The notes under the pieces: model-generated
What the model was told of the DNA's origin: nothing
Seen by the model: the letters and a program-made list of their open reading frames with translations, nothing else
Databases searched by the model: none
Position numbers and translations under genes: made by a program
In this document: positions 1 to 27,181 of the stretch, in pieces
How the letters are laid out: each line of letters opens with the position of its first letter
Position numbering within the stretch: position 1 is the first letter of the stretch
Virus record (IMG/VR): IMGVR_UViG_3300009964_000029
Source: a virus
DNA: 27,181 nucleotides
Strand: one strand, 5' to 3'

Positions 1-127
1 CCCCTTTCCGGCGTTGTCTCACCCCCCTTCGGCCTTCCACTAAAGTGGAGGGGAGCACTTTGTAGATAATGCTTTCCATTATCTGACTATCGTCCACGTA
101 TGCGACGCCGTTCAATGCGTCGGTGAC
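1..127. repeat. terminal redundancy copy A (identical to 27055-27181)
   Basis: first 127 nt of window identical to last 127 nt; typical assembly overlap of a circular or circularly permuted genome. Confidence 0.9.
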
Positions 128-388
128 CAGCTTCGCCAGATTATCGTAGTCCACCCGCCGCCGGTCAGACATGTAGAACGTGACGTGCATTATGATTTCC
201 TGGTCGAAGGGCTTGCAGCCTGCATACTTCTTCAAGTACTCTGCTTTGATTCGGGCTTCGGCGGCCTTGGTTTTGGCGGGTGTTATCCCGTGCCCGTTGT
301 AAACCCTTGGTCGGGCTTTCGGTACCGGCTGGCCGGGGACGGTGAGCCTGACCGGCAGCCCAGCGTACAGGGGGCTGAGCTTAGTCAT
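1..388 (-). CDS. rusA: RusA-family Holliday junction resolvase, N-terminal 129 codons (gene runs off left edge; remainder at 26984-27181)
   Basis: ATG 388-386 preceded by GGAGGAGAACATA; translation MTKLSPLYAGLPVRLTVPGQPVPKARPRV...HVTFYMSDRRRVDYDNLAKLVTDALNGVAYVDDSQI carries the RusA DRRR.D.DNL...DA.....DD.Q signature. Confidence 0.75.
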   Translation of the reverse strand, partial: MTKLSPLYAGLPVRLTVPGQPVPKARPRVYNGHGITPAKTKAAEARIKAEYLKKYAGCKPFDQEIIMHVTFYMSDRRRVDYDNLAKLVTDALNGVAYVDDSQIMESIIYKVLPSTLVEGRRGVRQRRKG

Positions 389-593
389 TATGTTCTCCTC
401 CCATCGCGAGCTCTAGCATACGGTGCAGCCAAACGGCCGAATCATAATCCAGCTCGAGGTGATGCATTTTTCGTGCGCCACGCGGACCGTAAAGTACCTG
501 CGACACTACCAACCGGTGAGCGTTGAACGCGTCTGTATATATTGACATGCTTGTTTCTGGGTGCTGCATATCGATATCGGTAAAAATATCCAT
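381..593 (-). CDS. small protein (70 aa), member of D-x5-W-L-x3-L paralog family
   Basis: internal ATG at 593 with AGAGAGGCAGAATA upstream; C-terminus LELDYDSAVWLHRMLEL shares motif with 2197-2418, 2415-2663, 2660-2857; stop overlaps rusA start. Confidence 0.5.
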   Translation of the reverse strand: MDIFTDIDMQHPETSMSIYTDAFNAHRLVVSQVLYGPRGARKMHHLELDYDSAVWLHRMLELAMGGEHND

Positions 594-823
594 TATTCTG
601 CCTCTCTTTCGGGGACGATTTGCCGAGCTTGGTGCGCCCTGGCGACGAGCGGGCAAGCTACGTAATGCTCGATAGTGCGGATAAACATGTGCTGCTGCTG
701 AGCCAACAATTCGAGGTAGTCGTCCACGTCTTCGCAATTGTAGTAATCCGTATTATTAAACGGGTTATGCAGACTACGGAAAATGACCCCGCGGATATCA
801 CTGGCGGTTTGAAAACTCATCAT
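593..823 (-). CDS. hypothetical protein (76 aa)
   Basis: track ORF; stop/start TAATG overlap with next gene; function unknown. Confidence 0.45.
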   Translation of the reverse strand: MMSFQTASDIRGVIFRSLHNPFNNTDYYNCEDVDDYLELLAQQQHMFIRTIEHYVACPLVARAHQARQIVPEREAE

Positions 824-965
824 TAACCCCCTTCTGCCGCTTCCGGCGTTGTATTACTGTGATAAGTTCTGTGATGATTATGCCGAGCATAATCGCTCCC
901 AAAATAATGACCACGAACAAGGTCAACAGCCAGATGACCATGAGGGTAAAAGCGAATAGGTTCAT
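798..965 (-). CDS. small hydrophobic protein (55 aa, one TM; below track cutoff)
   Basis: ATG 965 after GGAGCACACTA; MNLFAFTLMVIWLLTLFVVIILGAIMLGIIITELITVIQRRKRQKGVNDEFSNRQ; TAATG overlap with upstream gene; overlaps 593-823 by 26 nt. Confidence 0.3.
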   Translation of the reverse strand: MNLFAFTLMVIWLLTLFVVIILGAIMLGIIITELITVIQRRKRQKGVNDEFSNRQ

Positions 966-1150
966 TAGTGTGCTCCTTCCATCATGTACAAGGCTTTATT
1001 AAGAGCGTCACGCACATATGTCAGCTCATTAACAGTCGTGATATCAATCATGTTGGTGACGGTCTTACCGTCATCGAGTACGGTATCCTGACGGACGATA
1101 ATGCCGTACGGAATGTTGTAATCAATTATTGGTGTTTTCGTAACCTGCAT
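965..1150 (-). CDS. small protein (61 aa), paralog of 1122-1307
   Basis: shares I[IV]RQ ... EL.YVR..LNK motif with neighbour. Confidence 0.5.
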   Translation of the reverse strand: MQVTKTPIIDYNIPYGIIVRQDTVLDDGKTVTNMIDITTVNELTYVRDALNKALYMMEGAH

Positions 1151-1307
1151 ACTTCCGCAATCCTTTACTTATAAATTTATTGAGTTTATTACGTACATAT
1201 TCGAGCTCTTCAAGTCTTGTGAGCTTGATATCTTTTCCACGCTGACGAATAATGACGTCGCACGGGTCTTCTGAGGCTTGGAAAACTTCGGTAATGCCTT
1301 TGCTCAT
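1122..1307 (-). CDS. small protein (61 aa), paralog of 965-1150
   Basis: strong SD TAAGGAGGGCGA-ATG; IIRQRGKDIKLTRLEELEYVRNKLNK. Confidence 0.55.
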   Translation of the reverse strand: MSKGITEVFQASEDPCDVIIRQRGKDIKLTRLEELEYVRNKLNKFISKGLRKYAGYENTNN

Positions 1308-1531
1308 TCGCCCTCCTTATCGTCGATAGTGACCAGGTGCCAGATGAGGCAGATTGAGGCGATGACCGTGCCCCAGAACAGGAGCATTGACAGTCCCATG
1401 AGAACGGTCATACCGTAATGCCAACGGCTCAAAGTGTCATTGAATAGTACGATGTTAAAGATAGTGAACAGTGCCATGCCCGCAGCACCTAATAAGTGCT
1501 TCGAGCGCGTAGACATGTTATGTTTTTTCAT
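1304..1531 (-). CDS. small membrane protein (75 aa, 2 TM)
   Basis: SD GAGGAGAATCTCTC-ATG; hydrophobic segments; ATGA overlap with neighbours. Confidence 0.55.
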   Translation of the reverse strand: MKKHNMSTRSKHLLGAAGMALFTIFNIVLFNDTLSRWHYGMTVLMGLSMLLFWGTVIASICLIWHLVTIDDKEGE

Positions 1532-1908
1532 GAGAGATTCTCCTCGTAAAATTTAGTGGCTTCCACTAAAAGCAGGTGAGCTACGTCATGCCCCTTGCGG
1601 GTTAGGGCCCATCGTTTGCAAGGCCGTCCGGTAGGGCTGAACCCTTTACGGTCTACCTCTTTTACGAGGCCGAGTTTGACAGCGTCAGCCCTGCGGGAGC
1701 GCAATCCCTGTTCCGTATCTTTGTGATATTGAGCGTTTTCATCGTAGATATCCCTGTCGGTGAAGCCCCGCTCGGAATAATAATGTTCTGTGAGTGCCCT
1801 CATTGAGTTGATGAGGTGCTGCATTTGATGTCGGGTGCGGACCGTTTGTGCGGCCCATTGGCTCGTGCGCGAGTCCGTAGACCGTGCTTTGGCGTTGGGG
1901 ATTTTCAT
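1528..1908 (-). CDS. putative winged-helix DNA-binding protein (126 aa)
   Basis: SD GAAAGGACAAACCG-ATG; basic region ...KLGLVKEVDRKGFSPTGRPCKRWALTRKG; function inferred weakly. Confidence 0.5.
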   Translation of the reverse strand: MKIPNAKARSTDSRTSQWAAQTVRTRHQMQHLINSMRALTEHYYSERGFTDRDIYDENAQYHKDTEQGLRSRRADAVKLGLVKEVDRKGFSPTGRPCKRWALTRKGHDVAHLLLVEATKFYEENLS

Positions 1909-1920
1909 CGGTTTGTCCTT

Positions 1921-2091
1921 TCAGTCTTTAATTTGGAGTGCGTACGAGAATGTGTAGCAGATGGTGAGTATTATCGCGAAGATTCGGCAGACGGTGTTCT
2001 GTCCGGTGAAAGAGGTTATGAGCATCGCGAAGAGGGAGACTGGTGTTGCTCCTGCGAGGAATGAGAGTATAAAATTTTTTGTCTCGTTCAT
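1921..2091 (-). CDS. small membrane protein (56 aa; missed by ORF track) immediately downstream of promoter copy 1
   Basis: ATG 2091 after conserved leader AAAGGACACTCAA; MNETKNFILSFLAGATPVSLFAMLITSFTGQNTVCRIFAIILTICYTFSYALQIKD. Confidence 0.5.
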   Translation of the reverse strand: MNETKNFILSFLAGATPVSLFAMLITSFTGQNTVCRIFAIILTICYTFSYALQIKD

Positions 2092-2131
2092 TTGAGTGTC
2101 CTTTCAGTTTGTTTTTTTGTTTGATATTAAT

Positions 2132-2160
2132 ATTATAGCATAGTGTAGTGATGATGTCCA
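2132..2160 (-). promoter_or_regulatory. early promoter copy 1 (TGGACA-17-TATAAT with TGn extended -10) plus conserved leader AAAGGACACTCAA
   Basis: -35 rc of tgtcca 2155-2160, -10 rc of attata 2132-2137; ~66-bp unit near-identical to copies at 4388-4453, 24944-24990, 26548-26596. Confidence 0.65.
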
Positions 2161-2196
2161 ATATTACGCTGAGAGAGAAAATTATTAGTGGCCAGT

Positions 2197-2418
2197 TTAT
2201 GACACGTCCTTTTCCGGTGTTTTAAGGGCTTTTTTCAGCTGCTTTCGCAGCCATTTAGCGGTTGGACGGTCGATGATCATGCTGTTACGGTGATTCGTGC
2301 ACGAATCATATATAAACTCGTTCAGATACAGGTGCTCGCCGTCCATACTGGTAGACAGGTGTATGCGAGCGATGTCATCGACTTCGTGCATGTCGCTGAT
2401 TGGTGTAAACGGTTTCAT
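2197..2418 (-). CDS. small protein (73 aa), D-x5-W-L-x3-L family paralog
   Basis: MKP... IIDRPTAKWLRKQLKK; ATGA overlap with upstream gene. Confidence 0.55.
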   Translation of the reverse strand: MKPFTPISDMHEVDDIARIHLSTSMDGEHLYLNEFIYDSCTNHRNSMIIDRPTAKWLRKQLKKALKTPEKDVS

Positions 2419-2663
2419 CGTTCTGTCGCCTCGCCTTCAAGCGCACTGTTTTTGATTGTGTCTACACTATGCTGGAGCTTGTCAGACAGCCATTCGGCGT
2501 CATCAACAGATAGCATGAGATTCGTTTCAAGCATGTTGTACGGAGTATTTATAATAATCTTGACGTACTTATCAAACGTGCCGATAGCTATGCTACTGGC
2601 TCCAGGCTGGTTGGGTGGGGTATAACGGTAGTCGCTGTATTCCTCATGTTTTGTCTTACTCAT
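2415..2663 (-). CDS. small protein (82 aa), D-x5-W-L-x3-L family paralog
   Basis: LMLSVDDAEWLSDKLQH; ATGA overlaps both neighbours. Confidence 0.55.
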   Translation of the reverse strand: MSKTKHEEYSDYRYTPPNQPGASSIAIGTFDKYVKIIINTPYNMLETNLMLSVDDAEWLSDKLQHSVDTIKNSALEGEATER

Positions 2664-2857
2664 TTCGTGTTTTCCTTTTCGGTGTTTTGAAGCGTTTCGA
2701 TCAGCCAGCGCAAGCTGTCGCGGTCGAGGATAAACGTGTTCTGCATGGTCCCGCGACCGTTTTCAAAGGTGAGGATAGTGTTCTCACCGTCGATTTCTAC
2801 GTACAGTTCTGTGCAAAAGTCGTCTATTTGCAGACCGTCAAGCAGTTTAGGTTTCAT
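2660..2857 (-). CDS. small protein (65 aa), D-x5-W-L-x3-L family paralog
   Basis: SD AAAGGATAGAATC-ATG; MKP... FILDRDSLRWLIETLQN. Confidence 0.55.
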   Translation of the reverse strand: MKPKLLDGLQIDDFCTELYVEIDGENTILTFENGRGTMQNTFILDRDSLRWLIETLQNTEKENTK

Positions 2858-2880
2858 GATTCTATCCTTTTTCTTTGCTA

Positions 2881-3327
2881 TTAAAAGTCGGGTTCACCGA
2901 ACTCACTATTGTTTTGCGGTGCTGCCCACGTGTCATCAGACTGTGACCACGACTGCTGCACGGACGTCGGCTGTGAGGGCTGCGAGGATGTGGGCTGCGT
3001 GTTTTTAGGCAGTATCCCTACCGCGGTAGCCCTACAGCGCAGTGCAGTGGCCTCATGGCCGTCCCGAGCCGTATACCAGCGTTGCTGCAACGTCCCAGTT
3101 ATGAGGAGCTTTGACCCTTTTTCTGCGGCTTGGATTTGGGCGGCCGTGTAATCCGCTGAGGCTTCTACGTCAATCCACATCGTGCCCTGGTCCACCCAAT
3201 TATTAGACTTATCAAAGTAGCCTTGGCTGACCGCGACCAGGATTGACGTGACGCTCCCGCCGCTGTTAAAATGGCGTGTTTCCGGGTCCCGCCTGGCGTT
3301 ACCGGTAAACGTAACTTGTACACTCAT
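2881..3327 (-). CDS. ssb: single-stranded DNA-binding protein (SSB)
   Basis: OB-fold N-terminus VTFTGNARRDPETRHFNSGGSVTSILVAVSQ resembles bacterial SSB; Q/S/P-rich linker; acidic C-terminal tip SEFGEPDF (DIPF-like). Confidence 0.8.
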   Translation of the reverse strand: MSVQVTFTGNARRDPETRHFNSGGSVTSILVAVSQGYFDKSNNWVDQGTMWIDVEASADYTAAQIQAAEKGSKLLITGTLQQRWYTARDGHEATALRCRATAVGILPKNTQPTSSQPSQPTSVQQSWSQSDDTWAAPQNNSEFGEPDF

Positions 3328-3470
3328 TTCGTGTCCTTCCTTTCATTGTTTTTCTGTTCCAGCTGGCGGCGTATATAGGCTTCCAACCGGCCGTTAACGT
3401 ATTTGTATACGAGGCGTGTTGTGCGGCCTGTATACCTACGTTTTTTGTAGGTTTCTATGAGAACTGTCAT
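3324..3470 (-). CDS. small highly basic protein (48 aa; missed by track)
   Basis: SD GGAGGTGGACGA-ATG at 3470; MTVLIETYKKRRYTGRTTRLVYKYVNGRLEAYIRRQLEQKNNERKDTK; ATGA overlap with ssb start. Confidence 0.4.
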   Translation of the reverse strand: MTVLIETYKKRRYTGRTTRLVYKYVNGRLEAYIRRQLEQKNNERKDTK

Positions 3471-3531
3471 TCGTCCACCTCCTTGAACCCGTAGCCCAGC
3501 AGGTCCTGCTGTCCGGTAAACGTTGCTTTAT

Positions 3532-3876
3532 TCATGAGAGGTCCCTTCCATACTCGTCTTGCATTTTGTTAATGTCCTGCTGGGTAACGTTGCGCTCGTC
3601 AGCGATTTTGAGACGTGCGTACCGTGTAGAGATTCCAAGCGTTTGGGCTATCTCTTCGGCTGTCAGTTTGTATTTTTCTTTGAAGTAGACGAGTTGGGCG
3701 AAACGGTGGAGTTTGTGGACGTCTTCGGGGTACACGTTCGGGTCGTCGCGTTTCATGACCCGGCGGAAAATATGCGGGTCGTTATTCGGGACGTATTTAA
3801 CGAAATAGTAATACGGTACGTTTGGTGTGCGGAGCGGGTTGGTGATGACCGCGCTTGCGGCTTTCTTTTTAATCAT
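3532..3876 (-). CDS. HTH DNA-binding protein (114 aa), possible early/middle transcription regulator
   Basis: SD GAAAGGAAAACATC-ATG; C-terminal HTH LTAEEIAQTLGISTRYARLKI. Confidence 0.5.
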   Translation of the reverse strand: MIKKKAASAVITNPLRTPNVPYYYFVKYVPNNDPHIFRRVMKRDDPNVYPEDVHKLHRFAQLVYFKEKYKLTAEEIAQTLGISTRYARLKIADERNVTQQDINKMQDEYGRDLS

Positions 3877-3902
3877 GATGTTTTCCTTTCAAAGAGTCTG
3901 GT

Positions 3903-3928
3903 GAGGGGCGGGCGGTTGCCCGCCCCTC
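3903..3928. other. perfect 11-bp GC-rich hairpin GAGGGGCGGGC-GGTT-GCCCGCCCCTC without U-tract
   Basis: between acidic protein gene and HTH gene. Confidence 0.5.
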
Positions 3929-3943
3929 TACTGGGTTCAGTTG

Positions 3944-4366
3944 TTAGTCTTCGTCCTCTTCTTCGTCGTCTTCGTCTGTTATGTAACGGTACGTGCAGTA
4001 TTCAGGCCCGCCGTTCGCTTCCTGATACGCTCTGATGAGCGTGTCGAGGTCGAGGTCGAGGTCGTACAGGTAGTGGTCACGGAGGAGGACAAGGTCGTTG
4101 TAGTCGATTTCTTCTGGTTCTTCGCCTGGCTTGGCGTTGTCGATAGCGTTCTGATTGGCTATGAACCGACGGCGGATACCGTTCGCAATATAGTATGTAG
4201 TCCCGTTGATGCGGGCGAATGCGTCGAGCATGCTTTCAAAGTCGTCTATGCGCTCGTAGCTGCTGACTGTTTCGTCTGCGAGTTCTTCGACGGGGATATC
4301 CCATGATTCGACTGGGATATGAGAGCTGGTTACCCTCTTTGTGAAGTGGATATGTGTGACTGTCAT
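3944..4366 (-). CDS. highly acidic protein (140 aa) with poly-D/E tail; DNA-mimic / anti-restriction candidate
   Basis: true start ATG 4366 after conserved leader GGAAAGGACACAATAAA (track start 4432 is a TTG inside promoter copy 2); ...DLDLDLDTLIRAYQEANGGPEYCTYRYITDEDDEEEDED. Confidence 0.55.
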   Translation of the reverse strand: MTVTHIHFTKRVTSSHIPVESWDIPVEELADETVSSYERIDDFESMLDAFARINGTTYYIANGIRRRFIANQNAIDNAKPGEEPEEIDYNDLVLLRDHYLYDLDLDLDTLIRAYQEANGGPEYCTYRYITDEDDEEEDED

Positions 4367-4402
4367 TTTATTGTGTCCTTTCCTTTTTTGTTTGATATTA
4401 TT

Positions 4403-4431
4403 ATTATAGCATAGTGTAGTGATGATGTCCA
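4403..4431 (-). promoter_or_regulatory. early promoter copy 2
   Basis: -10 4403-4408, -35 4426-4431, 17-bp spacer; drives acidic protein gene. Confidence 0.65.
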
Positions 4432-4456
4432 ATATTACGCTGAGAGAGAAAACTGT

Positions 4457-4762
4457 TTAGTATTTTTCACCATAGTGAGTAACGAACGCGCTGATAGCAC
4501 TGCACGCTATCCACTGGTAGAATAGTTGGCCTGTGCTGTCGGCTGGACGGTAGAAATTATACGCGAAAACAGTGAGGGCTGTTACCCACGGCGCTAAACA
4601 CCAGCCGCAAATCATGAGTTGTTCCCACCCACTGCTACTTTTTTTAAAGTGTTGTATCCACGATTCGCGGATTTTTTTCATTATCCCGTACGGCAGGTCC
4701 AGATAGCGCACGGCATAGTTAATATAGGCGCTGATGAAACTGATAATAATAATGTCTCGCAT
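4457..4762 (-). CDS. membrane protein, DUF1360-like (C-x-W-C-x-x-W motif)
   Basis: ICGWCLAPWVTALTVFAYNFY; 2-3 TM segments. Confidence 0.45.
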   Translation of the reverse strand: MRDIIIISFISAYINYAVRYLDLPYGIMKKIRESWIQHFKKSSSGWEQLMICGWCLAPWVTALTVFAYNFYRPADSTGQLFYQWIACSAISAFVTHYGEKY

Positions 4763-4776
4763 TTTGTCCCTAATTG

Positions 4777-4785
4777 TGGTATAAT
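4777..4785 (+). promoter_or_regulatory. extended -10 TGGTATAAT on + strand, 7 nt upstream of terminator hairpin: candidate promoter of ~45-nt antisense sRNA
   Basis: tgg 4777-4779, tataat 4780-4785; no clear -35. Confidence 0.25.
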
Positions 4786-4791
4786 ACGTGT

Positions 4792-4840
4792 AGGCTGTGT
4801 TCTTGTCCTTTCGCGCACAGCCTTTATTTTTTGTCTTTTT
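4792..4840 (+). terminator. intrinsic terminator oriented for + strand: AGGCTGTG-16 nt-CACAGCCT then TTATTTTTTGTCTTTTT
   Basis: perfect 8-bp stem plus T-run on + strand; antisense to early operon. Confidence 0.5.
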
Positions 4841-5372
4841 CCGTGTTCTCCTCGCTGTCTTTCTGACAGTATTCGATGATACGGCTTATCGCGGCGTTAA
4901 CATTTTTGATGTTGTGACAGTTAGCGGTGATCTTCCCGCACAAGTAGTCCATTTGGTGGCTGTTGTTTAGTGTCACGTCGTTCAACAGTTCATTGATATA
5001 CTCGATGTGGGCTGTCTTTTCCAGCCTGGCCTGGTATTGGGCGAGTATCATACGTGCGGCCTGCTGGACCGGGGTACCGTCCAACGGGATAGGCTTACCA
5101 TCAACTTTCATACCTAGTTCGTGTAACGGGCGGCCGGAGTACAAATATCCGAGTATAGCCGTATACAACCATACGTCTACCGTAGTTATTTGTTCTGGCT
5201 CCCAGCCGGCTTCTATCGCTACGATTGGGTTAGCGAAACCTCCGGCATACAATTCAACGAGCTTATCATACCCGTTCTGTCGGGCGGCTGACAGTAAACG
5301 GTAGTTATATTCACGTTCTGGACCGTCCCACGTATTCAAAAACAGTATTGAGGGGCTTGTAAAACCAGCCAT
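4824..5372 (-). CDS. hypothetical protein (182 aa)
   Basis: ATG 5372 preceded by AAGGCGGTCTTA (this SD-like sequence is also the 3' acceptor arm of the tRNA-like element); no recognisable domain. Confidence 0.6.
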   Translation of the reverse strand: MAGFTSPSILFLNTWDGPEREYNYRLLSAARQNGYDKLVELYAGGFANPIVAIEAGWEPEQITTVDVWLYTAILGYLYSGRPLHELGMKVDGKPIPLDGTPVQQAARMILAQYQARLEKTAHIEYINELLNDVTLNNSHQMDYLCGKITANCHNIKNVNAAISRIIEYCQKDSEENTEKDKK

Positions 5373-5376
5373 TAAG

Positions 5377-5448
5377 ACCGCCTTCCAAGACTTGCACTTG
5401 GGACCTCTACCATAGCTGGTAGCGCTCTATCTATTGAGCTAAAGGCGG
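5377..5448 (-). tRNA. tRNA-like cloverleaf, non-canonical (6-nt anticodon loop AGCTAT containing CTA); possible degenerate tRNA or mRNA-processing element
   Basis: minus-strand fold: acceptor CCGCCTT/AAGGCGG 7 bp perfect, U8 A9, D stem GCTC/GAGC, D loop AATAGATA, anticodon stem CTACC/GGTAG, variable AGGTC, T stem CCAAG/CTTGG, T loop TGCAAGT, discriminator T, no encoded CCA. Deviations: C1, no G19, no U33, G55. Confidence 0.4.
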
Positions 5449-5456
5449 AAACATCT

Positions 5457-5855
5457 TTAGAATAACACATTCTGCTGCTCATTGCAACCCTCCTGCAATT
5501 CACGTACATTTTCGCCCGTCTCACGATGCCACCACTGGGCAAACAGCGAACGGTGGCACAATTCTTTACGAATATCATCAAAACATAAGAGCACAAGCCG
5601 GTCGCACCCAGCAGAATCACAAATCTGCTGCAAATCTAAACGGACCCGCTCAACACCATAATCATTAAGCATACTCACATAATGCTGAGTAAACTCTTCA
5701 TCAGTACCTTCTAAAAACCAACGGCCGGGAGTCAACAAAAAACACTTATACTCCAAATCGTACGGCAAACGATAACGGGGAGCACTAAACGTAATCCGCA
5801 CAGGGACACCCTCAGAAGGCTTAAAATCACGATACCGATTCGTAAACAATAACAT
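5457..5855 (-). CDS. DUF488 family protein (YeaO-like)
   Basis: RYRDFKPSEG...APRY...DLEYK..LTP...LVLLCFDDIRKELCHRSLFAQWW resembles DUF488/YeaO; ATG 5855 with AAAGGA 9 nt upstream (track uses alternative TTG 5873 with GGGTGG SD). Confidence 0.55.
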   Translation of the reverse strand: MLLFTNRYRDFKPSEGVPVRITFSAPRYRLPYDLEYKCFLLTPGRWFLEGTDEEFTQHYVSMLNDYGVERVRLDLQQICDSAGCDRLVLLCFDDIRKELCHRSLFAQWWHRETGENVRELQEGCNEQQNVLF

Positions 5856-5899
5856 AACAATATATCCTTTCAACTATAACCACCCGACTTTTTAGGTGA

Positions 5900-5945
5900 T
5901 ATATTTATATTATAGTACACGGAGTAGACAAAAAACACAAGGAAA
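5900..5945 (-). promoter_or_regulatory. candidate leftward promoter for DUF488 operon (-10 TATAAT = rc of 5909-5914; weak -35)
   Basis: TATAAT on minus strand 41 nt upstream of TTG 5873; no good -35. Confidence 0.25.
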
Positions 5946-6024
5946 CCCAACCCACACAACAACCATATAACAAAAACCTATAACACAACACTCAACAACT
6001 AACAAAGAACAAGGAGAATAGAGT

Positions 6025-6108
6025 ATGTGGTTACCCTCTTCCCGCTCACCACCCAACTTAACGCTCTTTAACCCTCTTAATAAATTTCAACTTATCCACT
6101 TCACTTGA
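6025..6108 (+). CDS. 27-codon ORF with ideal SD (AAGGAG, 8-nt spacer) after CA-rich leader; possible micropeptide/leader peptide
   Basis: MWLPSSRSPPNLTLFNPLNKFQLIHFT; lies in 877-bp intergenic region. Confidence 0.2.
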   Translation: MWLPSSRSPPNLTLFNPLNKFQLIHFT

Positions 6109-6508
6109 TTCTTTTAGTTTGAGCTTGAGAGATACTTACCCCTTACTACACAACTAACATAGTCATGTCTTAAGGGGCAAAGTCTAAACGAAGGAACAAT
6201 AAGCAAGAACAAAACGGTAATCTTCACCGTCATCTCCTAGCCGTCGCCGTCGATTAAACTTAGATAGTGTCATTCTCTGTTAACTATCACAGCGGTAAAC
6301 TTGTGAGGGCACTTCCCAACAAATATGACCTTTGTATCGGAGCGTGTCGGCCAGCCCGTTTATGCCACGCCCAGCCTCACAATCTGTTAACGTTTCACCC
6401 TCTAACGGTGTTCACCCCGGGTTAGGGGGGGCAAGAATTTTATACAGCCCATCAACTTGCACATCAGGCTGTGTCGTATTATATGAGTAATTGTATCAAG
6501 CAATTATT

Positions 6509-6521
6509 ATAATTCAATATA
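6509..6521. repeat. 13-bp direct repeat ATAATTCAATATA copy 1 (candidate operator)
   Basis: exact 13-mer also at 6634-6646; the two flank the divergent promoter region. Confidence 0.5.
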
Positions 6522-6594
6522 ATTCTAGGTATTAAATTATGTATTAGTTATAGTGTAGCACACCCCCGTGACGAAAACAAACGAGACACACGAT

Positions 6595-6623
6595 TTGCAT
6601 TGTAGACAGAGTCGTGCTATACT
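6595..6623 (+). promoter_or_regulatory. rightward promoter TTGCAT-17-TATACT with TGn
   Basis: ttgcat 6595-6600, 17-bp spacer, tatact 6618-6623, tgc at 6615-6617; faces late genes. Confidence 0.45.
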
Positions 6624-6633
6624 GAATACTGTC

Positions 6634-6646
6634 ATAATTCAATATA
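6634..6646. repeat. 13-bp direct repeat ATAATTCAATATA copy 2
   Basis: exact match to 6509-6521, just downstream of predicted rightward TSS. Confidence 0.5.
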
Positions 6647-6674
6647 GTACTATGCACCCCGCCTGGAAGCCAAC

Positions 6675-6691
6675 CCCCGGACGGGGTTTTT
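6675..6691 (+). terminator. weak hairpin CCCC-GGAC-GGGG plus TTTTT between rightward promoter and first late gene (possible attenuator)
   Basis: 4-bp GC stem then 5 T. Confidence 0.3.
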
Positions 6692-6719
6692 AATAACCCC
6701 ATTTATCGAGTAAACGTGA

Positions 6720-6732
6720 TATAATATATAAT
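6720..6732 (+). promoter_or_regulatory. TATAAT hexamers (6720-6725, 6727-6732) abutting ATG 6733; leaderless-mRNA configuration
   Basis: no SD before ATG 6733; -10 ends 7 nt before start codon. Confidence 0.35.
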
Positions 6733-6930
6733 ATGGAACAAGAAACATACCTCACAGTCAAACAATTCGCCCAACTCATAAACACCCCCAAATACAACAT
6801 CTATAACTGGATATACGCAGGCAAACTACCTTACATCACCCTCACGGGCACCCACGCCATCAGAATCCCACTCAACAAAGCAATAACCCACCACCCCGCC
6901 ACCAAGCCAACAGAACAGGAAACACGATGA
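6733..6930 (+). CDS. HTH_17 (excisionase/MerR-like) DNA-binding protein, 65 aa; possible DNA-recognition part of small terminase
   Basis: LTVKQFAQLINTPKYNIYNWIYAGKLPYITLTGTHAIRIP matches HTH_17 pattern; ATGA overlap with next gene. Confidence 0.55.
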   Translation: MEQETYLTVKQFAQLINTPKYNIYNWIYAGKLPYITLTGTHAIRIPLNKAITHHPATKPTEQETR

Positions 6931-7319
6931 CAGAAAACCCTAAACCCCACCGCGACCCCAAAGGCCGCTTCCTCAAAAACACGCCCCCACCCAACCCCAC
7001 CGGAACAGGCGGATTCACCGACCACCCAGAACACCGCAACAACGGCCGATGGGACCACCACGCCAGCTACACATACAACCTCAACCGCTACAAAAACATG
7101 ACCAACAGCGAACTCGCCCAAGAAATCCAAAACATCGACAACCTCACCCAAGCAGAACAAACAGCCCTCCGCCTCATCATCGCATCAAAAAAAGAAAACG
7201 AACTCGCCTTCCGCAAATACCAAGACATCGCCGACCGAACAGAAGGACGCGCCCCCCAAACCATCAACCAAAACATCACCCAAACAGAACCCCCCCAAAT
7301 CAACATCACCTTCAAATAA
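6927..7319 (+). CDS. putative terminase small subunit
   Basis: N-terminal DPKGRFLKN...NPTGTGG resembles GRF.KGN..G TerS motif; coiled-coil segment; sits directly upstream of TerL. Confidence 0.45.
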   Translation: MTENPKPHRDPKGRFLKNTPPPNPTGTGGFTDHPEHRNNGRWDHHASYTYNLNRYKNMTNSELAQEIQNIDNLTQAEQTALRLIIASKKENELAFRKYQDIADRTEGRAPQTINQNITQTEPPQINITFK

Positions 7320-7341
7320 CCAACCGTAGCAGACGAAAAAC

Positions 7342-8616
7342 ATGGACTATATAATCCCCCAAGAATACGCCCCCCTCTTCTACTACACCCACCAACCATA
7401 CCCCGACTACCGATACTACGACTTCAGCGGAGGACGCTCCAGCGGCAAAAGCACCACCGTAGCACTCGCCATAACTCTCCAAGCAACCCAACAAAAAACC
7501 CGCATACTCTGCTGCCGCGAATACCAAAACAGCATCAAAGACAGCGTCAAAGCCCTCATAGAACAAATCATCACCGACAACCAACTCCCCGGATACACCA
7601 TACTCAACGACACAATCACCCACCAAAACGGCAGCCAATTCATCTTCAAAGGCCTCCACGACAACACCGAAGCCACCATAAAAAGCCTACACAACATCAA
7701 CATCTGCTGGGTCGAAGAAGCCCAAACCATCAGCAAACAAAGCCTCGACATACTCCTCCCCACCATCAGAACCCCCCACAGCATCATCATCTACACCAGA
7801 AACCCCCTCACCCCAACCGACGAAATCACCCTCCGACACGTCACCAACCCCACCCCAGAAACCGCAAAACGCACCTACCACAAACACGTCACCTACCGAA
7901 TACTCGAACGAGCAGGAATCCTCCCCACAGAAATCAAACACCAAATCAAAGAAGCCAAAAACACACCCGACTACAACCACATCTGGGAAGGCCAACCCAC
8001 ACAAAACCTCACCAACCAACTCATCACCTGGACCGAACTCACCCAAACCGAACACAACCCCCAACAAACAGGCGGCACAACCCTCGGCATAGACGTAGCC
8101 CGATACGGAAACGACCGCACCGCCATCGCCACCATACAAGGCAACACCCTAACAACCATCACCACCTGGCAACACGCCAGCATCACACAATCAGCACAAC
8201 GCATAAAAACCATATGCGGCACCCTCCCCAACCTCACCAGCATCAAAATCGACGACACCGGCGTCGGAGGCGGACTCACCGACATACTCACCGACATGCA
8301 CCTACCAGTCCAACCCATCAACTTCGGCAGCAAACCCACCCAACCCAAAAAATACGACACCACCATCAGCGAAATGTGGTTCACCTTCAAACAAAAACTC
8401 CCCACCATACGCATAAACCCCGAACTCACAACTAAGAACGAACTCTACACAGAACTCACCAACCGAGAATGGACCATCGACAACCAAAACCGTAGAGCCA
8501 TACAAAAAAAACGAGACTACAAACAGCAACAGCAAACAGGCAGCCCAGACCTCGCCGACGCAGTACTACTCGCATATTACCAACCCAAACGATTACATTG
8601 GAACGTTAGCGTATAA
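7342..8616 (+). CDS. terL: terminase large subunit (PBSX/XtmB-like, headful type)
   Basis: Walker A YYDFSGGRSSGKST as in PBSX-family TerL; size and position; extreme T/P/N/Q/H-rich composition. Confidence 0.85.
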   Translation: MDYIIPQEYAPLFYYTHQPYPDYRYYDFSGGRSSGKSTTVALAITLQATQQKTRILCCREYQNSIKDSVKALIEQIITDNQLPGYTILNDTITHQNGSQFIFKGLHDNTEATIKSLHNINICWVEEAQTISKQSLDILLPTIRTPHSIIIYTRNPLTPTDEITLRHVTNPTPETAKRTYHKHVTYRILERAGILPTEIKHQIKEAKNTPDYNHIWEGQPTQNLTNQLITWTELTQTEHNPQQTGGTTLGIDVARYGNDRTAIATIQGNTLTTITTWQHASITQSAQRIKTICGTLPNLTSIKIDDTGVGGGLTDILTDMHLPVQPINFGSKPTQPKKYDTTISEMWFTFKQKLPTIRINPELTTKNELYTELTNREWTIDNQNRRAIQKKRDYKQQQQTGSPDLADAVLLAYYQPKRLHWNVSV

Positions 8617-8656
8617 TAAACAGTAACAACCATAACAGCAGAACAAGGAACCTTTT

Positions 8657-10816
8657 ATGAGCCGTTTCACTAACTGGATACGCAGAACATTCACCAACAC
8701 ACCACCAGTATCGAATCCGCTCACCACGAACTGGATGTACGGCAACCAGAACATAGGAACAGACAGCGACACATACGATAACCTGTTCCCATATATTAAC
8801 AGTATCAGCCAACGATTCGCCACAATACGCCCCTACGCTACCAGTGACGGCACAACCCCCCTCAACCCGCAGCCCGTAGCCATGCAAGCACTCTACCGGC
8901 CAAACAACATGATGAGCGGCCGAGAATTCCTCTACACCATCAGCAGTAGCATACTCACCCAAACGCACTTGGATATTCTCGTCTGGACATCAACCCCCTA
9001 CGGCGTGCAACCAGGCGGCCAGATAACATCTGACAATATTATTGGTTACACGATACTCCCCCCACAGTCACGTCAATATTCGAGTAACATGACGGACTGG
9101 ACCTACCAAGTCACCATGGCTGATAACACTACACACACATTCACCCGTAGTGAGGTTCTCAGCCTCACCTATAGCCACCATCCAGCAGACCTGACCGTTG
9201 GTATCAGTCCAGCAATGACCGTCAGCAAGTGGGCCACCGTAGACGACATGATAGCCGACTACCAGCGAGGATTCTTCAGTAACGGTGCAATACCCGCCGG
9301 AATGATGAGCATCACCGCTGAAAACAGTGACGACTACACTCACACTAAAGACCGGTTGGAACACGCCTTCCAAGGAGCAGCAAACACCAACAGTATTGTC
9401 TACAATATGCGCCCCATCGACCCTGCAACCGGCACCCCCAGCACACAAGAAAAACTCACCTGGACACCATTCCAACAACCCAACAACACCCTCGACATTA
9501 ATACAATAAACAGTATCGTCTCCACCAAACTCGCTGGAGCAATAAACGTACCAGACATTATCCGAGGCATAGACCACGGACAAACCTACAGCAACGCACA
9601 AACCGCAGAACGAGCATTCACCGAAAACACACTCGACCCACTGTGCGCTCTCGTGTGGGATAAATTCCAATTCGAACTCGACCGTATAACAGGAGGCCTC
9701 GACTACGCTATAACCTACCAACTCGAACTACCTGTACAGTCAGATATCGAACACGTGCAAGCGGAAACACAGCAGATACAAACACAAACGTTTATCAGCC
9801 TGGTACAAGCCGGCGCAACACCTGAACAGGCTGCAAGCGCTCTTAACCTTCCTGACACGTATCGGGACATCACTCTCACCCCAAACCCTGAACCGGAACC
9901 AGAACCAGAACCGGAACCAAACCCAGTCACGGAACCACCGGAACCCCCAACCCTGGAACCCTCACCGGTCTCAACACTGGTCTCAACCAGGAGCAGTAAA
10001 CAACCCAACCCCAAACCCGAAACAGCCAGCCAAAAACTCCACACAACCAGCAGGAAACTCCTCCACACCCTCACCCGAATAGCCCAACGCCACCCTAACG
10101 CTCTCACCAACAATGAGACTACAGAACTCGACAATGCCGCCAACACGTGGATAGCCAGCAGCATCAGCATACTCACAGCGATTATGCTCACCCACGCCGA
10201 AACTACGGGCAGGGATATCATCAAGCAAACCCTTAGCGCTGCCGAATCCAACCCAACCCTGAAACAAACCCTCACCAGTATGAGCGCAGACACAATCAAG
10301 GCTCTCTACACGTGGAACCAGCTACCAGACAACGTACTCACTATGTACCGGCAGCACTTGCAGCACGCTATCAAACAGTACGTGGATTACCATTACCAGC
10401 AGATACAGGATATTCTCGCTCAGGCAGCCATCGAACAGTGGCCCGCTCCACAACTGTCGGACGCGCTCAACCAGTACTGCGACGGGCAGGCAAGCCAAAT
10501 GATAGCCGAAAACGAAACAACCCACAGTCAACGGTTAGCAGGATTGTACGCCGCAGAAAACATCACCCGGCATGTGAACGGAATCACCATTAGCAAACAG
10601 TGGAAAACTACGAGCAAACACCCGTGCCCCTTCTGCGAGCATATGGACGGAACTACCATACCCATCACAAGCAGTTTTATGCAGGAAGGAGACAGCATCA
10701 CCATTAACGACACGACCTATGGTAACGATTACGAAGACAAGATAGTAGCGGACGGGCATCCAAACTGCCGGTGCGTGCTCCTCTACCACGTAGAAAGCGA
10801 AAGCGTGAACGTATGA
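8657..10816 (+). CDS. portal protein fused to C-terminal MuF/SPP1 gp7-like head morphogenesis domain
   Basis: 719 aa; PE-repeat linker TPNPEPEPEPEPEPNP; C-terminus CPFCEH...HPNCRCVLL typical of MuF/gp7 family. Confidence 0.7.
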   Translation: MSRFTNWIRRTFTNTPPVSNPLTTNWMYGNQNIGTDSDTYDNLFPYINSISQRFATIRPYATSDGTTPLNPQPVAMQALYRPNNMMSGREFLYTISSSILTQTHLDILVWTSTPYGVQPGGQITSDNIIGYTILPPQSRQYSSNMTDWTYQVTMADNTTHTFTRSEVLSLTYSHHPADLTVGISPAMTVSKWATVDDMIADYQRGFFSNGAIPAGMMSITAENSDDYTHTKDRLEHAFQGAANTNSIVYNMRPIDPATGTPSTQEKLTWTPFQQPNNTLDINTINSIVSTKLAGAINVPDIIRGIDHGQTYSNAQTAERAFTENTLDPLCALVWDKFQFELDRITGGLDYAITYQLELPVQSDIEHVQAETQQIQTQTFISLVQAGATPEQAASALNLPDTYRDITLTPNPEPEPEPEPEPNPVTEPPEPPTLEPSPVSTLVSTRSSKQPNPKPETASQKLHTTSRKLLHTLTRIAQRHPNALTNNETTELDNAANTWIASSISILTAIMLTHAETTGRDIIKQTLSAAESNPTLKQTLTSMSADTIKALYTWNQLPDNVLTMYRQHLQHAIKQYVDYHYQQIQDILAQAAIEQWPAPQLSDALNQYCDGQASQMIAENETTHSQRLAGLYAAENITRHVNGITISKQWKTTSKHPCPFCEHMDGTTIPITSSFMQEGDSITINDTTYGNDYEDKIVADGHPNCRCVLLYHVESESVNV
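9888..9926 (+). repeat. hexanucleotide (gaaccr) repeat encoding (PE)n linker in portal
   Basis: cctgaaccggaaccagaaccagaaccggaaccaaaccca. Confidence 0.7.
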
Positions 10817-11001
10817 TAATCCGCTGCTCTAAGTGTGGCCGGTTCCTTGGTGAAAACCACCAGCCCACCATCATTATGCTTAAATGTCCTAACTGCCACT
10901 CATACAGCGAATACAAACTCAAACCCCTCACCACTCATGGTATACTAGAGTTTAAGCCCACCATGAGCGTTGTAAACGCGGGCCACGCAGAAACACACTA
11001 A
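10813..11001 (+). CDS. Com-like Cys4 zinc-ribbon protein (62 aa)
   Basis: ATG 10813 overlaps portal stop (ATGA); MIIRCSKCGRFLGENHQPTIIMLKCPNCHSY aligns with Mu Com IRCKHCNKLL...IEIRCPRCKRHI (C-x2-C-x17-C-x2-C). Confidence 0.5.
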   Translation: MIIRCSKCGRFLGENHQPTIIMLKCPNCHSYSEYKLKPLTTHGILEFKPTMSVVNAGHAETH

Positions 11002-11011
11002 AGGAGAGAAC

Positions 11012-12844
11012 TTGTCCTACCGTAAACAGTTCACCGCTCACACAACACCCAGTAGCGATGACGAGGGATACACCCTCCAATTCCTAGCGAACAGTGGAAC
11101 CGTTATGCAAGACAACGGATACACAGTAGACCTGGACACGCTACTCGTCCCCATACAGGACGGTGAAATGCGCCTCGTGAACCAGCTTGAAGACACAGAC
11201 ACGCTTAGTATCCCGCTTCTACTCGACCATGACATGAGCGTTAACAGTCAAGCTGGTGTCATACGCAGACTCTGGGTAGACGAGGACGGGCTGCACGCTG
11301 AAGCACGGTTAAGCCACGTACCCAGCGGCGAACTAGTCCGACAACTCGCCCTGGACGGGGCCCTCACCAGCAGTTTCAGTATCACTATCGACACACCAAC
11401 ATCTCCCGGTAACGACAAAATCATACACGACAGTCAACTCGTGGAAATCAGCGTCGTGTATCGTGGAGCAGACTATAAAACAGCTTTCACTAGTATTAAC
11501 AGTAAAGGAGACCATACAGTGGAAACAATTGAAAACAAGCTCAACAGCGATGAGAACAAAACCCTGACAGACGCTATCGAGCAGGCCACGCAGGCTATTC
11601 AGCAGGCTGTGGACAAGCTTACCGACGATACAGATAAGCCAGACGATAAGCCGGCCGATACAGATAAGCCAGACGATAAGCCGGCCGATACAAAGCCTGT
11701 ACCACCGGTACAGAACAGCCATCAGCCACAGTTCAACAAAGCTAACACTACCGTCACACAGGCATACACGGCCAGCAGCCGCACGTATCTCGACAGTAAA
11801 CAGGCCATGAACGACTACGCTAACCTCCTGTTCAACAGCCGAAACGATGACCCACAGGCCATACACGAGGAATGGGCCGCTTACGCTCGTAAGAAGCTCG
11901 GTATGCAGTCCTACGCTTCCACTGTTAGCGGCGCAGACTATCTCATACCAACAGGTGTTGTTACGAAGATAGAAGACGTGTTGAACACAGCCGGTTCGGG
12001 TATCTGGCAGGCTGTCAACCACACAGGCATGGACGCTCCTATCACTTTGACTGCTAACATGCTCGGCCTGGACAGTGACGATGGTCGTGCCCACGGGTAT
12101 CCAGTCAGCGAGTACGGGAACAGTAAGAAGCAGGAGAAAATCCAGCTTAAGAAACGCCAGTTTGTTACAGACTACGTATATAAGTATCTCCCCGTACCGA
12201 AGGGCGAACTGAGGCGTACCATGCAGAACCCACAGGTCCTGCTGAACTATATCCTCCAGGAGCTTCCGGCACGTCTTATTCAGACAATGGAACGCGCTAT
12301 CGTTATGAACACTGATTGGACTGACCTGACGATGTTTAAGTCAGTGTACGCAGATTCGCTTCAGACTGATGCGGCTGCTGGGGCGGAAACGATAGCAGGC
12401 CAGCGGTTTGCTGCACAGTACACACCAGCTAACAACGAGACACTGTTGGAATCGTTTATCGCTGCTAACGCTCTTGTTACAGCTGAAGGGGACAGGATAC
12501 TGGTCACCAGTCGTGAGAACGCTGCCAAGATGAAACTCGCTAAAGGTTCCGACGGACAGTTCCAGGCACCCCTGGGCGCTGACTATGCGGGCCTTATCGG
12601 CGTGTCTAAGATTGTCACCCCGGAATGGTGGAACGCGACTGACAGTAAGAACGCTCAGGGTGTTATCTTCGTCCCGTCCGCTTACAACGTGTACGGTGAT
12701 GATGGTATCCAGGCGTTCACGAACTTCAAACTGGAAACCAACGAGAATCAGTTCCTTCAGGAAATTTTCACTGGTGGCGGTTTGGCTAAGCTCAAGTCTG
12801 GTGTTGTTGTGAAACCGGCAGCAGCTGCTCCGGCTGGCCACTAA
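11012..12844 (+). CDS. prohead protease (S78-like) - scaffold/linker - HK97-fold major capsid protein fusion
   Basis: TTG start after AAAGGAGAG; N-terminus LLLDHD...GLHAEARL...DGALTSSFSITI...EISVVYRGADYKTAF resembles HK97 prohead protease; tandem DTDKPDDKPA linker; C-terminal MCP-like. Confidence 0.7.
   Translation: MSYRKQFTAHTTPSSDDEGYTLQFLANSGTVMQDNGYTVDLDTLLVPIQDGEMRLVNQLEDTDTLSIPLLLDHDMSVNSQAGVIRRLWVDEDGLHAEARLSHVPSGELVRQLALDGALTSSFSITIDTPTSPGNDKIIHDSQLVEISVVYRGADYKTAFTSINSKGDHTVETIENKLNSDENKTLTDAIEQATQAIQQAVDKLTDDTDKPDDKPADTDKPDDKPADTKPVPPVQNSHQPQFNKANTTVTQAYTASSRTYLDSKQAMNDYANLLFNSRNDDPQAIHEEWAAYARKKLGMQSYASTVSGADYLIPTGVVTKIEDVLNTAGSGIWQAVNHTGMDAPITLTANMLGLDSDDGRAHGYPVSEYGNSKKQEKIQLKKRQFVTDYVYKYLPVPKGELRRTMQNPQVLLNYILQELPARLIQTMERAIVMNTDWTDLTMFKSVYADSLQTDAAAGAETIAGQRFAAQYTPANNETLLESFIAANALVTAEGDRILVTSRENAAKMKLAKGSDGQFQAPLGADYAGLIGVSKIVTPEWWNATDSKNAQGVIFVPSAYNVYGDDGIQAFTNFKLETNENQFLQEIFTGGGLAKLKSGVVVKPAAAAPAGH
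11627..11686 (+). repeat. 30-bp tandem repeat x2 in capsid-fusion linker
   Basis: gatacagataagccagacgataagccggcc x2 (DTDKPDDKPA x2). Confidence 0.75.
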
Positions 12845-12861
12845 AACAGAATATTAACTGT

Positions 12862-12920
12862 GAGCGGGTATAGCCTTGCGTATCGAAAATACGGACGAGG
12901 GCTGCCCGCTCCTTTTTGTT
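12862..12920 (+). terminator. rho-independent terminator after capsid gene
   Basis: GAGCGGG...CCCGCTC outer stem with inner CGTAT-CGAAA-ATACG hairpin, followed by CTTTTTGTT. Confidence 0.6.
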
Positions 12921-12952
12921 AAACAGGAATAGTAGACAGAACGAGGAATGTA

Positions 12953-13579
12953 ATGTTTCTTCATAAAGCAGACCGGCCGCTCCTCACGGCGATACCAGAC
13001 AGTCTTCTCAACGATTTAGAACAGTTAGCCCTCAGCATGGTAAACAGTATGCTGTGTGAGAGCATACAGGAACAGCGGGAACGTGAGTATCATCTACCAG
13101 TTCAAGGGAATATTATCCTGTTTCCTGGTTGGGCTTCTGGAACGGTTACCGTACTCGTGGACGGGCAGCCAGTGTCTACGTCGCATGATGATACGGAATA
13201 CTATAAGCTGGTGTACTGTCAGCAGCCTGACGGCACAGTGGCCACGGTACGAGGCATGTTCGGGTTCAAGTATCTTCCTGCTCCGCTGCTGCTTGTCGTG
13301 GAAAAACTGGTGCGTTTGGCGTACGATAACCTCGACGATGACATGGTTGGCGAGGTTTCCTCGAAAAAGATAGAGGACGTGCAGGTCAACTATCTTTCTA
13401 CCGTGCAGCCTATCCTGCAACGGGTTTTAAACGAGTACAGGAGCGTCCTATTGCGGTGGAGCGTTTGCGCAGACAGGTATGGGATTGGAACGTTGAGTAT
13501 GCCACACCATAAGTATTATCCACCGTATCAGGTGAACCCAGCTGACTGGGGAACGGGGGTGGTGTATGGCCGACGCTAA
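12953..13579 (+). CDS. head-tail connector / head completion protein (gp6/gp15-like)
   Basis: position after capsid; N-terminal LLTAIPDSLLNDLEQLALSMVNSML pattern. Confidence 0.4.
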   Translation: MFLHKADRPLLTAIPDSLLNDLEQLALSMVNSMLCESIQEQREREYHLPVQGNIILFPGWASGTVTVLVDGQPVSTSHDDTEYYKLVYCQQPDGTVATVRGMFGFKYLPAPLLLVVEKLVRLAYDNLDDDMVGEVSSKKIEDVQVNYLSTVQPILQRVLNEYRSVLLRWSVCADRYGIGTLSMPHHKYYPPYQVNPADWGTGVVYGRR

Positions 13580-13946
13580 CCCGTTCCGACTATTCCCCCG
13601 CCAGGTTCGGACAGTGAGTTTGATAACCCTGCCTAAAGCAGTGACAGCGAAGGGCCGTGAGGAAACCGTGCTCACAGACAGTCTACGTGTTATTGTGAAA
13701 CATAAATACAATAGTAGTGTGAACGGGCTTGTAGAGACGGTTCCTGGTCTCCTGTCCATACATATTGACGTGAGCAGTTTGCCGGAACCCTACAAGTCGG
13801 ATTGTGTGAGGCTGGTGGATACGTGTATTAAAATCGGGGGCCGTAACTACCGGTGCAGAGACGTTTCACAGGGTGATGACATGGATAGGGGAGTAACACA
13901 GTTCATTACTGTCCAGGCAGTCCCGTGGGCGAGGATAACATTATGA
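13566..13946 (+). CDS. head-tail adaptor / head closure protein
   Basis: size, synteny. Confidence 0.35.
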   Translation: MADANPFRLFPRQVRTVSLITLPKAVTAKGREETVLTDSLRVIVKHKYNSSVNGLVETVPGLLSIHIDVSSLPEPYKSDCVRLVDTCIKIGGRNYRCRDVSQGDDMDRGVTQFITVQAVPWARITL

Positions 13947-14278
13947 ACACGCGAATAACATACAGTATGCATGTTTCCGGAGACTGGCAGACAGCAACCA
14001 GGGATAGTATGGCAGCCGGGCTAACCAGGGTGGCGATGGCTATCCGGAACCAGGCCGTCATCAACGCTCCTATCCGAACCGGCGCACTTAAAAACAGTGG
14101 GCGTGTCCAGTACGTAAACTGGCATGAACAGCACGTAATATTCGGTAGCAAGCGTGTTCCATATGCGGAGCTAAGGGAACGGGTAAACCATTTGCACCCA
14201 TCAACAACACACTATTTGGAGCGTGCCGGTAAAACAGTAGAAGCGAACGTTAACATGTATTTTCAGGGAAGGATATAA
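13943..14278 (+). CDS. HK97 gp10-like tail component
   Basis: ATG 13943 (GAGGA SD, ATGA overlap); AMAIRNQAVINAPIRTGALKNSGRVQ matches gp10-family motif. Confidence 0.55.
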   Translation: MNTRITYSMHVSGDWQTATRDSMAAGLTRVAMAIRNQAVINAPIRTGALKNSGRVQYVNWHEQHVIFGSKRVPYAELRERVNHLHPSTTHYLERAGKTVEANVNMYFQGRI

Positions 14279-14281
14279 TAA

Positions 14282-14698
14282 ATGCTTGGTTTAGCTGTGG
14301 CACAGGAACTCGAACGAGCAGGATTCGGCACGTATGGTGAAACTATTTATTATGGTATCAGCCCTATCTTGGCTGACGGTACACCAACCGGAAACGACTG
14401 CCTGTGGGTGAACTCGAACACGGTCGGCGTGTCTGGTGACCTATACACAGACACAGTGACCATAAGCACGCGGTTTGATGACCCCTTCGAACAGGACAAA
14501 ACACTTCTTAAACTGTGTGAGTGGGTGCGTAGCAACCAGACGTGTATCCTGTCATGTAAACCAATCGCTGATATCAGTTTTCAGCATTGTGAGATACAGC
14601 CACCAGCCACGGTGAATTTCAGTGCGGTGGACGATAACGGCCGGTTTGTTAAAGAACTGGTTTTCCCGGTACGCTACAAACTACCAGCGCGATTCTAA
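14282..14698 (+). CDS. tail terminator / tail completion protein (DUF3168-like)
   Basis: synteny before MTP; loose motif similarity. Confidence 0.4.
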   Translation: MLGLAVAQELERAGFGTYGETIYYGISPILADGTPTGNDCLWVNSNTVGVSGDLYTDTVTISTRFDDPFEQDKTLLKLCEWVRSNQTCILSCKPIADISFQHCEIQPPATVNFSAVDDNGRFVKELVFPVRYKLPARF

Positions 14699-14775
14699 TG
14701 GTATACTGATAGTAAGCCTTTTTCCGCAGTTCGTGGGGAGAGGCGATGAATATCGATATTTTTTAAGGAGGCCTC

Positions 14776-15363
14776 TTGGCAACAGCAACAACCTACGAGC
14801 TCATCGGGAAGAAAACAGTGTACATCGGTGCGGAAGAATTCCCACCGGACCTTGTTTCAGATGAGGCGGCAACAATAACTGTAACACCAGCAACTACTGA
14901 AATCAGTTCCCAGATGGGCAAAATCAAGGTCCCGAACGGAACGTTTGATGAGATAAGCGCGAAGATTACACTTATTGTGAACAATATTCAGACGCTTATG
15001 CGTATCTTCCCGGGTATGGCGAAGAAAGCAACGTTTAATAGTGGTACTACCGGGCAGGTGATTTTCGGCGCGACAGAATGCAAGTCCGTGACACCGGTGC
15101 CGGTGGTTATCCATAATGCGTGTGATGACGGTAGTTCACAGGATATTCAGATACCTTCCGCGTATATTGCTAACGGTGGTGAGTTCAAACTGAAGCAGGG
15201 CGACCCCGTAACAATTGAACTGAATATCACGCCTCTGTCCGGTGAGAAAGGCGCGATTATTATGGGTGAGGGCATGCTTGACAGTGCTTCTCATTATGAC
15301 GCTATGTCCCAGTCGTACAAGAAGAACACGGCTCCTGCTGTTGTTCCCCCGGCCGGCCACTAA
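14776..15363 (+). CDS. major tail protein
   Basis: TTG start after AAGGAGG; 195 aa; position before chaperones/TMP; ends PAGH like capsid protein. Confidence 0.6.
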   Translation: MATATTYELIGKKTVYIGAEEFPPDLVSDEAATITVTPATTEISSQMGKIKVPNGTFDEISAKITLIVNNIQTLMRIFPGMAKKATFNSGTTGQVIFGATECKSVTPVPVVIHNACDDGSSQDIQIPSAYIANGGEFKLKQGDPVTIELNITPLSGEKGAIIMGEGMLDSASHYDAMSQSYKKNTAPAVVPPAGH

Positions 15364-15388
15364 ACAACAGGAATGAAAGGAGCTTCTT

Positions 15389-15733
15389 TTGACTACTGTT
15401 TTTGATACACGTAACATTGAACAGGCAACCAGTTTCACGGTAAAGAGCAGTTTCGGTGACTACGAGTTTACGGTTAGCCCGCTGCCTTTGTCTGCGTATA
15501 ACAGGCTGGTCGACAGTCAGGTTAAGAACCAGTCGTTGCAGCAGTCTGGCGGTTTGGACGTGAAACAGATTAACGAGTTTCAGAAGCTGGCTACACGTCT
15601 TGTGGAACCGTTGATTGAACCTCAACCGCAGTTCCAGGAGTGGAAAGCGAAAACAACTGAGATTGCTTACAAGACAGTTATGGATAATGTTATTAGTATG
15701 GTTATGCCGAACCTGACGCCAGCAGACAAGTAA
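15389..15733 (+). CDS. tail assembly chaperone (gpG-like)
   Basis: TTG start after GAAAGGAG; synteny. Confidence 0.55.
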   Translation: MTTVFDTRNIEQATSFTVKSSFGDYEFTVSPLPLSAYNRLVDSQVKNQSLQQSGGLDVKQINEFQKLATRLVEPLIEPQPQFQEWKAKTTEIAYKTVMDNVISMVMPNLTPADK

Positions 15734-15752
15734 AATCACGAGAGGGGCGCGT

Positions 15753-16118
15753 ATGGCTGAGTATCATAATGCTCTTAGTGACCTGTCAGCTGAGGACATA
15801 CGCAAACTCCGTGAATTCAAAAAAGCCCGCCAGCCTGAAACACAAAGTACGGTTGGCGGGTTTTCCACGCAATGGGAGCAATTGATAGCGGAGTTCGCTT
15901 CCTATTACGGGTGGCTGGGTGTTCGTGACGTGCTCGAAGACAGGCTTCCGGTGGAAACGTTTTACGGTTTATTGGACGCTGGGCGTGTCCAGTATAACCG
16001 GCGTCGAGGCGAACAGCTCGTAGACTTGTATAACAGTATCGCGTGCGCATTGGGGGAGAACGGGGACAGGGAGATACAAAAACTCGTGAAACGGTTAACA
16101 ACAATGGGAAAAGGATAG
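15753..16118 (+). CDS. second tail chaperone (gpT-like) with own start codon
   Basis: ATG after GAGAGGGG; upstream frame closed by TGA 15714-15716 leaving only 17 nt of overlap for any frameshift. Confidence 0.45.
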   Translation: MAEYHNALSDLSAEDIRKLREFKKARQPETQSTVGGFSTQWEQLIAEFASYYGWLGVRDVLEDRLPVETFYGLLDAGRVQYNRRRGEQLVDLYNSIACALGENGDREIQKLVKRLTTMGKG

Positions 16119-16122
16119 GCTC

Positions 16123-18993
16123 GTGGCAGATATAGGTGATTTACGTCTTAAAGCGACTATTGACACAACCCAGTATGAGACTGGGGCGCAGCGTATACGT
16201 GAGGCGAATAAGTCGATACGTTCGTCTGCTGAGGGTACCGCTGATTCTGCGAACGCTGCGGGCAAGAAAACGGTTAACGCGAACGAACAGGTGTCTGAGT
16301 CTGCTCGGAAGACGGGTAGCGCGTTTAAAGCGTCGTGGGCTGTTATCGCGGGTATAGCGTCGAATGTGGCCAGCCGGGCGATGAATCTTATCACGTCAAG
16401 CGTGGGTAAAGCTGTAGACAGGGCGGACCAGTTGCATAACTTCCCTGTCATCATGAAGAATCTTGGGTATAGTGCTGTAGACGCTTCGAAGAGTGTACGT
16501 AAACTGTCTGACGGTATCGATGGGCTACCGACATCGCTTAACAGTATGACTGGTATGGTCACCCAGCTGGCTCCGTTGACGAAGAATTTGGATGAGGCTA
16601 CTAACTTGTCTCTCGCGTTTAATAACGCGCTTCTTGCGGGCGGGAAGAGTGTCCAGGCGCAGGAAAACGCTATGACACAGTATCAGCAGATGTTGGCTGC
16701 TGGTAAGGTGGATATGCAGGCGTGGACGAGCCTGTTGGACGCTATGCCTGGACAGTTGAATCAGCTTGCTGTTGCCTTGCTGGGTGCGGGGCATAACCAG
16801 CAGGATTTGTATAAGGCGATGAAGAGCGGGAAAATCAGTTTTGATGATTTTAATAATGCTGTTATGCGTCTTAATAAAGAGGGGACGGCTGGTTTCGCGA
16901 GTTTCGAAACACAGGCTCGAGGTTCGACACAGGGTATCGGCACGGCGTTGGAAAACGTGCAGAACCGTATCGCTAAGGTTGGAGCGAGTATTATCGATGC
17001 TATCGGCGTGGATAATATTAGTAACGCGATTAATCGTGTTTCCTCACAGTTTAGTAAGCTTGGTGACGGGTTCAGCAGTCTGATAACTCTCATTGTTAAG
17101 GGTGATTTCACGGGTAAGTTCGCTCAGGCTTTCCACGTGGAAGAAGATAGTCCTGTTGTGGACGCTATCCTACGTATTCGTAAAGCTATCGTGGATTTAG
17201 GGCCGCACATTGTTAAGCTCGGCCAGCAGATTAAACAGCTGTTCACGAGTAAAGTACCGTGGGCTAAACTCCTTCCTCCGGGGAACATCGCTACAGCTAT
17301 CGAGAAAGTCACACAAAAACTGGGCTGGTTTCTGGACCATGCGGGTCCTATACTCACGGCTTACGCTGCTTTTAAACTGCCCAGCACGTTAACAAACGGG
17401 TTCAACAGTTTCACGAAGGTTGGCGGTAAGGTCGTTGATACGCTGCTTAAAGTGACAGACGCTTTCGAATCGGTGAAGGGCGTGGGCGGCTTGTTTAACA
17501 AGCTGAAAGAGGTCGCTAATGGGTTGGAGATTGTTAAAGCAGCTCAGGCGGCGTTTAACACTGTCATGGATATTGCTAAGGGTATTCAGATGGCGTATAA
17601 CGCTGCTTTAGCGGCCAACCCTATCGGAACGATTATCGTGGTGGTTATCGCGGCGATAGCGGCGATAACGGCGATTGTAAAAGCGTTGCAATGGTTCTTT
17701 ACTCAAACTAAGATAGGGAAGGCTATTTGGAGTGCGTTGAGTAAGTTTTTCTCTGATTGTTGGAATGGTATTAAGAACACGTTTAATGCTATCTGGCCGC
17801 CGATACGTGATTTTTTTGTGAACGTGTGGAATGGTATCAAAGATACAGCGCAAAACGTGTGGAACGGTTTGAGTAGTTTCTTCTCCACTTGTTGGAACGG
17901 TGTTAAAGACACGTGGAATAACGTGTGGAACGCTGTGGGTAATTTCTTGGGTCCGATATGGGATAACATAAAACAGAGCGTGAGTGACGCTGTTACCGCG
18001 ATACAGAATTTCTTTCAACCGCTCACCGATTTCTTCTCTCACATTTGGAATGATATCAAGGATATTGTTATCACGATTATACAGACCGCGATAACTGTGT
18101 GGGGGCTTATCTTCCAGAAAATCGCACAGGTTGCTACAGACATTTTTAACAGGGTCCGTGATTTTTTTGTGAACGTGTGGAACGGTATCAAAGACACTGT
18201 TACCAATGTTGTCAACGCGATACGGGATACGGTCACGAACGTGTTGAATGCTATCCGCGACTGGTGGACCCGCGTGTGGGGGCAGATACGTGATTTTATA
18301 TCCCCAATATGGAACGCGATACGAAACACAGTCCAAAATGCTATTAACGCGGTCAGTAACGTTATCAACAACGTGTTGAACGCTATACGCGGCGTGTGGA
18401 ACAACGTATGGAACGGGATTAGTAATTTCATGCGCCCAATATGGGACGGTATAACCAACGGTGTGCGTAACGCGATAAACACTATCGGCCATGTGATGAG
18501 TACGGTTAAAGACAAGATTATGGGTGCTTTCCGCGGTGCGGGACAGTGGTTGCACGACGTGGGCGGAAACATTATACAAGGCCTTATTCACGGTATCGAG
18601 GGGGCGTTTGACTGGTTGAGGGATACGATTAAAAACATGTGCGGGAACATTGTGAACTTTGCTAAACGTTTGCTGGGTATTAACAGCCCGTCCAGGGTTA
18701 TGCGTGACACGGTTGGTATTAGTATTCCGGAGGGTATCGCTGTTGGTGTGCGGCGTAAGCAGCCTCTTGCATTGAACGCTGTTGGCCGTTTGGTGGATAA
18801 TACGGTTTTGCAGGCGCGGCAGGTGTTCCAGCCGAATAATCCTGTAGCTGAGCCGGTTCGCCGTTCGGAGGTGAACGGTGCGGGCGGGTCTGTCCGGACT
18901 GCTACGGTGAACGCTCCTATTAGCGTGTATACGAATGACCCGTCAGCGGCTGGTAGGGCGGCGGCTGACATGATTAACTTCTACTACGTATAA
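16123..18993 (+). CDS. tape measure protein (956 aa)
   Basis: GTG start after GGAAAAGGATAGG; internal VWNGIKDT/WN..N 11-residue periodic repeats; C-terminal GINSPSRVMRDTVGISIPEG motif. Confidence 0.85.
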   Translation: MADIGDLRLKATIDTTQYETGAQRIREANKSIRSSAEGTADSANAAGKKTVNANEQVSESARKTGSAFKASWAVIAGIASNVASRAMNLITSSVGKAVDRADQLHNFPVIMKNLGYSAVDASKSVRKLSDGIDGLPTSLNSMTGMVTQLAPLTKNLDEATNLSLAFNNALLAGGKSVQAQENAMTQYQQMLAAGKVDMQAWTSLLDAMPGQLNQLAVALLGAGHNQQDLYKAMKSGKISFDDFNNAVMRLNKEGTAGFASFETQARGSTQGIGTALENVQNRIAKVGASIIDAIGVDNISNAINRVSSQFSKLGDGFSSLITLIVKGDFTGKFAQAFHVEEDSPVVDAILRIRKAIVDLGPHIVKLGQQIKQLFTSKVPWAKLLPPGNIATAIEKVTQKLGWFLDHAGPILTAYAAFKLPSTLTNGFNSFTKVGGKVVDTLLKVTDAFESVKGVGGLFNKLKEVANGLEIVKAAQAAFNTVMDIAKGIQMAYNAALAANPIGTIIVVVIAAIAAITAIVKALQWFFTQTKIGKAIWSALSKFFSDCWNGIKNTFNAIWPPIRDFFVNVWNGIKDTAQNVWNGLSSFFSTCWNGVKDTWNNVWNAVGNFLGPIWDNIKQSVSDAVTAIQNFFQPLTDFFSHIWNDIKDIVITIIQTAITVWGLIFQKIAQVATDIFNRVRDFFVNVWNGIKDTVTNVVNAIRDTVTNVLNAIRDWWTRVWGQIRDFISPIWNAIRNTVQNAINAVSNVINNVLNAIRGVWNNVWNGISNFMRPIWDGITNGVRNAINTIGHVMSTVKDKIMGAFRGAGQWLHDVGGNIIQGLIHGIEGAFDWLRDTIKNMCGNIVNFAKRLLGINSPSRVMRDTVGISIPEGIAVGVRRKQPLALNAVGRLVDNTVLQARQVFQPNNPVAEPVRRSEVNGAGGSVRTATVNAPISVYTNDPSAAGRAAADMINFYYV
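17806..17846 (+). repeat. 41-bp intragenic repeat in TMP (copy 1; 2 mismatches vs 18157-18197)
   Basis: cgtgatttttttgtgaacgtgtggaa[t/c]ggtatcaaaga[t/c]ac. Confidence 0.7.
18157..18197 (+). repeat. 41-bp intragenic repeat in TMP (copy 2)
   Basis: 351 bp (117 codons) downstream of copy 1. Confidence 0.7.
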
Positions 18994-19009
18994 ACAGGAG
19001 GCAACAGAT

Positions 19010-19900
19010 ATGGCACCGGTTTTAGATTACGCGAATGACATTCATATAACAGTGAACGGTTTCCCCCTAACCGGCATCAATGACGGTGTAGAGTGGCATG
19101 TGACGTTAAGCGACGTAACAGGTTTGTACGACGGGCTTGGTACGAGTCTGACGTCTACGCAGCGTGTTTTGGCTGACGGCGTGTTTTACAACAAGCCGTT
19201 TTATGGGGAACGGCAGATTAGTATAACGGGGCATATCTTTGGTGGCTGCTGGAATAGTATATTGTCGAGTTGGGAGCATTTCAAAGCTAAACTGCTTAAA
19301 GGTGTGCAACCGTTCACCGCAACATTGATGGGAGTAACCCGCGTGTGTGACGTGTATCAAGGTTCTACTGCGCCCGCAATTCTCCCGTTGGGTGCACAAA
19401 TGGCGAAATTCACGGTGAAATTGGCGTGCACCTCGCCGTTCCTGTACGGTGGTGACGTGTACACTGCGGAAATAGGGTTGCCCTCTAGTAGTGGTGGGCG
19501 GACGTACCCTTATATGTTCGACATGGAGCAGGGGGTAGCAGCAAACGTGTGGTGTTGGCCAGAAACAGTAACAAACGGGAGTATCATAATAAACTATAAC
19601 GGTACCGCTGAAGCCCCGGTACAGTTGACTATCAGTGGCCCGGTGGTGAACCCTACTGTTACGCATACCCCGTCCGGACGGGTGTTGAAGTTCGGTTTAG
19701 CGTTGGGTGCGGGGCATACGCTTACGGTGGATACCGGTGAACGGTCAATATACGTAGATGGTAGTCCGTTGCGTGGTCATGTTCTGCGTCGCGAGTTTCC
19801 CGTGTTGACGCCTAATGCGGTGAATCAGTTACAGTTTAGTGCGGACGAATATAATCAGGACGCGCGTTTACATGCTACCTGGAGGGAGGCGTATCTGTGA
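19010..19900 (+). CDS. distal tail protein (Dit)
   Basis: synteny immediately after TMP; 296 aa. Confidence 0.55.
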   Translation: MAPVLDYANDIHITVNGFPLTGINDGVEWHVTLSDVTGLYDGLGTSLTSTQRVLADGVFYNKPFYGERQISITGHIFGGCWNSILSSWEHFKAKLLKGVQPFTATLMGVTRVCDVYQGSTAPAILPLGAQMAKFTVKLACTSPFLYGGDVYTAEIGLPSSSGGRTYPYMFDMEQGVAANVWCWPETVTNGSIIINYNGTAEAPVQLTISGPVVNPTVTHTPSGRVLKFGLALGAGHTLTVDTGERSIYVDGSPLRGHVLRREFPVLTPNAVNQLQFSADEYNQDARLHATWREAYL

Positions 19901-20970
19901 GCCGGACTGGGTTTGATGACACGGGACTGCATTGGGTTGCAGTAGAGCTTATTAGTGGGGATATTGTGTGTGAGGTTCCTGTGTTGCAGGTGAACCTGTT
20001 GGAGTACTATATGCAAGAGTCGAGCACAGTGCAGGCGAACCTGCCGTACGATACGGCACCACGGCATTGGGTAGATTGGACTGTCCCGTACACGCATGCG
20101 CTGCTACTGTTACAGGACAGTGTGTGTGTGTGGGGTGGGATAATCGTCAAACGGTTACGCGAGGCAGCCCATAATTATACTGCTTTAACGTTGTGTACGG
20201 TTGAAGAGTATTTGAACAGGGTTTATGTGACGGATTGCGAGTTCCAGAACACACAGCAGACTGTTATAGCGCAGCGTCTTGTAGATTCCGCGATACTGGG
20301 CAACCGTTTTAGCTTCAAATATGACATACAACCGTCACAGTATTATCGCGACCGGTCTTACTACGAGAAAGACGATAAAACCGTTTTTGAACGCTTGAAA
20401 GAATTGGCCGGTGTGATTAACGGTATCGAATATTATTGTGACTGGCAGCCGAAAAATGTTGACGGCTGGCAGCCATGTTTGCATGTAGCCGATTTTATTG
20501 GCAGTAGGACGCCGGTAACGAGTTTTGATGAGTCCACGTTAAGCAGTTTCAGTGTGTTAGAGGATTACAGTAACGGGTACGGTGGGAACAGGGTGTTGGC
20601 GTCGAGTACGGCAGAAGGTGATATACGCCCGGAATCATCGTGGTATGAGAGTAGTAACGTGTCGCGGCCTGTGGTGGAACGGAAGTTTCAACCATCGACG
20701 AATATTACGAGCATAGAAACGTTGAACGAGCATGCTCAAGCTGAGTTACATGAGATTGAGAACGGGACAACAATTATCAGTTTCGAATCGAGTCTGAGCA
20801 GTATGCCGCGTATCGGAAAAGATTGGCAGCTTGGTGACACGATACGGTGGATTGTGTCGGATTCCAGCTATCCGGACTATACGGAAGGTTTGGCGCGTAT
20901 AATAGGGTATAAGCTCAGTTTTAATGACGGGTGGAAATTCACCCCCACGTTACAGAAAGTAGCAGCATGA
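19897..20970 (+). CDS. tail-associated protein (Tal/gp27-like N-terminal domain)
   Basis: synteny; ATGA overlap with Dit. Confidence 0.5.
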   Translation: MSRTGFDDTGLHWVAVELISGDIVCEVPVLQVNLLEYYMQESSTVQANLPYDTAPRHWVDWTVPYTHALLLLQDSVCVWGGIIVKRLREAAHNYTALTLCTVEEYLNRVYVTDCEFQNTQQTVIAQRLVDSAILGNRFSFKYDIQPSQYYRDRSYYEKDDKTVFERLKELAGVINGIEYYCDWQPKNVDGWQPCLHVADFIGSRTPVTSFDESTLSSFSVLEDYSNGYGGNRVLASSTAEGDIRPESSWYESSNVSRPVVERKFQPSTNITSIETLNEHAQAELHEIENGTTIISFESSLSSMPRIGKDWQLGDTIRWIVSDSSYPDYTEGLARIIGYKLSFNDGWKFTPTLQKVAA

Positions 20971-21479
20971 CGATACAACGGAAAAGCCTTACCGGTTTGG
21001 ACGCGACAGCCCGCAAGTTCGCTCAATTGGAGTCCGAGTTACGTGGTTTGGCTCCTAGTGTGTCGGAAAGTATTAAGCCGATTGTTCCACGGTTTAAGAC
21101 TATCCAGCAGCGGATTCCGAGTTTTTTGTTAACAGGCCCTCCTGGGTGGGCGGCTACGGCGGTAAAATGCCCTAATATCAGTGGGTACAACAAGGTTATT
21201 GTGTCGGTGTCGTGGAGTTTCAAAAACACGAACGCGCTTGTTGGCGTGGAATCAGGATTGTTTATTAATGATAGACTGGTTACGTATGGTGATGGTAACA
21301 TGTCTGGCTATTGGGGGGACACGGGCGTGAACGTGGGTTTCTACATGTCGGGCTGCCGGTGTTTAGACCAGTTTACAGTTAAGGCTTTGATTAATCAGGG
21401 TGAACAGAATCAGGTTCCGGCTACTGGTTTCACTGCTGATTATATTTTTATTTATTTCAACGATTCGAGGAGTATTTAA
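20967..21479 (+). CDS. baseplate/tail fibre-associated protein (170 aa)
   Basis: ATG 20967 overlapping previous stop (ATGA). Confidence 0.4.
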   Translation: MTIQRKSLTGLDATARKFAQLESELRGLAPSVSESIKPIVPRFKTIQQRIPSFLLTGPPGWAATAVKCPNISGYNKVIVSVSWSFKNTNALVGVESGLFINDRLVTYGDGNMSGYWGDTGVNVGFYMSGCRCLDQFTVKALINQGEQNQVPATGFTADYIFIYFNDSRSI

Positions 21480-22442
21480 ATGGGTATTATTGTGCACCCT
21501 TTGACAGCGGTTAACGGTTCACCGGTTTACAGTGCTGACGATTACAGGCATGTGGTCAACAGTCTACAGGTGGTGAGTGATGGTACGCCGTTCGGGGGAG
21601 TGAGCGGTGTCCGCTATACGGGTACGGATCCGCTCGTGTCGGTGGACGGTACCACGGTTACTGTGCAGCCTCATACGGGGTTTTATGGTGGCTGGTCGAC
21701 TGCTGGCGTGTACACGTACGCTGTGGAGTCTTCCGAGAGTGTGGAGTTGGAAAGCGCGAACAGCAGTTACAAGGTTTATGTGCGGATTGATGACCCTTCG
21801 CAGTCTCATGGTGATACTCCCCGCGGCCAGCTGGCCGTAGTGAACGCTAACACAGCGGGCAGTAACATTAATGGCGTTGTCCTCGCTACAGTGGGTGGCG
21901 GTGACACCAACGAGACAGCTGTGCGTGTGGATATGTCTGGGAAACTGCACGCCCCGTCGCTCGCAGTGCTGGACAGTGTAAGCCCGATAGACGGCACATT
22001 AGCTTCCGTGTGGACAACGAACGCGGAGTATACGCGGGAGTACGGGCAGTGGGTGCAGACGAATAGTCGTATGCTGATCACTGCTAAATGGGATGACCCT
22101 CTGTTAGTGGAGGTTGCTCTACAGCCGATTAACAATAGTATTAGTGTTGGTTCGTATAATGTTAACGGGGCTACTCATTTGGCAACATTGCATTTCCAGT
22201 GGAACGTGTTAGGTTCGTCTTCGCATTCCCCGTGGGAGAGCACAGTCTTCGCAACAATAAGAGGATGGAAAGCCACCAACGAAGCATGGGGAGCTGTATA
22301 TGATAACACGAATGATGATATCGTCTCGCTGCGCTGCTTCGTGAGCGGGACTGATATCGCGCTCCGCAGTCGCGGCTCTTACAGTTTGAATAGTAACGCT
22401 TGGTATCAGGGTAGTGTCATATTCCCGTGTAAGAGAATTTGA
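21480..22442 (+). CDS. tail fibre / receptor-binding protein candidate
   Basis: beta-rich, G/S/T/N-rich 320-aa protein at end of tail module. Confidence 0.45.
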   Translation: MGIIVHPLTAVNGSPVYSADDYRHVVNSLQVVSDGTPFGGVSGVRYTGTDPLVSVDGTTVTVQPHTGFYGGWSTAGVYTYAVESSESVELESANSSYKVYVRIDDPSQSHGDTPRGQLAVVNANTAGSNINGVVLATVGGGDTNETAVRVDMSGKLHAPSLAVLDSVSPIDGTLASVWTTNAEYTREYGQWVQTNSRMLITAKWDDPLLVEVALQPINNSISVGSYNVNGATHLATLHFQWNVLGSSSHSPWESTVFATIRGWKATNEAWGAVYDNTNDDIVSLRCFVSGTDIALRSRGSYSLNSNAWYQGSVIFPCKRI

Positions 22443-22447
22443 TACAT

Positions 22448-22894
22448 ATGTTTAGTCATGTTCAACTGGATACAACGATTATCGTAGCAATCATCACGGG
22501 TGTAATATCATTAACGGTGTCTATCATAGGTTTCAAGGTCAAGGAGAAATCTGACGAGGCGGAAGCGTTTAAGAGTATGCAAGAGACGATAGAGGGCTTG
22601 CACCGGGATATTAAGGAACAGGACCGTCGTATAGGGCATTTGTCTCACCTGGTCATCAGTGAGCAGGAGCAGCGCAGGCAGGCGGAAGCCAACCTGCTGG
22701 AAGAGAAACAGAAAACCTTTGAGAATACGGCCTATTTGAGGGCTTTAGGCCATTGGTTCGAGACCTTGTGTGAAGTACTGGACCCGGCGTGGCTGCAAGC
22801 GCACCCTAAACCGCATTTGCCTAATACTATCCGTCCGGAGATTAGCGCCTTAACGGTGGGAACAGATTTAGAAATCAATCACGACGAACAGTAA
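22448..22894 (+). CDS. N-terminally membrane-anchored coiled-coil protein (possible lysis accessory)
   Basis: TM TTIIVAIITGVISLTVSIIGF then charged coiled coil; ATG 22448 more likely than track TTG 22439. Confidence 0.45.
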   Translation: MFSHVQLDTTIIVAIITGVISLTVSIIGFKVKEKSDEAEAFKSMQETIEGLHRDIKEQDRRIGHLSHLVISEQEQRRQAEANLLEEKQKTFENTAYLRALGHWFETLCEVLDPAWLQAHPKPHLPNTIRPEISALTVGTDLEINHDEQ

Positions 22895-22904
22895 GGAGAC
22901 CCTT

Positions 22905-23828
22905 GTGAAGGATTGGGATAAACTGGAGCCGGACGAATACCGGCTCATCAACCGGCATTACACGAAAGGCCGGCAAGGCCACAGGATAGACAAGATTATC
23001 CTGCACCACAACGCGGCGAACCTGAGTATTGGGGGATGCTGGAGTGTGTGGCAGTCGCGGCCAGCAAGCGCGCAGTATCAGGTGGACGTAGCCGGCCGTA
23101 TCGGCCAACTGGTGCACGACGCTGACACGTCGTGGAATGCGGGCAATTGGAACGCGAATGTCACGAGCATTGCTATTGAACATGCGGACATGACTACCAA
23201 CCCCTGGAGCATTTCGGGAGCGACATTAGATAATGGGGCGCACCTGGTGGCAGCATTGTGCAAAGCGTACAAGCTGGGACGGCCAATATGGCTGAGGAAC
23301 GTGTATCCGCACAGCTATTTCAGTGCGACCGCTTGTCCTGCTAGTATTCGTGATTCGCAGCGCGAGGAGTATATGCAGCGTGCTCAGGCGTATTACGACC
23401 AGATGACCGTCAACAGGATGGAGACTGTTATCCGCCCGGCTATCAACCGGGTCATCAATCGGGTGGTTAATACGGTCGCGTCGAGCGTGCCGCAGATTAC
23501 GGTAGACGGGTATGCGGGGCCGGCAACGATTAAACGCCTCCAGCAGCTGCTGGGCACGCCCCAAGACGGTATCGTGTCAAGTCAGCCCGTTGTCAATAAG
23601 CGGTATCTGCCTAACGCCACAAGCGGCTGGCAGTGGGTTGGCCGGGCGTCGGGTAGTACGATGGTACGCCGTTTGCAGGAGCGGCTGGGTGTCACTGTGG
23701 ACGGTCTTATAGGCCGTGACACTATCAAAGCGTTGCAGCGTCGGCTGGGTGTGACTGATGACGGTATCGCGGGGGCAGCAACCTTCCGCGCTTTGCAGAC
23801 CAATCTCAACCGTAACAGACTGTGGTAA
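22905..23828 (+). CDS. endolysin: N-acetylmuramoyl-L-alanine amidase (amidase_2/PGRP) with three C-terminal PG_binding_1-like repeats
   Basis: GTG after AAGGAGA; ...IILHHNAANLSIGGCWSVW...ATACPASI; repeats DGYAGPATIKRLQQLLG / DGLIGRDTIKALQRRLG / DGIAGAATFRALQ. Confidence 0.8.
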   Translation: MKDWDKLEPDEYRLINRHYTKGRQGHRIDKIILHHNAANLSIGGCWSVWQSRPASAQYQVDVAGRIGQLVHDADTSWNAGNWNANVTSIAIEHADMTTNPWSISGATLDNGAHLVAALCKAYKLGRPIWLRNVYPHSYFSATACPASIRDSQREEYMQRAQAYYDQMTVNRMETVIRPAINRVINRVVNTVASSVPQITVDGYAGPATIKRLQQLLGTPQDGIVSSQPVVNKRYLPNATSGWQWVGRASGSTMVRRLQERLGVTVDGLIGRDTIKALQRRLGVTDDGIAGAATFRALQTNLNRNRLW

Positions 23829-23850
23829 AACACATTAAAAAACACATTAA
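23827..23850 (+). repeat. exact 12-bp tandem duplication AAAACACATTAA x2 between endolysin stop and holin SD
   Basis: 23827-23838 = 23839-23850. Confidence 0.6.
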
Positions 23851-23868
23851 CAAATTAAGGAGATAATT

Positions 23869-24165
23869 ATGACAGACACAAACACTACACCGGGGACCGC
23901 GCTCACGGTAGATGAGGGAGTGCAGGAGACGTCCGCTCCTGTCTCTCATGTCGCTGATACGGACGCAGCTAAGCAGTATACGCCGGTTTTTAATGATACG
24001 GTGCGTACGGTGATTTATATTCTTGGCCTGTCCGCTTCGGTGGTTGGTCTTGGGTTTATGACTTTCGGCCGGGCTGATATTGGCGGGTTTATTAGCACCG
24101 CCGCGGGCTTTATTGCTGCTGGTTTCGGTGTTGCTTATAATCCGCTGCGCATGTCCGAACGGTAA
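23869..24165 (+). CDS. holin (2 TM)
   Basis: SD AAGGAGATAATT-ATG; VIYILGLSASVVGLGFMTF and GFISTAAGFIAAGFGVAY TM segments. Confidence 0.65.
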   Translation: MTDTNTTPGTALTVDEGVQETSAPVSHVADTDAAKQYTPVFNDTVRTVIYILGLSASVVGLGFMTFGRADIGGFISTAAGFIAAGFGVAYNPLRMSER

Positions 24166-24211
24166 AATAAGGACCGGCCCTGGCTCCCCTTTCGGGGTGG
24201 CGGTACCGGTC
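24162..24211 (-). terminator. terminator for leftward early transcripts (GACCGG...CCCC-TTTC-GGGG...CCGGTC, then U-run on minus strand)
   Basis: hairpin 24172-24211 followed on minus strand by TTATTTTAC. Confidence 0.45.
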
Positions 24212-24232
24212 ATGTTACCTATAACATTACCT

Positions 24233-24277
24233 CCGTCCCTGGATTTCCTAGGGCGGGGGCTTTTTGTGTTTTAGTGG
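24233..24277 (+). terminator. terminator for rightward late transcripts after holin
   Basis: imperfect stem CCCTGG-ATTTC-CTAGGG then GGGGGCTTTTTGTGTTTT. Confidence 0.45.
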
Positions 24278-24924
24278 CGGTTGTGCAGTTCCCGCATGTC
24301 CTCGATAAGGCACCGCCACGCTACGTGTGGGCTGTCGGCCCCGCCGCGAATATCGTTGCCGGATTTGTAGACGTCCCATTCGTATGTGTTACCGTTTGGC
24401 CGGTTTGGCCAGTAGCTCAGTACGCCTTCGACCGTCTCGCGCCCGTTCTCAAGAGTAAGCGTATACCGGTTGTCAGGCTCACATTTGATGGTGATGTTAC
24501 CGTATTCGGTTGCTTCGCCAGGCTCCAGCACATTGACTGTCTCGACGAGCTCATTGAGTTTAATCAGTTTTGTCATTGTAATCTCCTTTGTTTCGTGTCC
24601 GGGGTTTTTCCCTGCCGATATTTCGCGCAGCTGGTTGATGTTCATGAACTGCTGCTTGTAATAAATGCAGCAGTGGCTGATATCGAACCAACCATATTTT
24701 TTATAGAGTTTGTTGAGCGTGGTGTAGTAGGTCGAACCTTGCTGGATTACGGTTACAGGTATACGTGGCCTGTCACCGTGTGCCCGGCAGAGGAGGTAAA
24801 CGTTGTCGAGGATTATACGGCCTTCGGGTGAGCAGGAGACGCAGTTGGGGGCGATAACGAAGACTGTGGTATCACTTGCGTCTTTTATTTTTTTGATGTT
24901 TTCGGTAAGGTTGATGTCGTTCAT
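24271..24924 (-). CDS. CxxC (thioredoxin/NrdH-fold-like) N-terminal domain protein with unknown C-terminal beta-rich domain
   Basis: TVFVIAPNCVSCSPEGRIILDN; ATG 24924 after conserved leader AAAGGACACTCAA from promoter copy 3. Confidence 0.5.
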   Translation of the reverse strand: MNDINLTENIKKIKDASDTTVFVIAPNCVSCSPEGRIILDNVYLLCRAHGDRPRIPVTVIQQGSTYYTTLNKLYKKYGWFDISHCCIYYKQQFMNINQLREISAGKNPGHETKEITMTKLIKLNELVETVNVLEPGEATEYGNITIKCEPDNRYTLTLENGRETVEGVLSYWPNRPNGNTYEWDVYKSGNDIRGGADSPHVAWRCLIEDMRELHNRH

Positions 24925-24958
24925 TTGAGTGTCCTTTCTTTTTTTGTTTGATATTATT

Positions 24959-24987
24959 ATTATAGCATAGTGTAGTGATGATGTCCA
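24959..24987 (-). promoter_or_regulatory. early promoter copy 3
   Basis: -10 24959-24964, -35 24982-24987; directly downstream of terminator 25003-25035; drives 24271-24924. Confidence 0.65.
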
Positions 24988-25002
24988 ATATTATGCTAAC
25001 AG

Positions 25003-25035
25003 AATAAAATAAAAGGGGAGGACAGTTGCCTCCCC
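25003..25035 (-). terminator. rho-independent terminator after YqaJ gene
   Basis: GGGGAGG-ACAGTTG-CCTCCCC perfect 7-bp stem; U-run TTTTATTTTATT on minus strand. Confidence 0.65.
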
Positions 25036-25051
25036 ATTATCATACTAAATT

Positions 25052-25933
25052 CTACCAGTTTTCGGGTTCTACCGGAACAAGATTAGTAATCAAGTCCGAA
25101 TATCCGAGAACTTCCTGTACTTTAGTGTAATGGTCTTTAATCTCGTTGACGATATCGTCACGTGGTATCGTCAGATAAACGTGGCTGAGGTTCAGGTTCC
25201 TGATACGGTCATCGTAGAACGAGAAATACAGTGTTTCTAAATCATCGTTGACAGCGAAGTATTGGAGGACCTGCGGCTTATACTTGTCCGGAACGAAATC
25301 ATATTCGCGTGTAGCTGTCCGTTTGTCGTGGAATAACGTATTAAACAGCATGTCAGTTTTGTTCTTTTTCCAGATGAGAAACGGGAGCACGTACATGAGA
25401 TGGTTGGCCGTGCCGAGGCTCTTGCATTCAATAGCCCATAACGGTTTGTCGCCTGTCTCAGTAACGTCTGGGCTGACAGCTATGCGCGGCTCGTCGTCCC
25501 TGGCCCACATTGTCGGCTCGTAGTCCACTGTGTCTTCACTGATTCCCAGTTTTTGGACGGTGATTCCTGCGTTAACGTTTTCTAGCCGGTGACCGCGTTC
25601 TGCGGGATTCTCGTACTCTGCGTCTGGCGTGGCGTAGAGTTCTGCGAGGTACTGCCAGAAACCTACGGGCGTTTTCAACCGCTGGTTATCGAGGTCGGCG
25701 AGGTCGGCTTTTTTCTTGTATTCTTCGGCTTTTTTCTTGTATTCTTCGGCCTTTTCTGTTGTCTTGGCTTTCTCAGCGGCGGTGAGGGCTTTAGCTCTCA
25801 TATCAAGGATACGACTAACATTGGTTTGAGCATACTCTTCAAGAGCGGTCGAGCCGATTTTACTGCCTGTGATGAGACCTCGGCGGGCCTCCAACCATTC
25901 GTCAGTGTTCTGCTGTACATTAATTGTGTGCAT
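25052..25933 (-). CDS. YqaJ-like viral recombinase exonuclease (lambda Exo fold)
   Basis: N-terminal NTDEWLEARRGLITGSKIGS motif; overlaps ERF gene end by 14 nt; contains 21-bp tandem repeat (KKAEEYK x2). Confidence 0.7.
   Translation of the reverse strand: MHTINVQQNTDEWLEARRGLITGSKIGSTALEEYAQTNVSRILDMRAKALTAAEKAKTTEKAEEYKKKAEEYKKKADLADLDNQRLKTPVGFWQYLAELYATPDAEYENPAERGHRLENVNAGITVQKLGISEDTVDYEPTMWARDDEPRIAVSPDVTETGDKPLWAIECKSLGTANHLMYVLPFLIWKKNKTDMLFNTLFHDKRTATREYDFVPDKYKPQVLQYFAVNDDLETLYFSFYDDRIRNLNLSHVYLTIPRDDIVNEIKDHYTKVQEVLGYSDLITNLVPVEPENW
25706..25747. repeat. 21-bp tandem repeat x2 inside YqaJ gene
   Basis: ggcttttttcttgtattcttc x2. Confidence 0.7.
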
Positions 25934-26528
25934 TGGTGATTTCCTTTCGAATCAGTTCAACAGCTGACACGGGGATATCGGTAGGTTTGCTGATATCGTG
26001 GCCTGCGTATTTACGGGCGATGGTTTTCAGGTCAGCGTTATACTCTTTGGCAAGGTCGATGAGGCTGATAGCAACGTCCTGTGTGATTGTCTGCGTGCGA
26101 TTGTCAGTGAACTGTGTGGAATAGGTTGTGCTTGCTTTGCCGTCGTCGTCCTTGTCTGGGTAGATTCCGAGGGCGGCGTAGAGGCTGTAACGGCGGGCGT
26201 AGGTGACTGCGCTTCCGTTGGCTTGGCTGTCGGCTGTGTAGTAGAACGGGTATTCAGATACGAGTATTTCATCGTTGGCGTTGAAGATGTAGGTGCAGAC
26301 TTTAGCAATGGTCTTATTGCTGTCGGTTTCTACGAGTTCGACGGATTGGCGGAACATGATTCCGTGTTGTGCGAAAACCTGTTTGACGGTTTTGCAGAGT
26401 GTTCCGAGTGACAGGTATTTGTATGTGCGGTTCGCGCCGATTTTTGCCGCTTCGTCGGTGAGCATGTTCGGCATATCGACGAGCGCATTAATGTACGCTT
26501 GGTTGAGAGGCAGCTGTTGTTCAGCCAT
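25920..26528 (-). CDS. ERF-family single-strand annealing protein
   Basis: GANRTYKYLSLGTLCK...GSAVTYARRYSLYAALGIYPDKDDDG aligns with P22 Erf KYKYRSCEDIL...SSYARKYCLNGLFGIDDAKDAD; ATG after conserved leader of promoter copy 4. Confidence 0.75.
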   Translation of the reverse strand: MAEQQLPLNQAYINALVDMPNMLTDEAAKIGANRTYKYLSLGTLCKTVKQVFAQHGIMFRQSVELVETDSNKTIAKVCTYIFNANDEILVSEYPFYYTADSQANGSAVTYARRYSLYAALGIYPDKDDDGKASTTYSTQFTDNRTQTITQDVAISLIDLAKEYNADLKTIARKYAGHDISKPTDIPVSAVELIRKEITNAHN

Positions 26529-26562
26529 TCGAGTGTCCTTTCCTTTTTTGGTTGATATTAAT

Positions 26563-26591
26563 ATTATACCATAGTGTGGTAATGATGTCCA
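26563..26591 (-). promoter_or_regulatory. early promoter copy 4
   Basis: -10 26563-26568 (TGGTATAAT on minus), -35 26586-26591; drives ERF/YqaJ operon. Confidence 0.6.
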
Positions 26592-26615
26592 ATTAATTAT
26601 GCCGAGAGCATAAAA

Positions 26616-26969
26616 TTATTCTGGATAAGCCTCTATCAGTTTGCTTACTTCATCGTCCGAGAACGTCCGGTAGCCGCTCACTTTCTGCCGGAAATATGCT
26701 ACCGGGATATCGAGCAGCTTAGCGACTGTCTGAGCGTCCAGATTATACTGATTCATCACATAGATAACAGTACCTGTATTATTCGCGGTAGCGAGCGCGT
26801 ACGCGCGGCCGAATTGGCTGCGCAGGTTAAGGATTTCCCCGTCCGGGCTAATTGTCGCGAGGAACAGGGCAGGACGGGCTCCCTGCCGGCGGCGGATAAC
26901 AAACTGTGTTGTTGTCCCGTCGCTCCTTATCTGTTCTGGCCCTGCGGGTTCGTAACGGTAATCATTCAT
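26616..26969 (-). CDS. hypothetical HTH-containing early protein (117 aa)
   Basis: SD AAAGGAGATATATT-ATG; putative HTH QTVAKLLDIPVAYFRQKVSG. Confidence 0.5.
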   Translation of the reverse strand: MNDYRYEPAGPEQIRSDGTTTQFVIRRRQGARPALFLATISPDGEILNLRSQFGRAYALATANNTGTVIYVMNQYNLDAQTVAKLLDIPVAYFRQKVSGYRTFSDDEVSKLIEAYPE

Positions 26970-26983
26970 AATATATCTCCTTT

Positions 26984-27181
26984 TTAGATTGATTCTGTGG
27001 CTTTTTGGACTTTTTCTAAGCGGATTTCTGTATGCGGCTCCCAGTCCATAGGATCCCCTTTCCGGCGTTGTCTCACCCCCCTTCGGCCTTCCACTAAAGT
27101 GGAGGGGAGCACTTTGTAGATAATGCTTTCCATTATCTGACTATCGTCCACGTATGCGACGCCGTTCAATGCGTCGGTGAC
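26984..27181 (-). CDS. rusA: RusA C-terminal part (5' end beyond window edge; same gene as 1-388)
   Basis: track ORF 26984-27169 (NGVAYVDDSQIMESIIYKVL...) is in frame with the 388 start through the 127-bp overlap. Confidence 0.7.
   Translation of the reverse strand, partial: VTDALNGVAYVDDSQIMESIIYKVLPSTLVEGRRGVRQRRKGDPMDWEPHTEIRLEKVQKATESI
27055..27181. repeat. terminal redundancy copy B (identical to 1-127)
   Basis: see copy A; RusA frame is continuous when copies are overlapped (388 nt + 71 nt = 153 codons). Confidence 0.9.

Follow-up and report, generated by a model that had tools for sequence, protein, structure and literature searches.

The stretch of DNA analysed here (27,181 nucleotides, hereafter the window) is a complete siphovirus genome of 27,054 bp, with structural genes for SPP1_Dit, TMP_3 and a protease-capsid fusion. 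Its nearest relatives are Bifidobacterium siphophages, and the nearest deposited genomes are those of the Bifidobacterium asteroides phages BlindUri1 and BlindBasel1, which share a two-arm genome layout with the window and whose protease-capsid fusion protein has 49% amino acid identity to that of the window. The phage is a small, virulent-looking siphovirus, and its host is probably a gut actinobacterium. The window also displays a striking strand-composition anomaly, separate from the features described below.

A unit of approximately 90 nt occurs four times in the window (Table 1), at the places where a first-pass annotation had located four minus-strand units, and all copies are on the minus strand and co-oriented with the genes. 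Each (87–96 nt) fills the whole gap between the stop codon upstream and the ATG downstream. The 30-mer core TTGGACATCATCACTACACTATGCTATAAT is exact in P1, P2 and P3 and has three mismatches in P4, where core substitutions had already been noticed; the window holds no further match, 100 shuffles of the sequence produced 0 matches, and none of the four is expected by chance. A repeat search returned the cassettes as the top direct-repeat family of the window (80 nt, 79–100% identity). P1 and P2, initially described as identical over about 66 bp, in fact share a 51-nt exact run, then differ (T/A) at the second base past the −10 and agree again over a further 17 positions (68/69), while P2 and P3 have a 54-nt exact run in common. 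P4 is the divergent copy, with a 2-nt TA insertion upstream of the −35 in addition to its core mismatches.

Table 1. Positions of the cassettes, their parts and neighbouring features in the window
Feature	Position	Strand	Parts and evidence
Cassette P1	2092–2187	−	nhmmer E 3e-25; core 2132–2161; −35 2155–2160; −10 2132–2137; SD 2099–2105; ATG 2091; predicted +1 about 2125
Cassette P2	4367–4457	−	nhmmer 4457–4369, E 3e-23; core 4403–4432; −35 TGGACA 4426–4431; −10 TATAAT 4403–4408; SD GAAAGGA 4376–4382; ATG 4366; predicted +1 about 4396; leader 30 nt
Cassette P3	24925–25014	−	nhmmer E 8e-24; core 24959–24988; −35 24982–24987; −10 24959–24964; SD 24932–24938; ATG 24924; predicted +1 about 24952
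Cassette P4	26529–26620	−	nhmmer E 2e-22; core 26563–26592; −35 26586–26591; −10 26563–26568; SD 26536–26542; ATG 26528; predicted +1 about 26556
Intrinsic terminator hairpin	25015–25035	−	GGGGAGGCAACTGTCCTCCCC; T-run then merges into P3 cassette
First gene after P1, 56-aa hydrophobic ORFan	1921–2091	−	
First gene after P2, 140-aa acidic ORFan	3944–4366	−	
SSB	2881–3327		
114-aa protein	3532–3876	−	HTH_11 E 0.003, below cut-off
117-aa paralogue of 114-aa protein	26616–26969	−	
P3 gene, 217-aa fusion ORF	24271–24924	−	
F1a/F1b junction inside 217-aa ORF	24576–24624	−	own SD AAAGGAG
P4 unit, ERF and exonuclease	25052–26528	−	
ERF single-strand annealing protein	25920–26528	−	PF04404 4e-14
YqaJ-type exonuclease	25052–25933	−	PF09588 2e-8
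RusA	388 to 26984		spans window junction

In a promoter scan, each copy has TGGACA and TATAAT separated by 17 nt, matching the consensus at 11/12 positions, plus a TG, and the cassettes are the only 11/12 sites with TG in the whole window. An A/T-rich, UP-like stretch precedes the −35, containing AATAATTTTAT(T/G)CTC in most copies, and together with TGGACA, the 17-nt spacer and TGnTATAAT this gives the geometry of a sigma-70/sigma-A promoter, which, with the constant placement between stop codon and ATG, supports the earlier claim of a promoter-plus-leader cassette. The −35 is TGGACA rather than TTGACA, and actinobacterial sigma-A, if this is the host's, may weight the −35 differently. The leaders are 28–34 nt long, A/C-rich (75–82% A+C) and unstructured, with fold energies of −0.8 to −1.7 kcal/mol in three copies (z about 0); the 34-nt leader of P1 has an extra CAAACT. 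The same leader had been proposed to follow every copy, and the Shine-Dalgarno (SD) sequence GAAAGGA indeed lies 7–9 nt before the ATG in 4/4. The ORFs at 1928–2161 and 3944–4432, whose translations start MDIITTLCYN, take their start codon from the TTG in the −35 region and are artefacts, as the first-pass annotation had stated.

Consistent with that annotation, the four first genes belong to four separate, unrelated BLAST families. The ORFan behind P2, a putative DNA mimic in the earlier description, is confirmed as very acidic (pI 4.15, with 35 D+E against 11 K+R), and searches for a family or a PDB match returned nothing; a putative HTH protein, a 48-aa ORF, SSB and small ORFans come after it. 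The ORFan behind P1 stands first in a series of small ORFs, the last of which is RusA, and the predicted ERF and exonuclease behind P4 are both borne out by domain matches. The gene behind P3 had been taken for a single CxxC protein; residues 1–101 do belong to a CxxC ORFan family (F1a), but residues 117–217 form a second ORFan family (F1b), and the two are separate genes in relatives. The junction between them is similar to a leader found upstream of F1b in L015, where it belongs to a different promoter type, and is probably the relic of an internal intergenic region. The 114-aa and 117-aa proteins, which are 26% identical over the C-terminal 50 aa (E 2e-6), are speculative candidates for phage regulators; the 117-aa gene ends 24 nt upstream of the P4 −35.

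The cassettes had also been proposed to drive separate transcription units. This would hold for P3, since the terminator directly upstream of it ends the ERF-exonuclease unit, but is not supported for P1, P2 or P4, which start only a few bases from the stop codon before them and upstream of which no terminator was found. The P3 terminator is the only one adjoining a cassette; L005, L006 and L009 retain it together with their post-exonuclease cassette. Because the ERF-exonuclease unit alone ends in a terminator, P1 and P4 would boost a read-through early transcript from within, and it is more likely that P2, P1 and P4 are nested boosting promoters in one long leftward early region.

The same cassette recurs in independent assemblies from other samples (L004–L013), and five related metagenomic genomes carry it at 2–5 copies each, in line with the prediction that copy-number variants would exist. 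In all genomes with the cassette, a copy precedes ERF and the acidic ORFan. When conservation was scored over 19 distinct copies, TG, T-12, A-11 and T-7 were invariant, and the G, A and final A of the −35, the TCATC that follows it and most of ATTAATATCAA were invariant or nearly so; variation is concentrated in the spacer centre, which varies in 5–7 of the 19, and substitutions spare the RNAP-contact bases. The distant relatives L001 and L014 have a different repeated promoter family in the same architecture, including upstream of ERF. Unlike the window, BlindUri1 and BlindBasel1 have neither the cassette nor a comparable intergenic repeat family, and searches of bacterial genomes, IMG/VR and deposited phages did not return the cassette.

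Within the window and within L006, cassettes differ at 0–1 of 56 positions, compared to an average of 7.6 differences for orthologous cassettes between genomes; this within-genome similarity is clear only in these two and is weak in L009, L011 and L012. Cassettes at orthologous sites are 77–82% identical between genomes, compared to 84–92% for the flanking coding sequence. The cassettes also bound gene insertions, deletions and one ORFan translocation between the window and its relatives. The terminator, P3 and its gene occur together or are missing together, as a single block whose junction is clean: the block, including a hairpin downstream of the ORFan, is found in the window, L005, L006 and L009, and is cleanly absent in L011–L013. 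In L006, two cassettes enclose three additional genes, and L009 and L012 have an extra cassette plus F1a between a 101-aa gene and the acidic gene, whereas in the window F1a lies behind the post-exonuclease cassette; the same ORFan is found behind a cassette at three different positions. Deletion of the 2.3 kb between P1 and P2, which their identity had been thought to permit, was seen in no relative, but other cassette-bounded indels were. Synteny-block ends lie within 40 nt of a cassette in 20/68 cases, with cassettes making up about 8% of the region, although this count takes in non-independent events and the enrichment is inflated because BLAST blocks naturally end and restart at repeats. 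Several short-read contigs (L004, L010, L015–17) are broken inside a cassette, and L010, which has a cassette at both ends, provides an indirect hint of mini-circles or deletions arising by recombination between copies.

Based on the data presented above, we consider it likely, at a probability of roughly 75%, that the repeats are early promoter-plus-leader cassettes for host sigma-A/70 and serve at the same time as portable recombination homology, in the manner of the promoter-early stem-loops (PeSLs) discussed below. We infer promoter activity, start sites, strength, timing and the recombination mechanism from sequence. Upon infection, host polymerase would start at the four predicted +1 positions and read leftward, resulting in high, immediate expression of four gene sets, namely the acidic ORFan/SSB group, the small ORFans to RusA, ERF with the exonuclease, and a terminal ORFan. 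Because the copies span the whole gap and share at least 50 identical bases, they would provide portable homology, and recombination between them, which the phage's own ERF/exonuclease/RusA system may drive, would homogenise the cassettes within a genome and insert, delete or relocate promoter-plus-ORFan units. Intragenomic conversion is not the only process that could produce this pattern; copies that were duplicated recently, or exchanged between co-infecting phages, could do so as well.

An integron-like extension of this scheme, which we regard as doubtful, would have the cassettes serve as landing pads for ERF/YqaJ/RusA in a capture-and-shuffle system, with ORFans moving as cassette-bounded circles between fixed slots and co-infecting genomes, ready for expression, and with copies homogenised in the process. 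In that case, the duplicated HTH-like proteins would also have their operator in the conserved segments that polymerase does not need, and all slots would be switched jointly. It is also conceivable, but unlikely, that the cassettes are promoters only, their likeness reflecting a selected optimum or recent duplication and the rearrangement junctions being incidental, with intergenic gaps as tolerated breakpoints. Phage early-region indels are usually intergenic in any case, and the uneven homogenisation among genomes and non-independent breakpoint counts noted above are compatible with such a view. However, the centre of the spacer, which is free to vary, is identical within a genome and differs between genomes (TCATCACTACACTATGC three times in the window, TCATCTACACTACATGC four times in L006), and the recurrence of one ORFan behind a cassette at three positions would be left without explanation.

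A regulatory role in which a putative paralogous HTH protein binds conserved segments and switches all early promoters together appears similarly improbable. The candidate operators (TCATC after the −35, ATTAATATCAA around +1, and TAATATT, which occurs twice about 31 bp apart) are near-invariant in the 19 copies, both HTH-like paralogues are kept in every genome with this cassette and were not found in L001, L014 and L003, which are without it, and one paralogue ends just upstream of P4. This co-occurrence may nevertheless reflect relatedness only, the HTH assignment falls below curated thresholds, an ATT to AAT change in P2 and P3 disrupts the A/T palindrome around the −10, and promoter melting and escape also explain A/T-rich discriminator and initial transcribed regions. 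Recognition by a phage-encoded RNA polymerase or sigma factor is very unlikely: conservation does extend well beyond both hexamers, as in promoters of single-subunit RNA polymerases, but the sequence matches a host-type −35/17/TGn-10 almost perfectly, no early ORF is longer than 293 aa and none of polymerase size lies outside the structural genes, and no sigma or RNAP domain was found in the early proteins scanned. Also very unlikely is a MITE or other mobile DNA resembling a promoter, the case that the first-pass annotation had set against a promoter: the unit does occur as dispersed multiple copies of about 90 nt whose number varies among relatives, but none of the inverted-repeat pairs reported in the window coincides with its ends, it has no visible target-site duplication and no transposase encoded in the window, keeps one orientation and its stop codon to SD-ATG placement in all genomes, and is absent from the databases searched.

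Promoter-plus-leader cassettes that double as recombination homology most closely resemble the PeSLs of T4-type myoviruses (Arbiol et al. 2010, PMC2839356; Comeau et al. 2014, PMC4122927), which are gap-filling cassettes of approximately 100 bp with a strong sigma-70-like early promoter, an SD and a stem-loop terminator (PMC2839356). In both, a conserved composite of an A/T-rich stretch, strong early promoter and SD fills the gap from stop codon to ATG (~100 bp in PeSLs, 87–96 nt here), occurs in multiple copies of one orientation associated with ORFans, and bounds indels or replacements between close relatives; P3 also has a terminator hairpin directly upstream. In contrast with PeSLs, three of the four cassettes lack a stem-loop terminator, so that the units are not insulated, and there are 2–5 copies in an unrelated 27-kb siphovirus rather than dozens in 170-kb genomes. 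PeSLs lie in hyperplastic regions of T4-like myoviruses, whereas the present phage is a relative of Bifidobacterium siphophages, and the within-genome homogenisation documented here is not stated for PeSLs. No PeSL-type linkers outside large T4-like myoviruses are described in the literature searched. The P3 block alone also resembles a moron, an autonomous insertion of promoter, gene and terminator known from lambdoid and other phages, in that it is self-contained and varies in presence between genomes that are collinear in other respects. Illegitimate recombination is the presumed route of entry for morons, and their promoters are presumed to be unrelated. The P3 promoter, in contrast, is a cassette repeated elsewhere in the genome and apparently the site of exchange, a distinction drawn by Arbiol et al. 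(PMC2839356).

The A1–A3 promoters of T7 and the early promoters of T5 are sets of strong early promoters for host polymerase. PE1–PE5 of the virulent phage SPP1 are likewise strong early promoters read by the host enzyme (PMC6316719). As proposed for the window, several strong promoters drive contiguous early polycistrons for replication, recombination and small ORFans. The promoters of those phages, however, share consensus hexamers only, whereas here the repetition is almost letter for letter and takes in the whole unit of ~90 nt with its spacer, flanks and 5′ UTR.

The repeated early promoter cassette is therefore real but of an already familiar kind among phage features, and it opens no new biological principle. 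For annotators, it carries the warning that TTG-start ORFs beginning MDIITTLCYN should be discounted, and the repetition of the cassettes accounts for the breaks at cassette sites in short-read assemblies of these phages. The analysis provides a predicted transcription map of the early region and, for the host that this uncultivated clade of gut phages infects, a predicted strong promoter with its 5′ UTR in very compact form; it would also extend the concept of regulatory cassettes as recombination linkers, known from PeSLs, to a 27-kb siphovirus with its own ERF recombinase.

The four minus-strand promoter-plus-leader cassettes described by the first-pass annotation (P1-P4) were all found where it had placed them, and the observation is real. 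A 30-mer core is exact in three of the copies and carries three mismatches in the fourth, and shuffled sequence contained no match to it. Every copy reads TGGACA, 17 nt, TGn-TATAAT, and these four are the only matches genome-wide to 11/12 promoter positions plus TG. P1 and P2 had been called identical over about 66 bp; the identity is instead a 51-nt exact run, one mismatch and then 17 identical bases, and P2 and P3 have 54 exact bases in common. Each unit is 87-96 nt long and occupies all of the space between the stop codon before it (for P3, a terminator) and the next ATG, with the predicted +1 at an A seven bases past the -10. The leaders (28-34 nt, 75-82% A+C) carry GAAAGGA, the usual SD in this genome, 7-9 nt 5' of the ATG. 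Leader folding gave no structure beyond that of shuffled controls. Scanning the window for Rfam families and tRNAs gave no hit, and no riboswitch or sRNA accounts for the leader. The two TTG-start ORFs start at the -35 region and are artefacts, in line with the earlier dismissal of ORFs translated from the repeats.

Coordinates of features in the window and in related contigs (L001, L009, L014, L015)
Sequence	Feature	Position	Strand	Details
Window	P1 core	2132-2161	minus	exact; ATG 2091; 56-aa hydrophobic ORFan, then small genes up to RusA
Window	P2 core	4403-4432	minus	exact; ATG 4366; 140-aa acidic ORFan (pI 4.15), putative HTH protein, SSB, small ORFans
Window	P3 core	24959-24988	minus	exact; ATG 24924; 217-aa ORF
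Window	P4 core	26563-26592	minus	3 mismatches; ATG 26528; ERF and YqaJ exonuclease
Window	Hairpin terminator after P4 genes	25015-25035		
Window	TTG-start ORFs	1928-2161, 3944-4432		
Window	F1a/F1b junction	24576-24624		45 nt
Window	End duplication	1-127, 27055-27181		exact
Window	RusA gene	388 to 26984		152 aa
Window	Early genes	~5855 down through 1, then 27054 to 24271	minus	
Window	Structural and lysis genes	6733-24165	plus	
Window	Region between divergent arms	5873-6732		~860 nt
Window	A/T-rich segment	6490-6730		
Window	Hairpin at convergent ends	24213-24253		
Window	Duplication, protease-capsid gene	11626-11685		2 x 30 nt
Window	Duplication, exonuclease gene	25704-25745		2 x 21 nt
Window	Tape-measure repeats	17740-18431		spaced 66 nt
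Window	Strand asymmetry	5000-12500 (peak 6800-8200)		
Window	Gene with mirror bias	5457-5855	minus	
Window	Site of missing ~1.6 kb	~4915-4926		
Window	Hybrid ORF	4824-5372		182 aa
L009	Segment missing from window	1950-3572		
L015	Second promoter type	2700-2790		
L001	CGGCGTGT-family promoters	1545-1593, 3127-3175, 7112-7160		
L001	Promoter-like site before ERF	4950-5025		
L014	CGGCGTGT-family promoters	9931-9979, 15459-15507		
L014	Pentapeptide-repeat proteins	10877-12062, 15796-16284		

Close relatives were obtained through an ERF search (87-97% ERF identity, independent 27-29 kb metagenomic contigs), and the early regions of L006, L009, L011, L012 and L013 were compared; two further contigs, L004 and L005, were located by the core pattern. 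Across 19 distinct copies, TG, T-12, A-11 and T-7 are invariant or nearly so, as are the G, A and final A of the -35, the TCATC behind it and most of ATTAATATCAA around +1, while the spacer centre is variable in up to 7 of the 19. The variants observed (TTGACA, TAGACA and TGGATA at the -35; TATGAT and TAAAAT at the -10) each still make a plausible promoter, and the pattern as a whole fits what would be expected of one. The idea from L004 and L005 that the cassette is more conserved than the flanking genes was contradicted by four complete relatives, in which cassettes at orthologous sites are 77-82% identical between genomes versus 84-92% for flanking coding sequence. Exact and degenerate core searches of IMG/VR found nothing, the cassette alone gave only chance A/T-rich matches to deposited phages (E >= 0.09), and BlindUri1, the nearest named phage, is without a comparable repeat.

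The first-pass annotation had described the cassettes as driving separate transcription units, which is overstated. No terminator was found upstream of P2, P1 or P4, so these would be internal promoters on a read-through early region rather than heads of insulated units; the P4 genes are closed by a good hairpin terminator. Searches of Pfam, PHROGs, NCBIfam and PDB with the first downstream proteins and the two HTH-like paralogues (114 and 117 aa) returned nothing above threshold, and 'DNA mimic', 'CxxC fold' and 'regulator' are putative, unverified labels. The 217-aa ORF behind P3 is a fusion of two ORFan families, F1a (residues 1-101, the CxxC part) and F1b (residues 117-217), which are separate genes of ~100 aa in relatives. 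The junction between them retains its own SD, and we considered it as a relic of a fifth cassette copy; this was rejected, because it resembles the leader of a different promoter type that precedes F1b in L015 (GTTGCAC...TATATA plus a GGGAA/TTCCC hairpin). Elsewhere in the early region, the window lacks ~1.6 kb that L009 and L011 have, encoding most of a 472-aa DAM-like/GNAT protein and a ParB_N protein; a hybrid ORF is the remainder, and L012 has a different deletion at this place.

Copy-number variants, which the first-pass annotation had raised as a matter to check in related genomes, do exist: a profile search gave 2 to at least 5 copies, with 4 in the window, at least 5 in L006, 5 in L009, 3 in L012, and 2 plus a degenerate remnant in L011. 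All copies have the same orientation as the early genes, and the structural regions contain none. ERF and the acidic ORFan each always have a cassette in front, only the window, L006 and L009 have a copy in the P1 slot (in L012 the 56-aa gene is present but lacks the promoter), and the post-exonuclease slot is occupied only where the exonuclease has a gene after it. Copies within the window differ at 0-1 of 56 positions, as do four copies within L006, and the spacer variant is genome-specific; orthologous copies between genomes show a mean of 7.6 differences. We infer from these comparisons that copies within a genome evolve in concert, a signal that two of the genomes show clearly and the remaining three weakly.

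The gene content bounded by the cassettes also varies. The terminator-P3-gene block is missing in L011-L013 with a clean junction, L006 has three additional genes between two cassettes immediately 5' of ERF, and in L009 and L012 a cassette-F1a unit is inserted ahead of the acidic-gene cassette; F1a occupies three different genome positions among the relatives. Synteny-block ends fall within 40 nt of a cassette in 20 of 68 cases, with the cassette making up ~8% of the region, although these events are non-independent and the count is inflated by the repeats themselves. Several short contigs terminate within the cassette.

The first 127 nt of the window recur exactly as its last 127 nt; it therefore represents a single genome of 27,054 bp, closed into a circle, with the RusA gene crossing the junction and split by the window ends. 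The plus strand encodes, in order, an excisionase-type HTH protein, small terminase, large terminase, portal-MuF fusion, protease-capsid fusion, tail genes, tape measure, Amidase_2 endolysin and holin-like protein; a spanin-like gene was not noticed in reading through the ORF translations. A near-identity nucleotide search with 25 kb of the window found no match among deposited phages. The capsid protein shares 49% identity with its counterpart in the Bifidobacterium asteroides phages BlindUri1 and BlindBasel1, and the best matches of the endolysin amidase (52-64%) come from a phage contig of human faeces and from phages of Propionibacterium, Bifidobacterium and Eggerthella. The likely host is a gut actinobacterium; neither the core-pattern nor the capsid-alignment search of 185k bacterial genomes had a hit, and neither yielded a prophage or a link to a host.

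Where the early and late arms diverge lies a stretch without convincing ORFs, which may hold an origin, a pac site or late promoters and which includes a very A/T-rich segment with several weaker promoter-like sites. A hairpin separates the late operon from the P3 gene where the two converge. On the plus strand it is followed by CTTTTTGTGTT, so it is likely the late-operon terminator; for the minus-strand P3 transcript it is a weak terminator only. Two tandem duplications are exact and in frame: one doubles DTDKPDDKPA in the protease-capsid gene, within its scaffold/linker part, and the other gives the exonuclease a 7-aa repeat (KAEEYKK/EEYKKKA register). Diverged repeats in the tape-measure gene encode W-N-G-I-K-D-T-like motifs.

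We also observed an extreme, position-dependent strand asymmetry, in which the plus strand reaches 75-79% A+C. In the HTH, TerS and TerL genes the third codon position is ~33-39% A, 50-63% C, 3-8% G and 1-3% T. This bias wanes across the portal and capsid genes and is reversed, G/T-rich, from ~13 kb. A minus-strand gene shows the mirror bias, and the effect therefore tracks position, not coding direction. It is kept at the equivalent region in the close relatives L011 and L012 and is weaker in L014. The asymmetry may reflect graded deamination that starts at a fixed end or an origin, e.g., the 800-nt non-coding region before terS; it is not related to the cassette finding, and may be more unusual than the promoters.

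The cassette is absent from two distant relatives, L001 and L014 (ERF 40-47% identical), which have another repeated promoter family, CGGCGTGT(C)TTGC.C ... TATA(C/G)T, followed by C/A-rich leaders. The leaders read in L001 end in GAAAGGA behind all three copies. In L014 one copy is directly upstream of ERF, and the promoter-like site ahead of ERF in L001 is a separate one. A different repeated family thus stands in the same arrangement, implying that the architecture is conserved though the sequence has been replaced. A terminator hairpin immediately precedes two of the copies in L001, those at 3127 and 7112. The pentapeptide-repeat proteins of L014 have 15-nt periodic repeats, and their paralogous copies have a common 180-nt 5' region.

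These data make it most likely that the cassette combines an early promoter for the host polymerase with a leader for efficient translation, and the promoter reading is well supported by sequence and by comparison of the relatives. Repetition of this promoter-leader would let several early gene sets be expressed strongly and at once. It is possible, but unsupported, that the cassette is additionally an operator for the two paralogous HTH-like proteins, the HTH matches of both being below threshold. A MITE, a phage-RNAP promoter, and origin or packaging signals were each rejected on orientation, placement, gene content, and unit ends that lack inverted repeats. Beyond the proposed promoter role, the repeats would act as homology linkers through which ORFans would be gained, lost and moved and the copies homogenised, a secondary consequence that is possibly selected for. 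Promoter-early stem-loops (PeSLs) of T4-type phages have been described as linkers of this kind (PMC2839356, PMC4122927), and the cassette would act likewise as both promoter and homology linker. However, a stem-loop in each copy, one of the defining features of PeSLs, is lacking here, and the window is an unrelated small siphovirus; the cassette thus resembles a PeSL in how it would work but should not be classified among them. The L001 units, hairpin plus promoter, look more PeSL-like than the window's cassette, and the P3 block in addition matches what defines a moron. Strong early promoters in several copies are commonplace among phages; verbatim repetition, concerted evolution and cassette-bounded ORFan shuffling in a 27-kb ERF-encoding phage represent a modest extension of a known phenomenon.

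Follow-up and report, generated by a model that had tools for sequence, protein, structure and literature searches.

A tRNA-Arg-derived, almost certainly non-decoding element between two early phage genes overlaps a ribosome-binding site

Why would a phage keep a complete tRNA cloverleaf that carries no readable anticodon, and keep it pressed against the start of a protein-coding gene? The question is raised by a 72-nt tRNA-like element on the minus strand of a virus record from IMG/VR (IMGVR_UViG_3300009964_000029; the whole stretch of 27,181 nucleotides is referred to here as the window), at positions 5448..5377. A preliminary description of this DNA had placed a near-perfect but non-canonical cloverleaf between two early genes of the same orientation. 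Its placement and orientation are correct; the strand, which was left unstated, is the minus strand. Read on that strand, the element runs CCGCCTT TA GCTC AATAGATA GAGC G CTACC AGCTAT GGTAG AGGTC CCAAG TGCAAGT CTTGG AAGGCGG T. As described, it forms four stems of 7, 4, 5 and 5 bp, with Watson-Crick pairs at 21 of 21 positions. A second reading of the sequence also bears out the canonical features listed (U8, A9, A14, A21 and the AGGTC variable loop) and the unusual ones: C1, the 6-nt loop AGCTAT, the T-loop TGCAAGT and the absence of an encoded CCA after the discriminator U73, which lies at 5377. The 5' end of the element is 8 nt past the stop codon of the upstream DUF488-like gene (5457), and its 3' end stops 4 nt short of the ATG of the downstream DAM-like gene (5372). 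Coordinates are collected in Table 1.

Table 1. The tRNA-like element, its parts and its two neighbouring genes in the window
Feature	Position	Strand	Basis or remark
tRNA-Arg-derived, almost certainly non-decoding, tRNA-like element	5377..5448	-	RF00005 48 bits; R1 75.5 bits; minimum-energy cloverleaf; covariation
Acceptor 5' strand CCGCCUU, C1-G72	5442..5448	-	pairs with 5384-5378
D arm: stem GCUC/GAGC, loop AAUAGAUA (A18 G19 A20)	5424..5439	-	stem invariant in all orthologues
Anticodon-arm equivalent: CUACC/GGUAG, loop AGCUAU (5417-5412)	5407..5422	-	5/5 pairs co-vary
T arm: stem CCAAG/CUUGG, loop UGCAAGU (G55)	5385..5401	-	4/5 pairs co-vary among orthologues
Acceptor 3' strand AAGGCGG	5378..5384	-	contains the SD of the downstream gene, AAGG 5384-5381
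Downstream gene: 182-aa DAM-like-phage1 (PF22555) protein	4824..5372	-	Pfam E = 1.6e-19
Upstream gene: 132-aa DUF488-like protein	5457..5855	-	homologues P0006-P0019; PF22751/PF04343 sub-threshold

The cloverleaf is real and stands above chance. Among the checks suggested for it, RF00005 matches exactly 5448..5377 with 48.0 bits, above its gathering score of 29 (E = 2.6e-9), and ARAGORN calls the element, as 'tRNA-??? (ct)', at 90% thresholds only. The RF00005 match appears only with relaxed filters. Neither default ARAGORN nor an Rfam gathering-mode scan reports the element in the window, and these two false negatives reveal an annotation blind spot through which a 48-bit tRNA-like element can be missed. 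Folding, the other suggested check, returns the cloverleaf as the minimum-energy structure (-29.2 kcal/mol, z = -3.89, with none of 200 shuffled sequences equally stable), and this fold persists when 50-nt flanks are added. The element stands alone: a filter-free scan of the whole window with the model R1 found no second copy, and an Rfam scan of 5850-7400 found no further tRNA-like element.

The origin of the element is apparent from its relatives. In about 55 related phage contigs, the same slot between DUF488-like and DAM-like genes holds a tRNA-Arg(UCG/CCG) gene, as in L003/L004, L018/L019 and L021; among IMG/VR relatives with the slot fully on the contig, the gene is present in 49 of 49, with anticodon TCG in 48 and GCG in one. 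These genes and the element have in common C1-G72, the CCGCC...GGCGG acceptor, the GCUC/GAGC D stem and U73, and in most of them, L003/L004 excepted, 3-4 nt separate the tRNA 3' end from the ATG. Judged by sequence and gene order, the element is the positional orthologue of this conserved phage tRNA-Arg gene, so that the suggestion of a degenerate tRNA was correct. Megablast of the locus against GenBank phages gave zero matches, blastn of the 72-mer only short D-arm matches to unrelated tRNAs, and neither a single-protein scan nor an exact 27-mer scan of IMG/VR gave any match. A clade-specific DNA pattern was absent from 185,579 species genomes, which points to neither a host tRNA nor a prophage as source. 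An attP remnant was rejected: the cloverleaf is whole and placed within an operon, the 185,579 genomes gave no match, and a Pfam scan of 20 ORFs turned up YqaJ and ERF as recombination genes but no integrase.

Decoding has almost certainly been lost, because one anticodon-loop nucleotide and the Arg anticodon itself have disappeared in the sub-lineage to which the window belongs. This clade comprises four distinct sequences from at least four datasets, all with a 6-nt loop of the form ANCURU (AGCTAT, ACCTGT or AACTGT). The loop has no U33, no C35/G36 and no Arg anticodon, and the window element also misses purine 37. An assembly error is not a credible source of the short loop, which recurs in at least four independent datasets as three different sequences. 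Nor does codon supply account for the loss: the window uses Arg codons to about the same extent as relatives with a retained tRNA-Arg. Identity elements for arginyl-tRNA synthetase (ArgRS) include A20 and C35, and by these rules charging by ArgRS is unlikely without C35 and G36.

Could the element nevertheless still decode, as an atypical tRNA or as an amber (CUA) suppressor reading with a 6-nt loop? Three of its arms (acceptor, D and T) are without flaw, other phage tRNA arrays likewise include cloverleaf genes whose loops have 6 or 8 nt, and CTA is found in both the window and L016. The triplet, however, is CTG in the close relatives L002 and L005; the ancestor reads Arg codons; and the loop, which lacks U33 and purine 37, closes in the minimum-energy fold into 6 bp capped by a GCUA tetraloop. 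A suppressor would moreover find little to read: the major genes are all intact in the standard code, none contains an in-frame TAG, and TAG is the rarest stop codon, used by 2 of 33 genes. Together with the unchanged Arg-codon usage and a literature search that returned no natural 6-nt anticodon loops or decoders using them, this makes a working decoder extremely improbable, and the amber-suppressor idea of the preliminary description falls with it.

The unusual D-loop/T-loop elbow (A18 G19 with U54 G55 C56) is a different matter. It had been listed among the abnormal features, with G19 as the missing guanine. When the element is aligned without gaps to its canonical orthologues (ACCGGATA against AATAGATA), the guanine lost from the D-loop is seen to be G18. 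The altered elbow is probably not decay. In phage tRNAs, loss of the D-loop GG (G18 to A in gapless alignment) co-occurs with U55 to G (30/3 against 3/29, p = 8e-12); an A18/G55-type elbow is present in all 18 tRNAs of L006, and the TGCAA T-loop is also found in ordinary phage tRNAs. Since the two changes occur together in ordinary tRNAs, which counts as a point in favour of a decoder, A18/G55 is probably a working alternative elbow. Whole phage tRNA sets use it, which may be relevant to the way phages escape host enzymes directed at tRNA.

The stems co-vary among homologues, a comparison that the preliminary description had also suggested. Across orthologues, every one of 147 pair cells is paired in a set of 7 sequences, and 99.7% of 294 in a set of 14, with both sides changed in 12 of the 21 pairs, a result matched by none of 500 shuffles; in slid registers only about 36-56% of cells pair. 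Acceptor pairs 5-7, for instance, appear as CCC/GGG, CUC/GGG (with a U.G wobble), UCC/GGA and CUU/AAG. Pairing did not relax once the loop had shortened, as 84 of 84 pair cells are paired within the 6-nt-loop clade. Relative to L002, 2 of 56 positions in the body of the element have changed, compared with 23 of 108 four-fold sites (p = 0.002), whereas the anticodon arm has diverged faster than those sites (9 of 16 positions, p = 0.006) with pairing always kept. In the acceptor, a change from GGGG to AAGG is accompanied by a compensating CC to UU, preserving both the helix and the Shine-Dalgarno (SD) sequence. These comparisons indicate that the fold is maintained by selection.

Such maintenance bears on whether the element is simply a tRNA pseudogene of recent origin, part of an accessory module that is being eroded, its cloverleaf lingering for lack of time or because the SD is needed. 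The loss of essential decoding features (6-nt loop, no anticodon), independent deletions in the same module (L017/L020, L086 and a 402-nt deletion in the DAM-like gene of the window) and the absence of the module from the nearest cultured phage would all suit a pseudogene. The clade has two arm types, A (CUACC-AGCUAU-GGUAG) and B (UCCUC-ACCUGU-GGGGA). Since the loop shortened, three compensatory changes on both sides of a pair, along with several G.U changes, have come to separate these types; a further double change, from U-A to C-G, separates L002 from L005. Against a pseudogene stands also the body that is more conserved than four-fold sites. An SD, besides, requires just 4 nt and not four helices, and the GGGG to AAGG change was compensated on the 5' strand. 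Neutral decay was rejected, with 0 of 84 clade pairs broken and the 2/56 against 23/108 contrast given above, and we regard a recent death of the gene as distinctly unlikely. That the element is a non-decoding tRNA-Arg derivative under structural selection is, as a statement of identity alone, one that we hold with high confidence. This selection may be weak or only recently relaxed, because the module is dispensable: deletions recur in it, and a catalytic-type motif is gone from the DAM-like gene of the window.

Within this module, alignment with the 316-aa P0001 shows that the 182-aa DAM-like protein is internally deleted and misses the NPPTY motif. Conservation of its N-terminus MAGF(T/N)SPSI establishes where the gene starts; the C-terminus NVLF* of the upstream protein is likewise conserved. 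The DUF488 label given to the latter is backed by its homologues, although the Pfam matches are sub-threshold (E = 0.057-0.14). An A+C-rich island had been described with its left edge at the element: the skew does turn near it, over a broad interval (about 5075-5450) and not sharply at the element. In L017/L020 and L086 a deletion has removed the element and reaches into both neighbours; the module is missing as a whole from the nearest cultured phage, and the cultured relative Bifidobacterium phage BlindUri1 has neither tRNA nor element. The tRNA and DAM-like module is eroding in the clade of the window.

In very divergent lineages (L022/23, L024 and L076), a tRNA-Gly lies directly 5' of PF22555 genes; L081/82 has a near-threshold tRNA-Gly and L083 a tRNA-like candidate without a D arm in the same place. 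L076 repeats the gene order DUF488-like, tRNA, DAM-like+GNAT, ParB-like. These recurrent tRNAs, mostly Gly, beside distant DAM-like+GNAT genes hint at a role beyond cis processing, and raise a possible dependence of this uncharacterised phage enzyme family on a tRNA. Other distant lineages (L079/80, L084) have no tRNA beside the DAM-like gene, and the candidate in L077/78 is not significant. Searches of the PDB gave no relative by sequence for either the DAM-like protein or the DAM-like+GNAT profile, and no literature was found on PF22555 or PF22559.

One way to read this recurrence is that the RNA acts in trans: once excised, it could serve the DUF488-like and DAM-like proteins as a non-decoding partner, substrate or cofactor, or be a decoy for a host defence nuclease that targets tRNAs, and the fast-evolving anticodon arm would be its interaction or evasion surface. 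The tRNAs 5' of PF22555 genes in divergent lineages, the repeated order in L076, an anticodon arm that diverges beyond neutral sites yet always pairs, and C33 in place of U33 already in most orthologues are all compatible with this idea, as are phage tRNAs whose altered anticodon loops let them evade anticodon nucleases (PMC10264068). The association is nonetheless broken in L079/80 and L084 and not significant in L077/78; a GNAT domain is missing from the short DAM-like proteins of the Arg lineage, and an NPPY-type motif from the copy in the window; ArgRS charging is not expected, under established identity rules, without C35; and the window contains no target complementary to the arm. A guide or antisense role was rejected on the related ground that the arm has no match or complement of at least 9 nt elsewhere in the window. 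We consider a trans-acting RNA unlikely, while keeping it as a serious alternative. A broader proposal makes the tRNA or tRNA-like RNA a dedicated part of a nucleic-acid-modification module (DUF488-like, tRNA, DAM-like with or without GNAT, ParB-like), of which the window element would be an anticodon-independent or vestigial version. Fem and L/F transferases use the GNAT fold for aminoacyl transfer, and in the long DAM-like+GNAT forms, whose partner is tRNA-Gly, the aminoacyl group carried by the tRNA could be passed to a DNA adenine. We judge this proposal very unlikely.

The position of the element suggests a role in cis. As had been proposed, its acceptor 3' strand carries the SD of the downstream gene: AAGG (5384-5381) lies 8 nt from the ATG of the DAM-like gene and is fully paired with positions 4-7 in the -29 kcal/mol fold. 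An SD-like core is found 4-11 nt 5' of the start in 24 of 29 window genes, AAGG at 8 nt being the commonest form, so that the motif and its spacing are those usual in this phage. We found no convincing promoter or terminator between the DUF488-like and DAM-like genes, and the element is probably transcribed together with both. The very stable cloverleaf would then hide the AAGG of the DAM-like gene in its acceptor helix. The 12-bp acceptor/T-stem stack (7 + 5 bp) is intact, paired and co-varying throughout; with the CCA-less 3' end, it may direct cleavage by the RNase P of the host at 5448/5449 and by its RNase Z after U73 (5377). A 12-bp stack of this kind is required by RNase P, which still accepts substrates broken at the anticodon loop (PMC10731613), and mitochondrial mRNA ends are defined by tRNA-like sequences (PMC9181182). 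Fold and cleavage would separate the two cistrons, leaving the DAM-like gene either silenced, through masking or removal of its SD, or translated from a near-leaderless mRNA with 5'-CUUAAUG at its start.

RNase P/Z punctuation and SD sequestration, both raised in the preliminary description, are the best candidate mechanisms and fit the anatomy of the element. Taken whole, the proposition that a non-decoding tRNA-Arg-derived element is kept as a cis-acting processing signal and SD mask is the likeliest of the readings, and as such seems to us evenly poised. Translational coupling by a ribosome terminating on the upstream gene was set aside as marginal, as the 8-14-nt spacer should leave the helix mostly beyond its unwinding reach. 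The paired anticodon arm, the retained 6-nt ANCURU loop and the faster-than-four-fold divergence of the arm are left unexplained by processing or masking alone.

The locus offers, in one place, a graded series from a canonical tRNA-Arg, through a tRNA with an altered elbow that keeps its anticodon, to a 6-nt loop without anticodon in which the fold remains selected. It is thus a tractable natural example of a tRNA gene changing jobs, and of what tRNA-shaped RNAs do besides decoding.

Several known systems share part of this design. In phage Mu, the com/mom hairpin is a structure that sequesters a ribosome-binding site and controls a toxic DNA-modification gene. The element resembles it in holding the SD of a DNA-adenine-modification-type gene in a stable helix just 5' of the start; here, however, the sequestering structure is a whole tRNA cloverleaf, possibly cleavable, and no Com-like activator was identified. 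The mascRNA of MALAT1 is a tRNA-like RNA processed by RNases P and Z. Bacterial and phage Y RNAs also carry tRNA-like domains (PMC4201824). Both are non-decoding like the element, mimic the acceptor, T and D regions of tRNA and use tRNA enzymes, but neither is orthologous to a particular tRNA gene or situated between phage cistrons, and the element has no Ro60/Rsr context.

Annotated phage pseudo-tRNAs, like the element, score on covariance models and fail anticodon-loop rules. The element differs from them in its compensatory evolution and its conservation above the neutral rate after anticodon loss, which argue that it is not decaying freely. In phage tRNAs that evade nucleases (PMC10264068, PMC11464382, PMC11555353), the anticodon stem-loop is likewise the fastest-changing part, and orthologues of the element have C33; those tRNAs keep a 7-nt loop with a readable anticodon and still decode, whereas in the element the loop has 6 nt and no triplet is conserved. 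A further parallel in layout is tRNA punctuation in mitochondria, including the plant 't-elements', where a tRNA fold with an intact acceptor/T-arm stack lies between cistrons and decoding is not needed (PMC9181182). There, cutting at both ends of the fold determines where the upstream mRNA stops and where the downstream one starts (PMC9181182), an outcome that is predicted for the window element. Unlike the mitochondrial t-elements, the element described here is encoded by a phage, derives from a tRNA-Arg whose orthologues are still canonical, and carries the SD of the downstream gene inside its acceptor helix.

The 72-nt element on the minus strand of the window folds into a cloverleaf far beyond chance. 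All 21 of its stem pairs are Watson-Crick, as the preliminary description had claimed, and energy minimisation of the 72-mer returns the cloverleaf (-29.2 kcal/mol, 57% of the ensemble; stability z = -3.89, with 0/200 shuffles equally stable), with A32-U37 as a sixth anticodon-stem pair that leaves a tetraloop. The cloverleaf still folds when 50-nt flanks are added. It starts 8 nt past the upstream-gene stop (5457) and ends 4 nt ahead of the ATG (5372) of the 182-aa gene. With default settings ARAGORN called no tRNA and an Rfam gathering-mode scan of the whole 27-kb window gave no match, whereas permissive filters on region 5200-5650 produced an RF00005 match at exactly 5448-5377(-) (48.0 bits against a gathering score of 29; E = 2.6e-9), and ARAGORN at 90% thresholds reported 'tRNA-??? 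(ct)', i.e. a 6-nt loop with an anticodon of two bases. A 60-kb E-value-mode scan did not pick up the copies in the related contigs L001, L002, L003, L005 and L016. Filtering for speed probably relies on the canonical GUUCGA T loop, and standard pipelines will thus pass over tRNAs whose T loop is UGCAA.

The same layout is kept in contigs with homologues of either neighbour gene. L001 is identical to the window across the whole aligned region and carries the 6-nt-loop element, as do L002, L005 and L016, whose DUF488-like genes share 89-94% nucleotide identity with the window's. Farther relatives hold an ARAGORN-called tRNA-Arg in the same gap (TCG in L003/L004 and L021, CCG in L018/L019). An IMG/VR profile scan returned 50 phage contigs, mostly of ~30 kb; tRNA-Arg occupies the slot in all 49 where it is complete (48 TCG, 1 GCG), its 3' end lying 3 nt from the ATG (...GGGGCGG-U-CUG-AUG), and in the fiftieth, L035, the slot is cut at the contig end with the tRNA 3' half visible. 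Common to all orthologues are C1-G72, a CCGC...GCGG acceptor core, a GCUC/GAGC D stem and U73; none encodes CCA, and every one except L003/L004 has a CCGCC...GGCGG acceptor. The upstream protein ends in LF* in all cases and in NVLF* in most. The orthologues can be arranged in a series that starts with a 7-nt anticodon loop and canonical D and T loops (ACCGGAUA, UUCGACU), passes through L003, with an AG/UGCAA elbow and a retained 7-nt UUUCGUA loop, and reaches the window clade, in which the L003-type elbow goes with a 6-nt loop without an Arg anticodon. Judged from these comparisons, the element is an orthologue of a conserved phage tRNA-Arg; the earlier suggestion of a degenerate tRNA holds, since the same slot contains a canonical tRNA-Arg in relatives. 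In L021 and L025-L074 the anticodon loop of the tRNA-Arg is UCUCGAA, C33 replacing the almost universal U33 in nearly all; U33 is retained in L018 and L003. Two to three compensated anticodon-stem types coexist among otherwise near-identical orthologous tRNAs.

The D and T loops had been described as abnormal, with G19 missing and G55 in the T loop. When the 8-nt D loops are aligned without gaps (ACCGGAUA vs AAUAGAUA), the lost guanine proves to be G18, G19 and A20 being kept. Ordinary phage tRNAs, most of them Arg-UCU, also turned up with the AGAU/UGCAA combination in a pattern scan. In a set of 66 parsed tRNAs from phage loci, G55 and a D loop without GG are linked (30/3 vs 3/29, p = 8e-12, indicative only since tRNA sequences are not independent). 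All 18 tRNAs of the array in L006 carry this elbow, and just one of them had come from the pattern selection. In the orthologous series U55->G is present wherever GG is lost (read as G18->A). We infer that the element's elbow is probably intact via an alternative 18-55 contact, which may alter recognition by host enzymes or nucleases that target the tRNA elbow. A UGCRA T loop (G55) with an AG D loop also occurs in L007-L015 and at L003:4906-4980.

A structure-true alignment of seven orthologues has standard pairs in 100% of 147 pair cells, with both sides changed at 12/21 pairs; 0/500 shuffles reach any of the five measures, and sliding the 3' partners lowers the paired cells to about 38-56%. 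With 14 sequences, 99.7% of 294 cells are paired (again 12/21 pairs), and the 6-nt-loop clade pairs at 84/84. Anticodon arms of type A (CURCC-AGCUAU-GGUAG) and type B (YCCUC-AMCUGU-GGGGR) are set apart by three double compensatory changes plus one G.U change, with further G.U changes in L016 and L005, and both keep a 6-nt ANCURU loop. Between the window and L002, the body (the element minus its 16-nt anticodon arm) differs at 2/56 positions vs 23/108 four-fold sites of the two flanking genes (p = 0.002), so the body is under purifying selection. The anticodon arm, with changes at 9/16, has diverged beyond the four-fold sites (p = 0.006) and greatly beyond the body (p = 6e-6), a divergence that we attribute to either diversifying selection or cassette exchange. 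Intact pairing, the conserved body and the persistent ANCURU loop strongly oppose a freely decaying pseudogene; the clade's four distinct sequences, drawn from four or more datasets, argue against an assembly artefact.

The loop has 6 nt and lacks both U33 and purine 37. Its CTA had been proposed as an amber-reading triplet, a proposal we abandon: the window and L016 have CUA as their central triplet, L002 and L005 have CUG, the 6-nt loop has no U33, the large genes are all intact with the standard code, and TAG is the stop of 2/33 genes. The ancestral tRNA reads CGN codons, and Arg-codon usage in the window is no different from that of tRNA-keeping relatives. ArgRS identity rests chiefly on A20 and C35; C35 is lost in the element, so charging with Arg seems unlikely. 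We give hardly any credence to a working decoder, and consider it highly probable that the element derives from tRNA-Arg, does not decode and is under structural selection. In L012 and L013, phage tRNA arrays include well-folded cloverleaf genes that ARAGORN labels 'tRNA-???' and whose anticodon loops have 6 or 8 nt (see table), and anticodon-less tRNA-like genes may be a wider phage phenomenon.

The window is a segment of a tailed-phage genome, with no integrase among 20 ORFs scanned with Pfam. The gene 3' of the element encodes a PF22555 'DAM-like-phage1' protein (E = 1.6e-19); the 132-aa product of the 5' gene has sub-threshold DUF488 matches (PF22751, 0.057; PF04343, 0.14), and one homologue reaches 8.6e-6. 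No convincing promoter or terminator was found between these two genes and the element. The closest cultured phages are Bifidobacterium asteroides phages BlindUri1 and BlindBasel1 (TerL 54% identical); BlindUri1, the one examined, has neither tRNA nor element. A stretch of ~880 nt without an ORF >52 aa, which separates the early genes, read leftward, from the HTH and packaging genes, read rightward, carries several promoter-like sites and is probably the divergent control region. Strand bias is extreme over 5400-12600, the plus strand being A+C-rich with a peak at 6800-9000 (TerL coding sequence: 37% A, 38% C, 13% G, 12% T), and fades across the portal and capsid genes; it follows the strand and not codon choice, given that the DUF488-like gene, encoded on the minus strand, is rich in G+T when read in its own sense. 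Turning points of the cumulative amino/keto skew lie at ~5075-5450 and ~12572, and the A+C bias is common to L002 and L003 and weak in IMG/VR relatives.

Table. Features of the window and of related loci (L handles)
Feature	Location	Strand	Remark
Element	5448..5377	minus	CCGCCUU-UA-GCUC-AAUAGAUA-GAGC-G-CUACC-AGCUAU-GGUAG-AGGUC-CCAAG-UGCAAGU-CUUGG-AAGGCGG-U
SSB	2881-3327	minus	
DAM-like gene	4824-5372	minus	in-frame internal deletion of 316-aa form (vs L002:5001-5951)
Probable control region	5856-6732		
A+C-rich tract	5925-6010		within control region
Promoter-like sites (e.g.)	6535-6506, 6517-6490	minus	within control region
Promoter-like site (e.g.)	6594-6630	plus	within control region
Large terminase	7342-8616	plus	
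Portal + C-terminal Mu-F-like head-morphogenesis domain	8657-10816	plus	fused, 719 aa
Prohead protease + major capsid protein	11012-12844	plus	fused, 610 aa
Amidase endolysin	22905-23828	plus	
YqaJ	25052-25933	minus	
ERF	25920-26528	minus	
tRNA-Gly	L022:4180-4252 (L022/23)		directly upstream of long DAM-like+GNAT gene
tRNA-Gly	L024:3456-3531		directly upstream of long DAM-like+GNAT gene
tRNA-Gly	L076:1426-1499		ends 1 nt ahead of DAM-like+GNAT gene match
Near-threshold tRNA-Gly	L081:1419-1491 (L081/82)		27.8 bits
tRNA-like candidate	L083:~1375-1445		D arm absent; stable fold (z = -3.9); ends U-CCA; no RF00005 match
Doubtful tRNA remnant	L077/78		upstream of PF22555 gene
'tRNA-???' cloverleaf genes	L012:10184-10254, 10336-10412, 10545-10618, 11096-11169		folded
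'tRNA-???' cloverleaf	L013:2134-2208		AGAU/UGCAA elbow, loop CUGUGU
Deletions of element	L017:2000-2480, L020:2260-2740, L086:1813-2330		with parts of both neighbours

An SD-like core lies 4-11 nt upstream of 24/29 window genes, most commonly (A)AAGGA with AAGG 8 nt from the start. Upstream of the DAM-like gene, AAGG sits at exactly 8 nt and is formed by acceptor positions 65-68 in the numbering of the 72-nt element, so the acceptor 3' strand doubles as an SD, as previously noted, with the phage's usual motif and spacing. Relatives have GGGG at these positions; in the window clade G65 and G66 became A with compensating C6 and C7 to U, keeping the helix and matching the SD consensus. The overlap is real and, from this comparison, appears selected. 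In the folded RNA the SD is wholly paired. The element would be co-transcribed with its neighbours and take a tRNA shape that masks the SD of the DAM-like gene; its 12-bp acceptor/T stack would be a substrate for RNase P, which accepts substrates severed at the anticodon loop and cuts some mRNAs and phage RNAs (PMC10731613), and its CCA-less 3' end one for RNase Z. A cut after U73 would separate the SD from its gene, giving a near-leaderless mRNA, 5'-CUUAAUG... By masking or cutting, the element would fix the ends of both mRNAs and gate DAM-like expression. We give this cis role in processing and SD masking close to an even chance; a role of this kind would not call for an anticodon arm that is paired and fast-evolving and whose 6-nt loop is fixed.

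Besides the arm, two observations speak for more than a purely cis role: C33, not the near-universal U33, in most 7-nt-loop orthologues, and the recurrence of a tRNA directly 5' of distant PF22555 genes in long DAM-like+GNAT lineages. The long genes (PF22555+PF22559, DAM-like+GNAT-phage-like) are spread over divergent lineages of phages and prophages, and often have DUF488-like and ParB-like genes beside them; in L076 the order is DUF488-like, tRNA, DAM-like+GNAT, ParB-like. No tRNA was found upstream of the PF22555 gene in L079/80 and L084. The recurrence suggests a functional tRNA-enzyme link, in which the tRNA could be partner, substrate or aminoacyl donor. Against this, window-lineage DAM-like proteins are without GNAT, and the window copy has lost 402 nt, including the N6-adenine-methyltransferase-like ANPPTY (NPPTY motif), with the motif-I-like VELYAGGFAN retained. 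At three further loci a truncated DUF488-like gene is joined to a DAM-like C-terminal remnant, the element having gone with parts of both neighbours. These natural deletion variants therefore mark the module as accessory, a deletion hot spot and dispensable. Weighing the recurrence and C33 against the absence of GNAT, the loss of NPPTY and a dispensable module, we regard a trans-acting partner or decoy RNA as unlikely and a recently dead relic as more improbable still; tRNA-dependent DNA modification has a low probability.

In setting mRNA ends as proposed, the element would resemble mitochondrial tRNA punctuation and tRNA-like sequences (PMC9181182). Processing signals of tRNA-like form, phage pseudo-tRNAs and RBS-masking structures are all of already-known kinds. 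What is new is a documented orthologous series from a decoder to an anticodon-less yet selected cloverleaf, an acceptor helix with the SD built in, an anticodon arm that is hypervariable yet always paired, and the recurrent association of tRNAs with genes of an uncharacterised DAM-like family.

Follow-up and report, generated by a model that had tools for sequence, protein, structure and literature searches.

The window, i.e. the whole stretch of 27,181 nucleotides that was analysed, is a complete 27,054-bp phage genome whose cultured relatives infect Bifidobacterium. The Bifidobacterium phages BlindUri1 and BlindBasel1 share 54% TerL and 49% capsid identity with it, which places it in an actinobacterial host context. 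The region of interest starts with a DUF488-family gene on the minus strand (5457-5873). This identification, which had been proposed in a sequence-only reading of the same DNA, is supported by a PHROG hit at 2.6e-13, by homologs including an Actinomadura protein named DUF488, and by the finding that 12 of 19 substitutions fall at the gene's own third codon positions. Next comes an intergenic hub of 859 bp (5874-6732), and not of 877 bp as stated in the sequence-only reading. The hub consists in part of a spacer (5874-6060) that is of almost pure A/C on the plus strand (0.74-0.77), evolves by indels and is unconstrained, although it may partly be 5' coding sequence of DUF488 in relatives that have longer proteins. 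The hub core (6100-6470) is a non-coding element that is nearly invariant in seven lineages and not skewed. It matches no Rfam family, and its predicted folding was not significant on either strand. A conserved extended -10 element (TGATATAAT, 6717-6725) is present in all lineages and lies 7 nt before the ATG of the next gene (6733), which suggests a leaderless transcript; the promoter function of this element (6717-6735) is inferred.

The plus-strand genes that follow encode an HTH_17 (excisionase-like) protein (6733-6930), a small-terminase-like protein, TerS (6927-7319), the large terminase TerL (Terminase_3; 7342-8616), a portal protein fused to a Mu F-like domain (8657-10816), and a prohead protease fused to the major capsid protein (11012-12844). 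The centre of the TerS gene (about 6960-7260) is 92-100% invariant in five genomes, silent sites included, and is therefore a probable pac site, an assignment that is inferred from position and DNA-level conservation. Tail and lysis genes occupy positions 15389-23828. The phage also encodes a RecE/YqaJ-like exonuclease, an Erf annealase and an SSB, which together represent a single-strand DNA toolkit.

The sequence-only reading had described an island of extreme A+C richness on the plus strand at 5450-8700, and this observation was confirmed. Of its sample counts, 7561-7620 is A24 C24 G5 T7 (80% A+C), exactly as stated, 5941-6000 is 86.7%, 6961-7020 is 73% rather than about 71%, 17761-17820 is 38%, 2461-2520 is 53%, and 4141-4200 is 45% rather than 50-55%. 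Over 5450-8700 the plus strand is 69.1% A+C, compared to 43.7% for 1-5449 and 48.7% from 8701 to the end. The absence of significant skew change-points had been named beforehand as a result that would refute the observation. However, the best two-state maximum-likelihood segmentation placed an island at 5451-11875 (0.666 versus 0.450 elsewhere; gain in log-likelihood about 461), and the cumulative-skew excursion was 2152, compared to 454 ± 97 (maximum 814) in 2000 block shuffles. The island is therefore larger than originally described, and position 8700 marks only the end of a plateau (6752-8551, 0.766), beyond which a second tier at about 0.63 extends to about 11.9 kb.

At 4-fold degenerate sites, the HTH gene is 93% A+C, TerS 96% and TerL 98% (A47 C134 G0 T4), and the third positions of TerL are 95-100% A+C up to about 8420. 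Over these packaging genes, almost no G or T is thus left on the plus strand at any freely changeable site. The portal gene is 72% A+C at its 4-fold sites. Within the protease-capsid gene the skew falls to background at about 11.5-11.9 kb, near the repetitive linker between the two domains, and the capsid gene shows no such bias. Further along, the 4-fold sites of the tail and lysis genes are only 21-38% A+C on the plus strand, so that this zone is a mirror image of the island. The early genes show no clear leading-strand bias beyond the clade baseline, which counts against a replication-linked reading.

The central inference of the sequence-only reading, that the island is a property of the DNA strand and not of codon choice, is supported. 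The minus-strand DUF488 gene, the left shoulder of the island, has a G+T-rich coding strand and is 80% A+C at 4-fold sites when read on the plus strand (A26 C15 G8 T2), with third positions rising from 0.63 to 0.85 A+C towards the hub. The bias also affects codon positions 1 and 2, as well as the unconstrained spacer at about 5900-6060. However, it should be noted that the orientation argument rests on a single minus-strand gene plus about 180 bp. Moreover, the G+T-rich coding strand of DUF488 resembles that of the tail genes, and the island could therefore in principle represent two unrelated effects. Polarised changes in the left shoulder showed no significant bias (9/129 towards A/C versus 14/304 away, p=0.35), and in the spacer polarised transitions were 6/43 towards A/C versus 4/90 away (p=0.08). 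The dip in the middle of the island is explained by constraint, since the hub core has roughly 3-fold fewer variable sites than its neighbours.

The bias is also visible at the protein level, where TerL and DUF488 are shifted in opposite directions. K, N, T, Q, H and P make up 42% of TerL against 29% in homologs (0.42 versus 0.24-0.36 in 118 homologs), with 25 gains versus 9 losses against the consensus. The earlier claim that TerL has almost no V, G, F or W is overstated, as these residues account for 10.6%, compared to 16.5% in homologs. In contrast, G, V, W, F, L and C make up 0.38-0.42 of DUF488 in this lineage, compared to 0.24-0.35 in the full-length distant homologs. The spurious antisense open reading frames noted earlier are real: six of at least 100 aa lie between 6831 and 8429, and such frames displaced the TerL call in three related contigs.

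The island is heritable and not an artefact, because the same profile appears in independent assemblies. Seven further contigs of the lineage (one identical to the window, six 7-17% diverged) carry it, and its edges fall at the same places wherever a contig reaches them. Contig L170 is 100% identical to 6462-11655, and contigs L001 and L171-L176 are 7-17% diverged. The left edge is unchanged in L172 and L173, where the neighbouring gene differs, and the right edge is unchanged in L174-L176. Relatives with at least 45% TerL identity mostly show weaker versions, and related lineages place their islands differently: in L039 the island spans 11 kb, L035, L027 and L051 have blocks of about 1 kb upstream of TerS, and in L006 the island stops sharply at the TerL/portal junction. 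This is awkward for a fixed origin.

We next examined the polarised substitution spectrum at 4-fold sites in five genomes. In the portal tier, transitions towards A/C occurred at 0.283 versus 0.124 away (p=9e-4), a 2.3-fold bias whose predicted equilibrium of 0.70 compares with 0.72 observed. Over the mid and tail zones (11501-18654) the bias was reversed and 1.8-fold (0.227 versus 0.125, p=2e-4). In the plateau, 'away' transitions occurred at only 0.023 (p=3.5e-5 compared to the tier), whereas A<->C changes ran at 0.178 in both. Each zone thus sits at its own substitution equilibrium.

This bears on the possibility that the packaging module was imported from a phage with a different replication sense or composition and simply retains the donor's skew. 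Sharp compositional edges do occur at module junctions (in L006, from 0.38 to 0.80 on the left and from 0.83 to 0.47 at TerL/portal), the genes to the left of DUF488 differ between lineages, and assembly breaks cluster at 5471, about 6040-6460 and 11655. However, a decaying relic in the plateau would show about 26 'away' transitions where 5 were seen, the island and its edges recur across the lineage, and divergence between the window and L001 is even across the edges. In addition, no donor with comparable skew was found among 2404 TerL hits, 205 portal hits or 168 fetched loci, and an opposite replication sense would give a skew of ordinary size, not 98%. Mosaic import is therefore not supported as the cause, is largely refuted and appears very improbable.

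Where this could be assessed, the bias is carried by transitions only. Cross-alphabet transversions (G<->C, A<->T) showed no bias (13/370 versus 31/850), whereas an equal fixation bias would predict 26 instead of the 13 observed (P=0.004). G:C>T:A changes were strand-asymmetric in the tier (C>A 0.195 versus G>T 0.042, p=0.011). These findings argue against selection on the nucleic acid itself, by which the sense strand of the HTH-TerS-TerL operon would be kept free of G and T (U in the RNA) to give a structure-free mRNA, a transcript lacking the U or G needed by many endoribonucleases, or DNA without palindromic restriction sites, with the weaker tiers being ordinary mutational skew. This view is favoured by the extent of the plateau, from a probable transcription start to near the end of TerL. 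Furthermore, plus-sense RNA of the plateau folds at -13.4 kcal/mol per 150 nt, compared to about -41 elsewhere, and 6-mer palindromes number 2.4/kb versus 13-15/kb. The suppression of A>G and C>T, with A<->C free, fits S of about 3-4 per site as well as it fits mutation. Since almost no G/T 4-fold sites remain in the plateau, the transition-versus-transversion comparison applies only outside it, and RNA-level selection cannot be excluded in the plateau. Nevertheless, DUF488 and the adjoining spacer carry the same physical-strand bias, so that their transcript would be G/U-rich, and routes into A/C by transversion were not favoured (3/92 versus 12/242 in the tier); selection predicts neither this nor the asymmetry of G:C>T:A. 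Lastly, an S of about 4 at every one of roughly 560 silent sites, in a gene needed at low abundance, would exceed typical translational selection. Also in view of the unbiased capsid gene, we regard selection as possible but unlikely.

Another possibility is transcription-associated mutation, whereby heavy leftward (antisense) transcription across the packaging genes, and leftward transcription of DUF488, would make the minus strand the exposed, deaminated non-template strand. C>T and A>G on the non-template strand is the standard signature of this process, and it fits the G+T-rich coding strands of DUF488 and the tail genes. The skew in DUF488 declines from 5' to 3' along its own transcript, and weak promoter-like sites occur on the minus strand at 11499-11472 and 11447-11420, near the right edge of the island. 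However, no promoter-like site was found on the minus strand at the right edge of the plateau, the early minus-strand genes do not show the effect, and such antisense transcription, which has no known role, would have to exceed late sense transcription by a large factor. As measured transcription-associated asymmetries are a few-fold, this explanation seems doubtful at best.

A further alternative is a process anchored at pac rather than fork polarity. The ends of headful-packaged chromosomes would cluster to the right of pac, and two routes could then bias the same strand with an intensity that decays in steps away from pac: 5'->3' resection by the phage exonuclease, with leftward recombination-dependent replication primed by the minus-strand 3' tails, or strand-directed repair of G/T mismatches in heteroduplex formed when terminally redundant ends anneal. 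In line with this idea, the probable pac site lies at the head of the plateau, the skew has stepwise tiers of about 1.8 kb and about 3 kb, the phage encodes the exonuclease, Erf and SSB, and the polarity is right, since the minus strand is the 3'-ended strand at a left end. Actinobacterial NucS acts on G-T, G-G and T-T but not A-C mismatches (PMC8228993), which would make any repair bias transition-specific, and island length varies between relatives, as terminal redundancy and packaging-series length would. On the other hand, symmetric resection of both ends would be inferred to expose both strands across the redundancy, which should cancel rather than skew. In addition, the skew also lies 0.4-1.6 kb to the left of the probable pac site, in DUF488 and the spacer, and the G+C content of the plateau (0.50-0.54) is not lowered, whereas heavy two-strand deamination would predict a lowering. 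A pac-anchored process is therefore an unlikely alternative.

Altogether, our best reading, to which we assign a probability of roughly 0.5, is that the island is a genuine, heritable compositional domain created and held in place by a strand-asymmetric mutation bias linked to replication or single-strandedness and amplified over the packaging operon. On the plus strand, G>A and T>C outrun their reverses, which is equivalent to C>T and A>G on the minus strand, i.e. the deamination-type changes of a strand that is single-stranded or serves as lagging-strand template. There is also an excess of C>A (G>T on the minus strand). In this view, replication forks, or an equivalent single-strand exposure, would run leftward from about 11.9 kb to a fixed stop at 5450, and rightward over the rest of the circle, which is the simplest reading of the 2.3-fold bias from about 8.4 to 11.9 kb and of the reversed bias beyond. 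Over the HTH-TerS-TerL operon (6733 to about 8500) the same bias would be amplified to roughly 40-fold or more, which implies that the minus strand is exposed, damaged or left unrepaired for much longer there; this operon holds the probable pac site and would be transcribed head-on to leftward forks. The consequences are a threonine/glutamine/isoleucine-rich terminase, an almost structure-free mRNA, DNA nearly free of palindromes, and gene callers that pick antisense frames. Our analyses directly establish the strand specificity, the transition specificity outside the plateau, the local equilibrium, the conserved edges and the restriction to one clade, whereas the fork directions, the single-strandedness and the cause of the amplification are inferences. 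The size of the plateau bias, roughly 40- to 130-fold, remains unexplained and is far beyond any measured replication-strand asymmetry. Moreover, no origin or terminus was identified, and the origin-type switch lies inside the protease-capsid gene, at a domain linker.

The interpretation offered by the sequence-only reading is therefore only partly borne out. Of its three possible causes, a local leading/lagging inversion is partly supported, because it fits the portal tier and the distal late genes, but it cannot account for the plateau. The terminus-type edge does not depend on the tRNA-like element proposed as terminus, since L172 and L173 lack that element and keep the same edge. Prolonged single-strandedness of one strand is compatible with the spectrum but not demonstrated, and mosaic import, as described above, is not supported.

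Several known systems resemble parts of this picture. Mutagenesis attributed to head-on replication-transcription conflicts is confined to a transcription unit oriented against the fork, which is how the plateau would relate to leftward forks (PMC7451550). However, the reported effects are debated, a contribution in E. coli having been argued against (PMC8510543). They are a few-fold at most, and nothing approaching 40-fold or a 98% compositional skew is known to have been described. The Pol I mutation footprint downstream of the ColE1 plasmid origin is likewise a strand-specific mutation load, which decays with distance over more than 1.3 kb from a fixed initiation site next to a non-coding control region (PMC3167613). 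That footprint was measured with an engineered error-prone polymerase and not seen as natural composition. Low-fidelity synthesis of the plus strand rightward from the hub would, as inferred from the Corynebacterium glutamicum spectrum, enrich G and T, which is the wrong sign here.

Replichore skew of bacterial chromosomes, as measured in the actinobacterium C. glutamicum, has the same sign convention and size as the portal tier and the distal late genes. In that species the leading strand gains G and T (A>G 0.84 versus T>C 0.22, and C>T 1.04 versus G>A 0.57; PMC6159521). There are two switch points, one origin-type and one terminus-type, but in the phage these are only 6.4 kb apart on a 27-kb circle, neither coincides with a recognisable origin or terminus, and the plateau exceeds replichore skew by more than an order of magnitude. 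Lastly, in animal mitochondrial genomes, with their A+C-rich L strand and G+T-rich H strand, the sense strand is A+C-rich, most strongly at 4-fold sites, the asymmetry is attributed to a strand-asymmetric mutational mechanism tied mainly to replication, and protein and codon composition are dragged along (PMC1794132, PMC4182315). The mechanism involves deamination and depends on the time spent single-stranded. No strand-displacement replication is known for phages of the present type. Here, the effect is local (1.8 kb extreme, 6.4 kb in all) within a double-stranded tailed-phage genome, it flips sign further along the same strand, and it is stronger than the 80-88% A+C typical of vertebrate L-strand 4-fold sites.

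The first 127 bases of the window (1-127) recur at 27055-27181, and this direct overlap shows that it is a circularised assembly of one complete circular or circularly permuted genome of 27,054 bp. Late genes run rightward from 6733 to 23828 and encode an HTH_17 protein, a TerS-like protein, TerL (Terminase_3), a portal protein fused to a Mu F-like domain, a prohead protease fused to the capsid protein, tail proteins and an endolysin. Early genes run leftward from the intergenic hub at 5874-6732 and include a DUF488-family gene and genes for an SSB, an Erf-like annealase and a RecE/YqaJ-like exonuclease. Megablast searches of annotated phages with positions 5000-13000 and 13000-27181 returned nothing, and relatives were found only at the protein level. 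The nearest cultured relatives are the Bifidobacterium phages BlindUri1 and BlindBasel1, with 54% TerL and 49% capsid identity. Weaker TerL relatives lie in Arthrobacter genomes, and a DUF488 homolog was found in Actinomadura. An actinobacterial host is therefore likely, although this is an inference.

The A+C-rich island described in the sequence-only reading is real, and its sample counts were reproduced almost exactly, but the island is larger than stated there. Segmentation placed it at 5451-11875 on the + strand (A+C of 0.666 versus 0.450 elsewhere, with a gain in log-likelihood of about 461), with an inner plateau at 6752-8551 (0.766). The cumulative-skew excursion was 2152, against 454 +/- 97 in block shuffles. 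At 4-fold sites, the A+C content of the + strand was 0.29-0.55 in the early minus-strand genes, 0.80 in the minus-strand DUF488 gene (A26 C15 G8 T2), 0.93 in the HTH gene, 0.96 in the TerS-like gene, 0.98 in TerL (A47 C134 G0 T4), 0.72 in the portal gene, 0.48 in the protease-capsid gene and 0.21-0.38 in the tail and lysis genes. Third codon positions are 95-100% A+C from 6733 to about 8420, step down to about 0.7 through the portal gene and reach background at 11.5-12 kb, whereas on the left they rise from 0.63 to 0.85 across DUF488 towards the hub. The skew returns to background at the linker between the protease and capsid domains (11580-11700), which encodes a repetitive D/K/P/A/T-rich peptide (DKPDDKPADT units) that varies by a 30-bp indel between lineages. 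The tail and lysis genes (15389-23828) show the mirror-image bias, for example A38 C58 G173 T180 in the tape-measure gene, so that the late operon carries a two-ended gradient from 98% A+C to about 79% G+T on one strand. The related locus L006 shows the same shape. Compared with the clade baseline seen in BlindUri1, where coding strands are about 55-57% A+C in both orientations, the window departs twice: the packaging end of the late operon is pushed towards A+C and the tail end towards G+T, while the early genes sit on the baseline. The island is compositional and not a repeat array, since no dominant repeated k-mer and only one G4-type run on the - strand were found. Chi sequences, including that of E. 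coli, were not enriched in either orientation.

The interpretation offered in the sequence-only reading was partly supported, and its core inference, that the bias belongs to the DNA strand and not to codon choice, stands with one caveat. DUF488 is a real minus-strand gene: it has a PHROG hit, 12 of its 19 substitutions against the related contig L001 fall at its own third codon positions, and it has homologs, one of them named DUF488. Its coding strand is G+T-rich, the mirror image of its neighbours. The spacer at about 5900-6060, which evolves by indels and is therefore unconstrained, is almost pure A/C (0.74-0.77). Codon positions 1 and 2 are shifted as well, and the proteins have followed. 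TerL contains 42% K/N/T/Q/H/P against 24-36% in 118 homologs, with 25 gains and 9 losses relative to the consensus, and DUF488 in this lineage contains 38-42% G/V/W/F/L/C against 24-35% in the full-length homologs at <=59% identity. It should be noted, however, that only one minus-strand gene lies in the island, and that its G+T-rich coding strand resembles that of the tail genes, so that a coincidence of two separate effects is not strictly excluded. Translational codon-usage selection would predict a bias that follows the coding strand and is confined to synonymous positions. This is not what was observed, as DUF488 uses the opposite codon endings and as the first two codon positions, the amino-acid composition and non-coding DNA are all affected.

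The hub interrupts the skew, and this could be taken as evidence against a continuous regional pressure. However, in a seven-lineage alignment the hub core of about 370 nt (6100-6470) is nearly invariant across lineages that differ by 7-17% elsewhere, even against the related contigs L172 and L173, which differ by 13-17%, while its flanks vary. The dip in the skew is therefore due to constraint and not to an absence of the pressure. This non-coding core matches no Rfam family, and a structured RNA is not supported, as it does not fold significantly better than shuffled sequences on either strand (z of -0.76 and -1.74). It could be an origin, an operator array or another DNA-level element. To its right, a 138-bp AT-rich segment (6471-6610) carrying the best promoter-like matches of the hub is present only in the window and L001, and is identical between them although they differ by about 6.7% elsewhere. 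The other five lineages lack this segment and instead carry a different insertion of about 55 nt just before the HTH promoter.

The island is heritable. Seven further contigs from other assemblies belong to the window's lineage, one of them identical and six 7-17% diverged, which argues against a sequencing or assembly artefact. L170 is identical over 6462-11655, and L001 and L171-L176 are 7-17% diverged. Those contigs that reach the relevant parts show a plateau of 0.73-0.81, a tier of 0.60-0.72 and a return to about 0.5 at window-equivalent 11.9-12.4 kb. The left edge lies at the 3' end of DUF488, even where the neighbouring genes differ and the tRNA-like element is missing. This element (5375-5450, - strand) was recognised by eye as a tRNA-like sequence with a CTA anticodon-like loop, but ARAGORN and Rfam found nothing in the window, and it is thus not a callable tRNA. 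It is present in the window and in L174, where the anticodon-arm region differs, whereas in L172 and L173 a 66-aa gene replaces both the element and the DAM-like gene. The cassette to the left of DUF488 is a variable, mosaic slot: the window's 182-aa DAM-like-domain protein (4824-5372, - strand) corresponds to only part of a 472-aa DAM-like + GNAT fusion in L174 (1232-2650), which is followed there by a ParB_N protein. The possibility that contig ends mark physical genome ends was rejected, because the breaks fall at the strain-specific 138-bp insertion and at the repetitive linker, and because the window itself assembles as a circle. The end of L170 at 11655 is probably an assembly break at the repeat.

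The island is also specific to one clade. Across 169 loci, TerL third-position A+C is clearly raised only in the clade with >=45% TerL identity, with values of 0.83 in L006, 0.76-0.79 in L016, L017 and L039, 0.72 in L007 and about 0.70 in L009-L012 and L027. More distant TerL loci range from 0.21 to 0.62 with flat profiles. Island shape varies within the clade. It is 11 kb long in L039, and in L006 it stops sharply at the TerL/portal junction. In L035 (4561-5349), L027 (8748-9520) and L051 (7167-7950), relatives with about 45-53% TerL identity, the most skewed block (0.65-0.76 A+C) is not the terminase but a block of about 1 kb covering a RusA-like gene and two small genes, encoding a membrane protein and an HTH-like protein, just upstream of TerS.

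We next asked whether the island is maintained in place or is a relic of a foreign module that retains the composition of its donor. Singletons at 4-fold sites were polarised in five genomes. In the portal tier (8421-11500), transitions towards the local bias ran at 0.283 and transitions away from it at 0.124 (p=9e-4), and the predicted equilibrium of 0.70 is close to the observed 0.72. In the mid and tail zones (11501-18654) the bias was reversed, with 0.227 towards G/T and 0.125 away (p=2e-4). In the plateau (6733-8420), where changes towards the bias were not measurable, transitions away ran at 0.023 compared to 0.124 in the tier (p=3.5e-5), while A<->C transversions ran at the same 0.178 per site as in the tier. 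An independent three-lineage comparison gave the same picture. A foreign block relaxing towards the resident composition would show about 26 'away' transitions in the plateau, whereas five were seen. Moreover, no donor lineage with such a composition was found among TerL and portal homologs or 168 loci, the strongest other case being L006. The mosaic import proposed in the sequence-only reading is therefore not supported as the cause. Singleton polarisation in the mildly skewed relatives L009-L012 and L027 was near equilibrium and uninformative. In the left shoulder, the differences between the window and L001 (19 versus 6) at first suggested on-going change towards A/C, but outgroup polarisation showed that they are mostly C>T changes in the window lineage, with no significant bias, and this argument was withdrawn.

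Both mutation and selection reproduce the plateau numbers, the former with a transition asymmetry of about 40- to 130-fold and the latter with a fixation bias of S of about 3-4 per site. Outside the plateau, two contrasts discriminate between them. Firstly, transitions are biased 1.93-fold towards the locally favoured bases (p=1e-6), whereas the G<->C and A<->T transversions, which also move a site between the two alphabets, are not biased (13/370 versus 31/850, a ratio of 0.96, with 13 observed against 26 expected; P=0.004). Secondly, within the tier, G:C>T:A is strand-asymmetric (C>A 0.195 versus G>T 0.042, p=0.011). Selection for an A/C-only sense strand, be it for structure-free RNA or palindrome-free DNA, would favour every mutational route into A or C and predicts neither result, while strand-specific damage or error predicts both. 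By parsimony the plateau is the same process intensified, but this rests on the tier and the mirror zone, since only 2 of 215 4-fold sites in the plateau are G or T and the contrast cannot be drawn there.

The composition of the plateau has several consequences. Its + sense RNA is nearly structureless (-13.4 versus about -41 kcal/mol per 150 nt), and 6-mer palindromes are about 6-fold rarer. Stop codons are depleted on both strands, which gives six antisense ORFs of >=100 aa. In the related contigs L174 (4500-5800), L175 (1306-2577) and L176 (1192-2463), automated gene calls omit TerL and report antisense ORFs of 99-244 aa in its place. By tblastn, TerL is intact in L175 and L176, whereas in L174 it is split between two frames, which may be a frameshift or an assembly error. 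This is why the TerL protein search returned only one close relative, and terminase-based searches and phage annotation will therefore silently miss such genomes. If its cause is mutational, the island also shows how far local mutation pressure can change an essential protein (14% threonine in TerL) without destroying it.

The domain itself, its conservation and its local equilibrium are findings of our analysis, whereas its physical basis, including fork directions and any single-strandedness of the - strand, is inferred. In Corynebacterium glutamicum, a NucS-type actinobacterium, the leading strand gains G and T with asymmetries of 1.8-3.8-fold (PMC6159521), and NucS acts on G-T, G-G and T-T but not A-C mismatches (PMC8228993). 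The tier and the distal late genes therefore look like ordinary lagging-type and leading-type DNA, with an origin-type switch near 11.9 kb and a terminus-type switch at 5450. This is close to the first hypothesis of the sequence-only reading, a local leading/lagging inversion, although no origin or terminus features were identified at either switch and the left edge does not depend on the tRNA-like element at which that reading had placed the terminus. The plateau is not explained in this way. It begins at a conserved extended -10 placed 7 nt before the HTH start codon, which suggests a leaderless operon, and it ends about 100-200 bp before the TerL stop. It also contains the centre of the TerS-like gene (6960-7260), which is 92-100% invariant in five genomes, silent sites included, and far more conserved than the flanking coding sequence, as expected of a pac site embedded in terS; it is a probable pac site. 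Head-on collision of leftward forks with this operon, or a pac-anchored end-resection or heteroduplex-repair process using the phage's own exonuclease and Erf, could prolong exposure of the - strand there. Neither is shown, however, and known effects of this kind are much smaller. A model with error-prone + strand synthesis from a hub origin, combined with G/T-only mismatch repair, was dropped because the measured actinobacterial spectrum gives the opposite sign.

A more far-reaching possibility, which we regard as doubtful but not excluded, is that the packaging operon of this lineage spends much of its life cycle in a state where one specific strand is unpaired or uniquely unrepaired, be it through a stable displacement loop, stalled head-on forks at the pac region, or strand-directed mismatch correction in annealed terminal repeats. 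Any of these would give a local mutation asymmetry of 40-fold or more, exceeding that of mitochondrial DNA, and would represent a new kind of position-specific hypermutation domain in a double-stranded DNA virus. Its by-products, a structure-free terminase mRNA and palindrome-free DNA at the packaging end, may themselves have become useful to the phage. Strand-compositional skew is normally a weak, genome-wide tracer of replication, and our searches of the literature on phage strand asymmetry found no description of a comparable local skew. Here, a 1.8-kb stretch of a tailed phage, which has cultured relatives in a Bifidobacterium phage group, reaches 98% A+C at silent sites, with conserved edges and a sign reversal along the same strand. 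If the cause is mutational, the sequence records which strand is exposed, and where, during replication, recombination or packaging.

Altogether, the island is a real, conserved, strand-specific domain that is most probably mutational. As in the asymmetry of mitochondrial type, the sense strand is A+C-rich, most strongly at 4-fold sites, and the bias is driven by transitions and not by all routes wherever this could be assessed, namely outside the plateau. As in replichore-type skew, the bias follows the physical strand at neutral sites, judged from + strand genes at 72-98%, the non-coding spacer and the single minus-strand gene available. Compared with C. glutamicum, the size agrees for the portal tier (2.3-fold) and the distal late genes (1.8-fold), but not for the plateau (roughly 40-fold or more). 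The island appears ordinary in kind, resembling skew of the replication or single-strand type, but extraordinary in its local intensity and sharpness.

Follow-up and report, generated by a model that had tools for sequence, protein, structure and literature searches.

The window, by which we mean the whole stretch of viral DNA analysed (27,181 nucleotides; IMG/VR record IMGVR_UViG_3300009964_000029), contains a gene-free stretch of 877 bp (positions 5856-6732) without any protein-coding gene. Its left edge is the ATG (5855) of a leftward gene encoding a 132-residue protein, and its right edge is the ATG (6733) of a rightward gene encoding an HTH_17 protein (PF12728). According to Pfam and PHROG scans, the leftward early genes encode SSB, ERF, YqaJ and DAM-like proteins, and the rightward genes HTH_17, TerS, TerL and the portal protein. 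The description of this gap as a non-coding hub at the divergence of early and late genes, given in a first-pass annotation made from the sequence, is borne out, and promoter motifs of the host type are present on both strands. Every motif listed in that annotation was found again in its place, and conservation among relatives then sorted them. The main feature of the gap, which the annotation did not contain, is a folded core at 6258-6477 that is, by sequence comparison, kept across distantly related honeybee-gut Bifidobacterium phages. The features of the hub are the following:

5909-5914, minus strand: proximal leftward -10 hexamer TATAAT, 54 nt upstream of the start of the 132-residue gene.
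5925-6015: CA-rich tract of AACACAAC-like units, variable in length.
6011-6108, plus strand: AAGGAG and an ORF of 27 codons that is not conserved as a gene.
6139-6177: hairpin P0 (CCCCTTA/TAAGGGG), 7 pairs kept in 15/15 relatives.
6258-6477: conserved folded core with eight helices.
6477-6614: movable promoter cassette of 138 bp, flanked by GTCGT.
6580-6575, 6560-6552 and 6558-6550, minus strand: distal leftward early-type promoter, a sequence match (the -35; TGc plus TACACT, with the -10 at 6557-6552; and CTACACTAT, respectively).
6615-6623, plus strand: rightward extended -10 TGcTATACT, kept in 16/16 relatives (TGaTAGACT in phage BlindUri1).
6634-6646, plus strand: copy 2 of the 13-mer ATAAYTCAATAYA, just downstream of the predicted rightward transcript start.
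6656-6691, plus strand: hairpin (6+4 bp) and T-run between the rightward promoter and HTH_17, terminator- or attenuator-like.
6717-6735, plus strand: TGaTATAAT, 7 nt and the ATG of HTH_17, without Shine-Dalgarno sequence.

The comparison set consists of 16 close relatives and three distant ones, collected through exact-protein look-ups; some counts are over 15 relatives. No close relatives emerged when metagenome and genome collections were scanned with TerL, and exact-pattern scans of IMG/VR for the hub matched solely this record's own sequence. When the hub was compared by blastn with 50,697 GenBank phage records, only BlindUri1 (hub at 15240-15936 of its record), a phage of Bifidobacterium asteroides, and BlindBasel1 were returned, and the same search against PLSDB plasmids gave no match. 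A search of the gap for tRNA and tmRNA genes found none, Rfam 15 at gathering thresholds gave 0 matches for the whole window, and relaxing the limit to E values up to 10 for 5700-6900 yielded two chance-level matches only.

The leftward TATAAT, annotated as the reverse complement of 5909-5914, is conserved in 15/15 relatives, including L034 although its left-hand gene differs. In most relatives this -10 is the palindrome ATTATAAT, which can be read as a plus-strand -10 as well (TATAGT, 5910-5915, in the window), and no -35 is visible for the leftward reading. The annotated rightward promoter TTGCAT-17-TGcTATACT (6595-6623) is likewise present, with a -10 conserved in all 16 relatives and a -35 that lies in a dispensable cassette; in relatives lacking the cassette, the -35 role passes to TTGCAC (6456-6461) at a spacing of 17 nt. 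The pattern TGNTATAMT occurs ten times in the window versus 1.7 expected, with the four early promoters among the ten, and the arrangement TGnTATAAT-N7-ATG ahead of HTH_17 is conserved in 16/16 relatives, so that TGaTATAAT at 6717-6725 is a candidate promoter, judged from its sequence, for a leaderless HTH_17 mRNA. For the early-promoter motif CTACACTAT we count 5 occurrences versus 0.17 expected; four of them lie on the minus strand, three at early promoters and the fourth in the hub (6550-6558), which confirms the degenerate early-promoter relative annotated at 6541-6565. The distal leftward site shares both TGc and CTACACTAT with the four early promoters. It is weak in the window (TTGTTT-17-TACACT), reads TTGTTT/TTGCGT-17-TGcTAYACT across the close relatives, where it is again a match in sequence, and is reduced to a -10 in BlindUri1. 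Other leftward promoters in the AT-rich tract were rejected, since that tract is dispensable and the sites are not conserved.

The cassette comprises the AT-rich tract, copy 1 of the 13-mer, the distal leftward promoter and the rightward -35 TTGCAT (6595-6600). It is missing from 8/16 relatives (L022, L023, L026, L029, L030, L034, L035 and L036) and from BlindUri1. The eight carry instead a related box of ~55 bp after window position 6704, with a leftward TTGCGT-17-TGcTATACT and a rightward TAGACA-17-TGaTATAAT. The cassette has changed place between two positions, and its leftward promoter faces the core from both. Two proposals of the first-pass annotation are left unsupported by this distribution. 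The AT-rich tract (6481-6545; 83% A+T), put forward as an unwinding element, lies within the missing cassette and finds no support. The 13-mers, regarded as a candidate operator pair, are identical in the window genome only and do not form a conserved pair: copy 2 is present in 16/16 relatives with 1-2 changes, copy 1 (6509-6521) is absent in 8/16, and the relatives' 13-mers agree at 10-11 of 13 positions. Regarding the hallmarks of an iteron or unwinding-element origin, an array of direct repeats and a conserved AT-rich tract, a repeat search gave two-copy repeats only, and the AT-rich tract is dispensable.

The left part of the hub is dominated by strand composition. The CA-rich tract (A+C 86%; GU-rich on a leftward transcript) has 15-16 nt inserted in most relatives, whereas L026 has lost 13 nt of it, and BlindUri1 has no counterpart. 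The genes downstream are equally rich in A/C on the plus strand, and the tract is the edge of an A/C-only strand domain of ~5 kb; its reading as a translational enhancer leader gives way to that of a part of a larger DNA-strand composition domain, the strongest anomaly of which begins at the hub. Owing to this A/C-only strand, TerL and HTH_17 are overlooked by automatic gene prediction in many of the genomes. Two causes of the bias were considered and rejected: deaminase-type hypermutation, since transversions equal transitions in frequency, and selection at the mRNA level, since the 132-residue gene on the minus strand is biased in the opposite way on its own coding strand. The 27-codon ORF (6025-6108) did not survive comparison as a gene, its start and reading frame not being conserved. 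It is intact in 6/15 relatives and broken in 9/15, namely by an ACG start in four (L024 also has a 32-nt deletion) and by ATG-TGA in five, and in the intact copies the substitutions change amino acids and are not mainly silent. Hence, among 15 relatives, neither a kept ORF with its start nor a predominance of silent substitutions, as expected of a leader peptide or upstream ORF, was found.

Two hairpins flank the core. On its left, the annotated 7-bp inverted repeat (6139-6177; P0) is confirmed and conserved, with one A-T to G.T change among the relatives and, at the corresponding place in BlindUri1, CCCTT/AAGGG within a 9-bp outer stem. A leftward terminator-like hairpin at 6231-6213 was discarded, as its T-run is broken in about half of the relatives and none exists in BlindUri1; a conserved leftward terminator was not found. 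On the right, the weak hairpin with T5 that had been annotated ahead of the late genes stands as a hairpin/T-run site with a longer stem (6656-6687; -15.9 kcal/mol), whereas the T5 occurs in the window and L021 and is mostly T3-4 elsewhere. This stem shows an A-U to G-C compensatory change and also a C-G to U.G change (plus strand), and BlindUri1 has a strong terminator at the matching place (9-bp stem, two G.U pairs, T7). The core might be read as a cis-acting leader RNA on the plus strand, transcribed from the two-way promoter at 5906-5915, which would decide on read-through of the hairpin/T-run into HTH_17 and the late genes by processive antitermination or in a riboswitch-like manner, comparable to lambda PR'-tR' or HK022 put. 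In accordance with this, promoter and terminator before the first late-side gene hold their position in both clades, the G.U pairs of the BlindUri1 terminator function on the plus strand only, the linkage of core and HTH_17 is conserved, and only 46 nt separate the core end from the hairpin in the cassette-less type. We nevertheless consider this reading unlikely, if deserving of attention: (i) eight of the 16 relatives have the 138-bp cassette with its own promoter between core and hairpin, (ii) the plus-strand promoter upstream of the core is weak, (iii) the T-run is just 3-4 in most close relatives, (iv) a conserved promoter belonging to HTH_17 itself lies 7 nt from its ATG, and (v) the two clades share no alternative pairing of the core with the terminator.

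The eight helices of the core, of which P2 encloses P2a, P3 and P3a in a nested and branched topology, together with its variable loop, are located as follows:

6263-67/6284-88: helix P1.
6301-08/6375-82: helix P2.
6319-23/6331-35: helix P2a.
6339-46/6366-72: helix P3.
6348-50/6356-58: helix P3a.
6396-99/6407-10: helix P4'.
6415-18/6426-29: helix P4.
6419-6425: hypervariable 7-nt loop of P4; closing pair 6418/6426 alternates between C-G and G-C.
6444-49/6467-72: helix P5.

Homologous cores are present in BlindUri1, BlindBasel1 and L040 (nhmmer E about 1e-20; cmsearch 194-204 bits), with 62-64% identity between the clades, while TerL of the core-carrying clades is 54% identical and the linked HTH_17 proteins are 18% identical. 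HTH_17 is always linked to the core. The covariance model (R1) detected no further copies in the relatives that lack the hub. In the alignment, 94.6% of the cells at paired positions are paired, and 16 of 42 pairs have changed on both sides, compared with 7.7±1.8 in shuffles (0/500) and 0-2 in slid controls; five of these compensatory changes fall among the close relatives. On neither strand does the folding energy surpass that of shuffled controls (z +0.5 to -1.1), so that the case for the structure is made by covariation alone. All six reading frames contain 3-16 stops each in both clades. The core is a candidate for a new structured non-coding family outside Rfam.

Which strand folds is less evident, the G.U versus A.C signal amounting to three events on each strand. 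Wobble pairs are nearly absent on either strand (3 G.U cells of 588 on the plus strand), as would fit an element acting as DNA only, with inverted-repeat sites for the phage's HTH proteins or hairpins priming on single-stranded DNA, and RNA having no role. The ever-linked, adjacent HTH_17 gene, the two copies of TCTGTTAAC (6276 and 6383) and the core being the single foldable island on the A/C strand point in the same direction. Branched nested helices are, however, unusual among protein operators, single compensatory flips occur between near-identical phages, and the DNA is kept despite an identity of just 18% between the HTH_17 proteins linked to it in the one clade and in the other; we thus hold this explanation to be quite improbable.

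The loop of P4 differs from all other parts of the core in its rate of change. Seven versions exist among 19 sequences (GGGTTAG, GTGTAAA, ATGCTAA, GGGTCAG, GGTTTAG, GGGCTAG and GGATTAG), and 8 of 9 positions of the loop region vary, compared with 34 of 368 elsewhere in the core. Loops of 7 nt are found in three of the hairpins (P2a, P4' and P4). The right arm of the annotated 9-bp inverted repeat (6398-6429) falls into this hypervariable loop; the repeat is present in the window and its pairing is lost in most relatives, two local hairpins being conserved instead. The loop, hypervariable on a conserved stem, may be a specificity determinant, and the hub may encode a regulatory pair of sense and antisense RNAs serving compatibility or immunity between co-infecting relatives, or early/late timing; a short RNA made rightward, of about 60 nt here and about 85 nt in BlindUri1, would be the counter-transcript. 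The helices are of Watson-Crick type on both strands, as expected if both transcripts fold, and in the cassette-less type and BlindUri1 the short plus-strand unit overlaps the predicted leftward transcript start. In the window, however, the promoters are back to back and the transcripts would not overlap. Moreover, no co-varying complement of the loop was consistently found when each locus was searched: an exact 9-mer complement at window position 1598 is borderline chance, and the 5' end of TerS is constant while the loop varies. We rate this proposal as rather improbable, and it overlaps in part with the origin reading developed below, for which control of the ColE1 type would look alike. 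An RNA anti-CRISPR mimicking a CRISPR repeat was considered as well. The type I-E repeat of B. asteroides is GTGTTCCCCGCATCCGCGGGGATGATCC (PMC4521832), and the hub's GTGTTCACCCG-N7-CGGGGG has GTGTTC and the C/G arms in common with it. The candidate was rejected as loop length and 3' flank differ and no CRISPR-DR model matched; BlindUri1, itself a phage of B. asteroides, lacks GTGTTC.

The first-pass annotation had suggested looking for both pac and the replication origin in this region. A packaging recognition site would be in keeping with the location of the hub directly upstream of HTH_17, TerS and TerL in this phage and with the onset there of the strongest strand-composition anomaly. Yet pac sites usually lie within or beside terS, and the cores of BlindUri1 and L040 are located 5.3-5.6 kb, or about ten genes, upstream of TerS and TerL (5.4 kb from the terminase genes in BlindUri1), which makes it very improbable that the conserved core is pac.

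For the origin, the suggestion was sensible as to the place, since in the three relatives devoid of the hub (L017, L043 and L044; 3/3) a replication-initiation gene (PHROG E 1e-19 to 1e-26) is located immediately left of the early/late divergence, abutting HTH_17 in L017. In the hub carriers, Pfam and PHROG recognise no initiator, helicase, primase or polymerase and report ERF, YqaJ and SSB only; one of several carrier proteins without known function (such as that of 413 residues in L040 and those of 217 and 162 residues here) could be an unrecognised initiator. Our preferred, still tentative interpretation, to which we would give somewhat less than an even chance, is that the gap combines a transcribed, initiator-free replication origin, represented by the folded core, with an early/late promoter switch. 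It is suggested by (i) the retention of the core between clades whose TerL and HTH_17 proteins have diverged as far as indicated above, (ii) the support of eight helices by compensatory changes, (iii) the mutual replacement of hub and initiator gene among relatives, (iv) two leftward promoter-like sites flanking a non-coding stretch in the manner of PE1 and PE2 of phage c2, (v) the orientation of the cassette's leftward promoter towards the core at both positions, and (vi) the lack of a conserved ORF in the hub. Weighing against it, the cumulative GC skew has its minimum near 11.7 kb and does not mark the hub, and, BlindUri1 and BlindBasel1 apart, no GenBank phage, c2 included, and no plasmid resembles the core in sequence. 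The weak distal promoter, the null result for folding energy, the even split of G.U events between the strands, the carrier proteins without known function and the lack of a conserved leftward terminator were also counted on that side.

The conservation, the base pairing, the promoter motifs and the replacement of the hub by an initiator gene are observed, whereas transcription of the core, the folding strand and the start of replication are inferred. If the hub is such an origin, host RNA polymerase would leave the distal cassette promoter (-10 at 6557-6552) and head leftward through the core (6477-6258), and the transcript would continue through P0 and the GU-rich tract (6015-5925) towards the second leftward promoter (5914-5909) and the early genes. 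The folded non-coding transcript, or the DNA opening that it causes, might then start synthesis by host enzymes. Control of HTH_17 and the late genes would fall to parts of the same hub, namely the two promoters pointing rightward (6595-6623; 6717-6725) together with the hairpin/T-run (6656-6691), and the fast-changing P4 loop may make a contact of the RNA with another RNA or with a protein specific. A further and rather doubtful proposal is that, in concert with the unusual A/C composition around it, the core acts as a folded signal for priming or control, of a class not seen before. The plus strand, consisting almost entirely of A and C for ~5 kb, could not fold on itself, and the core would be its sole foldable island; the strand would pass through a single-stranded stage, as DNA or long RNA, with host enzymes loading at the core and the P4 loop acting as the compatibility type of the lineage, similar to ColE1-like sense/antisense control. 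Whatever its function, the core carries a loop changing faster than all around it.

Several known systems resemble parts of the hub. The ssoA-type single-strand origins of rolling-circle plasmids and the minus-strand origin of M13 are non-coding, heavily paired stretches of 150-250 nt with promoter-like hexamers, as is reminiscent of TTGCAC in the P5 loop and the adjoining TGcTATACT; these origins act on single-stranded replicons, however, and the hub shares no sequence motif with them. The late unit of lambda (PR'-6S RNA-tR') and the put RNA of HK022 exemplify the promoter-terminator layout, in which a terminator stands between a constitutive-looking promoter and the late-side genes. The same succession is found in the hub (TGcTATACT at 6615-6623, hairpin/T-run at 6656-6691), where promoter and terminator are 60-90 nt apart; the terminator of BlindUri1 is strong, that of the close relatives weak (T3-5). 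In contrast to lambda and HK022, the conserved structure of the hub lies upstream of the promoter and outside the short transcript, and HTH_17 has a promoter of its own; Pfam and PHROG scans of the early genes, which include many small proteins without assigned function, detected no Q-like antiterminator.

In ColE1, a folded transcript of several hundred nucleotides leads up to the site at which DNA synthesis begins, no initiator protein being needed, and a short counter-transcript with stem-loops, the loops of roughly 7 nt, sets specificity. The three 7-nt-loop hairpins of the hub and the G-rich tract downstream on its predicted transcript are comparable. ColE1 is a plasmid and not a phage, though, without homology to the hub, and with the promoters arranged as in the window, no overlap of the short RNA with the long one would arise.

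At the c2-type origin of lactococcal phages, a non-coding transcript, PE1-T, is implicated in the start of replication, the origin replicates a plasmid without phage proteins, and two promoters of early direction, PE1 and PE2, flank a region for which transcript length and structure matter (PMC7150918). Lactococcal Ceduovirus and the phages studied here have in common (i) a non-coding region of several hundred bases between divergent early and late blocks in a small siphovirus, (ii) two flanking sites of early direction, which are promoters in c2 and promoter-like sequence matches in the hub, (iii) no ORF or ribosome-binding site under selection, and (iv) replication without a phage initiator in c2, matched by carriers without a recognisable one. 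In sequence the hub is not homologous to any of the origin types c2, bIL67 and 923, and the likeness is therefore one of working principle and not of family membership. If the hub is indeed a transcribed, initiator-free origin, a mechanism documented for lactococcal phages would reach actinobacterial phages of the honeybee gut. As BlindUri1 and its host B. asteroides are in culture, this would be testable, and for Bifidobacterium, a genus in which engineering is difficult, a small replicon might result. The host is a lactococcus there and an actinobacterium here, and with the hub would come a fold backed by covariation, something that the c2 origin does not have, as well as a loop that is hypervariable and a promoter cassette that moves, neither of which has been described for c2.

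The contig is circular-looking (27,054 bp), and bases 1-127 recur exactly at 27055-27181; since the assembly is circularly closed with this 127-bp terminal overlap, its ends are uninformative on physical DNA ends. Leftward genes, including those for SSB, ERF, a YqaJ exonuclease and a DAM-like domain, extend from 5855 back across the contig junction to 24271, and rightward genes begin at 6733 with HTH_17, a 130-aa small-terminase-like protein, TerL (PF04466) and a portal/MuF fusion, followed by head, tail and lysis genes. The 877-bp gap 5856-6732 (the hub) is thus indeed the early/late divergence proposed in the first-pass annotation, whose motif positions were all confirmed. The nearest cultured phages are BlindUri1 and BlindBasel1 of Bifidobacterium asteroides from the honeybee gut (TerL identity 54%). 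We compared 16 close relatives (gap identity 90-97%), found by exact-protein look-ups of flanking genes and then aligned, and three distant ones (BlindUri1, BlindBasel1 and contig L040).

Three further features of these genomes were seen. The DAM-like gene encodes 182 aa in the window (4762-5372), and relatives (L020, 4095-6269) have a DAM-like/GNAT fusion of 472 aa with a ParB_N gene after it. Here the window has apparently lost ~1.6 kb, which fits its shorter contig of 27.05 kb versus 28.5-29 kb in relatives. The 610-aa head-protein gene contains an exact 30-bp tandem duplication (11626-11685). Loci L031 and L032 lie on one 53,444-bp ENA contig with two hub-to-tail copies 22.2 kb apart and differing early regions; either two strains were assembled into a chimera or the copies stand in tandem.

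At the centre of the hub lies a folded non-coding core (6258-6477). A profile of the aligned gap matches BlindUri1, BlindBasel1 and L040 (E about 1e-20); there, too, the element resides in a ~850-bp gap between divergent operons, and a short HTH_17 ORF comes next. In BlindUri1 (MT006234.1, 15937-16092; L037 4438-4593) this unannotated 51-aa ORF reaches the Pfam HTH_17 threshold, lies directly 3' of the hub and runs into the beginning of the annotated gene that follows. Over 220 nt the core shares 62-64% identity between clades, compared with 18% for the two HTH_17 proteins. When eight helices were written down on a 14-sequence alignment (A4) and pairs counted, (i) 94.6% of cells could pair, versus about 40% with partners slid by 1-3 columns, and (ii) 16 of 42 pairs had changed on both sides, versus 7.7±1.8 in shuffles (0/500 as high) and 0-2 when slid, counts that come from a structure derived from the same sequences and from two deep clades only. 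Close relatives alone provide five compensatory changes (6266/6285, 6307/6376, 6319/6335, 6418/6426 and 6444/6472). Single-sequence folding energies of the core are unremarkable, Rfam holds nothing resembling it, and covariance model R1 has no match among the loci examined outside these two phage groups. The sequence TCTGTTAAC occurs twice, in the P1 loop (6276-6284) and in the single-stranded joint after P2 (6383-6391). This repeat, whose TCTGT is kept at both sites in BlindUri1, may serve in binding or in a tertiary contact.

Whichever strand is read, the helices contain almost no wobble pairs, and the few changes confined to one side divide 3 versus 3. The helices may be required on both strands; that the core acts as a DNA-only element, a reading on which the same counts bear, we consider very unlikely. 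Helix P4 (6415-18/6426-29) has a stem of 4 bp, closed by a pair that alternates between C-G and G-C, and a 7-nt loop that takes seven forms in 19 sequences; 8 of 9 positions vary at the loop, compared with 34 of 368 across the remaining core. The 9-bp inverted repeat reported at 6398-6429 lacks conservation, as its right arm is part of this hypervariable loop. Such a loop might set the specificity of a sense/antisense regulatory pair; a co-varying complementary site was sought elsewhere and none was found, and we regard this reading as quite unlikely. Separately, GTGTTC and the C-rich/G-rich stem at 6410-6432 resemble the type I-E CRISPR repeat of B. asteroides (GTGTTCCCCGCATCCGCGGGGATGATCC) over its 5' two-thirds; loop length and 3' flank differ, BlindUri1 lacks GTGTTC, and the likeness is probably coincidence.

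The extended -10 motif TGNTATAMT occurs 10 times in the window versus 1.7 expected, at sites including four repeated early promoters and two hub sites (6615-6623 and 6717-6725), the latter each kept in 16/16 relatives. Two more + strand copies, at 10938 and 14699, are candidate internal late promoters. The early promoters form a module of ~79 bp, TTGGACA...CTACACTATGCTATAAT, each copy preceding a leftward gene block:

2108-2186, minus strand, early promoter module
4379-4457, minus strand, early promoter module
24935-25013, minus strand, early promoter module
26539-26617, minus strand, early promoter module

CTACACTAT occurs five times (0.17 expected), its four minus-strand copies comprising three early promoters and a hub copy at 6558-6550, which bears out the 'degenerate relative' of the early promoter noted there. 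The leftward TATAAT (5914-5909) persists in 15/15 relatives, mostly as the palindrome ATTATAAT. For the rightward promoter, TTGCAT-17-TGcTATACT, the -10 stands in 16/16, but the -35 lies in a GTCGT-flanked 138-bp segment (6477-6614) missing from 8/16 relatives and from BlindUri1. This cassette also carries 13-mer copy 1 and the AT-rich tract (83% A+T), and none of these cassette-borne features, the -35 included, holds up; the 13-mer pair is exact in the window genome only and matches at 10-11/13 positions in relatives. The promoter cassette is movable: relatives lacking the segment have instead, past window position 6704 and close to the 5' side of HTH_17, a related box of ~55 bp. Read rightward, the box provides a predicted -35 to whichever -10 comes next; read leftward, it contains the motif common to early promoters, and the predicted promoter points toward the core in both cassette positions:

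Rightward, window: TTGCAT-17-TGcTATACT
Rightward, other type: TAGACA-17-TGaTATAAT
Leftward, window: TTGTTT-17-TGcTACACT (TATACT in several relatives)
Leftward, other type: TTGCGT-17-TGcTATACT

Because TGnTATAAT stands exactly 7 nt 5' of the HTH_17 ATG, with no Shine-Dalgarno sequence, in 16/16 relatives, its arrangement suggests a leaderless HTH_17 mRNA. Leaderless mRNAs are common in Actinobacteria.

Between TGcTATACT and HTH_17, a 6+4-bp hairpin with a T-run (6656-6691; T5 in the window, T3-4 in most relatives) carries one compensatory change (A-U to G-C) and one U.G pair on the + strand. At the same place BlindUri1 has T7 behind a 9-bp stem that includes two G.U pairs, about 85 nt after TGaTAGACT; since the sequence between -10 and terminator-like site is unrelated, a putative promoter-plus-terminator unit is conserved in position. 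This partly supports the attenuation proposed ahead of the first late gene, and it bears on a reading of the hub as a + strand leader governing read-through into the late genes, which we nevertheless hold to be unlikely.

The 'CA-rich leader' (5925-6015) is 86% A+C but merely the left edge of an A/C-biased domain (5457-~10800), in which + strand A+C reaches 72-80% over 6800-8600 before falling to 50% near 12.2 kb. The core is the only exempt island (A+C 0.51-0.57), and the bias is absent from BlindUri1 and other clades. A or C occupies third codon positions, on each gene's own coding strand, as follows:

TerS (+): 96%
TerL (+): 95%
HTH_17 (+): 89%
132-aa gene (-): 21%

TerS and TerL have G3 of 0.03 and T3 of 0.02. 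Since the minus-strand gene is biased the opposite way on its own coding strand, the bias is tied to the DNA strand and not to mRNA. A deaminase signature is ruled out as its source because changes toward A/C include transversions, which are as numerous as transitions. In practice, public gene calls for many close relatives leave out TerL and HTH_17 and list a spurious 231-244-aa minus-strand ORF instead, apparently owing to few stop codons on the G/T-rich strand:

L020, 8357-9091, opposite strand, spurious ORF
L021, 3796-4530, opposite strand, spurious ORF
L025, L029, L030, L031-L034 and L036, likewise

The 27-codon ORF of the first-pass annotation is intact in only 6/15 relatives; its start is ACG in 4/15, including L024 with a 32-nt deletion, and TGA directly follows ATG in 5/15.

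Hub-less loci L017, L043 and L044 (TerL 56-59% identical) encode a replication-initiation protein immediately left of the divergence (PHROG E 1e-19 to 1e-26), in L017 16 bp from HTH_17. Pfam and PHROG scans of hub carriers returned no initiator, helicase, primase or polymerase; as several of their proteins lack an assigned function, these may include an initiator that the scans do not recognise. The hub had also been proposed as the place to look for pac, against which the distance of 5.3-5.6 kb between core and terminase genes in BlindUri1 and L040 argues; we hold a pac site to be most improbable. Of all readings we favour, tentatively and by analogy, the one in which the hub would be a transcribed, initiator-free origin joined to the promoter switch. 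Counting its two candidate leftward promoters and a predicted transcript, its layout would correspond one-to-one to that of the lactococcal c2-type origin region, a non-coding stretch between divergent early and late blocks with two flanking early promoters, where a non-coding transcript is implicated in starting replication and which works without phage proteins (PMC7150918). Since c2-type origin and hub share no sequence homology, the relation, as an analogy, is not 'member of' but 'works like'.
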